From NCBI GenBank assembly GCA_040285825.1, contig JAUPSS010000008.1, forward strand, positions 310,001-374,000: a DNA stretch of 64,000 nt, read 5' to 3'. The notes beneath the pieces were generated by a model. The model was not told the origin of the DNA and did not search any database. It saw nothing but the letters and a program-made list of their open reading frames with translations. Source of the DNA: Eukaryota sp. TZLM1-RC. Taxonomy: Eukaryota > Protista > Metamonada: BaSk clade. Both the position numbers and the translations under genes were made by a program. Below are positions 1 to 64,000 of this stretch, piece after piece. Every line of letters begins with the position of its first letter. Positions within the stretch are counted from its first letter, which is position 1.

Positions 1-1665
1 CTCTGTGACGCCAGTGGTTCAAAGAATAGTGCTTGTCGGGCCAGGGTTGCGAGGTATCTGGGGTTAGTTTTAGCTGTGCATTCTCCCCCAAGTTTGGCGA
101 GGTTTGAGGACAACCTAATGAATGCAATCACGGGACTCCTTTCAGACGCTGTTCCTGAATGTCGTACAGTAGCAAGAAGCTCCCTTTGGCTGCTTGAACG
201 ACATTTCCCCGGCATTGCTGACGAAGTTTTGATGTCTATTGATAACCATCAAAGAAAAGCAGCTCTACAAGAAAAAAAGAAGATCAATAATAGGTTAAGT
301 GGGGAAGCTTTGATTGATTTGGTTGGCGAGTTGTACATACCATCGCCTTCTGAAACAAAAGTGCCGATTCTTGGTTCACATTTAGGTTTGGATGATGAGT
401 CCATATTGGCTCGGGGCACTATTGGTACAGCATCTTTTGGTTTGGATAGTGGAAGGATGGAACATGTTGAAAAAAGTCAAGAAAAAAGTCAAGAAAAACG
501 AGGTCCTAGGAGAAAGGTAGCTTCTGCTAGAGTATTGCAGTCAAATCAACAATCAAATCAACAATCAAATCAACAATCAAATCAACAATCAAACCCTGAA
601 TATTTCGACGATAGAAACCACTCTGAAACTCTTCGTCGTTTGTCAATGAGGTTCTCGTCCCAAGCCAGCTCAACGGCCCCGTCTGTTGACCGTTCACCAT
701 CCCCTTCACCAATGCCAACTACCTCCCCTTCACCCAAACCAAACAGTTATGATGAACCATTAAGGAGTAACCCTGTAAGTAACAAGAAGAAAATAGTTTC
801 TATGGTCTCTGAAGCATTGCCCCCACTGACCCCAAAAACACCAGCAATCGCTTTAAGGCAATCAAAATCATCTGGTTTCCGGTCAACAATCGACTCTCCC
901 GTTGTAAATAACCAATCAGATTCGTCATCTCTACCAGATATCATTTCTCTATTAAAACAAGACTCGGAACAGCGGCGTAATGCTTGCACCAGGTTAATCT
1001 CTGTTTTGAATGATACAATTGATGAAAGCCAATGGTCTCTTCATTTTGGGCAGGTTGTTTTAAATTTACTAAATTTATTAGATGACCAAGATTCCACTGT
1101 ACGAGAACTTGGCCTATATACTATTAGGGAAATTGCCCGTAACGAAGATGTTTGTTTCTTTTTGAATGAGTTTTCAGAAATTGTTCTTCAAAAAGTAATC
1201 AATTTAACACGGGATTCTATAATAGAAGTTTCTGATGCTGCTGACGATTGTGCAGAAGAACTTTTACATTCAATAGATGCAACCACGGTGTTTCCTTTGC
1301 TGGTGCCTATCATTGTTTCCAGTGAAGAAGATGCTATTAAGGTTTGCTGTATACGTCTGTGTGGCTTGTGCTTGGCAAGCTTGGGTCCTAGCATTGAATA
1401 CCAATTCTCCAACGAATTGGCCTTGTTGAGTAGTGCTCTTCGATCAGAACTTAATCATGCAGATGCTTTGGTAAGGAAAACTGTGGTGTTTTGTTTTGTG
1501 GATCTCTACTTTGCTCTAGGCCCAAAGTTTTCAAGTCACATTCAGGGACTCAATCCCACTCAAGTACAACTGATCGGTGTTTATGTTCTCAAAGAGTGTA
1601 GGAGCAGAAATGAAGAATGTTTGGTTTCTGAATTGAAAGAATCTGTTCGTGGATTGAATTTTTAA
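1..1665 (+). CDS. CLASP: CLIP-associating protein (CLASP/STU1 family), 5'-partial
   Basis: Frame is open from base 1. TOG/HEAT segment (LSDAVPECRTVARS), S/P-rich linker, and C-terminal CLASP HEAT domain (VRKTVVFCFVDLYFALG...QVQLIGVY). Confidence 0.8.
   Translation, partial: LCDASGSKNSACRARVARYLGLVLAVHSPPSLARFEDNLMNAITGLLSDAVPECRTVARSSLWLLERHFPGIADEVLMSIDNHQRKAALQEKKKINNRLSGEALIDLVGELYIPSPSETKVPILGSHLGLDDESILARGTIGTASFGLDSGRMEHVEKSQEKSQEKRGPRRKVASARVLQSNQQSNQQSNQQSNQQSNPEYFDDRNHSETLRRLSMRFSSQASSTAPSVDRSPSPSPMPTTSPSPKPNSYDEPLRSNPVSNKKKIVSMVSEALPPLTPKTPAIALRQSKSSGFRSTIDSPVVNNQSDSSSLPDIISLLKQDSEQRRNACTRLISVLNDTIDESQWSLHFGQVVLNLLNLLDDQDSTVRELGLYTIREIARNEDVCFFLNEFSEIVLQKVINLTRDSIIEVSDAADDCAEELLHSIDATTVFPLLVPIIVSSEEDAIKVCCIRLCGLCLASLGPSIEYQFSNELALLSSALRSELNHADALVRKTVVFCFVDLYFALGPKFSSHIQGLNPTQVQLIGVYVLKECRSRNEECLVSELKESVRGLNF
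538..594 (+). repeat. 12-bp coding tandem repeat (CAATCAAATCAA; QSNQ x~4.7)
   Basis: Directly visible tandem array inside the CLASP linker. Confidence 0.9.
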
Positions 1666-2232
1666 GTTAATTTTTAATTTTAAGGATTGATTTTATCAAA
1701 AGTTTACTATTAAATTTTGGTTTTGTAATTAATAAATTATTGCTATTTTAGTTTATGTAAGGTATCTATCATACTGTACAATACTTTTACTACCTCTCAA
1801 TTTTTTACAAATGACAAGACACTTTGGAAAAACGGTAATATGATTCTACAAAACAAAAAATAGAAAATCCAATAAATAAAAACAAGAAAATTATGAGGCT
1901 AAACAACAGTAGAGCTACTGATCTTCTATTCCTTGAGCAGAGATAGAGTCGCCACTGTTGGATGCGCGATGACTGCTAGGATGTCTTCTCTAACAGTTGA
2001 TCAGATACTTTGTTGATCAACACATTGAAGTGCTTTCTGGACATGATCTACCTTATAATTATCAAACTGGATGTCCCAGGTACAGCCTTCATTCAGCAAT
2101 CTTATTGAGAAAATGATTCGTCTCTCTGTTTTACAACTTTTCCCTGCATCTGCAGATGTGCAGGGCAAATCACTTCATTTGCGCTTTGTGGTACAATGTT
2201 GAGTCTGCTTTTGTTCCTTGTTGCTCTACGTT

Positions 2233-4018
2233 ATGTGGCACTTCCAGTATGATTTTATTCATTTCCTCAATTAACTGTAGGTCCTTCGAAGCACCATCTT
2301 CCCCATTGCTCAAAGCTCTACGGAACCTTTCCTCTTGTGATGAAGAGTTTACTGCGCGTAAATCATTGTCTCTGAGACGAGCTAGTACTGGGGATGAGCA
2401 CTCTCCTGGTAAAACCCGTTCCCGCTTACATCGTACTTATGCTCCTCCTCAATCACAGTCACCTGCTAGTATTTATTCCACTCTCTGTCATCATGCTAAA
2501 GTCCCTCTTCATAATGTTATTTTAAAAAAGTTGTCCGCTTTTGATTCCAATACCGTTTCCTCGCTCAACAAGCTGTCCATCTGTCATCAAGCGCTTTCTG
2601 ATGCTGATGTAGCGTTACTCTGTCGATCGCTCTCTGCATGCTCTTCTCTTCAGGAAATTTCTCTCAACCACTGTTCCCTGTCCAACAATGCCTCCACAAG
2701 TGTAGCTAATCTTGTTTACTCAACCACGAGCCTTTCAGTGGTGGAACTCTTTGGTAATGATATTGGTGATGCTGGAATGTATACTTGGTCTTCGCTTCTG
2801 TGCTCTTGTAGTCATATAAAAAGACTCAAGTTGGGAGACAATCCAATCACGTCATCAGGGGCAATCATTCTGTCGAAGGGGTTAAGAACCCCCCAATCAA
2901 GTCTATTACAACTTCATTTAGGTGGATGTAGAATTGGAAGTGAAGGTGCTGATGCTTTAACTGGAGCTTTGATTGGAAATAGTACACTTTCCTCTTTGGG
3001 ATTGAGGGATAATTACCTGGGAGTCAAGGGAATTCTCGCAATCAGTCCATTAATAGCTTCTCCTCTGTGTTCTTTAATGGATATTCAATTGAAGAGCAAT
3101 AACATTGACGTTGCTGGTGCTCTTCATTTCTCCAGAGCCCTCTCCTCAAACACATCTTTAAGAGTAATTGAGGTGCAGAACAATTCTTTTGGTAGCCTTG
3201 GAGCAAAGTACATTTTGGATGCTTTAAAGAACAACTCGACAGTTTCAGCAATCAATTTCAACCAATGTTCAATCAATGACGATGGAGTTGCCGAACTTGC
3301 GTCTTTAATTCTCCACTCTTCAACACTTTGTACTTTGGGTTTAGCAAACAACAACATTACTGAAGAGGGTGCCAGGCATTTAGCATTTGCTTTGACCAAT
3401 AATTCATCAGTAGTTGGGGTAGATTTAAGTTGTAATAGAATAAAAGACGATGGAGCAGTTGCCTTTGGTCAGATGATAGGTCATAATCAAACCTTGACCT
3501 CTCTTGACCTCAGTTCAAATTTGATTGGACCTGATGGAGTTGTTGTTATTAGTAAAGCTTTGGAAATTAACCAAACTCTAAAGCATTTGGATTTAGGCAA
3601 TAATTGTTGTAGAAACAGAGGTGCTATTGCTCTTTCTCAAGCTTTAAAGGTTAATCAATCACTTACAAGACTTTGTTTGACTGATAATTCTATTTATGAG
3701 CCGGGTGGAATTAAACTTAGTGAAGGTCTCAAATTCAATAAAACCTTGACTACATTATCATTTGGTGGTCAAGGAGAACGGGCAAACAGAATTCAGTCAT
3801 CAACAAGAAGAATTATTGATAAAATGGTCAGTAAGAATAGTCAAAATAATCGCAAGCATCAGTCAAACTTTACAAAATCTTTAATTGATGAAGTTTTGGA
3901 AAATAGGTCAATTAGGCAAGGATATGAACTTGCTTATGACTGTGGTCTTTTAGAGTGTCTTGATCTAGACATTGACATGGTAAGCACTTGCCTTGACGAT
4001 GAAGATATTGTATTTTAA
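2233..4018 (+). CDS. RNI-like leucine-rich repeat protein (NLRC3/LRRC-like); probable intron 2247-2280
   Basis: Many 28-aa LxxLxLxxNxIGxxGAxxL repeats. A 34-nt GTATGA...TTAACTGTAG intron joins ATG 2233 in frame to the long ORF. The start is uncertain. Confidence 0.75.
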
Positions 4019-4111
4019 ATGTATTAAATAAAAATGTAAATGAACTTTATTACTTATTACAGAGATTGATCAAAAATGTTTGAAATAAATTTAATAGTTT
4101 GTGAAGACACC

Positions 4112-7100
4112 TCACCTTCTTTCAGGGGGCCGCAAGCTATGGATCTTTACTTCATGACTTATTTCTTCTGGAACAACAAACTCGTTTGGTGTGATCAAGA
4201 TAGTTTGATGAACATAGCGATTGTCTTTCTTATCTAATCCAGCCCTAATTAAATGATCAAATGTAAGGTTGCGGTGGTAAGAATCTTGGTAAACATCAAA
4301 CTCATCTAGACATTTGATAGGATGAACCAAAACAGCTGAACAAGCCTTGAGAAAGGCAATTGTGGTAACGGACCTCTCACCGCCAGAGAGATTGGACACT
4401 TCTAATGGGCCTCTTCCGGTATCGACGAAGAGAGAAATACTTTCAGATTTGAGATTAATTTCAGCGAATGCAAATGCATTTTTCTTCATCACTTGCAAAT
4501 TTTCTGAAAACCTATTTCTAAAAGTAGTAAAGACGTATTCTTTCCACTTATTGTAATTTCTGTCTGCAGTGACACACTGCTCACTAAATTCGATTGATTG
4601 CTCCTTGACACTAAGAAATCTAGATGTCATATCATTATATTCCAAAAGACAATGTTCGGTAATTTGGCTTTGTTCAGCAAAAGAAATATTAAATTGAGAT
4701 TCTCCTCTTTCAATTGAAATAAAAAGAGAATTAATTTCATTTTCAATATCGGATTTATCTTGAGGCGAATAGTTGGAAAAATCTATTCCTGGGCAGTGAC
4801 ATGTCAAAAAGTCCAATTTTTCAGCAAGTTTGGCACTCAACTCAGTCAAAATAATTTCTGCTGAATGAATTTGATCAGACAATTGACTAATTTTTGATAG
4901 ATGTACGGCAATCTGTTCTTTGACTTTGTTAATCTCAGTCTTAAATGCTTCAAAAATTGCATTTTTTTCTTCAAATGAAGCTTTTAGTTCAGCAAAAGCA
5001 TTTTCATGCAAAAGAATTGTATCTTTTCGACTCATCACATCAAGCTCCAGCTTTTGAATATTGGAGTTGGATTCTTCCATATTCGACTTTTCCTTGATAA
5101 TACTGGAATTCAACTCATCCAATTTCTTTTGAGTTTGCTTTATCATATTATCAATGAAATCTTGACTGAATTCTGATAACTCCTCTCTTAAGTTGTCTAT
5201 TCTTAGCTGAAGTTCTCGTTTTTGAGAGTCGGTGTTATCAATTTCTCTTTTGATTTTAGCATAACCTTTTTTAAGCTTGTGAGCAAAATCTTGCTTTACT
5301 TCCAAGTCACCAGATAAACTCTCTTTTGCCCTTTCCATATTCAATAACCTATCATTTAACCTAGCAACATCGCTTTTGATTTCAATCAATTTTTGATTGA
5401 ATTCCGCTTCCCTTTCTTCACTATTCTCCTCTCGTGAGGCCCTTTTCAGAGCTAGCAGAACGACCCTATCTGACGTGGGAAATTTGGAAATATTACCACT
5501 TCCAACTTTTGAACATGTCCAATCTCGACAGCTACCTTCAAATTTTCCTATTCTCTTATGTTCTTGACTATCATACATTACAGTTTTCAAAGCATTAGCA
5601 TCGCTAGCAAAGAATTTCTTATAAGGAACCACTCTTTCAATAAAAGAATTATAAATTAAGTTTAAATCAACAAAATCATTGATATAATCATGATAAACAA
5701 ACTCGATAACAGTATCTGCTCTGGCAACATTAGAGAACCCATTTATGTTTAAGCATATTTGAGAATTTAAAATGATTTTCTCTTTATTAGAATAAGTCAT
5801 TATTCTTAGGGATCTGAAATGACGTCTGCTAATTTTCAATAAAAGTTCTAAATCGTGAGAATTTTGGACCAGAAAAGAGTTGACCAGGTTGGAAAAGGCA
5901 AGACTGGCTGAATGGAGAAAATTTGGGTCATTCACATTAAAAAAGCAACCAATTGGACCAAAAACGGGCTGTTTGAATAAATTTCTTTGTTTACTAGAGG
6001 TTAACTCGGTCAAAAAAGATTCAGCATTTTGACCTAATGGGGCAAGAAAACGTTTGACTGATGCCAAATCTTTTGAAGGATATGGCCAAAGTTCATCAAT
6101 GCTGAGGCGATCATCCATTAGGTCGGCTGATCTAAAAGACTGTAATTTTTGCTCAACCTCAGACTGTTCAGAGAGCAGAGTGTCACGTTTTTGTGACAAG
6201 CCAAATATTTCAGAAGAAACGTTGTTGAGCTCTTCCCGGGTACTATGGAGCTCTTCTACAGCAACTTGATACTGGGAATTTTGCAGTTCACATTCAGCAA
6301 TCAAATTTGATTGATTTTCTTGGAGACTACTGAAATCTTTCAAACTCTTTTCTAGCTCTTGATTGAGCTCTATTGCCCTTTCGTCGAAATTCTGAGCTTG
6401 TAAATTATCCAGCTGTTGAGAAAGTTCAGCATGTGAAGACTCATATTGATCAAGTCGTTGGCAAGACATAGAGAGACTCTGTTTTTCACCAGTAAGAAGG
6501 GAATGTTCCCTGTTCAACTCTTCTTTTAATTGAATGATTTCGGAATTAATTTCTACTAGTTTAGAATTGATTTCATCTCTTTCTTTGAACGCCACATCTA
6601 AATTTTCTTTCAACTCATCAGACACAACAGGACAATCTTCTTGCAACTGATGCAGCTTCCCCACCATATCATCATAAGCAAGTTGCTTCTCCAAAACATT
6701 TTCCTGTTCAATCAAATAACTGACGATATCAAGTTCCATTTGCTTGAATTCTAACAATCTTCGGTTCCTAGCCAGATCAGACATTGAGAGAAGCTTTTCA
6801 ACTTCCAAATCAGATTCTTCTTTCAATCTCCTACACTGTCGTCTGCAATGAAGTATACGACCTGGAACTGCTTCTTCTTTTAGTTTAGCAGCCTGTTCGA
6901 GCCTAGCTTCCATTGACCTTAACTGAGAAGCCTTTGCGATGAACGAGAATAAATCCTTACCGTCATTTGAAACAAAAATCTTCATATCATCTTGACTTAG
7001 CATTTGAAGGGGGGAAGAAAAGTCAATGGAAAGCTTGTTGAAGAGAAAGTTTTTAATGTCACAAATTCTGGTTAAATGGATGTTCCCTCCTCTTAGAGTG

Positions 7101-7450
7101 GTAGTTTGAAGCGCTCCATTGACGTTCTTGCTTATTTTCTTGTTTAAAGACACGCTGCCATCACATTGATGGAAGAGGGGATGGTCGGTGGGAAGTGTGA
7201 TGATACAGTGAAGTTCCGCCTGACAATTGGGGTTTTTGGAGTTTATATAATCGGCGAGCGTGGTGGAGGAGTGGTGACGGCGTTCTGAACATCCAAAAAG
7301 AAGTGTAAGAGCATTGAGGACCGATGACTTACCGGAACCATTTCTGCCCGTAATTATGTTTACAGCAGGTGTGAAGTCAATGGTGAAGTGATCATGGCAC
7401 CGAAAGTTCTTCAGTGTAAGACTCGAAATATGGACAGAGTCTGTAGACAT
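4112..7450 (-). CDS. SMC6: Structural maintenance of chromosomes protein 6
   Basis: LKNFRCH, Walker A GRNGSGKS, coiled coils, hinge GPIG, signature LSGGERS, Walker B LDEFDVYQD. Confidence 0.88.
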   Translation of the reverse strand: MSTDSVHISSLTLKNFRCHDHFTIDFTPAVNIITGRNGSGKSSVLNALTLLFGCSERRHHSSTTLADYINSKNPNCQAELHCIITLPTDHPLFHQCDGSVSLNKKISKNVNGALQTTTLRGGNIHLTRICDIKNFLFNKLSIDFSSPLQMLSQDDMKIFVSNDGKDLFSFIAKASQLRSMEARLEQAAKLKEEAVPGRILHCRRQCRRLKEESDLEVEKLLSMSDLARNRRLLEFKQMELDIVSYLIEQENVLEKQLAYDDMVGKLHQLQEDCPVVSDELKENLDVAFKERDEINSKLVEINSEIIQLKEELNREHSLLTGEKQSLSMSCQRLDQYESSHAELSQQLDNLQAQNFDERAIELNQELEKSLKDFSSLQENQSNLIAECELQNSQYQVAVEELHSTREELNNVSSEIFGLSQKRDTLLSEQSEVEQKLQSFRSADLMDDRLSIDELWPYPSKDLASVKRFLAPLGQNAESFLTELTSSKQRNLFKQPVFGPIGCFFNVNDPNFLHSASLAFSNLVNSFLVQNSHDLELLLKISRRHFRSLRIMTYSNKEKIILNSQICLNINGFSNVARADTVIEFVYHDYINDFVDLNLIYNSFIERVVPYKKFFASDANALKTVMYDSQEHKRIGKFEGSCRDWTCSKVGSGNISKFPTSDRVVLLALKRASREENSEEREAEFNQKLIEIKSDVARLNDRLLNMERAKESLSGDLEVKQDFAHKLKKGYAKIKREIDNTDSQKRELQLRIDNLREELSEFSQDFIDNMIKQTQKKLDELNSSIIKEKSNMEESNSNIQKLELDVMSRKDTILLHENAFAELKASFEEKNAIFEAFKTEINKVKEQIAVHLSKISQLSDQIHSAEIILTELSAKLAEKLDFLTCHCPGIDFSNYSPQDKSDIENEINSLFISIERGESQFNISFAEQSQITEHCLLEYNDMTSRFLSVKEQSIEFSEQCVTADRNYNKWKEYVFTTFRNRFSENLQVMKKNAFAFAEINLKSESISLFVDTGRGPLEVSNLSGGERSVTTIAFLKACSAVLVHPIKCLDEFDVYQDSYHRNLTFDHLIRAGLDKKDNRYVHQTILITPNEFVVPEEISHEVKIHSLRPPERR

Positions 7451-7669
7451 TCAAAGTCTTGTTATGACATTTGTGGACAATTAATTACTGTGCTAATTTT
7501 CAAATTCGCAACACCCACCCACCCAATCAACAACCACCCTTCTTATCAGTATCTCAAGTTGCAAATCAACAGTAAGAGAGTTGTAGTAACACACTATGAT
7601 GTAGTTTCTTCGACAATCACTACAAAGTCAACATCGAGGGTCCTACCCTTGTGGATACACCGTGACCTT

Positions 7670-9849
7670 CTCTGTCGTACTCAAATCCGATCAGGATAGA
7701 CCAGGGCTATGCGTATCCTAAGGTTGTCTCTCAATTTTATTCATAACCTTTTTAAATAAACATCATTGTTTCTTGTTCCTTCCTATTGTCTACACAAGCA
7801 TGGTGGGCAACCATAGAGTTCTGGCCATAACCCTGCACACTTGCGTATGCAATTATTCTTTGCTGCTGATATATCTCTATCATACACTTGATGACATGCT
7901 GGACAAAGTTTGTATAGTCATACTAGGGTTAATTTTGCCTCACGATGGCAGCAGCATGAGAATTTACTGGTGCCGAATTCATTGGTCATTAGCACTATAA
8001 TGTTTCTCTGGCATTTTAGCTATGCAATGAAGCAACGGGCAAATTCGTATCGTTGTACTTTTTTGAAACGACCAGGAAGTTTTGCAGCGCCGACAGCTAA
8101 ATATAGCGTATCTGGGTATCCTGCTACTCGTTTAAATTCATTTAATGCCTCTTTGAATCTTCTTTCTTTTCCTCTACGGTTGTCAAACTGCAGATATTTT
8201 CACTTGGCACGATTTCCTTCCCTATATATTCTGTCTTTAACCAGTATCTAATGATTCATATATAGTTTCATACTATAAACTGAATACTGACAGAGAGACA
8301 TTTTGTGAGGTGAAGGTTTTGTTTTGAAGCTTCTTGATGTTGGACATGGTATGACTGCTTCTCCGTATTCCTTCCAGAAACCACATAAGCGAGATTGTCC
8401 CGGGTCCACACCGTCAACAGGGTGTATAGGATTGTGCTCAATGGGAGGTGCTTCTGAGGACCTCCTGGATCTCCTCTTTTTTCCAGCAGCCTGAAATTTA
8501 ACACTTTGAGTGATCTGGTTGGTAGAAGGATCGTTAGTCACCTCTTCTTTGGTCCTTCAACGCCCTGGTGCCCTTTCGTTAACCTCAGAAAACGTAACTA
8601 GAATCTCGCTTCCATTGCTTCTTACTGTTGTCTCACTGAACTTACTTTTCACCTCAACATTATTAATACCAAAGAATGAATGAGGACAAGTTTTGATTAC
8701 CCTTTTTAGATTAGCATCAGTACAATAAATTGAAGTGTATATTTGAGCTCCTTCCATTAAAAATTCGTGATGATTTCGGAACTGTAGGCCACTAACTAGC
8801 AGCAATTTAGGGTTGTTGTGGGATGCTAATAAACTTGATTTTATGCGTACGCCAACAGAAAGAAAAACGTCTTAGCTCTCTGCTTAGATGATCAGCTAGA
8901 CGCATGTTGAATCCCATTAGGTCATCATTATGCTGACTACAGAGCTCGACATGATTGGACGTTGTCAATATTTCTTCAACAATAGGACATTTATTCAGAA
9001 GTTGTTCTAAGTAGCAACAAACCAGAAACATTACTGTTTCTGTTGGATGGTGTCCAAATTCGAGATTGAAATAAACCTCCACATAGATGTTCAAATTAGA
9101 ACGTTGATTGAAGAATCAATAAAGTCATCTTGGAACTCTTTATTCAAATTCCTGCCCTACAATAAGCCTTTAGACAATTTTTCAACCAAAATGAGCACAT
9201 TTTTGGCAGTGATGATTTGAAATTTGAAACAAGGTTTTTTAAGCGTATAAAAAAATAGCTTGTGACTGTTGTGACATTAACTGAGGAACTGTTGTTTGAT
9301 TCCACCGAGTTATTAAAAAATAAATGAAATTGCTGATATTAATACTAATGATATTAATTTCTCCATCATAATGGATCCTGACCACATCATAATCTTCTGT
9401 AGATTTAAAACTGGTTTTTTCGGGCATAAGTGACAAGACATCATTGTAAAACAGTTGCTTCAGTTGTCTTTGCCCTTTTGAGGTACCCATATTTGTAACC
9501 CATCCCTTATTGGTAATATTCATAAATAAATACCACCCATCATATTTCAGTGCAGCTCGCCTGCATAAGGGAAAATGCAGAATAAACAATTGTAAACGCA
9601 AGAAAACCTCATGGCATATTTCAGTAACTTTTGGGATGTCATTGGAAATGGTCTCCACTGCAGCAGGTGTAAGCAAAGAGTTGAGAGCACAAAACCGGGT
9701 AAAGGTTTTGTTGCTCTCTCTGGTACAACAACACGTTCTAGTGTTCTTAAATACGGTAGGCTTTCACTGTTTTTCTTTCTTAAAAGTAGTTTATTGTGTA
9801 ACTGTTGTCGGTTGTTGGGTTTCAATTGGTTTGACGTCACTTTTCTCAT
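7670..9849 (-). pseudogene. Decayed near-full-length Fanzor1 (TnpB-like RNA-guided nuclease)
   Basis: Ordered fragments across stops and frameshifts: KVTEICHEVFLRLQLFILH, TVRSNGSEILVTF, RuvC-I DGVDPG (~8400), LYLAVGAAK, RuvC-II VLMTNEFGTSKFSCCC (~7950-7995), GCPPC, RNNDV. Confidence 0.78.
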
Positions 9850-10251
9850 TCAAAACTGAACTTACCTTTATTTACATTTTACCTGGTCATCTCAAGTTCA
9901 GTACTTTCAAAAACTGGCTGCAATAAATAATCTCAACAATCATTTTTTAAACTACATGCTGTCACTTGAACGTATTGGGGTTTGAATGTATCTTATTTCT
10001 TGATATCGAGTATCCATTCTTCCTTTATTTTACCTTATCCTGGACAATTAATTATTTTTTGACTTAAAATGTCAAACATAACACTTTCTGTGCAACAAGA
10101 AACCGCTAATTAATAACTTGCCAGTGTTTGGCACAAATGCTCGGTTATTTTCCACTCTTATTTAACCCAAACATGACAGCGTTGTTCATTTGGTGTCTGA
10201 CTACTTCGGCTAAAAACAAAATCAAAAAATGCAATGCACCTTTATCCCAAC

Positions 10252-11355
10252 TGATGCCGTTAGGCAGATGAACACACGAAGGAGAGAGAGAAATCTGTTG
10301 TTTATTAATAAAACTGATTCATAAATGAGTATCACGTCATCAGTCGAAATACAAAGAAACCTACTAATTCAATTTGAGTTCAACAACAACACTACTTTTT
10401 CCCACTTTTCTGAGGACAAATACAGTACTGGCTCAATAGAGGGAAGATATGGGGTTTGTTAAACTCTTTGGTGCATCGTTTGTGTGACACAAATAATTTA
10501 CCTCATGTTTGATTTTAGATGGACAATCGCGGGAGATGTGTCCAGGCTTGTGGCACTTGAAGCACGATTGATTTTTTTAAATCCTGAGAGCGCCAAGAGG
10601 ACCTCGTTTTAGTGCCAGCCGTACGTTCCACATCATTCACTGAGGTTTTGAAACCACGAGTCCATGAAGCAACCCTAGAGCAGTCCAACAGCTCATCAGT
10701 AGTGGTTTCGACAAGAGAGTGAAGATCTGGGAATACATCATCTCGAATTCTCGCTAGTAGAGAACGTTGAAGACCTACGGGAAGAATTCCTCTGGCAAAT
10801 CGATTCAGAAAAGCTGTGTCTGGTAACTTCAGTCCGGAAGCCCTACTCTTTACCTGGAGGAAACGTCGCAGGTAACAGGACATACGTTCTCGGACGTCAC
10901 CAATACGGACATCAAGCTTCAGTTCTGACATAGCCAGACTAAAATCTTCGTACGTGGCGAACGATACGACAGATTGAAGATGTCTAAGAAGAACATCGTC
11001 ACTGGAAGAGACGTCGGATTTCTGGAGAGATAGGGACTCTAACAGAAAAGAATCGACCAAGAGTCTTGCTGGAACAAGCTCTTTCTTAGAAGTCACAGAA
11101 GAATAGATCTTCCACTCTTGTAGGAACAAGAGAACACTTTCAACTTTCATGGAAGAAAGAGACGGGAGGTTGACAGAAGGAACAGTCATCTGAAATAAGA
11201 AGGGCCAATAATTATTGATGCCGTTAGGCAGATGAACACACGAAGGAGAGAGAGAAATCTGTTGTTTATTAATAAAACTGATTCATAAATGAGTATCACG
11301 TCATCAGTCGAAATACAAAGAAACCTACTAATTCAATTTGAGTTCAACAACAACA
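10252..11355 (-). mobile_element. Gag-only mini LTR retrotransposon (1104 bp)
   Basis: Identical 140-bp TG..CA LTRs at 10252-10391 and 11216-11355; 4-bp TSD CAAC; polypurine tract GAAAAGTGGGAAAAAGTAG before the 3' LTR. Confidence 0.92.
10433..11189 (-). CDS. Retrotransposon Gag with CCHC zinc knuckle (+1 frameshift in an A-run)
   Basis: 224-aa capsid-like ORF. CFKCHKPGHISRDC lies in the +1 frame after TTTAAAAAAA (~10575). Confidence 0.8.
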
Positions 11356-11474
11356 CAACCTGGTAATGTTGAGTGCATAAAATATTAGCTGTTTCTCTGA
11401 TGTTTCTCTTTTGGAATACTTGGTATGAGACTCCTCGAAGTTGTGAAGTGTTTACTAAAAGAAAGATGATATTG

Positions 11475-12890
11475 TGTGGTTGACATAACTGTAACAGAAT
11501 AGAAATAAAGGATATTGATTCAATTTCACTGGCCCTTATAAAGGCCATCACTAGTGAAGTCTTTACTAGACTATTTGTCCACAAGGCCACACTACCTTTT
11601 CCCCCTCTTAGATCTCGCAAAAGAGCTGTAAGAATTAACTGCAGGAGAATTAGTCTTAGATTTGAAATCGGAGTTCATTTTCTGTTTCCTGATAGTGCGA
11701 GGATTGAGGGTGCGCAGATATGATTGATTTGCCTCATTGCTTTTGACGTCAGCAACTGGGACAGCCGATGTCTCGCCGCCATACCAAACTGCGGTGCTAT
11801 AATGACTTTTATTATTATTCAATTCTATGAAATGAAAGTAATCAATAATTTTAATTATCAGAGATTCTTCCATTTCATCGGCAGCAATGTTCTTATGCCA
11901 ATCTATATCTTAATTAGGGAAGTCAGTGAGGTATAGTTCGCATTAATTAGTGCTAGCCGTCGAAGTCGAACCAGTGACAAGATTCTTGAGTAATGTTGAG
12001 TAATGAGTAACTTCTATTGAATTTCACTTTTTGGATGAGAAGAGGGCCAGCAAAGCAACCATGGAGTTTAACATTAGTTTTTAATCGCAAAACATGTCAC
12101 CTTTATTAAAAGGGTTCCTATGTTTGTTAACTTCAGAAAGTTGTTGAGCTTGCCTGAGCACTGCCTTTTCTCTCTTCTTTGAAATTCTTTCAAGTTTTGT
12201 TTCAAGATCTTTAACAAAACAAGGGGAATATTTACATTGGCTGATTTTATTAGTTCAAACATATTATTAGGATCAGCTCTAGGGATTTGATCGCTGCCAA
12301 ACATCAAATTGTATGGAGAGTGACCAGCGACTCTACTCATAGTTGAATTAATTTGAAGTTGTACAATTGGAATATGTTCACTGCAATTGCTATAATCACC
12401 AGAGTCCACCAAAATCTTTATCTGACTTTGTAAAATGTTTTTGCAACGTCTTTCCACTAACCCGTCGCTTTTTCAAAAACCAGTTAGTGAATACTTCAAT
12501 ATTTAATAAATCGCATGACCTTTGAAAATGGCATTTGCAAATTCAATACCATTATCGCTATGAGTTAACAGTGGGATACTTAAATTGATGCAACGCTCCA
12601 TAGGAGGTGCTTGGTTTCTTCCACTACATTCAATTTTTTTGCAGGCCAAATGATCCTGTATCTAGTGAAAGAATTTACAAAAACTATTAAATATTTGAAT
12701 CCATTATCATGTTGTTGTAATAATCCAATAGTGTCTGCGGTTATTCGAGCAAAAGGACAATCTACCCAAAGAGAGCCAGTTACTTCACTGACATGACATT
12801 TTTAGGCACATGTGCCGTCTTTTGACATGCTGGACATCTCTTAATATGGTTAGTCATGTCTATGGGTTGATGATTACCATAATGTTTAAG
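11475..12890 (-). mobile_element. Decayed Ty3/gypsy 3' half: integrase, chromodomain-like segment, PPT and 3' LTR
   Basis: PFARITADTIG, SDNGIEFAN, GLVER, HSPYNLMFG integrase motifs; chromodomain-like IIKIID...VWYGGETS; PPT AAGAGGGGGAAAAGGTAG; TGTGG..CCACA LTR 11475-11591. Confidence 0.7.
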
Positions 12891-12929
12891 AACCTACGAA
12901 GCAAGCTTTTTTCGTCAGAGAATATTTCT

Positions 12930-13390
12930 GCATGTGTATGCATATCAATGTCAGAAAATCTGGTTATTTGGAATTTGAGGACTCATTCTCAATATAAGTG
13001 AATTTTTACTCTCCAAAACAATTTATGGTGGTCAAACCTTCCAACAACAATTGAAATTAAAAAGGTTTTCTTATCCGAAATCCATTTATCCATTTAATCA
13101 CCAGTTTTCCTATTCAAAAGATTTGCACCCTCTTTTCTCTTTTTGTTGAGAATCTCATCAAGAGGGAGAAATTGGTCATCAGTATTTTGGTAAAGTTGGC
13201 CATCCTGACACGTTTCAAGATCAAAACACATAGCTGTGGGAAGATTTTGATTTGTGGTCATTGATTTTGATTGAATCAAAGGACCAGGTTTTAAACTACT
13301 AAGACTTGGCTCAATTTTTTGACCAAGAATCCAAAACAACAAGATCATTTTTTTACTCAAATTATGTCTGTGATTTCGAATCATGGTAAT
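12930..13390 (-). repeat. Decayed copy of PolB-type exonuclease-like element (paralogous to 58330-58740)
   Basis: KIEPSLS...MCFDLET.QDG.LYQN...QFLP.DEI.NK is shared with the 58486-58791 ORF. Confidence 0.75.
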
Positions 13391-13649
13391 GTCCTAACGA
13401 GGAAGCTTATTATCTGTCAGTTCAATTGTCTACGTTGGTATTCAACAGAATATTCTTCTCGGGTTTTTTAAGAGACAAAAAATTCAAGATTTGATGTCTT
13501 GAACTCTCAACATAATAATTCAAATATAACTTTTTATTTAAAATGAATGTTTAACATGAACAATTTTCTGGAAAATGATCAAAATAAATTGTTTCATCCT
13601 CAGCCACTGAAAAATCAAATTAATCAAGTCCAAACAGCAACAAAATAGG

Positions 13650-13915
13650 TCGATAAAAATCCACGTATCAACGTTATAGCGACAATAGTTCTCGCAAAAT
13701 CGATATTTATTACTATAGATCAGATTGTGGAGTCAAGACCATCAGAGACGCATGATATGTTCATTCGTCACGAGCTTACCATAAAGATTATGCGAAAGTT
13801 TGTGAAATGAGGAAATCACATGCAGAAGGTGAAGATAGTCCAGTCTACCTACAGAGAGCCAAGGTTGATGAAGGTTCAAACGAAGGTTTCAAAAAGAAAA
13901 TCTTCAGTGTCTCAA
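13650..13915 (+). pseudogene. Possible Fanzor C-terminal remnant
   Basis: MFIRHELTIKIMRKFV then (frameshift) HAEGEDSPVYLQR resemble the Fanzor end seen at 57055 (LFSRNKLACLNM...GNERPQYLCSR). Confidence 0.4.
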
Positions 13916-13917
13916 AA

Positions 13918-13955
13918 CCTCCACATTTGACACTTATTTCATTGTTATAGACAAT
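13918..13955 (+). promoter_or_regulatory. Conserved upstream element shared with WDR18-like gene
   Basis: CCTCCACATTTGACACTT...TTTCATT...TAGACA, starting 48 nt before the ATG. Confidence 0.6.
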
Positions 13956-13965
13956 TTAATCAACA

Positions 13966-15657
13966 ATGGTTGAATTTGAAGTCATTGATGTATTCAACTG
14001 TTTACACCTCTATGACTCTGCTCTTTTTGTAGCTGATCTTTTTCTTAATGAACAATCCCCATCGATCGACTATTCTAGTTTCCAAACCCCAACACTTGAA
14101 ATCTCTCCTTCTTTTCATGTAGCTAATACGTACTATATGGTGGGCAATTATAACAGAGTAGTACATCATCTTTCCCACACAGACAATGATCTAGAACTGT
14201 TCCTCAAATGTCAATCTCTTCTCAAACTTGGCGAGTCTTCACCACCAGAGAGTAGTGACTCTCTTCACCTATTCCAACCATCTAATACTAATGCTTCGAT
14301 TGTTTTGTCTTTACTGACAAATAAAGCTACCATTGAAGGTGATTTCGATGATCTCATTGAACATTTAGGCACTTTTCCTTGGTTTAATTTACATCTGTTA
14401 GGACAGTCTTTACTTTACCTGAATAAGAAGCAGTATGCCCTCCACTGCTTCCTTTTGTCTGTTACGAAATGCCCTCTGTTTTATGATGCTTGGAAGTGTT
14501 TTTTCCAATGTGTTTCCGATAGAAAACATTTGGATCTTATTAAAAATTTATTTAAGGCAGATGGATCAATTTCATCTATAATCTCAGCTTTTTTTCTTTG
14601 TCTATTTTACATTTCTATAAGTCACCACAGTTCAGCCGAGCCATATTTAAATCATTTTTGCCAGTTTTTCCATAAATGTCCCTTGTCTTTAGAAATACAA
14701 GGTAGGTTTTATTATTCATGTCGAAACTTTCCAAAGTCCCGGGAATTCTTTGAGAAAATCGTTGACCAGTTTCCTAGTCGAACTAGTGGATTGGAGATAT
14801 ATTCAAACTTGTTGTATGTTGATAATAATGCACAAGAAATTTCTAATTTATCAAACAAAATGTCAATTAATTTTTCCAATTGCTGGATTGCAAATATTAT
14901 TAAAGGTAATTACCTTTCTCTAAAACAATCAAGAAAAGAAGCAAGTATTTACTTTTTGAAAGCACATTACATTTCTCCATTTTCCCCAATCCCTCTCATC
15001 CTATTGGGACATGAATTACTGGAACTAAGAAACCTTGATGGATCACTCAAGGCTTACCTAAAGGCTAGTGAACTTGCTCCATTAGATTTTAGGTCTTGTT
15101 ATTCCCTTGGACAATTATACGAGGTCTGTGGGCTTCATCAATTATCTGTCCATCATTACTCCCAAGCTCTAAACCTAAATTGTGAGGAACCTAGAATTTG
15201 GTCAGCATTGGGGTTAGTTTATGCAACTTTAAAGAATTTTGACAGCTCAAAAAGACTTTTTGAGAAGAGTCTGGAGATTTCTTCTGATGATGATGTCATT
15301 TGGTTGCATTACGGGTCGGCTTGTTGTAAATCAAACGATTTGGACAAGGCTTCCAAAGTTTTCCACAAAGTATGCACCGGATTTGAGTTTTCAGATGTCG
15401 TATTACCTTTATTAGATGATGAGTTCCAAAGCGAACTGGTAATTTGTTCTAAATATTTAAAACAAAAAGGGGAAATAAAGATGGCTGAAGAGATCCTTTT
15501 GCCAGTATTGGAACTTGGTTCATTGACTTTGCCTGAAGTCTCATCTTTTCTGGCCTCTTTAACAGTCAACAATGGTGAAGTTTCCGGTCGATATTCCCCT
15601 ACTAAACGAGTCAAGTTTAATTCAAGTAGAGGAGTGAGGAGTCCTATTCAAAGATGA
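13966..15657 (+). CDS. CDC23: Anaphase-promoting complex TPR subunit APC8/Cdc23
   Basis: TPR array with LEIYSNLLYV, IKGNYLSL, LLGHELLELRN, DFRSCYSLGQLYE, RIWSALG. Confidence 0.82.
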   Translation: MVEFEVIDVFNCLHLYDSALFVADLFLNEQSPSIDYSSFQTPTLEISPSFHVANTYYMVGNYNRVVHHLSHTDNDLELFLKCQSLLKLGESSPPESSDSLHLFQPSNTNASIVLSLLTNKATIEGDFDDLIEHLGTFPWFNLHLLGQSLLYLNKKQYALHCFLLSVTKCPLFYDAWKCFFQCVSDRKHLDLIKNLFKADGSISSIISAFFLCLFYISISHHSSAEPYLNHFCQFFHKCPLSLEIQGRFYYSCRNFPKSREFFEKIVDQFPSRTSGLEIYSNLLYVDNNAQEISNLSNKMSINFSNCWIANIIKGNYLSLKQSRKEASIYFLKAHYISPFSPIPLILLGHELLELRNLDGSLKAYLKASELAPLDFRSCYSLGQLYEVCGLHQLSVHHYSQALNLNCEEPRIWSALGLVYATLKNFDSSKRLFEKSLEISSDDDVIWLHYGSACCKSNDLDKASKVFHKVCTGFEFSDVVLPLLDDEFQSELVICSKYLKQKGEIKMAEEILLPVLELGSLTLPEVSSFLASLTVNNGEVSGRYSPTKRVKFNSSRGVRSPIQR

Positions 15658-15765
15658 TTTCAGTGCAATTAATTGGTTATTGCCAGTTATGCCTGGATTT
15701 TAGTAATTTGTAACAATGAATTCAAATTCAAACAATAAATTAAATTAAAAAAGAACAAAATGCTT

Positions 15766-17514
15766 CTATAATTCAAGTAAAAGTTCAGCATTTCGAACAA
15801 TTTCTTCTTTTTCTTCTAAACATTTGGTTAATTCAGAAATATTGTCTTCCAATTCCTTTATGATTGCATTCTTATTTTCTATGGCTTTTTTGGCCATTTC
15901 CTCCAATTCTTCAAATTTTCTTTCATTTTCTTGATTAACAGCGGACTTAACCTGACTGAGTTGATCACGTATATTTTTGACCTCCTCCTCGTGTGCTGAT
16001 TTAATTGATTGAATTTCTGATTGATACTCCTGAACAGACTTTTCCAGTCTTTCTATTTCCAAATCCTTGTTTGTCAATTCCGAGGCTTTTCGCAGTTCTG
16101 CTGCCCTTTTTACATCATTAACTGCTGCTATTTCTTTATCTTTTTCGGATAATTTAACTCTCAATTCCTCAGTAAGTGTTGATAATTGGTTAATTTCCTC
16201 TTCTTTTTGCTCATTTTGATCTAACAGTAAATTATACTTTGTTGTTAATTCCCGTAATTCTTCAGAATAAACATGGTTGTTTTCAGATAAATTTTGTCTC
16301 AACCGTTGTTCTTCTTCCTTGTATTTAGTTCTCAATTGATTTTCTAATTCAACGTTATCTTGTTCAATTTTTAAAACAACTTCTTTCAATTTCGAATGCT
16401 GCTCTTCTTTCAATTCTGACTTGATTTGAGTTATTTCCTGATTGATTAAGTCAGGCATTCTAATGGAGATTTCAGCCTCCAGCTTGGAATCAAATTTTGC
16501 TTTCCATTCACCATTGATCAAGCTAAGCTCTTCTGATTTGTTCTTGAGCTCTTCTTCCAAATTTTGAACCTTTTTGACAAGTTGACATTCTTTTTCTAGA
16601 AATTCCTGACGCTGCTGTTCAAATTTTTTAAATTGCAAATTTTCCTCAGTTGACCACTGGGCTCTATTTTCCGCCAAAAGTCTTTGAATTTCTTCCTGGT
16701 GACGTCTCCTGATTACAATCAATTCATCATCATGACTATGTTGAACTGCAACCAACTTTTGTCGATGTAACTCTCTTTCTCTTTCCAAACATGCAATTTT
16801 CTCATTTGTTAAGGTGCTTCTCAAGTTCTCCAGCTCACTACTCATCATTGAGGAATGTGACTGACGAAGATCACTCACCTCTCTATTGTACTCCTCCTTC
16901 AACCTCCGTTCAGCTTCCTTGTGATTACTGATTAGCCTAGCCAATTCTGGTTCCAATCCCTTGATAGTTTCCTGTTTTACCTGATCAAGTTTCTTTTGCA
17001 TAATCCGTTCACATCTTGCCCTCTCGTGGGTTCTGGCTGCCAAAGCTGCCCTCTCTGCTTCCTTTTTTCCATGATCAGTGGCAAGGGAAAGCTTTTTCTT
17101 AAAGTCGGTCTTCATTGAATCTATTGATGAGAGGCACTCTTCAAGTTTTGTTGATAGTTGAGTTTTTTCCTCAACAACTTTCTTGTTTAGATTTGATAGT
17201 CTTTTGATCGTGTGTTCGTGTTTGGCCACCTCTTCATTAAGTTTCTTCTCGTGAGCCTGATTAGCGCTGGCGAGGTCAGCTTGCAGTTGCATAACTGTTT
17301 GCTGGAGACGGGAAACTTCATTTTCAGCAGTGAGAGAACGTTCTTTAAGAATTTCTATCCTTCTCCGAGTTCGTTCCAAGATGTCATTTTTACTGGAGGA
17401 AGAATGATTATTGGAATGAGGAAAAACTTGAGATGCTGACATTGAAATCGTGCTAGCATTATCAGAGAGATAATTAGCAAAGGAGGAAATACGTGTATTG
17501 AGGTCATTAGTCAT
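15766..17514 (-). CDS. CEP131: Centrosomal/centriolar satellite coiled-coil protein CEP131 (AZI1)-like
   Basis: Long coiled coil containing the conserved VKQETIKGLEPELARLISNH motif. Confidence 0.72.
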   Translation of the reverse strand: MTNDLNTRISSFANYLSDNASTISMSASQVFPHSNNHSSSSKNDILERTRRRIEILKERSLTAENEVSRLQQTVMQLQADLASANQAHEKKLNEEVAKHEHTIKRLSNLNKKVVEEKTQLSTKLEECLSSIDSMKTDFKKKLSLATDHGKKEAERAALAARTHERARCERIMQKKLDQVKQETIKGLEPELARLISNHKEAERRLKEEYNREVSDLRQSHSSMMSSELENLRSTLTNEKIACLERERELHRQKLVAVQHSHDDELIVIRRRHQEEIQRLLAENRAQWSTEENLQFKKFEQQRQEFLEKECQLVKKVQNLEEELKNKSEELSLINGEWKAKFDSKLEAEISIRMPDLINQEITQIKSELKEEQHSKLKEVVLKIEQDNVELENQLRTKYKEEEQRLRQNLSENNHVYSEELRELTTKYNLLLDQNEQKEEEINQLSTLTEELRVKLSEKDKEIAAVNDVKRAAELRKASELTNKDLEIERLEKSVQEYQSEIQSIKSAHEEEVKNIRDQLSQVKSAVNQENERKFEELEEMAKKAIENKNAIIKELEDNISELTKCLEEKEEIVRNAELLLEL

Positions 17515-17600
17515 TGATGGGGTGATGTCGTAAACAAGGAAGTGTTGGATGATGGGAATTATGAGTTTTTAACATAGTTCTGTGTTTTTTTTCTAATGGT

Positions 17601-17815
17601 ATATTTATTGAATTTGCACACTTAATTAAATTAACTCATAACTAATGGGACGACTATCATTGAACCAAGATTTCCTCTACAAAATCTTGATCTGCTTGCT
17701 GTCTAGCTAAAGCTTCTCTTATTCGATTGAAAAACTGAGGTAATCTATTAATAATGGCAAATTGAATCTGTGAACGCCATAAAAAAATATCAAATCTTTT
17801 CATTGTTTTTTCTGT
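17601..17815 (-). mobile_element. CRE-like family A 3' fragment
   Basis: Matches the 3' end and 3' UTR of the 23965-27290 element. Confidence 0.9.
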
Positions 17816-18352
17816 GGTTTTTGAAATGCATACTTTATAGCATCAATCAAACTTATTCCAAGAACTTTCATTCTTTGTGAGATTGTCCACAAACGTTCTA
17901 GAATCTTCGAATAATTGGCCACCAATCTCAGTGAGCCCATTTCTCCTCTAGAACAATACGTAGCTTTGAAGCTAGTTTCTTTGTGGTCTCTGGAACGCTT
18001 CTGGTCTTGTTCCATAGTAGTGCTCACTAACTGCAATTTCTAGCTAATTTAGTGATGTAAAAATGTCTCTAGACCATACTTGATTACATTCCGGACAACT
18101 GAAATAGGCGTTGTGAACTTTAACTTCACCATCAACTTCTCGCTAGATCTTTTGGTGTAGCATTTTGCAGCAGTTTACCTTTGCAGATGTCATATATTCA
18201 TCTCCGATCTTCACATTATCAAATGAACATTGTAACAACTTGAGAAACGCCTTACGTGGTGTTTTCACTTTTTGACGTGATGTACCACCACCTCCATTGC
18301 CAAACCACACCTTTATTTCTCGACGGTCTGCAAATATTTTCACTTTGCTGAT

Positions 18353-20134
18353 AATTTTTTTTAAATAATTTTAATTTATTTTCAAAACCATAGTCTAAAA
18401 GTCAATATCTTCAAAACAAGCCTCCACACCATCAAATCTCACAACAGCAATGTCTTCATATTGTGCACTGTCAGACATCAAAGCTTTCGAAATCATTTTA
18501 GGAATTGATTTGAAAATAGTAAAAACAATACGATTTAGCCACAAGCGACGATCAAAACGCTTATTCATTCTTCTTTTCACAAGGTTATCAAAATCATCAA
18601 TAAAATTCATAGCAGTTTTTCCAAGACGACCATATAACGATATAGCAAATGGGTAAATTTGGTAATCTACATGGCGAACATGTTTCAATTCTTTTAAAGG
18701 ATTTGCATATTTTTTTCGTTTGTACAATTCTGAATCATCAAGGGGGGATACTTCGGATTGTGCATTTCTCAAGGCATTTTTCTTGCAAACATCCACTGTT
18801 ATGACATCAACAACTTTCAAAACATCATCAAATGAGATCACAACAACATCCGCACGTCGTTTTCCAAATTCTGAATCTCTTACGTTTTCATTTATATCAA
18901 GAGATCTCAACAATGGTTCTACAAATGATTTAATATGATAGGAATTACACATTGCATGGATTTGATCTCTGACTGCACTATGCAAAGTAGAACGATAAGA
19001 AATAAATCTATTGCAATTGAATAAATGTGATAATGTCAAACCAGCTCCACATTTGCAAAACAAATCATTGGGCAAATTACAAGGCCACAAATCACAACGC
19101 ATTCTCATTGTAGTAGTCCATTGGTGGTCATTTAAAAATAGGCCATAAATCTGGGGAATTTGATTCACCAAAACTGCAGATGAACTGTCCTTAAAATCAA
19201 TCAAAAAATTAGCAAAAGCAGGATTTCCATTCTTAGCCGTGCTAAGTCGAACAATAAAATTCTTGCTTTCATATTTTTTCAAAAGATGTCGTTGGAGCTT
19301 TTTCAACGCAAATTTCAAAGAATACAAACTTCTGTCTGGAATGTTTTGAATAGATATGGGGAAACATGATTGCCATAAGTCGGGAGATAAACTGGATACT
19401 TTTTCTCTTAAGTTATCAATGAATAGGCTATTTGTAGTTTCAAGAAGATTTTCGGCAAAAGGATATCTTCTAGAAAATTCAAATACAAAATTTTTTCCAC
19501 CACCAATAAATGCAGCTTTGGTCAAATGCTTGGATGAAGTGAAACCAACACCGCCAAGTTGAACATCAGAAAAATATGATTTTTCAAAATTGATGGATCA
19601 ACAGACAAATGATGGAGACCCTTTAGGTCCTTTCTTTTTTTGTCTTGCAATTCACCCATTTTTGAAAAAATTAAAAGAAGAAAATTCTGACCTTCAAATG
19701 GTAGCCTATATGGATGACATTTCTTGTATTGGTCCAGCAATTACAATTAATAGAGTTGCTAATGAAGCTGCTACATTATACCAATCCAAAGGTCTTGAGT
19801 TGAATGTCCAAAAATGTTTTTGTATTTCTAGAAAAAATGTGAAGTTAATAATTCATTCCCTTGAATTTCCATATATTGATTAAACTTCAACAAGTTTCTG
19901 CTTTCTTGATTGTTATTTAGGTTCTGCCGAAAAGACACTCGATAGCCTTGAAAACTATTTAAGTTCAATCAAAAAAGAGCTTGAAGTCATAAAGACCCTT
20001 GTATTGGAAAAACATCTCCAGTTTTTTCCTTTGAAAATATCTTATGCTGGAAAGATTACTCATTTACTGAGATCACTTACAATTTTTGTAGACAATTAAA
20101 CAAAATACGTACAGATTTTTTGGCTTATTTAATG
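18353..20134 (-). mobile_element. CRE-like non-LTR retrotransposon with 5' inversion
   Basis: Minus-strand REL domain (18395-~19607) joined to a plus-strand RT piece (GDPLGP, YMDD; ~19614-20134). TSD TTTGCTGAT at 18344-18352 and 20135-20143. Confidence 0.88.
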
Positions 20135-21549
20135 TTTGCTGATCATTGAGCTGAATCTTTTTTGTGTTGTTTTAAATAAGTCAAATGTGTTTCTCCTCAA
20201 TGCTTTTCGAGCACTCAGCTATAATTGCTGCTTTAGCAATGATCGTCTTACGTTATTACCTTCATAATCCTTATAGTAACCGATAGTTGATATTTCAAGC
20301 AGATAATGGTTCAATTTCTGCACGTCATAAACATCTATTGATGAGTGGGTTAGTGAAGCGGAGTGATTGATTTTTCGTTGCTTTGGTGCCAAGAAGATTT
20401 TGGATAAGGTTGGCCCTGAACGTGTTCCAATGCTGGAACCACATAGATTTGAGTAGTTGGGGTCGATGGCCCAGAACACCATTTCCAGACAATCTCACTC
20501 TTGTGCTTTGGGGTGAGGTTTGAAAGTTATAAGGACACTATCACCATTAGAAGACATGGTGTAGTCATTAGCTTTTGTTCTAAAAAATAAATAAGGGTTC
20601 TTCAAAAAATTGTGTGATGTGTTTTTGGAGATAAAATGGTTGAGAACACATGTGAAAAAGGGGACAAAAGCAGGCTTCAAACTAGCGATAGGGGTGAGTC
20701 TCTGACGTCTGACGGTATGCGGAAAGGCTTACTCGAGGTGGTTTTTGATTGTTAATCCGCAAAGAAAAATGTAGGTACTGTTTCCTTGATTAAGAGTCAC
20801 TTTTCGAGAAGAAAGAAGAGTGTTGTATCTTTGCGAATCACCAACCAAGATGTTAAACAGAGTAAGAGCCATGGTATGGTGTGTGCTGAAGCAAGAAGGA
20901 AGAGGTTCACGAAAGTTCGTGCTGTTGTGAAGAACACAGCAAGCATAAGTGGCTGGTGCAGGGCAGTTATGACCTACTGCATACGAGCGGAAGAAGTTAA
21001 GCTTCCACGACACAAGTCCATCAGCAAGAAACTGCTGGTAGTTGCCTTGCAGCTGGCGGAACTTTGCATCCACTAGTTGTAGCAGAGACCCTACTAGTGG
21101 GTGGTGCATGATAACGATCTGTTCTTGACGAGAACAAAATAGCAAACGACCATGATGTAGAAATTCATTCGAGCTTTTTATACACATGGCCTTTGCCAGG
21201 TCTGTTGAATGGATGTCTGACTTTTGGCCTAGAGAGCGCCACAAAGTCAAGACACTGGATCCAGAATTGATGCTGAGTCAGAAAATGACTGTCTTCAGGG
21301 AAGCGCACAGCAAAAGCTCTGGTCAGCTGTCCATCAATATAATCACACACTGGCCGCTCAAAGAACTGAAGAAGGGAGCAGGCACGTGTCCGTAACTGCA
21401 GGGAACTTTCTGAAAACGGAAGGTACACAGGCAATCAGAAAAATTGATTTCTGAGTTTCAGTTACTTTTATAATTTGGTCTATTTTCAACTTCTTACATC
21501 CACAAAACAACAAAACATTGACAAACTGATATATAGACACATTTATAAT

Positions 21550-21668
21550 TTTTCTCTTGGATCTCACTATGAGAGAGTTGCATCTAGTGTTTTTGTTCTG
21601 GGAGAGATGGATTTTTTAGATGTTGATTTATAGGTTTTGAATAAAATTAAAATTTTGGTCAAAAGAAA
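21550..21668 (+). mobile_element. Short 5'-truncated CRE-like family B insertion
   Basis: Near-identical to the 3' end of 28704-30438; TSD ATTTATAAT at 21541-21549 and 21669-21677. Confidence 0.85.
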
Positions 21669-21729
21669 ATTTATAATAGATACTGGATCTGATTTAAGCA
21701 TTTTCTTTCCCAAAAATAGTAAACTGATG

Positions 21730-22116
21730 ATAAATTATATTTATTGAATTTGCACACTTAATTAAATTAACTCATAACTAATGGGACGACTATCATTGAA
21801 CCAAGATTTCCTCTACTAAATCTTGATCTGCTTGCTGTCTAGCTAAAGCTTCTCTTATTCGATTGAAAAACCGTGGTAATCTATTAATAATGGCAAATTG
21901 AATCCGTGAACACCATAAAAATATATCAAATCTTTTCATTGTTTTTTCTTGCACCATTTTTTGGAAGTCATTCAAAAAAGTTTCTGCTTCAACTGATAAT
22001 CTTCCATTTATCGAAAATGGGAAAGCAATAAAAATCAGCTGTGTATTTCTATCGACATTAGCCTCTTCAATATCTTTATCATATTTTCTATGTTTCTCTT
22101 TTGCTTTAAAATCCAG
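21730..22116 (-). mobile_element. 5'-truncated CRE-like family A copy
   Basis: Family A 3' end; TSD AACTGATG at 21722-21729 and 22117-22124. Confidence 0.88.
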
Positions 22117-22989
22117 AACTGATGTGAAATTTGCTGAAATTGTTGTTAGTCAAAATAGTTGTTGGGTTCAATCAAGGGTGTTTGTAGATTTAATAACTTC
22201 GTAAAGTTTCACAACGTGATTTTCTTATTCAGTACAAACATGTTACCAAGGCAAGTCACAACACCCGTTTCTTCCTCCCCATTTTTCCCTCTTTAACAAA
22301 GAACCTTTTTCTCCTTGTTCAACTATATCTCAGTTCGCCAGTGAGCTTGGTGGAACTGTTGGTCTTTCTATTATAGAGATAATAGATTTCGTTTAGTGCG
22401 CTCACACATTGACTATAAAAGATTGGATCCCATAAAATAGACTAGCGGAGATAACGAACAATAGACAGCCTGTAGAGGCACTACTGGTTGTTTTTGAGTC
22501 TGAACTGGAGTATATTGCAGATCGTCCATCCCATGCTGCGCCAACAACTTCTGCTGCGCCATCCCTTCAGCTACACCCCCTGTCCGATTCTTTCTGGCGC
22601 TCCCCCACCTCCACTTCCTCTTCCTGAGTTTTAGATGAACCTCCTCAACTGTTCTCATTTATCAGCTGTAGTTTTTTGGCCTTCTTTGGAATCATTTTCC
22701 ATCGTTGTTGGTAGCGTAAAAGGAGATAATTCCTTGATGTATATAAATATGAATTTCATGCTCTCCACATGAAATACCCAAATGAAATTTCTCACACTAT
22801 CTGATGAAATAAAGTATGTCAAGACGTTGAAAGCAGTTTCAATTGAGTTCAACATCAAACCTGATCACGGTTGTAGTTTATTTGGTGTTGAAAGTAATGT
22901 TGTTGAAATATGGAACTCTTAAAATATATGTTGATAGTGTAAGGTTTATTAGGTAACTATCAAACGGCTAATACATTTATGGATTTGAA

Positions 22990-23760
22990 TTATACCATTA
23001 CGATTTGGTTATTGTTTTTGAATATGTTGATCAGTAAAGATGTGGGTTCAGTCAAATCCTGAATCCAATGTACTTTCTTTATAAAATCTTTTAAGACAAA
23101 GTTGAGTGGATGGACTGTGGACTTTGAGTACATCAACCTAGAATTGTAATCTTGTATTGTTGCACTTGCAGCTTCATTTACTCGTACTCCGGCCATTGTT
23201 GGGAATTTTCATCATCAAAATCGCCAGGAATCATTAATCCAATATTTCTATCAATTGTATTTTATACTTTTAACAAGAAACATGAAAACATACAATACAC
23301 AATTAAAACTCCACATCCTCAAAATTTGCCCTCCCCCCCTACATCAAAACAATTAGTTGGTAAAGATTGAAAAAATTTACCAAAAAAAGAGTGAATCAAA
23401 AATTAGTTTCACCATTGCCTTAATAAATAGAAAATACAATCCTGTTTTACCGGTAAACACGATTGAAAATTCTTATAGTTCTTTCCTTCACAACTACATC
23501 AAAATCCTCAAGGAAAGCCATAGTTCACTTTATGTGTGTCACTGCATCAGTAATAAAACCTTTGAAATGGTGTGCATTTGCACTTTCTCCGTTTGTAGGT
23601 ACAGTATCCAGTGCCAAAGGTCGTCCATTCGACGAAACAATGCCATTATGTCCAGGGTCCCCCTTTGTTGAGTATCCATCGATTGATATTTTATAGGAGA
23701 TTTCTTGATGTTTGGAGTTAACTTGGTTGATAACAACGAATCCATTTTGTTTTTAAAAAA
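22990..23760 (-). mobile_element. Decayed hAT transposase fragments interrupted by a CRE 3' fragment (~23270-23525)
   Basis: SIDGYST.G.P.HNGIV...GRPLALDTVPTNGES (DUF659-like) and TVHPLNFVLKDFIKKVHWI (CxxH region). Confidence 0.45.
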
Positions 23761-23964
23761 GAGTAAACATTTGTGAGTGACAATATATCTTCAGGGTCCT
23801 GTGCAGTCCTTCGGTAATTATCCTGCATGGCAGTATTTTTCTTCTGCCTTGCAATTTATACTCTAATAAGTGAATTAAAACAAAAATTTCCAGATGTTTA
23901 AATTACTGCTTATATGAATGACATTTTAAAAAAAATTGCTAAAATTGTTCAACATCGCTATTAT

Positions 23965-26900
23965 TTGTATTTATTGAATTTGCACACTTAATTAAATTAA
24001 CTCAATACTAATGGGACGACTATCATTGAACCAAGATTTCCTCTACAAAATCTTGATCTGCTTGCTGTCTAGCTAAAGCTTCTCTTATTCGATTGAAAAA
24101 CCGTGGTAATCTATTAATAATGGCGAATTGAATCCGTGAACGCCATAAAAATATATCAAATCTTTTCATTGTTTTTTCTTGCACCATTTTTTGGAAGTCA
24201 TTCAAAAAAGTTTCTGCTTCAACTGATAATCTTCCATTTATCGAAAATGGGAAAGCAATAAAAATCAGCTGTGTATTTCTATCGACATTAGCCTCTTCAA
24301 TATCTTTATCATATTTTCTATGTTTCTCTTTTGCTTTAAAATCCAGAGCAGCCACAGGATTAAGTTTCCTTCTGTGAACCAATGTATCATTTGCAACATT
24401 ACATGAGACAAACTCAACAATAGCTTCAGAATTATCAATCCAAATACAGTATACATCACTTCTATCATCAGAACCAATATTATTCAGAGAAAGTGTTTCC
24501 TTCAGCAGATGCTCTTTGATATACGATTTTCCTGCAGTTTGTGCCATATTGAAAACAATGTCTCTCACAGCATCATGTAATGAAGAACGATAAGTTATCA
24601 ATTTAGAACAATTCAGAGCATGGCGCAAAGTGAGTTGAGGTGAATTCGAACAAATACATTTTTCTTTTGATAATAATTGATTAATGGGGATGTTCAAATA
24701 TAATCTCATTTTTGTTACAAATGCTTCATTAGTGGCACACAATCCAAATCTTTGTGGTACAATAGTTACAAAAAGTGAAGAATCTGACGACTTGTTTTCA
24801 CAAACATCCTTTTCCAATAACAATGAGTGAAGATCTTGATTTAAAACAGCCGAGCTGCATATATTATTATAAAGATCTTTTTCATACATTCCAGTCAATC
24901 GTTTCTGTAATGTTCGCAGAGTGTACTTCAAATTTAAAACATTTTTTTCTGGGATATTGCCATTGAATGATTGGGGAAAACATCGACCCAATTTTTCTAC
25001 ATCAATTTTTGAAATTTCTTCATTTAATGCAAAAAAAGTGGAACTTTGCGTTGTCATCAATAAATCTTCCCAATCTGCAAATCTTTCTGAAAACTCAAAG
25101 ATTGCATTTCTGCATCCACCAACAAAAGCACACGAGGTAAGAATAGAAGCCTTCGTCCACCCTAAACCGCCATAATGTGGACTAGGGTAAGCATGATCTG
25201 GAATTAGAAACATTTTACATCCCAGTAATTGAGACAGAACTTTTGCACGTAATTTATTAAACTTCTGAGCCAAAAGTCTAGTGACGAGAGGATTTGTAGA
25301 TCGAAATATATGATTAAAATTGGAACTAAAACACAGTCTTATAATGGTAAATTTGATGTGTTTTTTTATATCTAAATTCATCATTCGGTCAATTTTGTCA
25401 GAAATTGAGTTCAACTTTTCAAACAATTTTTTGGTAATTTCATCATTATTTCCTAAAAACGAACCCAAATGACGAATAGCATCAATTGAATATAATTTGG
25501 CTTGAATTTCAATACCATCAACTATTATGGAAACTGGAGAATTCGATAACAAAACACATTTAAGTAAATTAAGTTGGAGACCAATTTTGGTAAATAATTC
25601 GTTAAAACATACAGTTGCTTGTTTCACAATATTTAAATCACCAATAAGCACAACATCATCCATATATGCAATCATTTTTAGTGAAGGAAACATCTCTTGA
25701 ATTTGCAGTAAAATAGGATGAATGGCCAAACAAAACAAAAGAGGCCCTAACGGATCTCCTTGCTTTACACCACTTGATGAACTCAAAATGTTATCACCAA
25801 AATGTAAATTAGAATATGTGCAATATGTTGATTGAAAATACGGTATTAATTCCGGCATATATTGCAATAGAGCACCATGGATACTGCGACGACTTAGTAA
25901 ATTGAAAGCATTACTAAAATCCAATAACATACAAACATTGGATTCATTTTGGCGAAATAAAACATCAGTAGCAAATATCGCTGAAGACACTCCATCTGTG
26001 GTATTAATACCATATTGAAAGGGTAATAAAATTTTTTTTGCTTTCTCATTGAACCTGCTTAAGCAACACGCAGAATAAATATTGTGTAAGCTCTCAGAGA
26101 CTGCAATAGGACGAACATCCATTTTTGAATTTTTGACAAGTGCAGTCAAACGAGAACTTCTTTATTCTTCTGGGTATTTGAGTTGACCAGATAATATTTT
26201 GTTGAAAAATTTGGTTAATAAACCAAGGCAATCTTCTGAAGAAATAATCGCGGCTTTTACATGATCAATGGTAATACCAGAAAGTCCGGCAGACTTACCA
26301 CTTGGTCTCTTTTTGGTAACCGAAAAAACTTCTGATGGATAATTTTCCCAGTATGTGCCGTAAAAATTTTGATCCATTATAGGGTCTTCATAAGGATGAA
26401 GTATTTTTAGTTTATCTATTGTGTTTTCATTGTTGGGTGCTTTAACTCCGGGACTTAAAGCTGACAAAGCCTTGGACCATTTGTTGTCAGAGCATTTGTC
26501 TTCAAAAATTTTACTTAATTTCTCGGATGACTGATTTCTCGGTGCTTTATTAGTTAAATCTTCGGAAATATTTACGAAATTTTGTTCAAAAGGAGGACAA
26601 AAAGAACCAAAAAAGTCCCAAATAATATTGATAGCATACTTTCCTTTACATAATTGATCCAAAAATCTTTGAAAAACGAAAGCAAATTCATTGCATTTGG
26701 TCGGATGAATTTCTTGAGGTATTCTTTTGGGAGGATGGTAGTTATCAACTATGCGGCATTTCAAGCATCGATCAGAAGTTTTTCCTTTTGCATTTTTTCT
26801 AAAAGAAATACCACAATTGTTGCAAGTTTTGTGCTTCAATCGATTGCTAACTGGTTTTGCAACAACTTGTGGAGCATCATTTATGGGTACTTCCTTAGAC

Positions 26901-27290
26901 TCTTTTCTTCTAATAAATTTTCTTTTACATTTTGTTTCAGAATTTGCCACATTATTTTTTCCAACATTGGGGCATGTTCGAGCATTATGTCCTTGTTGTC
27001 GATACTTTGAGCATCTGTAGGAGCGTGGCTTTGTTTTTGAACAAACTTTGTTTTCATCGTAATTTTCTAAAAATTCTTGATCAGAATTTTTTTTGTCCAA
27101 AAATGAAGAGAGAAGAGGATGAGGAGGAGAGGAGGAAAGGACGTCTTGAGCATCTTGTTGTCTATCGTTCTTTCTTTTGACTCCATTAGAATCAGAAACT
27201 GATTCAGGCATCAACAAGAAAGAATAGAAGCAATGATCTCGGTTCAGCCAGGTTTTAAGTTAAACGGTTTTATGTAGAGGAAGGAAAAAA
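23965..27290 (-). mobile_element. Full-length CRE-like family A non-LTR retrotransposon (~3.3 kb, frameshifted)
   Basis: Zinc knuckle (CSK.RQQGHNARTC), RT (VRPIAV, QGDPLGP, YMDD), HALNC/HD and REL (DDR.D...KEKHRKY). 11-bp TSD ATCGCTATTAT at 23954-23964 and 27291-27301. Confidence 0.93.
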
Positions 27291-28703
27291 ATCGCTATTA
27301 TCAGATTGGTCTTTCTTTAAATATTTACGAATGTTTGTTGATTGGTAGAGAGACTGCTGAACTTGTTAATGATGATCAAGTTGTTCCTTTCATCAACTAT
27401 TTTGAATCAGTATTTCGTTTCTTAGGTTGTTATTTAGGCAAATTTGATGAAATTCGAAATCAACTTTCATCTCTTTTAGCAAATTTTGAACAATATCTTA
27501 TTGTTCTGTGGGATTTAGATCTTGATAAACATGTTAAATTCTTTTTTCTCAGAATTTGTTATTCATGGATATTTACTCATATCATGCGTTCAACCTCAAC
27601 ATCTATATTTCTTAAATTTTGCAGAATTTTTAACGTATTAAGAAAAAATTCGGCTAATTTGCTTGAAATTGATTCGTCTTTTTTACCTAGTCATATTTTT
27701 TGTAGCACAAAATAAGGTGGTCTAGATTTTTACAAGTCTAAATATTTGTGTAAAGCAGTATTCATTGGTGGAGGCAAAATTTTATTTTTATATTTTTGAA
27801 ACGTTTTCCTGAAAAGCTACATTTAATAGATCATTGTGTTAGTGAATATTTAGTGTCTTTGCAAACCCAATTTGAATGCCTCCTTTCCTCAGATCTGGTC
27901 TAAATGCTTTCCTGCCGATACTCAACAAATTCCACCCAGAAGCTTCGTTTCCTTGAGTTTTGCATAAATCATATTGCAGAAAAAGAGATTAAAAGTTTTT
28001 GAAAACTGGTAATTTACTGTTTGTCTTAGCTTGGTTAAAAAAAGAATCCGATTTTTTCCAACTTTTTAATTGATTCTTAAGGAAAGTAGCTCAAGTTGTC
28101 GTATTTCCCAGATTTCCAATATTTTTGGTTTATTGTTAAATGACCATCAATGGACCACTGCCCACAAAACGAGGTATTTCCTGTGACCATGGAGTGTGAC
28201 AAATGATTTGATTTGTCGTTGTGGTCAGCCTATCAATTTGAATCATTTTTTAATTGCAAATTTAATATTACATATCGCTCAGTCGTTCATGATGCTTTAA
28301 GAGACCAACTATATGCCATGCTCAACAGCTACCATATTGAAGCTTTTGTTGAAACACTTGTGCGTAAATTGTCACCTGAGAATGAAGATGAAAACACTTT
28401 TGGAAAACGCCGTGCTGATTTAATTACCCCTGGGAATCATGGTGTGATTAAAGTTGTTGATGTTGTCACTGTTGATGTTTGTAAAGAATCAGCAATTGAT
28501 TTTGCTAAAAAATGAAACTCCACTGTGATTTGCTGAAAAGAGCAAAATCCAAAAGTACAAGGAGCCTTTATCTCAGCTTGGACATTTTGAGCATGTGAAG
28601 TATGAGCTGGTTCCATTTACTGTTTCCCTTTTTGGTAACATTGGAATATCTGGTATTAAATTTCTCGGATGTTTCAGATGTTTGACAAAGAAAAGAGCAG
28701 GAA

Positions 28704-30438
28704 TTTTTTTTTAAACAAAATTTAATTTTATTCTAAACCTATAAATCAACATCTAAAAAATCCATCTCTCCCAAAACAAAAACACTAGATGCAACTCTCT
28801 CATAGTGAGATCCAAGAGAAAGCAAAGCATCAGAAACCATCTTCAACATCCCCTTAAAAATAGAAAACACAATTCTATTTTGCCAAAACAATCTGTTGAA
28901 ATTTCTGCCAGTTCTTCTCTTTACAATCATTTCAAAATCATCCAAAAAACGTAAAGCAGTTGGTGCAAGTGAAGCAAAAGGGAAAATACAAATGGATACA
29001 AATTGTATTTTGCATGCTGTAGACTGGCCAATTTGGACAAAGGTTCATTGTATTTTTTGAATTTAAAATTTTCAGCATTTGAAAGGGGATTATGAATTTC
29101 AGAATTAACAAGCCTTTCATTTGAGGCATTACAAGGATCAACAGACATTACATCCAATAAAATGAAGCTTCCATCTAATCCAGGTAATATGACATCACCT
29201 CTATTATTCTTATGAAAATCATTTTTCAGCATCAAACAGATTTGACAACAAAGGTTCCAAGAAGGATTCAATTCTATGAGATTTACACATACAATATAAC
29301 TGGTCTCTTACAGCATCATGAACCTTGCTTCTAAAAGTAATAAAATGTTTACAATTTAACAAATGAGTAGTTGTAATTTCTCGAGAACATTTACAAATTA
29401 AATTATGAGGTAAATTATCAGGCCAGATAAAGGAACGAAATCTCATATTCAGAGTCCAAGCAGAATCGGATAAGAGAGTACCATAAACTTGTGGAATTGT
29501 TGTTACTAAGGCAGAAGAAGTACTGTCACACATATCTTGTAAAAGATTTGCAAAAGCGGGATTCTTTTTCTTGGCCAAGCCAAGACTAACATCAAAATCC
29601 AAGCTTTCAAAAATCTTTGACAATTTTTGTTGAAGCTTTTTACAGCAAAACTGTAAATTAAATAGAGATCGGTTTGGAATTTCTTGAATTGATTGAGGAA
29701 AACATTTGGTCCAAATTTGTGGCGGTAATTTTTCAAGTTCACAAGATAACTCATACAAATAGGGACTACAATTGGGGACTAACAGATGAGAATCATCAGG
29801 AAATCTACGAGAAAATTCATAAATAAAATTTTTGCCACCACCCAAGAATGCTGATTGACACAAAATTGAAGATTTAGTAAAACCAATACCACCCAAATTT
29901 GCTGAAGAAAATAAATGGCTTTTCAACATTCCTGGTTCTACATCCAATAAATCAGCAAAAAATTCTGTTCTCAATGAATTAAAAGAACGACAAAAATCTA
30001 ATGCTATGGAAGGAGCACAAGATCTCAAAATGTGGGTTATTCTCCCAGTGTAGCAAATTTTAAGCATGAAAAATTTAATATGCTTTTCTATATCTAAAGA
30101 AGAAGTTGAATCAAGTTCAATTTTCATTTTTTCCAAAATAACTTGCAATTCATTCTGAATTTGAGGCACATTTCCTAACCAACAACCAAGGAACTTAAAA
30201 GCATCACTACTAGAATTAGTAAAAGGGACAATAGAATCGTTTATCACGAGGTCTTGAGCAGAAGAGCCAATCAGAAGGCATTTGCTGGCATTAAGATGAA
30301 GCCCAATATTTTCATATGAATCGGCAATTTCTTGAGCAACCAATTCTAGTAAATCAAGTGAACCAATCAAGGATATATCATCCATATAAGCAACTATTTT
30401 TATAGAAGGGTATTTTTGCTTAATGATATTTAAAGTTT
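28704..30438 (-). mobile_element. 5'-truncated CRE-like family B copy with A-tail
   Basis: YMDD through REL (RGDVIL...LLDV); 13-bp TSD AAAAGAGCAGGAA at 28691-28703 and 30439-30451. Confidence 0.9.
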
Positions 30439-30799
30439 AAAAGAGCAGGAAAAGGATTGAACTTCAATTTTTGGCACAATAGAATTGTTTTCAGTATACT
30501 TAAAGCAATTCCAAAAATGATAACCAAAGCACTCTTACAAATAGGAGTAGAGTATGAAAATCACACACTTATGAAATATGATAATGTTGATGCGTGTTTT
30601 GAGGATATTGAGTTCTAGTTATATGTTTTGTTGTTTTGTTTGCGTTTCAAATTAAACCAATATCTTAAAAGAACTACTGTACATGATCTATTTGTTTTTA
30701 AGATACTGTATAGACACAAAAACCTCTTTTGCTTACATCAACTAAAATTGGCTTTATTCCAAAAATGCAAACAAGATTACTATAAACAACAACAATGCA

Positions 30800-31135
30800 A
30801 AGCAATATTCTAAATAAGTGATCACTAACAGAATGAAGGTAGATTCTCACTATTTACGGGTTCATGAGCACGTACATTGTGAAACTCAGTAATACTTGAA
30901 AGTATTGAGTTAAAATAACATGGTAGAGCCTTAAAGAGTGAGAAAACAATTCTGTTCTTCCAAATAAGTTGATCAAAAGAACGTCCTGGGTCTTTTAAGA
31001 AACTGCCTAAATCATTCAAGAAAGATAATCCTTCCCTGCCTAAAGTACCAAAAAGAGAAATTCCAATTGGAACAAAAACGATGTTTCTGCCACGTTGTTT
31101 GTTCAAACGTACAAGTAAATCATTATACCTCAACT
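30800..31135 (-). mobile_element. CRE-like 3' fragment
   Basis: FVPIGISLFGTLG...WKNRIVFSLFK, the REL C-terminus. Confidence 0.75.
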
Positions 31136-31139
31136 AATA

Positions 31140-31250
31140 GGCAAAGTAATTGGTTAATGACCTAGATTCAGATGTTGTAGAAATTTCTGAATAAAAGTTT
31201 TCTTTGTTGGTTGATAGATAGTGTAATAGTATAAGGAAGGGAGAGATAGA
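31140..31250 (+). repeat. Fragment of the hAT element 3' region (copy of ~53530-53620)
   Basis: GGTTAATGACCTA...GATGTTGTAGA...TTTCTTTGTTGGTTGATAG is shared. Confidence 0.7.
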
Positions 31251-31364
31251 CAGCGGTTTCTTAATAATGAAACGAACTAAGATGCCAAACTAGTTCAGAA
31301 ATTCTTTACAGAAATACTTTATAAATCTTTTCCCTTCCAAAAAGACCTTCCAAAATTACGAAAA

Positions 31365-31924
31365 ATGGGATGTGGTGGCAGTAAGGGTGCTGTACATGAC
31401 ATAGTGATCTGTGGTCTCTCCAATGCAGGAAAAACTACACTTATCAAGAGGCTTGCTCACCAAGATAAAGATCTACCTCAACTCGAATCAGTTCCTACAA
31501 TTGGCCTCAACACTGAGAAAATTGTGCTTGAAAACACTTCATTCAACCTACTTGATATGTCGGGTATGGTTCTTTGCTTCTCATCCCAGGAGCCAAACCA
31601 TTCCGTGGACATTGGCGTTCATATTTTCCATCTGCTTCCATCATAGTATTTGTCATTGATGCCAGTGATTATGAAAATCTCAGTGATGCATTGCAGACTT
31701 TGAGAGAACATGTATTATCGATTGACAGCAGTAAAGGGAAACCTTTGTTAATACTCGCTAACAAAAATGATAAAAAAGGAAGTCTTTCTGCCGATCAGAT
31801 AAGTCGTCACCTTTCTTCTGTTATGGGTACTACCTCAGAAAGACAATATTTGATTGTTTCATCCAGTGGAGTTACTGGCAATGGAGTAGAAAAAATCATT
31901 CAGTTTCTTCTACAGGGACGCTAG
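31365..31924 (+). CDS. ARL6: ADP-ribosylation factor-like GTPase ARL6/BBS3-like; intron 31564-31589
   Basis: N-terminal MG, GLSNAGKT, PTIG, DMSG, NKND. A 26-nt GTATGG..CAG intron restores the frame (177 aa). Confidence 0.8.
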
Positions 31925-32479
31925 GTTTCTTTTTTTATCTTTTTGTAAATTTTGTTTGTACTATTTTTTTATATCAATATTTGTTTCTATACTTTATTTC
32001 TTGATATTTCTTCTCTAAAAAATTATTTATTTTTAGAAAAGATGCTGTGACAACCTAAGTTTGAAATCAAGAGCTTTGTACCAGCCATACACAGTTCAAG
32101 AATCATAGGAGAAAGATACTCACAAGACATTCTAAAATCCTAGATTCTGAAGAACTGTTGATCAGAAACTTGAACAATATAACAACAAAGTGAAATTAAA
32201 GATACAAAATAATTAAGATTAAAATTAGAACAATCAACAACAGTATTTTATTTACGATTTTTTTATTATCATCAACACATTCACGGAAATTATCAATCAA
32301 ATAGCTTTCAGCTGAATATTGAACCCACCATGGAAAACAAAATAATTCAGCTAAACAATCATTCTTGATTAGTTTGACAGATTTAATTGAACCTTGGTTA
32401 AAAAGTTTTGCGGGAGACAGTGATAAATTTGACAGACTGAATTTTACGGGATTAATTAATAACAAAACAATAATAAACT

Positions 32480-34337
32480 TGAACTACACTATCCTCCACT
32501 TTTGCCGTATTTTAAATTGATGTATGGATCACCCTCTAACTTAATTTTTCATTCTGAGAATATTGTTTCGTCAAGAGGGGTCAAACAAGGGGATCCATTG
32601 GGTCCATTTTTCTTTTGCTTAGCACTGCAATCAGTTTTGGTAAAATTTAAGTCGGATTTTCCTGACATTCATATATGTGCTTATGCAGATGATTTATCAC
32701 TTATTGGCCCTTTGTCTCTTTTACAACACGGTTTACAACATTTTGTTTTTCTGGCCAAACAAATAGGGTTAGACATTAAATTGCCCAAGTGTTTCATTAT
32801 TGGTAATCAGCATGCGGAGGTGGCATTTAATGAAACTTTTATCAAATACGTTGATTACGAGGAAGATGCTATTCGGTTTCTTGGATCTTATTTTGGAAAT
32901 AGTGAAAAAGTTAAATCGATTTTGTCAGGTATTTTGGAAAAAATCGAAGAGCAACTTTTGGCTATTCAAGATCTAGAAATTGACAAACATTTAGCGTTTT
33001 CGGTCCTAAATGTGTGTTTTGGATCAAAAATTAATCATCTTCTTCGTTCTTTATCTCCCACAATTTCTCATGATTTTGCACGTCAATTCAATACTTTGAG
33101 AACAAATTTCTTAGGAAATTTAGTAGAAGTTTGTCCATCTAAAATTCCTTATCATGCATTTTTTAGTCCTAAATTTGGTGGAGTTGGTTTTTCAAAAGCA
33201 GAGTATTTATGCAAAAGTGCTTTTTATTGGTGGTATGAAAAATTTTCTTTTGAATGGAAACTTCGTTTTGATCATATTCCTTTAAATGAATCACATCCTT
33301 TATTAATTTCTCTTGAAAAAAATGGTGCAAGAACTACCTGTTGATATTTGGAATAGGAGTTTTCCTTCAAGTTTGCCTGCTGTGCCTTCGAGATCTTTCA
33401 CCAACCTTCATCTTGCTGTTGTGAAATTACAGAAGTCTGTTCTTATTGGTTTTGAAGACCTGGATTTTTCTAAACGACTTAGTGTGACTAAGATTAATAA
33501 TCCCGTCTTTGCTGCCTTTTTAGCAGACATTCAGAACTGTACTAGTTTAATTTCTCAGCAACCAAGGCAATTTGGTCTTCACTTAACAAATGAAGCTTGG
33601 AAACAAAACTTGCGTTTCAGATTAGGGTTGTATCCAAGTGGACTTTTGGATAATTCTGTTTGTATTTGTAACGAAAAACCGTCTGCCAATTTTCGTCATA
33701 TTGTAGGTTGTACGAAGTTTCTTCAATATCGGTCAGTTCTTAATAATGCTGTTCGTGATGTGACATATGAGATGTTTAAGTGTTACAATTTTAGTTGCAA
33801 AGTAGAACCTTTGTTGAAGCATTATAGTGATGATAATCTTTTTAATTCACGTCGAGGTGATTTAATTGCTCCTTTTGTGGATTCCTCTCAAGTTGTTGTT
33901 GATTTCACTACAGTTGATCCCTTTGCTTTTGTTTATCGCGATGATGTTTTACTTAGTACTAATGGTCATTTAAACAAGGCTGAAGATCGTAAGAGAGATA
34001 AATATACTGAGATATTAAATGATTTAAATAAGAACCTTTATTCGAAGTTTTCGTTTGTTCCTTTTGCCTTTTCGATTTTTGGCAACATTGGACAATCCGC
34101 CTTGAATTTCATCAATGATTTTGGTAATTTATGTCGTTCAAGTGGTAAGAATTTTGCACAGAATTTATGGAAAAATCGTATCATTTTCGCTTTGTACAGA
34201 AGTGTTCCCAAGTACTTGAGTTTAATGATGTCTAAACTTTATAAGGATTCATCAAGAGTTGGCGTGGAGAATTTAGTTTCTTATGTGTTTTAGTTTGTTT
34301 TGTTTTTATTTGATTCTTTATATAAATGGTTACAATA
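32480..34337 (+). mobile_element. 5'-truncated CRE-like element (distinct family, YADD)
   Basis: QGDPLGP, YADD, RRGDLI...VVDFTTVD; direct repeat AAAACAATAATAAACT at 32464-32479 and 34338-34353. Confidence 0.88.
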
Positions 34338-34351
34338 AAAACAATAATAAA

Positions 34352-34882
34352 CTAAAAAAATAATGAAATAATAAACTTCAAAGAAGGAAAGTCTTGTTCA
34401 GTGATTTTGGTAGGAAAATTACGATGAATTACCAATTCCTTCAAGTTTGGCAATTGTATTTCAACATTGACAGGACTGAGTACCTCCAGTCTAAGAATGC
34501 ACTGAGGTAGAACTTTCTTTCTTAGTAATGTGGTAGAACCATCACTATCTATTATGACCAATTCCCTTAATAGTGTAGGATAGCTAAAATCAACAATGTC
34601 AATAGCATAATGTTTAAACACAAACTTGAACTAGTGAAGTGGGTAATTGTTCTACATTGATGAAATAATCAACCTCCAGATATTTAAGTTTTGCTGAATT
34701 TGCAAAATTTGCAAAAAAAACTCTTCATCGCACCTTGAACATTCACCAAGCTTAATAACCTCAACATTTGGGAAAAAGGACAATAGATGTAGATCATAAC
34801 CAATACCATCATAGTAAAGTTCAAGTTTTGTAATTGTAGAATTGATTACTTTGCCACCATTATAATCGCAATTGTAAATCAT
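34352..34882 (-). pseudogene. Degenerate LRR-type protein fragment
   Basis: FPNVEVIKL, PTLLRELVI, LPNLKELVI, FPSLKFI repeats broken by frameshifts. Confidence 0.5.
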
Positions 34883-34919
34883 AAATAATTTGACTTAAAT
34901 TTAAATCCTGAGGATCTTT

Positions 34920-36440
34920 TAAAAAACTCTTGTTTTGAATTGGTTGAGCATTATACACATCATAAAATTTTTTGCATCTTTGCTTGATGTCAATTCTGAA
35001 CTAATTCGAAGTCATGTATCTTCATCATCTAATTTGAGTGGTGTTATTTTCACAAAATCGTCTATTCTCTGTCAAGTTGCTTTCCTTGGTGGAGGGAAAA
35101 ATTTTATTTTTGAATTTTGCAACAGTTTTCCTAATGATGTTAATTTAGTGAATTCTACAAGTAATAATTATTTAAGGGACCTTAAAAATACCCTTGATTG
35201 TTTGCCTCCTGAAATCTGGAGTAAATGCTTTCCCGATAATTTACAGAAAATACCAGCTAGAACACTACTAAATTTGAGGTGTCTGGTGAAAAAATTGCAA
35301 CAAAAATTAACAATCGGGAAAACTGGCGGATAATAATCTTGACACTGTTGAAAAACTGAAAGCCCTTCATCCAACTGAAAATTTTTGCCCCAGTAAGCCT
35401 TCAATTTGTCAATATTGGCTCGAAAATCCTTTTCAGGCTCAAGAAATATTGACTGCCATTGCTAAATTACCGAACGGAAAAGCTGTTGGTCCTTCAGGCA
35501 TTTCCTTTGATTTTTTAAAAACTGTTTGTAAAAATGCTCCAGAAATTTCTGAAGATCTTGCCATTTATTTTCAAAATTAATGTGTTTGATTATTGTTCCT
35601 CCGCCTAAATTGATTGCTGCCCGTTTAGTTGCTTCAGTTAAACCTGGAAATAGTAACAAACCTGATGGAGTTAGACCAATTGCTATTGGAGAGTCTTTAA
35701 CCAGATTGCTTTCTTCGCTTATTTTTAACAGAATTTCTACTAAAGCAAAGGACTATTTGAAGCCTTTCCAATTTGGTATTAAAACTATTGAAGGTGCTTC
35801 TGTTGATTCAGTGACTACAGATGTTTTTTCAATAGTCATCAACATCAATATATTTTCAATTTGGATTTTAAAAATGTTTTGAATTCAGTAAAGCGTAACT
35901 GTATTTATGATGTCCTTCTTCAAGAATTTGTAGAACTTTCAGCATATTTCTATTGATTTTGTTGAAAAAAGTCGGACTTAATTTTCGACACCTTTACCCT
36001 TGAATCTTCTTCTGGTGTGAAACTATGTGATTTTCTTGGTTCATTGCTTTTTTGTTTGGCTATCCATATTACTATTGAAATGGCCCAGAAAGAATTCCCT
36101 AAATTGCATATTGTTGCTTATATGGATGACATTTCTATTATTGGTTCTTTTGAGAGCATTTATAGGGTTTCGGAAGGCATTGCTGCGAAATACAAAGACA
36201 TTGGATTAGCCTTGAATCCAACTAAATGTCTCCTGATTGGAAGAACAAAACAATCTTTATTGATGGTGCTCAGATTCCCTTTATTAATTATGACCAACAA
36301 ACGTTCAAGTTCCTTGGATGTTGGCTAGGTAATTTGGATGACAATTATTCCCAGTTGAACAATTTATTGGACAATTTTGACAAAATTCTTATTTTTATTG
36401 CTGAACGTGATATTGAAAAACACATCAAATTTTGTATTTT
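34920..36440 (+). mobile_element. Two decayed CRE-like fragments
   Basis: AFLGGGKNF; KAVGPSG, VRPIAIGESL, YMDD motifs with many stops. Confidence 0.75.
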
Positions 36441-36444
36441 AAAT

Positions 36445-39400
36445 TAGATAATATATGCAGCTCGGCTGTTTTAAATCAAGATCTTCACTCATTGTTATTG
36501 GAAAAGGGTGTTTGTGAAAACAAGTCGTCAGATTCTTCACTTTTTGTAACCATTGTACCACGAAGATTTGGATTGTGTGCCACTAATGAAGCATTTGTAA
36601 CAAAAGTGAGATTATATTTGAACATCCCCATTAAAAATACTATATTTATTGAATTTGCACACTTAATTAAATTAACTCAATACTAATGGGACGACTATCA
36701 TTGAATCAAGATTTCCTCTACAAAATCTTGATCTGCTTGCTGTCTAGCTAAAGCTTCTCTTATTCGATTGAAAACCCGCGGTAATCTATTAATAGTGGCA
36801 AATTGAATCCGTGAACGCCATAAAAAAATATCAAATCTTTTCTTTGTTTTTTCTTGCACCATTTTTTGGAAGTCATCCAAAAAAGTTTCTGCTTCAACTG
36901 ATAATCTTCCATTTATCGAAAATGGGAAAGCAATAAAAACCAGCTGTGTATTTCTATCGACATTTGCCTCTTCAATTTCCTTATCATATTTTCTATGTTT
37001 TTCTTTTGCTTTAAAATCCAGAGCAGCCACAGGATTAAGTTTTCTTCTGTGAACCAAAGTAGCGTTTGCAACATTACATGAGACAAAGTCAACAATAGCT
37101 TCAGAATTATCAATCCAATCACAGTATACATCACCTCTATCATCAGAACCAAAATTATTCAGAGAAAGTGTTTCCTTCAGCAGGGGCTCTTTGATACACG
37201 ATATCCTTGCAGTTTGTGCCATATTGAAAACAGTGTCTCTAACAGCATCATGTAATGAAGAACGATAAGTTATCAATTTAGAGCAATTTAGAGCATGGCG
37301 CAAAGTGAGTTGAGGTGAATTCGAACAAATACATTTTTCTTTTGATAATAATTGGTTAATGGGGATGTTCAAATACAATCTCATTTTTGTTACAAATGCT
37401 TCATTAGTGGCACACAATCCAAATCTTCGTGGTACAATGGTTACAAAAAGTGAAGAATCTGACGCCTTGTTTTCACAAACACCCTTTTCCAATAACAATG
37501 AGTGAAGATCTTGATTTAAAACAGCCGAGCTGCAAATATTATTATAAAGATCTTTTTCATACATTCCAGTCAATCTTTTCTGTAATGTTCGAAGAGTGTA
37601 CTTCAAATTTAAAACATTTTTTTCTGGAATATTGCCATTGAATGATCGGGGAAAACATCGACCCCATTTTTCTACATCAATTCTTGAAATTTCTTCATTT
37701 AATGCAAAAACAGTGGAACTTTGCGTTGTCATCAATAAATCTTCCCAATCTAATGATAGTATTTATTGAATTTGCACACTTGATTAAATTAAATCATAAC
37801 TAATGGGACGACTATCATTAAACCAAGGTTTCCTCTACAAAATCTTGATTTGCTTGCTGTCTAGCTAAAGCTTCTCTAATTCGATTGAAAAAAACCGCGG
37901 TAATCTATTAATAATGGCAAATTGAATCCGTGAACGCCATAAAAAAATATCAAATCTTTTCATTGTTTTTTCTTTCACCATTTTTTGGAAGTCATCCAAA
38001 AAAGTTTCTGCTTCAACTGATAATCTTCCATTTATCGAAAATGGGAAATTCCCAATCTGCAAATCTTTCGGAAAACTCAAAGATTGCATTTCTGCATCCA
38101 CCAACAAAAGCACACGAGGTAAGAATAGAAGCCTTCGTCCACCCTAAACCACCATAATGTGGACTAAGGTAAGCATGATCTGGAATTTGAAACATTTTAC
38201 ATCCCAGTAATTGAGACAGAACTTTTGCACGTAACTCATTAAACTTTTGAGCCAAAGGTCTAGTGACGAGAGGATTTGTAGATCGAAATATATGATTAAA
38301 ATTGGAACTAAAACACAGTCTCATAATGGTAAATTTGATGTGTTTTTTTATATCTAAATTCATCATTCGGTCAATTTTGTCAGAAATTGAGTTCAACTTT
38401 TCAAACAATTTTTTGGTAATTTCATCATTATTTCCTAAAAACGAACCCAAATGACGAATAGCATCAATTGAATATAATTTGGCTTGAATTTCAATATCAT
38501 CAACTATTGTGGAAACTGGAGAATTCGATAACAAAACACATTTAAGTAAATTAAGTCGGAGACCAATTTTGGCAAATAATTCTTTGAAACATACAGTTGC
38601 TTGTTTTACAATATTTAAATCACCAATAGGCACAACATCATCCATATATGCAATCATTTTCAGTGAAGGAAACATCTCTTTAATTTGCAGTAAAATAGGA
38701 TGAATGGCCAAACAAAACAAAAGAGGTCCTAACGGATCTCCTTGCTTTACGCCACTTGATGAACTCAAAATGATGTTACCGAAATGTAAATTCGAATATG
38801 TGCAATATGTTGATTGAAAATACGGTATTAATTCCGGCATATATTGCAATAGAGCACCATGGATACTGCGACGACTTAGTGAATTGAAAGCATTACTAAA
38901 ATCCAATGACATGCAAACATTGGATTCATGTTGGCGAAATAAAACAACAGTAGCAAATATCGCTGAAGAGACTCCATCTGTAGTATTTATACCATATTGA
39001 AAGGGTAATAATATTTGTTTTGCTTTCTCGTTAAACCTGCTTAAGCAACATGAAGAAAAAATATTGTGTAAGCTCTCAGAGACTGCAATAGGACGAACAT
39101 CCATTTTTGAATTTTTGACAAGAGCAGTCAAACGAGAACTTCCTAATTCTTCTGGGTATTTGAGTTGACCAGATAATATTTGGTTGAAAAATTTGGTCAA
39201 TAAACCAAGGCAATCTTCTGAAGAAATAATCGCGGCTTTTACATGATCAATGGTAATACCAGAAAGTCCGGCAGACTTACCACGTGGTCTCTTTTTGGTA
39301 ACCGAAAAAACTTCTGATGGCATCAATGGATAATTTTCCCAGTATGTGCCGTAAAAATTTTGATCCATTATAAGGTCTTCATAAGGATGAAGTATTTTTA

Positions 39401-41746
39401 GTTTATCTATTGTGTTTTCATTGTTGGATGCTTTAACTCCGGGACTTAAAGCTGACAAAGCCTTGGACCATTTGTTGTCAAAGCATTTGTCTTCAAAAAT
39501 TTTACTTAATTTCTCGGATGACTGATTTCTCGGTGCTATATAAGTTTAATCTTCGGAAATATTTACGAAATTTTGTTCAAAAGGAGGACAAAAAGAACCA
39601 AAAAAGTCCCAAATAATATTGATAGCATACTTTCCTTTACATAATTGATCCAAAAATCTTTGAAAAACGAAAGCAAATTCATTGCATTTGGTCGGATGAA
39701 TTTCTTGAGGTATTCTTATGGGAATATGGTAGTTATCAACTATGCGGCATTTCAAGCATCGATCAGAAGTTTTTCCTTTTGCATTTTTTCTAAAAGAAAT
39801 ACCACAATTGTTGCAAGTTTTGTACTTCAATCGATTGCTAACTGGTTTTTCAACAACTTGTGGAGCATCATTTATGGGTTCTACCTTAGACTCTTTCCTT
39901 CTAATAAATTTTCTTTTACATTTTGTTTCAGAATTTGCCACATCATTTTTTCCAACATTGGGGCATGTTCGAGCATTATGTCCCTGTTGTCGACACTTTG
40001 AGCATCTGTAGGAGCGTGGCTTTGTTTTTGAACAAACTTTGTTTTCATCGTGATTGTCTAAAAATTCTTGATCAGAATTTTTTTTGTCCAAAAATGAAGA
40101 GAGAAGAGGTTGAGGAGGAGAGGTGGAAAGGACGTCTTGAGCATCTTGTTGTCTATCGTTCTTTCTTTTAACTCCATTAGAATCAGAAACTGATTCAGGC
40201 ATCAACAAGAAAGAATAGAAGCAATGATCGCGGTTCAGCCAGGTTTTAAGTTAAACGGTTATATGTAGAGGAAGGACGAAAAAAAATTAATCAATTATTA
40301 TCAAAAGAAAAATGTATTTGTTCGAATTCACGTCAACTCACTTTGCGCCATGCTCTGAATTGCTCTAAATTGATAACTTATCGTTCTTCATTACATGATG
40401 CTGTTAGAGACACTGTTTTCAATATGGCACAAACTGCAAGGATATCGTGTATCAAAGAGCCCATGCTGAAGGAAACACTGTCCCTGAATAATTTTGGTTC
40501 TGATGATAGAGGTGATGTATACTGTGATTGGATTGATAATTCTGAAGCTATTGTTGACTTTGTCTCATGTAATGTTGCAAATGATACTTGGGTTCACAGA
40601 AGAAAACTTAATCCTGTGGCTGCTCTGAATTTTAAATTAAAAGAGAAACATAGAAAATATGGTAAAGATATTGAAGAGGCTAATGTCGATAGAAATACAC
40701 AGCTGGTTTTTATTGCTTTCCATTTTCGATAAATGGAAGATTATCAGTTGAAGCAGAAACTTTTTTTGGATGACTTCCAAAAAATGGTGCAGGGAAAAAC
40801 AATGAAAAGATTTGATATTTTTTTATGGCGTTCACGGATTCAATTTGCCATTATTAATAGATTACCTCGGTTTTTCAATCGAATTAGAGAAGCTTTAGCT
40901 AGACAGCAAGCAGATCAAGATTTTGGAGAGGAAATCTTGTTTCAATGATAGTCGTCCCATTAGTTATGAGTTGATTTAATTAAGTGTGTTAATCAATCAT
41001 TAATCAATTATTATCAAAAGAAAAATGTATTTGTTCGAATTCACCTCAACTCACTTTGCGTTATGCTCTGAATTGCTCTAAATTGATAACTTATCGTTCT
41101 TCATTACATGATGCTGTTAGAGACACTGTTTTCAATATGGCACAAACTGCAAGGATATCGTGTATCAAAGAGCCCTTGCTGAAGGAAACACTTTCTCTGA
41201 ATAATTTTGGTTCTGATGATAGAGGTGATGTATACTGTGATTGGATTGATAATTCTGAAGCTATTGTTGACTTTGTCTCATGTAATGTTGCAAATGATAC
41301 TTTGGTTCACAGAAGAAAACTTAATCCGGTGGCTGCTCTGGATTTCAAAGCAAAAGAGAAACATAGAAAATATGATAAAGATATTGAAGAGGCAAATGTC
41401 GATAGAAATACACAGCTGGTTTTTATTGCTTTCCCATTTTCGATAAATGGAAGATTATCAGTTGAAGCAGAAACTTTTTTGGATGACTTCCAAAAAATGG
41501 TGCAGGGAAAAACAATGAAAAGATTTGATATTTTTTTATGGCGTTCACGGATTCAATTTGCCATTATTAATAGATTACCTCGGTTTTTCAATCGAATTAG
41601 AGAAGCTTTAGCTAGACAGCAAGCAAATCAAGATTTTGTAGAGAAAATCTTGGTTCAATGATAGTCGTCCCATTAGTTATGATTTAATTTAATTAAGTGT
41701 GCAAATTCAATAAATAAATTTATTAAGTGTGCAAATTCAATAAATA
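36445..41746. mobile_element. Cluster of nested/tandem family A copies (plus 36445-36634, 40286-40988, 40999-41746; minus 36640-40276)
   Basis: All pieces are near-identical to 23965-27290; the plus copy is broken at CCCCATTAA|TCAATTATT. Confidence 0.88.
36640..40276 (-). mobile_element. Full-length family A copy carrying a self-insertion at 37752-38048
   Basis: ORF pieces 39546-40208, 38013-39458 and 36698-37735; 10-bp TSD TTCCCAATCT at 37742-37751 and 38049-38058. Confidence 0.9.
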
Positions 41747-41749
41747 CAT

Positions 41750-43275
41750 AAAAATTTGTTATTCTGGAAAATTCACTCATATTTCAAGGTCAACTCTCCC
41801 TTCAGTATATCTTGATTAATGTAGATCTTTCAACAAACTTCGGGTCAAATTTTTTTCTTCCTTACTGGAAGTAAATAAATCTTTAATTCGAAGTCATGTA
41901 TTTTGTTCTGCGTAATTAGGTGGAATTGGTTTCACTAAATATTCGATTTTATGTAAAGCAGCTCTTTTCGGTGGAAACAATTTTATTTTTGAATTTTTCC
42001 AAAGGTTCCCTTATGATGTTCATCTGATCCATGGTGAATCAGATTGTTATTTAAATCAACTTCAATTTGATTAGATCATTTGCCCAGTGATATCTGGATT
42101 CAGTGTTTTCCTAAGAATGTTCAAGAAATTCCCAACCGATCACTCCCAAATTTACGTTTTTGCCTGAAAAGCCTCAGCAACATTTGGTTAATTTATATGA
42201 AAGCTTGGATTATGAGTTAAGACTTGGCTTGGCCAAAACTGAAAATCCCGCTTTCGGAAATTTTTTAAAGGACATTAGTGATAGTTCTGCTGCTGCTTTG
42301 GTAACGCAAATTCTCTCTGTTTATGGACTTTTGTTAAAAAAACAATGAATGACTTTTCAACATGCGTTTTCGTTGTTTTCCATGGCCAAACAATTTGCCC
42401 AAACATTCAACATGTAAATGTGGTAAACCTCTTTAGTTTACTCAACATTTGAACTGTAAACATTTAATTACATTTAGAAGTAAAGTGCATAATAACGTCA
42501 GGGACCAAATTTATGTAATGTATAAATCATATCGAGAAGATTCCTTTGAAGCCTTTGTTAACAAAATTAATTCTTGATGACCCCAATATTGATAGTACGC
42601 GCCACAACAGAGCTTCTATGGGTCTGACAAGAGGTGATCTCGTTGTTCCCGGCTTCAATGGTATTTTTACTATTTTAGACGCCATGTCCATTGACCCTTG
42701 AAATTCTTCTAACGAACATTTCATTATTTCAGATGAAAATAATTCTGTTCTTGCTGGCGAAAATTATAAAATTGCTAAATATGCGAAACCCATTTCCTCT
42801 GTTGATGAAAATTCTCATGCCCAATATAATTTATGTCCCTTTGTTTTTCTTTGCTTGGATCTCTAGGTAAGGCTGCTATGGCTTTCCTTGAGAATTTTTC
42901 TGTAGTTGTAAAGGAAAGAACTAGAAGAATTTTCAATCGTGTTTACTGGCAAAACAGGATTGTGTTTTCTATTTTTAAGGGAATGGTAAAACTAATTTCT
43001 GATTCACTCTCTTCTTTTGGGAAATTTTCTGAATCTTTAGCAATTAATTGTTTTGATGTTAAGGAGGCAGGTTTTGAAATTGTGGAGCTTTAGTTGTGTA
43101 TTTTATGTTTTCATATTCCTTATTCAATGAATAGGAAAATTAGTTGTCAAAACAAATTAGCAATAAATTTTGAAGCCTTGGATTTTAAATTCGTCTTGGC
43201 TCGGCCCAAAAAGATCCCGTTTTCGCAAATTTTTTGTTAGATGCCCAAAACAGTTCTTCTTCTTGTTTAATTTCT
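41750..43275 (+). mobile_element. Decayed CRE-like copy followed by an internal fragment of another family
   Basis: RLGLAKTENPAF, RGDLVVPG...LDAMSID, YWQNRIVFSIFKG. Confidence 0.78.
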
Positions 43276-43511
43276 CAAAATCCTCAAATTTCAAGTTTCA
43301 ATGAAACCGTGAAACTTGCTGTTATTGATACCATTCCCTGAATGTTTGATACAATTGAGAGAAAAACCACTGAATCAATTGTACGGAATCTAAATGTGTT
43401 CTGTTTTTTCTCTATTCCAATCAATAAGTATTCAACAATTATTACAATTAAGAAAATTACAACCATTCAGAAAGATAGCGCTATAAGAATTTATTGGAAT
43501 CGAAGAAAAAC

Positions 43512-44415
43512 TTAGGCACGAGCAAGGACCTTGGCTTTCCTACGCTCTTCCATTTCGTGCTCACGTTCTCTTTTTTCAAGCTTGACTCTTGACTTATCAC
43601 TCAAGATGTTTCCACCCCATTTTCTAATAATGTCAGATCTGTCATTGAATGATGCTTTGATGGATTCAACGAGCTTGGCAAATTCAGGCTTATCAGAATC
43701 CTTTATGTTCTGAACAGCAACACAGGTAGCAGTTTTTTGATGAACAAGTTCTCCAAGGCGTGACTTTCCCTTAACAATACAGTAAGGAACGTCCATTTTT
43801 CTGCAGAGAGCTGGAAGCCAAATAACTAACTGAGGTTAATGTTTTGAAAAAAAAGCTAGCCAAAAAGGTCATTGGCCACTCGGTAGTGAGTGACCTAAAA
43901 GTGGCTGGGAGAGAAACTGAAACATACTTCAATGGGATCAACATCATGAGCAATTACTACAAGCTTCGCTTGCTTAGACTCTATGAGAGAGGTAACATGG
44001 TTAAGTCCATAAATAACAGACATGGGCTTTTCAAGAGAGGGTGCAGATCCTGCAGCAGTTTGTTCAGCAATAGCGCGAAGACGAGCCTTCTTGTCTTGTC
44101 GAGACTCTGGGCGATATTTTGCCAAGAAAGTCAAGAGCTTGGAAGCTGAGATAAATTAAGAGATATTTACATACCAGCATTCTTATCCAGAGTGTTGTTG
44201 AATTGATTGACTTGGGGAGGACACGACAATCTCTTCTTAAGAACGGCTCGCATGCGTTGGACGCGGATATACTGAGGCCATTTCACGAAATGAGTGAGAT
44301 CGGGAGTGATAGGTACACCCTGACCAATACCCTTAGCCTTGGGACGAGGAACAATGAGAGGGTTAGTGACAGTCTTCTTGGGTTTAGCAACAACTTTGGT
44401 CTTTCTGGGTGCCAT
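43512..44415 (-). CDS. RPL7A: 60S ribosomal protein L7a (eL8); introns 44146-44174 and 43830-43927
   Basis: [24 protein letters not shown]|[20 protein letters not shown]. Two GTATGT..CAG introns give a 777-nt spliced CDS. Confidence 0.96.
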
Positions 44416-44494
44416 TTGAACTGATTCTAGAAAAAAGATCTTGAAAAAAGCTTTTTCTTACTTCTTGACATTTTTGACTTTATCTCCTTTACTT

Positions 44495-45973
44495 ATGATA
44501 TCTTCTCATTCTGATGTAGTTCATGTCCAAACCAATGATGATAGAGGACGTCATTTTGTCACAACTCGTAAATGCTTTGCTGGACAGGTTCTTGTTTCTT
44601 CTCATTCTTTTGCTAAAGCTGTTTTTACTGAACTTGTTGGAGTGGTCTGTGATTATTGCTTCGGTAAATCACGCACAAACACCCTTTTCATGAGGTGCTC
44701 ACGCTGCAAATCTGCATATTATTGTTCTCCATCTTGTCAAAAATTAGACTATGCTTTTCATAAATTAGAATGTAAAACAGGTGCAATCCAAAAACTTCAA
44801 TCCAGATGTAGAGATCCTGTTCCTCTTCTAGGACTTCGAACACTTTTGCGCAAAGACTTGCCATCCTCTGGGTTGACAAATGAAGGAACCTTTGATGATG
44901 TTCTCAGTCTAGCTTCTTCAGACCTTATCGGAGGGCTTTCTGTCAATAAATTAGATCATTTCACCTCTTGCATCGGACATGCTCTCCCTGAACACGTAAG
45001 TACTTCAAAAGTACGTAAGATATTGAAAAGAATCAGCTGCAATGCTTTCACAATCACTGATGAAGAATTAAAACCCCTTGGAGTTGGTCTCTATCCTGCA
45101 GCATCATTTGCCAATCATTCATGTAATCCCAATGCATTCTTTGTCTTCAAGGAGACTCACATTGCGTTGATCGCTCTTCATGAATTGGAAGAGGGGGAGG
45201 AGGTTGTGGTTAACTATGTTGATTTGGCTGAACCTCTAGGCTCAAGGAGAGAAGCCTTGCGAAAACAGTTTTCTTTTATTTGTAGATGCGAACGTTGTTC
45301 TGAGGTTGATATTTCAGCCGAAGATGTTCTATCTGTTGTTTCTGAGATTGACCAGACCACTTTCATTCCAAAGTACACACCAACTCCAGAACATTGGAAA
45401 GTTGTAGAGGGAATTCTCCAGCAAGTTAAGTGTCAAAACTGCAAAGGTCTGGGCTTGTTAACTCGAAGGGGGTTTGTTTGTAATTGTTCTTCCCCTGTTG
45501 CGCATTTTGGCTATGAGAAATTCCTTGCCCATACCCACAAGGCAAGACAGTTGGCAGTTCAGCTGAGATGGTCAGAGTGCTTTGATGTTTTATCAGAGGC
45601 CAAGGCTTTGAATGACGAAGAACAGTTTTTAGGTAGGTTCCATTTTGAAAAGCGATCATTTTTAATTGGTTTGGCTGATTGTTGTGTTCATTTATGCAAA
45701 TGGATTGAGGCAGCTTCAGCTTTTAGAGAACTCATTATTATGTCAAAGGTTTTGTTACCCCGAAACTACCCTATTATTGGAATTCAAGAGTTTGCGTTAG
45801 CCAAGATTTTATCCTTATTAGAAAATAATGATAAAGCAGCTTTAAAGGCGTTCCGTAATGCGGCATCTGTACTGACAATCAGTCACAAGGCCTGTGTGCC
45901 TGAAGTGTTAGCTGCTGCTTTAAAAGGTCTGGAGGAATTGTCCCTTTCAATGAAGTTTAGTTCTGAGCAATAA
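44495..45973 (+). CDS. SET and MYND domain lysine methyltransferase (SMYD family)
   Basis: RGRHFV, MYND finger (CSRCKSAYYCSPSCQ..DY..HKLEC), ANHSCNPN, post-SET FICRCERC, C-terminal TPR-like helices. Confidence 0.9.
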   Translation: MISSHSDVVHVQTNDDRGRHFVTTRKCFAGQVLVSSHSFAKAVFTELVGVVCDYCFGKSRTNTLFMRCSRCKSAYYCSPSCQKLDYAFHKLECKTGAIQKLQSRCRDPVPLLGLRTLLRKDLPSSGLTNEGTFDDVLSLASSDLIGGLSVNKLDHFTSCIGHALPEHVSTSKVRKILKRISCNAFTITDEELKPLGVGLYPAASFANHSCNPNAFFVFKETHIALIALHELEEGEEVVVNYVDLAEPLGSRREALRKQFSFICRCERCSEVDISAEDVLSVVSEIDQTTFIPKYTPTPEHWKVVEGILQQVKCQNCKGLGLLTRRGFVCNCSSPVAHFGYEKFLAHTHKARQLAVQLRWSECFDVLSEAKALNDEEQFLGRFHFEKRSFLIGLADCCVHLCKWIEAASAFRELIIMSKVLLPRNYPIIGIQEFALAKILSLLENNDKAALKAFRNAASVLTISHKACVPEVLAAALKGLEELSLSMKFSSEQ

Positions 45974-46124
45974 TCATCACTCCAATACACTAGATGACAT
46001 GTCCATAATAATGGCATAAATAGCTTTTATTTTAAATGAAGTGAGACTATGGGTGTTGAGAGACAGTCTTTCTGATGATATGGTACAATAAAAACCCATT
46101 CTATTTTTTGGTTCTTGGGGCTGC

Positions 46125-46800
46125 AAATACCACAGCTCACTTTGCGTCATGCTCTGAATTGTTCGAAATTGATAACTTATCATTCTTCATTACATGATGC
46201 TGTTAGAGACACTGTTTTCAATATGGCACAAACTGCAAGAATATCGTGTATCAAAACGCCTCTGCTGAAAGACACACTTCCATTGAATAATTTTGGTTCT
46301 GATGATAGAGGTGATGTATACTGTCATTTGATTGAGAACTCTGAAGCTGTTGTTGACTTTGTATCCTGTAATGCTGCAAATGACACTTTGGTTCAAAGAA
46401 GAAAACTTAATCCTGTGGCTGCTCTTGAATTCAAAGCCAAAGAAAAACATGGAAAATATGGCAAAGACATTGAAGAAGCTAATGCTGATAGAAATAGACC
46501 ATTTGTTTTTCTTGCTTTCCCATTTTCTATAAGCAGAAGACTATCAGTAGAAGCAGCAACTTTTTTGAATGATTTCCAAAAAATGGCTCAAGAAAACACA
46601 ATGAAAAGATTTGATATCTTTTATGATGATCTCAAATTCAAGTTGCTATATTTAATAAATTGTCTCGGTTTTTCAATCGAATTAGAGAAGCTTTAGCAAG
46701 ACAGCAAGTAGATCAAGATCTTGTAGAGGAAATCTTGGTTCAATGAATTTCGTCCCATTAGTTATGAGTTTATTTTGTTAAGTAGTTAATTTCAATAAAT
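46125..46800 (+). mobile_element. Diverged 5'-truncated family A-related copy
   Basis: HALNCSKLITY...DDRGDV...KAKEKHGKY plus the family A 3' UTR. Confidence 0.88.
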
Positions 46801-47269
46801 AGATCATTACCAATGAGGTTTTGAAGAAGACTGTAAGTTTCATTCTTAAAATTGATGAATGCTTTTTGTTATTGTTCGAACAGGCGTTCTGTTCCCAAAA
46901 CGCCTTCTAAAACAGTGGGTTTCCCAGCTGTATCCACTCATTTATCACCATCTCTAACGTCAATATCGTTTTCTTGGTGGCTGTCCTGTTAATCGTGAAC
47001 ATGCGCGTTTTTCTCTATCTGATTTTCTATCGCTATTTAAACAACAAAAACAGAAGACATTGGCTAACAGAGATCGGTGATTTTGGAATAAGTTTATCAT
47101 TGTTAAAAAAGAAGACCACCTAAACATACAACTGAAACATACAAAACTGACTAAACACCCAAAACTCAAATAAGACAATTCTTCTAAAGATCATAATGTA
47201 AGTCCACAAGTCACAAATTACGTTTGCTTTTATTAACAATTAAGATGAAACTATTTGAAATCTAAAAAA

Positions 47270-48690
47270 ACTACCTACCAACATTGACGGCTTCTCTTTT
47301 CTTTTGAAGAATATAATTGAAAGCATTGTAGCATTTAAAGCTATTCTTCAAAATGATGCAACTAACTTCATCTGCTATCTCATTCCATCCAAATTGGTCA
47401 AAAAGTGTTTTTGTTTTAGTGTAAAAACCCCATGTACAATAAAAACCAGAGGAACAATTTAGTTAATTGAATTGAATTCTTTTATAATCGAATATTTTGA
47501 AATTTTCTCAGAATGAGCTTTCGAAAACGCATCACCCCAATTATTACCATAACCTCCAAGTATAATAACATCAAAAGCAATTTTAGTTGACGTTTGAAAA
47601 CCCTCAACACGTAACTCCTTATTTGGACCGAAGTTAAATTCCTTCTCATATTCAAAATTATGCAATTCGTTTATAAAATTATTTACTACATCGTGTCTTG
47701 GTGTAACCAATCTCGAGACTTTTCTACATTGAAACGAGTTATCTCAGCCTAGATCTGCATAACCACACACAGCATTTATAACAAATTTTTCTCCTTGAAA
47801 CAATCTCAGTTTTTCTAGGTATTTGAAGCAATCATCTGAGAACGTGAAATTTTGTGAAATAGGCAAAACTTTCAAAAAAACAAGATGATTGACTGTCACA
47901 ATTTGAAATAAATTATAGTCGTTCACATTCTCATAGTTTTTTCTTCAAAAGATTCAATATTTTTTATAAAATAAATGAGTGATTTGACGTTGGCAAATTT
48001 TAATTCGTTTGGACCAGATCGAGTCAAAACCACCAAAAAACGGTGTTAAAGCTGATAGTAAGACCATAAACTGATCACTTGGAATTAAATTGGTTAAATC
48101 AAGATAACGTAGAACCAAGTAAATCGAAACTGAATAACAAATATGTGCAACTTGACCCAAATGGAGAAACCCTAATCCACCCAAAGAATGAGGCAAATAA
48201 ATTAAATCAAAATTATTTGATTCTTCCAACCCTATTAAGTTGAAATAAGCATCAGATTCTGAAACCCAAAGATCAAAACCCATTCTGGTGGATTCATAAG
48301 GAACTGTTCGGCCCAGTACAGCAAAATTGAATTAAGACAATGACAAATTATTATAAATTTATTTTGTAGTGGTAATGATTTTAATGAAAATAAACTTGGA
48401 AGCATTCATCTTGGACTTTTTGAATTGGAAAAGAGGGTTCACACTCAGTTGATCCAAATGGAGATCCCAAACACTTGAAATCATTTTCAAATGAGAACAC
48501 TTCGGTTTTTGTCAAATTTAATTTCAGACCAATTTGCTTGAAAATTTGTTGTAAGTCAATTGATAACCAATCATTATTCACTTTGTCCAGACACAGAATA
48601 AAAGTGTCAACTACATAACTCTTGACTTTGAAAATGATAAAACACAACTATTACCACGTGCAAATACAAGGGCGAAATTGGATCCCTTTA
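47270..48690 (-). mobile_element. Highly decayed CRE-like element (distant family)
   Basis: IGLKLNLTKTEVF, FKCLGSPFGS, LPHSLGGLGF, RHDVV, IAFDV, EKISKY. Confidence 0.65.
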
Positions 48691-48804
48691 CTGAGTATTT
48701 GAACTAATGAAAAAAGAAATTAATTAAAAAATATTTGAACAATCAAAAGACCCACCATCTTTTCTTACATTCGCAATGCTATTGAATCTCTTTGATATCA
48801 TCTG

Positions 48805-49653
48805 ATGACTCTCCTCATTTTCGTAGCTGGTGTGTTACTTGGTGCAGGTATCACTTTACACATTGGTGCAAGCAGGAGACATCTACCTAGAGCCTCTATG
48901 GCACCCGGAACTCCTCATTCCAATCAAGATACAAATCTTGAGTGGTTCAATCAATTACTTGGCATAGTAATGGATTATCTTTTGGACAAGGTTTTGGACT
49001 CTCGGTCGATCCTTCAAGATCAATACAAAAAAGAAATCAATACCTCATTAGAATCAGTCTCCAGGTCAGTCAATGCAAAAGTTACTGTTGGTCAGGTTTT
49101 TGTGAGAGACACTCTTCTGAATGTAGAGTCGATTGCTGTTCCTAGGTCACCCCAAAGAACCGATGAGAAGAGGTTTCGGTTAACAGTAACATGTGAAGTT
49201 GATTGTGAAGTATTGTTGCTTCTGTCAAAAACTCTGATTTTGTCATTTACGGTTAAACCTGTTGTTCATCGAGCTTTTATTAAGAGTATTTTAGACGTTT
49301 CTCTTATGAGAAGTTACTCTGGACTCAAAATCACTTTAAATAGTCCTTCAAAATCTGTTTTTGACATTTCCTGGAGTGTCCCGGTAGGATTGCTTCAACT
49401 TTCATCAGAATCTGCATTTTTGAACCTCACAAAGGGAATTTTAGCCAAGGCTGTGGACACTGCTCTGTACAGGGGAGTTTCGTTTACAATACCACTGCCA
49501 GTTGATAGTGACCTTGATCTCTCTCCTCCCCAACCTTCAGTAGAAGAAGTTGAAGTGGCTGCAGGGATTGGACATTCATCAGTTGATGAAAGTGTAGACA
49601 CAGCTGAAGAAAGAAAACTCCCATGGTATAGGAGAGGTAGTATTGATTTGTAA
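48805..49653 (+). CDS. N-terminally anchored SMP-domain (lipid-transfer)-like protein
   Basis: N-terminal hydrophobic helix followed by NLEWFNQLLG, resembling the SMP start motif; beta-rich core; acidic tail. Confidence 0.5.
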   Translation: MTLLIFVAGVLLGAGITLHIGASRRHLPRASMAPGTPHSNQDTNLEWFNQLLGIVMDYLLDKVLDSRSILQDQYKKEINTSLESVSRSVNAKVTVGQVFVRDTLLNVESIAVPRSPQRTDEKRFRLTVTCEVDCEVLLLLSKTLILSFTVKPVVHRAFIKSILDVSLMRSYSGLKITLNSPSKSVFDISWSVPVGLLQLSSESAFLNLTKGILAKAVDTALYRGVSFTIPLPVDSDLDLSPPQPSVEEVEVAAGIGHSSVDESVDTAEERKLPWYRRGSIDL

Positions 49654-49699
49654 TTTTTGTATAACTTGATGTAAATTGAATTTTTTTTAAAAAACATTT

Positions 49700-52253
49700 A
49701 ATTTATTTTTAAAACTGGAATATTTATTGAGATAAAAAAATCCATCTAGAATTCAATATCCTCCAAACAAGCGTCACTATTACTGAACCTACTCACAGCA
49801 TTACGTTCATATTCTACACCAATAGCTAAAAGTGCCTTTGAAATCATTGTTGGAATAGACTTGAAAATGCAAAAAACAATTCTATTTATCCAGAAAGTGG
49901 AGTTCATTGTTTTACCAGACCTATTCAGTAACACTTTTTTAAAATTTTCAAAAAAATGCAACCCTGAAGGTCCAATATTGCCAAAAAGAGAAATTGCAAA
50001 CGGCACAAACTGATATTTCACATGTTCCACTCTACCTAACTGTGCCAAAGGTTCTTCATATTTTTATCATCTTTTTTTTCGGCGTTAGATAACGGCGAAT
50101 CAGCGGAATACACTAAACGAGCAGCAGAATTTTTGCAAACATCAACTGAGACAACATCTACAACATTGAGAACACCATCGATACCTGGAGCTACTAAATC
50201 TGCCCTTCTTTTACCAAAGGAATCATCCGTTTGATCTGAAGACAGCTTACGTACTAGTGGCTCAATAAATGCCTCTATATTGAAACTTTTGCACATGGCA
50301 TATAATTGATCACGAACTGAGTCATGAACAATTGAGCGATAAGTTATAAAATACTTACAGTTTAAAATATGGGAAAGCGTAACAACACTCTTGCAGCGAC
50401 AAATTAAATCATTTGGTAATGAACAAGGCCATAGAAAACATCTCATTCTCATTGCAGTGGTCCATTGGTGATCATTAAGTAGAAGGCCATAAATGTTGGG
50501 AATTTGGGAGATTAGGCAACTTGAGCAACTGTCTTCAAGATCAATCAAAAAGTTTGCAAAAACGGGATTTTTTTCCTTAGCCAAGCTAAGACGTACAATA
50601 TAATCCAAGTTTTCTAAAACTTTCAAGATTTGTTTCTGCAATTTTGCAAAAGTCAGTGGTAAGGAGAGCAAGCTTCTTGAAGGAAGTTCCACAATATCAG
50701 AGGGGAAACATTTAGCCCAAATATTGGGTGAAAGAGTTTCAATTTCCTGTTGCAAAGAAATAAGATAAGAGCTGCCACAATTTTCAATGAGATGAATTTT
50801 TTCAGGAAAACGATTCACAAATTCATAAATAAAATTCTTTCCACCTCCAATAAAGGCAGCTTTACAAAAGTAGCTTGATTTATGAAAATCAACACCACCA
50901 AAATTTGTACCACAAAAAATGTGGCTTCGTAACTGAGATGCATCAATTTCCAATAATTTTGCTAAAAAATTGGTTCTTTGTTCATTAAAAATGCGACAAA
51001 ACTCCAAAGAAATTGATGGTAATGTTGATCTCAAAATATGAGTAAATTTTCCAGAATAACAGATTTTCAGGAAAAAGAATTTCAAAGGTTTCTCAATATT
51101 TAAATTTTTTATAGATTCTAATTCATTTCCAAATTGAGTCAACAGAGTCGAAAGTTGGCCTTTGACTTCATCAATATTTCCGAGATAACAACCCAAAAAA
51201 CGAAAACCAGACTGATCATAATTGATAAAGGGGACATTGACATCATTAATGAAAAAATCAATTGGTTCATGGCCAATAATCAAACATTTGGAGATATTCA
51301 ATGAGAGACCAATATCTTCATAACGCTGTTGAATAAAAGTTGCTATTTGTTTCAGAATTGTAATAGGAGCAATTACAGAAATGTCATCCATATATGCTAC
51401 AATATCTATTTCTGGGAATTTTTCTTTCAATTCGCACATTAATGGATGAATTGCCAGACAAAAGAAAAAGGACCAAGTGGATCACCTTGTTTAACACCTG
51501 AAGACGAAAGCAGGTCAAAGTTTTCATAGACCAATGTGGATGATTTTCCATAAAATGAATAGAAAAAAGGCTCAACTTCAGGAAAATGCTTTCGCAGCAA
51601 AGGAAAAATGGAAGAACGAGATAGAGAATTGAAAGCATTCTTAAAATCTAAATTGAAGATGTAATTAGAATCACTAGAATTAAAAAACACATCCGACGAA
51701 AGAGCAGCAGAAGAAGCACCATCAATTGTCTTGATTCCAAATTGAAATGGACTGAAAAATTCCTTGGCTTTTTTCCCAATTCTATTGAAAACAAGAGACG
51801 CAAGAATTCTTGAAAACGATTCTCCAATTGCAATTGGACGGATTTTGGATTGACTTTTTTTGAGAGCAATTAAGCGAGCACTGGTCATCTCAAAAGGGAC
51901 TTTAATTTTTAACGTAAGAAGATTGTTGAAAAAAAGAACAAGATCATCAGCAATTTCAGGACACTGTCCAACAGCTGATTTGATCATGTCAAAATTCAAC
52001 AAAGATGGCCCAGGAGCTTTTCCAGTAGGCATTTGCTGAATCAGTTTCAATACCTCTGAAGCATTGATAGGATTTTGCAGCCAATAATCAACTGAATCTG
52101 GTTTAGTACAATGAAAATTTTCTTCTGGATGAAGATGATTCAATTGGAACAATGTGCTGTCATTACATTTAGCTAAATCAGAAGAGAATAGACATTGTTT
52201 TGCAGATCCAAAACGTCCTTTTAAAGCTAATTTTCTCACTAATTTTTCTTTCG
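49700..52253 (-). mobile_element. 5'-truncated CRE-like element with two frameshifts
   Basis: GKAPGPS, IRPIAIGE, QGDPLGP, YMDD, RRADLV...VVDV; TSD AAAAAACATTT at 49689-49699 and 52254-52264. Confidence 0.9.
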
Positions 52254-52309
52254 AAAAAACATTTTTTTAAAATTTGATTTTTTCGATAAAAGTTTTTTAA
52301 CTTTTTTCA

Positions 52310-53680
52310 GAAACAAACATTCCGAACATTCGCAGTCCTTACGAACGTTCGTGCGAATTAATTGTTGTTCATTGACACGTGTCATCAAAGTTCTCTTCGA
52401 ATATGTTTTCCAACAAAAACCCTATTTCAACTACCACAATAGATCTATTTGTTTCAAAATCTGTATTCACACATAAATTCCTTTCTTTACATCAACTTTC
52501 TTCAATTCCAAAGCACCCTGTGTACAAACTTCTGGACGACATTAATTACGCTAAAATGTCCAACAATATTATTTCACAGCGCCGTTCATGCAATAAAATG
52601 CTAAAAGCTCAGTCCGTCGCTTTTCCTCCCATTTCATCAAGAAGTACAGAGCTGAATATGCCTTATGTTCTCAATAATCCATTATTTCTGTAAATGTTAT
52701 ACACTGCCCGTGCTCATGAAAGATATGATGCTCTTCCTGTTTCCTCAACTGAATCACTTGAAAGTCCTGCTCCTCGTCTCAAAAAAACGTGAATTACTGA
52801 TGCGCTAAAGGATTATGAAAGAAAAGACGAACTTCTCACTAAATGAATATTTGGCTCTGGAGTATCTTTTATTTCTGTTATGCTTCCTGAGTTCAAGCAG
52901 TTGGCCGACTATATATCCTCGTCTCACTACCATGTTCCTTCCGACACTTATTTAAAAAATAAAGTAGTTCCAGACATCAAGAACGATCTCGGACGAATTA
53001 TTTGGTTTTTTATTGTCTCTGACCAAGTCAGGCTGTACACTTGTTTTTGATTCATCTTTATTAAATACATTTTTGGTAAGCAACACTTCCTCCTTCTTTG
53101 TAAAATCAATAAACATATCTGATGAAAAAGTCTGGTGATGTACAATATTTAAAATTGAAGGAAGTTGTTGACTGTGTTGTTCCAAATTTAATTACTAATA
53201 TTGTGTCAGACAGTACCACCAATTGCCTTACCGCTTGCTCACTCCTTATCACTTCTCAATATGCATCAACTGGTAGTGCTGAGCGAAATTGGTCAGCATC
53301 TGGATTTATCAAGAACAAGAAAAGAAACCGTCTCAGTGACGGACTAGCAAACGATCTTGTTTTTATTTTCTCAAACATGAAGCTGAAAAAGACACTGGAA
53401 AACAAGAAGGAGAGCTGTTTGAAATAGGAAACAGAGCCAGTGGAGGCAGATTGAGTTCCAGAAAGTGAGTCTGACTCAGAAGTCGAGGATCCTTGTCTAG
53501 CAGACCACTTAAAGAGAGCAATTGATCAGGTTAATGACCTACATTTAGATGTTGTAGAGCTTTCTGAATAAACGTTTTCTTTGTTGGTTGATAGTTAGTA
53601 TAATATTATAAGCAATGAAAGAGATCAAACTCAGACGCCGAACAAACCGAACGTTCGCCGAACCAGTTTAGTTCAAGCCA
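52310..53680 (+). mobile_element. Decayed hAT DNA transposon
   Basis: C-terminal dimerisation motif ASTGSAERNWS..GFIKNKKRNRL...LVFIFSN, NIVSD, and subterminal CGAAC/GTTCG repeats at both ends. Confidence 0.75.
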
Positions 53681-54312
53681 GGTATCAGAAGAAATCAATA
53701 AATTTTTTTTATTTTTACTTTTATTTATTTCTGGCCATTTTCAGCTTGCAGAAATAAAATATTATTTCACAAATAACCTCAAAATAAATTAAAATTCAAG
53801 TACAACTGTATTTTCATTCAACGTAGTATTTTTCTCATTGACCCGCTGAACAAATAAAGGCATCGCATTGGTTCACTTTCAGAAACTGAATTCTGATCAA
53901 GCCCAATCACTTCTGAATGAAGTCTACAATGTTGATGCTCTTCCTGTAAGGTTACCACCTCGCAAACGACTTAAAGTTGAAGATGTACTCTCCGAAGTTG
54001 CGGCCAATGACCGATCCTTAACGAACTCTTTCCCTTGGCACTGTCGGATTTGTTGTGAAATCAGACTCCAAGCTCTAAAAGAATATTCGCCAGGAAAAGA
54101 CTGAAAAGGAAGATCAGGATGATTGTGTCTTCCATTATTCTATATTTGATTTTTAGTTTTTTTTAAATAAAATAAAATAAAATTTTATTTTTATCTATTT
54201 CTTAACTTTTGCATACCCGAAATATAATCCCAATTATTTCCTTCCGATACTTGATTCGGGCGGACTAGTTCAGTAATTCTAACATTGGTTCTTACAGATT
54301 CTATTGATATTC

Positions 54313-54405
54313 TAGATCAAGATTTTGTAGTGGAAATCTTGGTTCAATGATAGTCGTCCCATTAGTTATGAGTTAAATTAATTAAGTGTGCATGTTCAAT
54401 AAATA
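54313..54405 (+). mobile_element. Family A 3' tip
   Basis: GATCAAGATTTTG...TAGTCGTCCCATTAGTTATGAG...AATAAATA. Confidence 0.85.
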
Positions 54406-54469
54406 TATTTTTATTGTAGGGTTCTCTATATGATTTTATAAAAAAACAAGAAAAGTTTATTGATAATGA

Positions 54470-54600
54470 CATTATTATTAATATCCTAAAACAAGTTAGC
54501 TCCGCAGTGGCTTTTCTTCATCAAAATGGGTATCTACATCGAGATGTATCCAGTAGTAATTTTCTGATAAGTTCAATGCATCCTATACTTGTGTATATTT
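54470..54600 (+). pseudogene. Protein kinase fragment (subdomain VI)
   Basis: ILKQVSSAVAFLHQNGYLHRDVSSSNFLI, with no flanking subdomains. Confidence 0.65.
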
Positions 54601-55418
54601 CCCATTCTCCCAACTTTCCTCCTTCAAACCCCTTTGTAATCATCCTCCCAAAACGCTTTCATTCCAATATTCTCTGGTTCAACATCCCATTTAAACACCC
54701 ACAAACTTATCTTCAGTGATTATTGTTACTTCATATACCCCTGCTAACGAGGTTAAGCCTCATCCAGATTGTCCCAAGTGTGCAATCAAACTGTGGAGGA
54801 AGAGTATGATGTATTAACTATTTGCAAATTCGTTATCTGACGTTTAAATCACCTAAGTTTACACAATATTTTGTGTCTTTCATACCCGGATAATTCTAAA
54901 GAGCTGCAGAAGTCGACGAATCATCATGATGCAAAAGTACTAGATGTTGAAACAATGGTAATTTAACACAATAAATATTTTTGAATAATGTAATATGTAA
55001 ATATATTAAAAGTGGAAACAGAATGTTTTATTGGGGCCTCTACATAGTAGAGGATCATGGATCAAACACAATGTGCAGTATATATAAAACTGAACACAAA
55101 GAAATCAAAACAAAAAGATAGTACAGTTTAAAACCTCAAGCATGGGAAAACTAATATCTAAAGTGTCATGGGCCGACAATAGGCGCTCGCGTGATATCTG
55201 AGCTACGTGAGAGCCGATGCTTGAGAGTTTTCCTTGGAATTGAGTGCATTACGTACAGAAGGAAGATTGTTGGGTGTTGTGAATTTGAAATTAAGCACCT
55301 GAATTGCAAATCACAGTTTCATTGCGAAAATTGGCATTCGGAGCTATGGTTTGAAAGAGGATGAAAAATTTCTGTTTTTTCAATATCGTTTTTTCATATC
55401 TAAAGATACTATCTTATC

Positions 55419-55703
55419 ATGTTGACTGAAGAAAAACTAGTAATGAACTATCCATTGGTTGTGCACAGCGAGCTCTCTGATGAAGTTCAAGATGAGGCTG
55501 TTGAGATTCTCGTCAATTGTTACGAAAAGTACCCCACACATCTCGAAACCGCAGCCAAAGCCGCTAAGGATGCATTGGATGCTAAGTTTGGCTCTTCTTG
55601 GAACTGCTGCTTAGGAAATTTTGACTTCACCATTGAACATTCCGGACAGATACTATTTCTGTATATCAATGGCACTATTGGTGCTTTATTGTTCAAGTGT
55701 TAA
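55419..55703 (+). CDS. Dynein light chain type 1 family (DNAL4-like)
   Basis: YPLVVHSELSDEVQDEAVE...AAKAAKDALDAKFGSSWNC..G.FDF. Confidence 0.85.
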   Translation: MLTEEKLVMNYPLVVHSELSDEVQDEAVEILVNCYEKYPTHLETAAKAAKDALDAKFGSSWNCCLGNFDFTIEHSGQILFLYINGTIGALLFKC

Positions 55704-55760
55704 CTGATCTACAAAATGTAACATACAACTTATATTTTATTTTAACTTACTCTAAAAGAC

Positions 55761-56981
55761 TTAGATCCAATCTGCGTCTTGAATTTTTCTCGGGAGATAC
55801 TCTTGGGTAAGGTATTGGAAACCGAATGTTGAAAGAGCCTGTATTTCTGCCTTTTCTTTCTTTTTTATCATCAAAGATAGTTCCTTTACCCATTTTGGAT
55901 TTCTTTTAATAAAATCTTCTTCCAAAAGCTCTTTACCTGTTTTGATATCCTTATCCGTCATTGATAGCCTACATTGACTGGGAATACCATACTTGTCTAG
56001 ATCAGAAGGGAGGACACCCAACCACTTAATATCAGGTGTAGTTAAATGAGCAGAATCATAAGACATGTTCTTGGAGCCGGACATGTAGACCGAAAGAATT
56101 TTCAAACCATAAGGATCTGAATCAAACAGTCCTAATATTGGAATCTGAAGGGTTTCCTTTAGCTTGGCCAAAAAAAGTCTAGTGGCAACATCAGGTTGTC
56201 CCTTTGCGGTAATAATAATACATGGGAATCTGTTATAGAAACGATCTTCGGCAAGTCGCATAAAAGCAGCATCCTTCTCTACCAAAAGAATGAATCTCGC
56301 ATCAGACTGCAAGTTGGTAACTTGGTCAATGAAGGGAGGTATGGCCTTCCCACCAGTACCCATTCGAGAACAGTCAATGGGATCACCGTTCTCAGTGTAT
56401 TGTAACCTACCTACAACCACACCCTTTTCAGAGGCAACAACATGTAGTGATGTGCGAGTGACACCAAGAAGACAAGCACAATCGTCGAGCATATCATCAG
56501 AAGTGGTCTGTTCTTGGAAGAGCTTCACATCAGTATAAAACAAATCTCTCTTTGTTGTGTGAATACCCTTGTTGCACAACTCACGTATTAAGCGTAAAAC
56601 TCTGCACATAATAGCAGTTTTTCTAACCATGGACACAGATGCAAACGATCTAGTTGTTTCTTTACCTCCAAGTACAATCCTTTCGAGTTCTTCAACATAA
56701 TGTTGGTTAGAAGACGCTCTGGAGGGAAGTGTGAATGACACACCCTCTCCCTCAAGAATTGTGTGGGCGATTCGAAGCATCTGCTGTTCTATAGACTGAG
56801 AAACCTGACTTGCACCTAAAATTTGGACTTCTTTGAGATCAAGTTCTGTGGATATGTCATCTAAGGAGAGTCGTTTCCGCTTATTGGCCTTTTCCTTTCT
56901 AGATAAAACATCAACATGTACAAGTATATCATCAACGTCCTCAGGTACAGACGATGAAGCTTTACGTTTGCGAGGGGGCAT
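55761..56981 (-). CDS. SPO11: Spo11/DNA topoisomerase VI subunit A (Top6A/SPO11-3-like)
   Basis: TKRDLFY (catalytic Tyr), [39 protein letters not shown]. Confidence 0.93.
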
Positions 56982-57054
56982 TGATAAATATCACTAAAAA
57001 GTGGGAAATTCCCATAAATACACGATCAATTTTCGTGTGGAATAATTACAAAAA

Positions 57055-57710
57055 CTATCTACTACACAGATACTGAGGCCTTTCATTGCCACTCATTCTG
57101 GCTTCAGCAATTGCAAACATATTCAGACAAGCCAGCTTATTTCTACTGAAAAGCTTTGTTGAGCCTTTGTTACTGAGTTTGCAACTCTCACTTTTACAAG
57201 CTAATAAACCATGACATGTAGTAACAGGAGTCTTTTCTCTTCTATAGAATCTGGGATTTGTTACTCTCAAAAACGTAGAAACCTTTTCGAAGCAAACAGG
57301 ACATTTTGCTGAAGTGAAAACTTCATTAATCGTCAATACTTCAAATCCATTTCTTTTCAGCAATTGAATCCATCCAATGCCTCTAGTAGGTCTCTGATGT
57401 TTCAAATTCTTGGAACCTTTTTTACCATAATCACCAATTAGTATTGAAGTGTCTTTTGGGTTGCCAAAATTCTGAACAAGGCTTTTTAACAACCAACTTT
57501 CAGTCTTTTGCTTGTGAATAAAAGCTTGCATTTTATGAATGCTCCACAACTCAAGACTGTAAAAGTCAATTGTCCAAAAAACTTGCCGAAGTTTGGCAAC
57601 CACAAAGTTGGAAAAATCTATAATAGTTGCTGAATTGGCAGCAAACGCGGATAATTCGGTGTTTGCATCTTCGATTGTCATTTCGTTAGACTCTATCATT
57701 CGGTTCCTGT
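57055..57710 (-). pseudogene. 5'-truncated Fanzor1 (C-terminal ~215 codons in one open frame)
   Basis: ILIGDYG, PTRGIG, RuvC-II INEVFTSAKCPVC, NPR, HGLLAC..C, RuvC-III position SRN (Asp replaced by Asn), ERPQYL. Confidence 0.9.
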
Positions 57711-57899
57711 AGTAAGGATAACATGTAAGGAAAAAACAAATGGACAAAGTACATAATGAGTGCACAATGTTGTACCTTCTATATTAGTGAATGCTTCAAT
57801 ACATCACTATTATATCATTCAAAAATCTAATGCATTGGGATTTTGACAAGTTTAACCCCCTCCTCAGTCACCACGTAATACTTCCTTCATGGACTATAA

Positions 57900-59100
57900 A
57901 CATATCGATCATATTGAGTTGATGGTTGTTCGAATTGTTTTATAAGATGGTAAAATAAATTTGTCTTTCTGAAACAACACGAAAAGTTTCAGACAAAGGA
58001 TACAATCATGAAACCCATATTGAATCGATTTTGTATCAGAGGAGAAGTAGCTAAACAATCAATTGGCAAAATATGGGAAAATTCCCTATGAAGTTTGAGT
58101 TTCATTTCATTTATCATTTTATATGCCAGATTGCCTAATCCATGTCCGTAGGGTATTTTTATGGATTTTTTGGCAAATACCAAAGTATCTAAAAGAAAAA
58201 AGCCATTTTCCCTGATGACAACTTCTCTCCATCTTGGTGAAAGTTGATTGAGTACATCAATTGCTGTATCATCGGGAACAGTGGGAAAAGTTAAATCATA
58301 AGCTTTAAAAACCTACGAAGCAAGGTTTTTTCGGCAGAGAAAATTTCTGCCTGAATATCCATGTCAGTGTCTGGTAATCTGACTTGAGGACTCATTCCCA
58401 ACATAAGTGAATATTTATTCTCCAAAAAGACATTATGGCGGTCAAACTTACCAATAACAATCGAAATTAAAAACACTTTTTGATCTCAAATCCACTCACG
58501 CATTTGCTCATCAGTTTTCTTTTTCCAAAGATTTGTACCCTCTCTTCTCCTTTTGTTGATAATCTCATCAGGAGGGAGAAATTGTCCATCATGATTTTGA
58601 TAAAGATGACCATCCTGATAGGTTTCAAGATCAAAGCACATAACAATGGGAAGATTTTGATTTGAGGTCATTGATTTGAATTGAATCAAAGGATCAGGCT
58701 TGAAGCCACTAAGACTTGGCTCAATTTTTCTGACAATACTCGGTTTCAATGGTTTTTTTGTCAAAATCTTCTTGTTCTCGATATTCAACATTGTATTCTC
58801 AATACAAATTTCTCGGTTCAGTGCTTATTGTTGTTTTTTTAGCTTATGCTTTGATGTTTGTTGGTCAAAAATTGCATTTCTTATAATTTTTGATGGAGGA
58901 GTTGATTTAAAATTCAATTTTCTCTTTCTGGGACCAGGATTTGCTTCAACATCTCCATCCATTGTTAAGTCAGCAATAAATGGGTTTGTTGATAGAAGAT
59001 GTCGGCAGCTACTGGTTTGAAAAGATACATTATAAACATAATAATCAAACTCAACATTATCAAAATAGCGATTTAAGACACAACATCCCATATCTAAAGT
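57900..59100 (-). pseudogene. Decayed element: 2A peptide followed by family-B DNA polymerase 3'-5' exonuclease-like domain
   Basis: DLTMDGDVEANPGP, then in the same frame across stops MCFDLET and IFSAEKTLLRRFL; after a frameshift, LLDTL...GLGNLA. Confidence 0.55.
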
Positions 59101-59315
59101 GCAAGTAGCTAAACCTCAAAAATGAACGAACTCATAAACATCAAAACAACAATGTAAAACAAAACATATACAAAAAAACATCCCACATTCACGAAACAAG
59201 TACGTGAACCACAAAAAACAACAAACTGAAAAACATCAAGACAACAATTCAAAACAGAACACAAACAAGAAAAACATCCCATATTCATAGTGCAAGTACC
59301 TAAACCAAAACAACT
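59084..59315. repeat. ~96-bp degenerate tandem repeat (~2.4 copies)
   Basis: CATCCCA...CAAGTA...AACC recurs at 59084, 59179 and 59275. Confidence 0.75.
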
Positions 59316-60016
59316 CAACTAACTAAACATTCTATTTCTTTGGCAAAGAGGCTGTCTTTTAAAAACCTTGAACAACCTTGGATCTAGGTAGGTATCATTA
59401 TATACACAGATATTTCCAAACCTACCAAAAATCAGGGTAGTTTAGAGACTTTATACTTAATCAAAATTGTATGTTTTCTATTAGGAATCAATACTTTAAA
59501 ATTAGTGTTGGTGACACATTCTCTAAAATTTGCCTTCACATCACAAATAGAACATGATCTATTTCGTTCCTTATTCGTCATTTGTGAAAATTCTGTAATC
59601 AAAACTTATTTATCCTTTACCACTGATTATCGTTTATGATACCTTTGTAAAAATAGAAAACTTTTTCCCGAACTTTGAACTCCAATCACCAATATCATCA
59701 ACTACATCATCAAGGGGAGGGATGCGATGCTTAGTGGAATATATCTGCAAACTTCATTTTCTTAACTACCTATTGTCATGGAAGGTAAGTTTCCCTAAGG
59801 TTATCTTTATATTTATTTGATTTAAATTTTGGAATTTATTCTTAAAAAATTGACAAACATTGAGTGTTGAAAATGGAACAAATGAAAGAAAAAAATATGC
59901 AAAATAAAAGTCAAAAATAAAATTCCCCCAATTTCTAAACATTGGTCTAATTTCTGTAAAACACAGTTAAGGAGAATTAAACAGGAATAATCTAACAACA
60001 ACTAAATAAATAGAAA

Positions 60017-61219
60017 CTACATCTCCACAAACTCGGACAACAAATTCTGAGAAATTTGCTTCCATTTCAAAGCCTCAGTTTCCCAATTCAAAAGATTTTG
60101 TGAACCGCAAGAACTATCAAAGCTACAATTACTTACTAAACTACCAGTCAAGTCTCCAACAATGGCATTACTTAGTGAGTCATCGTTAGAACAAACGCCA
60201 ATAAAGCTAGAATTGGTAGATACCCTTTTCAAGGGAGCAATAACAAAAGCTTCCTTACTGGATTTATCAATCAAATTGGATGGAGTCGGTATGACAAAAA
60301 GGCAAGAAACAGGACCCTTGACATCAACATTGGAAACACATTGACCATCATTGACCGACCAAGACTTTATTGAACCATCAAGACTCCCACTGAAAAGCCT
60401 TTTAGAGTGTTCAGCAAAGCAAACTACTGATACCTCTGACTCATGGCTCTTCTGGCATTTGACTAGGTTTGGATATGTATTGAGCGAAACATTCGTCAGA
60501 CTGATCATTGAAACAGATCCAAAACCTGTCCCAACCGCCAAACAAGTTTCCAAACTGTCAACAGCCATGGATGAACAGGGCTCTGGAAGGGTAAAGGACC
60601 ATAGAGACACACCAGTGACGGGACAAAGGATAGCCAATGTTCCATCAGATGAAGCAGCAAAGAGTCTGGGGGGAAGCGTGGAAGGAGAAAAAATGAGTGA
60701 AGCAATGGGAGCAACAAATGAGGTAAAAGAATGTCTGCAAGTGGGGTGAGGTGGGTCAATGGTTCCATAAAGAGAAAGAAGAGAGGAAAGGTTCCAGACA
60801 ATGACAGCAGAGTCTACCCCTCCTGTAGCAAGGTAGGAACCACAAGGGGAAGTAGAGAGAGTTTTAATGGGACAAAAGTGAAGTTTAGAGGAGCAAAGGA
60901 GGGTGCCAGTTGATGTGTCCCAGATACGAATAGAACCATCTTGGCAACCAGCAAGGAGAAGTGTCTCATCATGAGAGATGCAGAGAGAAGTGGGTTGTAT
61001 ATCGAGAGTGCATCGGTAAACTGGTGAAGAGCGACCGTAAAGACAGAGGTAAATTATAGGAGACCCCGGATGTATAGATGCAAAGAATGAAGACGAGTAA
61101 GCAGTTGAGCGGAAATCAGAATGAACTTGCTTAACACTGGCAATGGTAGCCCCAGAAACAGGATGCCAAAAAGATATGCCAGGCTGTGTAGCAATTCCGG
61201 ACACAATGACTTCTTCCAT
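60017..61219 (-). CDS. WD40 protein, WDR18/Ipi3-like (rixosome)
   Basis: WD repeats (GSIRIWDTSTGTLL..KLHF.PIKTL, LATGGVDSAVIVWNL); first ATG at 61219. Confidence 0.75.
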   Translation of the reverse strand: MEEVIVSGIATQPGISFWHPVSGATIASVKQVHSDFRSTAYSSSFFASIHPGSPIIYLCLYGRSSPVYRCTLDIQPTSLCISHDETLLLAGCQDGSIRIWDTSTGTLLCSSKLHFCPIKTLSTSPCGSYLATGGVDSAVIVWNLSSLLSLYGTIDPPHPTCRHSFTSFVAPIASLIFSPSTLPPRLFAASSDGTLAILCPVTGVSLWSFTLPEPCSSMAVDSLETCLAVGTGFGSVSMISLTNVSLNTYPNLVKCQKSHESEVSVVCFAEHSKRLFSGSLDGSIKSWSVNDGQCVSNVDVKGPVSCLFVIPTPSNLIDKSSKEAFVIAPLKRVSTNSSFIGVCSNDDSLSNAIVGDLTGSLVSNCSFDSSCGSQNLLNWETEALKWKQISQNLLSEFVEM

Positions 61220-61229
61220 ATTTACAGAC

Positions 61230-61263
61230 AATGTCTAAAAAATGAAAGTGTCAAATGTGGAGG
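61230..61263 (-). promoter_or_regulatory. Conserved upstream element shared with CDC23
   Basis: CCTCCACATTTGACACTTTCATTTTTTAGACA, starting 44 nt before the ATG. Confidence 0.6.
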
Positions 61264-61269
61264 GAACTG

Positions 61270-61570
61270 AGTTTCCCATTATTCTTTTTTGTCTTCTTAT
61301 AAAGAAATCAAACTTGTTGCGGCACAGGGCTCAGTGATCTCCATTGATCAGCAGTTGGTCTAGTATAGTACTTGGACGGAAGCCGGTATTCCTAATTTCT
61401 TCCTGTGTCGGTACACATGCGTTTCCGAGGGCCTTGATTATTTGCATAATCTTTTTAAAAAAATTAGTTTTCTGCGCTTTCTTACATTTGAAACAACAAC
61501 TGGTTCCAAACTCATCAATTAAAAGGACTTTATAACCAGCCCTTTGAAATATAATTCTTAAACTTTTGTT
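61270..61570 (-). pseudogene. Fanzor1 C-terminal remnant
   Basis: KSLRIIFQRAGYKVLLIDEFGTSCCFKC is RuvC-II plus a Zn motif; it is not in the ORF track. Confidence 0.75.
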
Positions 61571-61599
61571 TTTTTTTTCTTTAATTTTTAATTTAGTAC

Positions 61600-64000
61600 A
61601 CCGAGAAACTTAACAACAAACTTACAATGCTAAATCTGCATAACCCAAATCAACCAGAAAGAATTGACTGGAAGTTTTTATTTCATAAAAGCGACCAAGA
61701 GAATAAAGCAGAAGATAATAAGGGGATAACACCTTTAAAAATTGAAAATACAATTCTGTTCTGCCAAAAAATTTTTGCCAAAAATTCTTCCTGAACGTTG
61801 TTTTACATTTTAACAGAATCATTCAAGAAAGATAAAGCAAATGGACAAAGGACATAATGAGTATGCGATTCAGCATTCAAGGAAATCAACTTTGCTTTAT
61901 ATTTATCAACTTTACAATTTTCAGCAACAGACGGCGCATTCTTGTGTTTTGACTGAGCTAATGGTATAAGAGAATTATTACACACATCAGTTGATCTCAC
62001 ATCAGTAATTATAGTGGTCCCTTCAAGACTTTCAAGCATTAAATCACCTCTATTACGACCAAAAGAATTCAAAATATTTTCATCAATCAATCGAGAGAGT
62101 AAAGGTTCTAAATATGGAACAATTTTGTGTGACTTTGACAAACAATATAGTTGACCTCTAAATGCATCATGGAATTTTGATCAAAAAGTAATAAAGTGTT
62201 ACAATTGTGTAAACAAAGGGTAATATTTATTGAATTTGCACACTTAATTAAATTAACTCATAACTAATGGGACGACTATCATTGAAACAAGATTTCCTCT
62301 ACAAAATCTTGATCTGCTTGCTGTCTAGCTAAAGCTTCTCTTATTCGATTGAAAAACCGAGGTAATCTATTAATAATGGCAAATTGAATCCGTGAACGCC
62401 ATAAAAAAACATCAAAACTTTTCATTGTTTTTTCTTGCACCATTTTTTGGAAGTAATTTTAAAAAAGTTTCTGCTTCAACTGATAATCTTCCATTTATCG
62501 AAAATGGGAAAGCAATAAAAACCAGCTGTGTATTTCTATCGACATTTGCCTCTTCAATATCATTATCATATTTTCTATGTTTCTCTTTTGCTTTGAAATC
62601 CAGAGCAGCCACCGGATTAAGTTTTATTCTGTGAACCAAAGTATCATTTGCAACATTACATGAGACAAAGTCAACAATAGCTTCAGAATTATCAATCCAA
62701 TCACAGTATACATCACCTCTATCATCAGAACCAAAATTATTCAGAGAAAGTGTTTCCTTCAGCAGGGGCTCTTTGATCCACGATATTCTTGCAGTTTGTG
62801 CCATATTGAAAACAGTGTCTCTAACACCATCATGTAATGAAGAACGATAAGTTATCAATTTAGAGCAATTCAGAGCATGGCGCAAAGTGAGTTGAGGTGA
62901 ATTCGAACAAATACATTTTTCCTTTGATAATAATTGTTTAATGGGGATATTCAAATATAATCTCATTTTTGTTACAAATGCTTCATTAGTGGCACACAAT
63001 CCAAATCTTCGTGGTACAATGGTTACAGAAAGTGAAGAATCTGATGATTTGCTTTCACAAACACCCTTTTCCAATAACAATGAGTGAAGATCTTGATTTA
63101 AAACAGCCGAGCTGCATATATTATTATAAAGATCTTTTTCATACATTCCAGTCAATCGTTTCTGTAATGTTCGATGAGTGTACTTCAAATTTAAAACATT
63201 CTTTTCTGGAATATTGCCATTGAATGTTTGGGGAAAGCATCGACTCCATTTTTCTACATCAATGTTGGAAATTTCTTCATTTAATGCAAAAACAGTGGAA
63301 CTTTGCGTTGCCATCAATAAATCTTCGCAATCTGCAAATCTTTCGGAAAACTCAAAGATTGCATTTCTGCATCCACCAATTAAAGCAAACGAGGTAAGAG
63401 TAGAAGCCTTCGTCCACCCTAAACCGCCATAATGTGGTCTAAGGTAAGCATGGTCTGGAATTTGGAACATTTTGCATCCCAGTAATTGTGACAGAACTTT
63501 TGCACGTAATTCATTAAACTTCTGAGCCAAAGGCCTAGTGACAAGAGGATTTGTAGATCGAAATATATGATTGAAATTGGAACTAAAACACAGTCTTATA
63601 ATGGTAAATTTGATGTGTTTTTGTATATCTAAATTCATTATTCGGTCAATTTTGTCGGAAATTGAGTCCAACAAAGGGTCAAAACAATGATTTGGAAAAA
63701 TTTTTGATCCACATTTACAAATCAAATCAAGTGAGGCGTTATCGGGCCAAATGAAACATCAAAGGCGCATTGTACAAAAAATTGTGGTATCATCTAGAAG
63801 AAGACCATAAATTTGAGGAATTTGAGAAATTAAACAAGAAGAAGAACTGATTTAGCCATCTAACAGAAATTTTCCGAAAACGGGATTATTTTTTGGGCCG
63901 AGCCAAGACGAACATTAAAATCCAAGGTTTCAAAAATTATTGCTAATTTTTTTATTCATTTAACAAGGAATATGAAAACATAAAATACACAACTAAAACT
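61600..64000 (-). mobile_element. Decayed CRE-like element(s) hosting a family A insertion
   Basis: RNRGDLML...ITDVRSTD, KVDKY; interrupted at 62222-63669. Confidence 0.75.
62222..63669 (-). mobile_element. 5'-truncated family A copy
   Basis: Near-identical to the family A 3' half; TSD AACAAAGGGT at 62212-62221 and 63670-63679. Confidence 0.92.

Follow-up and report, generated by a model that had tools for sequence, protein, structure and literature searches.

Fanzor1 elements docked co-directionally at the 5′ ends of host genes in the metamonad Skoliomonas litria

MCi-2 of Mucor and CRe-1, -2 and -3 of Chlamydomonas are, like the elements analysed here, Fanzor1 elements that lack terminal inverted repeats (TIRs) and whose 3′ region is conserved, with 5′ ends that vary or are truncated (Bao and Jurka, 2013, PMC3627910). 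Their target-site duplications (TSDs) are ~7-19 bp long, compared with 14 and 10 bp here, where most other loci have none, and those of MCi-2 open with ATAATT, as does the inferred empty site of one of our elements, F1 (PMC3627910). Gene-start targeting is unreported for MCi-2 and the CRe elements and their terminal hairpin contains no start codon (PMC3627910), unlike that of our family A2; another difference is that many of the elements here carry 2A, Ulp1-like and PolB exonuclease parts. The proteins SpuFz1, PpFz1 and GtFz1 share with ours a RuvC and zinc-finger C-terminus and a structured non-coding right end (Xu et al, 2024, PMC11423790), and GtFz1, like our A clade, has Asn as its third catalytic residue (PMC11423790). 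SPu-1, on the other hand, has TIRs and a TA duplication, and docking at host genes is not known for any of the three (PMC11423790).

The DNA investigated (the window) is a stretch of 64,000 nucleotides from the anaerobic protist Skoliomonas litria (TZLM1-RC), a metamonad. Host genes were hand-curated out of gene calls, and broken ORFs were translated with X at the breaks rather than joined into spliced models. Four Fanzor1 elements, F1 to F4, are all on the minus strand and co-directional with SMC6 (4112..7450, -), CEP131 (15766..17514, -), SPO11 (55761..56981, -) and a WD40 gene (60017..61219, -), respectively; the last is named on WD40 only, WDR18-like being the label of the preliminary description. 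F3 matches PpFz1 (E 2.7e-21) and SpuFz1 (E 1.8e-17), and for F1, F2 and F4 the matches are to Fanzor profiles or to paralogs in the genome, which bears out the earlier assignment of these four remnants. Pfam hardly picked up the Fanzor remnants and an Rfam search of positions 1-55000 found nothing. In a quick tree, made without bootstrap, the four belong to distinct Fanzor1 lineages. All Fanzor copies in the window are broken pseudogenes.

F1, a near full-length but decayed element of family D (7488..10040, -; 2.55 kb), keeps the RuvC D/E/D motifs, has no TIR and ends in CACAG 37 nt upstream of the SMC6 ATG. It is flanked by a 14-bp duplication (left copy 10041..10054, -; right copy 7474..7487, -), the right copy being original SMC6 leader or core promoter sequence; this length was reached by 0/600 resampled sequences. 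F2 (17810..21345, -), of family C and ~92% identical to copies at loci L005 and L002, also ends in CACAG and is split by a retrotransposon at ~18357-20134. Between its end and CEP131 lies a 212-nt 3′ fragment of a CRE retrotransposon (17602..17813, -), and the distance to the ATG is ~295 nt with this piece included. F3 (57001..59327, -), of family A, consists of a 2A motif near 58953, a PolB-type exonuclease and a Fanzor C-terminal ORF (57783-57055) with Asn at RuvC-III, and its hairpin right end is 19 nt upstream of the SPO11 ATG. F4 (61220..61567, -) is a family mosaic, in which an A2 RuvC-II piece (61567-61467) is followed by family B sequence (~61465-61274) and then by an A2 right end (61273-61220) that abuts the ATG of the WD40 gene at 0 nt. 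The distances first given for SMC6, CEP131 and WDR18 (~220, ~240 and ~280 nt) were measured from coding remnants rather than from the right ends; the 73 nt given for SPO11 runs from the stop codon, not the right end, to the ATG.

Of the weaker remnants proposed, that before CDC23/APC8 (13966..15657, +) proved to be a family A2 remnant with internal deletions (13478..13965, +), whose right end abuts the ATG (0 nt), 12 nt past its conserved TAGACA. Upstream of the dynein light chain gene (DNAL4-like; 55419..55703, +) the case is mixed: a family D right-end remnant (55271..55305, +), 113 nt from the ATG, matches the right end of F1 over 35 nt (83%, E 0.002), but a protein-level Fanzor search gave no signal. 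The one proposed at the LRR gene falls away, as its scores are no better than those of shuffles, and no Fanzor signal was found upstream of the LRR, ARL, SET and u282 genes. The window also holds a fragment of a family A element, comprising the exonuclease region without a right end (12864..13325, -).

The bias of Fanzors towards 5′ ends, in co-directional orientation, extends beyond the window and exceeds chance. In a sample of ~0.23 Mb a co-directional gene lies ahead of 27 of 29 Fanzor right ends, against a null of 60% (p ~7e-5; ends inside one pile are not independent). At loci chosen blind, all eight were co-directional (8/8) and five of the eight right ends lay within 320 nt (null 4.7%, p ~1e-5). 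CRE retrotransposons, taken as a control, had no orientation bias (11/18, p 0.56). The preliminary description had proposed such a test against null placement, and its claim that several Fanzor lineages insert at gene 5′ ends is upheld by the tree, the orientation statistics and the TSDs. It might be argued that the arrangement arises by chance in a compact genome, where large intergenic gaps mostly adjoin 5′ ends and 60% of random placements are co-directional, or that a host promoter motif has been taken for a transposon end. The motif is however the terminus of a 3.8-kb repeat, on which ground the promoter-motif candidate was rejected. Distances as well as register lie well outside null expectation, orientation in the CRE control is unbiased and the blind test largely refutes chance, so that we regard this reading as highly improbable.

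The register is most precise in family A2: every copy (7/7) has its right end on a host ATG, those at CDC23 and the WD40 gene included, and one of the seven was predicted blind. The junction with the host falls within a CAATG overlap at the start codon, though starts are only 2.6% of the tolerated CAATG-purine sites, and the ATG closes the terminal hairpin of the element. Two A2 copies are 94% identical across 3839 nt, with homology ending at the G of the ATG. A guide of A2 would thus consist of the opening codons of the host gene, not of its UTR. Family A lands in the leader or core promoter, 19-80 nt upstream of starts, and family D in an AT-rich leader or core promoter. The earlier proposal that each guide is a host 5′ UTR or transcription start sequence would fail for A2.

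Such a pattern could also result if insertion is random apart from a need for CAATG or TAATT, with gene-start copies surviving as promoters and the others being deleted. Intact young A-clade copies away from starts or facing 3′ ends, together with the oldest remnants, which are cut down to the right end alone, would be consistent with this. It would, on the other hand, require ~40-100 lost insertions per survivor, and the 94%-identical A2 copies are still 3.8 kb long, with no off-start A2 end found among the copies examined. CRE copies of similar divergence survive at sites that show no bias, which means that neutral insertions do not simply disappear, and we consider this explanation unlikely.

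The gene-start rule depends on family and species. In the sister species TZLM3-RCL both copies, which are A-clade, face host 3′ ends, and in TZLM1 the rule is not followed by one P31 copy or by the intact copy P0197. A few A-clade copies also face 3′ ends; the statement that no remnant is only 3′-adjacent is clearly contradicted at loci L008 and L009 and weakly by a P36-family right-end remnant (15681..15721, -; nhmmer E 0.011) facing the 3′ end of CDC23, a possible counter-example within the window.

A second TSD, of 10 bp and including the ATG, was found at CHMP7. These two are the only clear ones, L012 and most piles showing none; chance repeats of 8-12 nt were excluded from the count, and the ThiF locus has a 10-nt match. 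TIRs are absent in the two elements with both ends defined. The two TSDs and the lack of TIRs mark these elements as insertions whose 3′ end is fixed and whose 5′ end varies. The long element proteins yielded no transposase domain and the element proteins no HUH domain, and no Helitron or Crypton partner turned up in the sequence examined. The proteins carry RuvC I/II/III and a zinc finger and are closest to Fanzor1 structures, families B, C and D being long-branch and less securely placed. The RuvC D/E/D triad is kept in A2, B, C and D. The exonuclease fusion is conserved, with no exonuclease seen in families B, C and D; intact exonuclease-fused copies exist (P0197, P0029) and offer natural proteins for characterisation.

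As no transposase was found in the elements, it could be that the Fanzor itself picks and opens its target without one. An omegaRNA with AUG and a short seed at its end would direct cutting at start contexts, the fused exonuclease would trim the ends, and the element would be copied in, beginning with its 3′ end. The conserved exonuclease fusion, the canonical RuvC triad of A2, the existence of family mosaics and a duplication that takes in the opening bases of the putative guide would fit. However, one gene's guide would fail to match another gene past the AUG, and docking is common to distant Fanzor lineages, which with the missing exonuclease of B, C and D favours shared machinery; we think this account a little less probable than random insertion with selective survival.

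Our preferred reading, to which we would give a probability of about 0.6, is that TIR-less Fanzor1 transposons target the starts of host genes and that the right end is kept as a putative promoter or leader. Integration would be one-ended and target-primed, starting at the element 3′ end through a short match to the target, with machinery supplied in trans (a candidate CRE reverse transcriptase or HUH enzyme) acting at open promoter DNA. Divergent genes without a Fanzor between them are often a mere 25-75 nt apart, so that an insertion would displace the native promoter. The right end must be transcribed outward for the omegaRNA guide and would then serve as promoter or leader, being retained during ORF decay as later elements pile up behind. 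The earlier suggestion that ends are retained while ORFs decay is supported. Conservation of the non-coding right end continues past the stop codon and stops sharply; its predicted fold is significant in families A (z -3.9) and B (-3.5) and not in A2, C and D, with little covariation. The nuclease probably has its ordinary function, cleavage of the empty allele, rather than one in regulating the host.

The preliminary description had offered the elements as a candidate system for RNA-guided promoter targeting. On this regulatory reading, retained omegaRNAs would lead Fanzor proteins to the promoters or leaders of host genes and control expression, as with TldR. The guides would indeed be host 5′ sequence, and in the A2 hairpin the AUG has a predicted mean pairing of 0.89, versus 0.64 at other starts, though no compensatory changes were found in the hairpin. 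The Asn at RuvC-III in A-clade proteins might suggest loss of cleavage, but it is of the active GtFz1 type (PMC11423790), and a nuclease-dead A clade was rejected. The window copies are moreover broken, the families are multicopy and decaying rather than single conserved genes, each guide would match its own locus only, the docked genes have no common function and the CDC23 ortholog in GEM-RC1 has no Fanzor upstream. With nothing to indicate action in trans, guide-based host regulation by docked Fanzors is without support and we judge it very unlikely. It is doubtful, too, though conceivable, that a Fanzor element finds start codons through pairing of its terminal hairpin with the host start context and perhaps integrates by its own nuclease and exonuclease, the omegaRNA forming the leader of many core genes and the AUG being hidden in the hairpin, so that binding of Fanzor might gate translation of the host gene.

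On the preferred reading of gene-start targeting, Fanzor DNA would appear to have taken the place of the normal promoter and leader in many core genes, the scale implied being 6/12 genes in the window and 5/27 neighbouring genes at other loci, both samples being enriched. A search of mainly non-subscription literature turned up neither Fanzors in metamonads or at start codons nor a rule by which a mobile element lands on the start codon. The movement of transposase-less Fanzors, open since 2013, becomes testable now that the target, the end and the duplication have been defined.

Insertion near gene starts is known from other elements. The DNA upstream of genes serves Tf1 of S. pombe as a safe harbour for insertion, and the element can affect expression of the neighbour (PMC3553992), and Ty1 and Ty3 insert upstream of Pol III genes (PMC7459421). 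These are LTR retrotransposons that use integrase tethering, unlike the elements here, and in the literature consulted we found no description of docking by them at the ATG in a fixed register. Carriers of Mariner or MuDR DDE transposases have TIRs and TSDs of fixed length, whereas here TIRs are absent and duplication lengths differ. TldR and dCas12f are TnpB-family proteins whose guides match host gene 5′ regions (10.1101/2023.11.30.569447; PMC13472631). They are nuclease-dead and non-mobile and act in trans; the elements here have neither an inactivated RuvC nor a non-mobile gene with a separate target, but are multicopy, mobile and decaying, with guides that would come from their own flank only.

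The main Fanzor remnants of the window are genuine, as the preliminary description had proposed: F3, at SPO11, matches PpFz1 and SpuFz1, and 27 paralogous fragments (75-93% identity) were found in the TZLM1-RC genome. The window's SPO11 protein maps to contig JAUPSS010000008.1 of GCA_040285825.1 (Eukaryota sp. TZLM1-RC), which we take for the free-living metamonad Skoliomonas litria; the paper with its genomes makes no mention of Fanzor (PMC11316075). When the window was set against eight further loci from the genome (L-numbers below are fetched loci), several families emerged: A (F3), A2 (F4, at the WD40 gene taken as WDR18, and the remnant at CDC23), B, C (F2, at CEP131), D (F1, at SMC6), E, P31 and P36, with F4 a mosaic of two families. 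In a quick tree A2, the A clade and B/C/E form separate branches, so the pattern does not stem from one lineage. Of the weaker remnants, that claimed at the LRR gene scores at shuffle level, and that at DNAL4 is a short family D right end only. The called LRR ATG follows a pyrimidine tract and CAG (2140-2158), so an intron may precede it and the true start may be elsewhere.

A PolB-type exonuclease is present in A-clade and A2 elements, and fusions of Fanzor to this 3'-5' exonuclease occur at window 58953 (reverse strand), at L005:10748-12691 and in P0197, P0188 and P0029, copies outside the window. A-clade proteins show a 2A motif, with their exonuclease-fused Fanzors standing behind this StopGo sequence; one (P0188) has a Pfam Ulp1 match, and A2 has a motif that by eye is similar to Ulp1. 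No transposase domain was found in the long element proteins. An Asn at RuvC-III in A-clade proteins is no sign that the nuclease is dead. The gene call for P0175, also outside the window, places a DEAH helicase ahead of the Fanzor, which a gene-model fusion may explain. The family A 5' region holds a 95-nt tandem array (59037-59330) whose copy number differs among paralogs.

The observation that Fanzors precede genes was largely right, and is stronger than first stated. At eight loci fetched on protein similarity alone, with neighbours not known beforehand, the next host gene was co-directional at all eight and within 320 nt at five, against 60% and 4.7% for a null of every intergenic base in both orientations. 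Over all loci 27/29 right ends are co-directional with the gene, though ends within one pile are not independent; CRE retrotransposon 3' ends in the same DNA gave 11/18, the chance expectation. The claim that none is antisense or only 3'-adjacent has exceptions, a weak one in the window and clear ones elsewhere. Both copies from the sister species TZLM3-RCL point at host-gene 3' ends 150-255 nt away (L008:13876 and L008:3599), and target preference may differ there; one P31 copy runs antisense, 2.7 kb separate the intact P0197 copy from a gene, and within the window the 3' end of CDC23 is faced by a weak P36 end. The rule is thus strong but family- and species-dependent. The single copy in GEM-RC1, another relative, lies 128 nt before a gene.

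About 12 host genes in the window are interspersed with many CRE copies, some with inverted segments resembling 5' inversions (36448-36634, 18344-20143). F2 is bracketed by two copies of one CRE 3' segment (97% identical; 17602-17813 and 21736-21949), reflecting either a pair of insertions or a single long duplication of the target. CCATT just past the CRE piece near CEP131 resembles the final bases of family C, and an out-of-frame ATG ahead of an A run (17575) may be the true CEP131 start, given a homopolymer error. Direct repeats of 144 nt (99%; 10252-10395 and 11216-11359) surround a 224-aa ORF lacking any Pfam match, possibly a small LTR-like element.

Docking is most exact in A2. At all A2 right ends found, the host-ORF ATG comes 12 nt after a conserved TAGACA; the docked genes are CHMP7, CATSPER-like, ThiF (at the second of two ATGs), a P-type ATPase, CDC23 and WDR18. 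Docking at a new locus was predicted before its DNA was read: the element there and the CHMP7 copy share 94% identity across 3839 nt, with homology ending on the G of an HSP70-like gene's ATG. Start codons make up 2.6% of CAATG-purine sites in non-coding DNA. An eighth, degenerate copy sits before Med10. In the last A2 stem CATTG pairs with CAATG, the hairpin being closed by the ATG together with the purine that follows; compensatory changes were not observed. Element and host overlap in CAATG, so the ATG may come from either. One family C end, and probably one family B end, also adjoins an ATG. CDC23 here and its GEM-RC1 ortholog begin at aligned positions, the latter being a gene upstream of which no Fanzor was found, so this insertion is lineage-specific.

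F1, terminating in CACAG, has a 14-bp duplication on either side (10054-10041 and 7487-7474), which places its insertion point 37 nt ahead of the SMC6 start codon. The CHMP7 copy has a 10-bp flanking duplication that includes the ATG (2/5000 resamples). Neither has terminal inverted repeats (TIRs), and element 5' ends are variable. At CHMP7 a family A end lies ~43 nt before the original ATG, so piles grow through repeated insertion at one start. At three genes the terminal 45-60 nt of an A2 end are immediately preceded by a family A end (L007:10527-10580, L006:11535-11610, L003:10680-10725). A2 tails may be a homing target for family A, in which case the family A guide would be multicopy.

Position, orientation, register, duplications and the fact that ORFs decay while ends persist are all read directly from the DNA. 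The probable mechanism is one-ended, target-primed copying that begins at the element 3' end, with an integration enzyme supplied in trans and acting at open promoter DNA. Divergent host genes share very compact bidirectional promoters (window 44415-44441, L003:12470-12546, L009:20665-20715), the gap being 25-75 nt in three of four Fanzor-free cases. CDC23, SMC6 and WDR18 are normally essential, and here their ORFs are intact, so that the element end probably supplies transcription of the docked genes; the omegaRNA is known to run beyond the right end (PMC10530073). Giardia leaders are mostly <20 nt (PMC3792122); with the short divergent gaps, this puts an end at 0-40 nt where the core promoter lies. 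The proposal that the guides target promoters for regulation is unsupported. Each copy's predicted guide would fit that copy's own empty allele, which is the role TnpB and Fanzor usually play. The duplications, missing TIRs and variable 5' ends are the same signature as in MCi-2 of Mucor and CRe-1-3 of Chlamydomonas (PMC3627910); the elements are TIR-less Fanzor1 whose target, gene starts and in A2 the start codon itself, has apparently not been described before.
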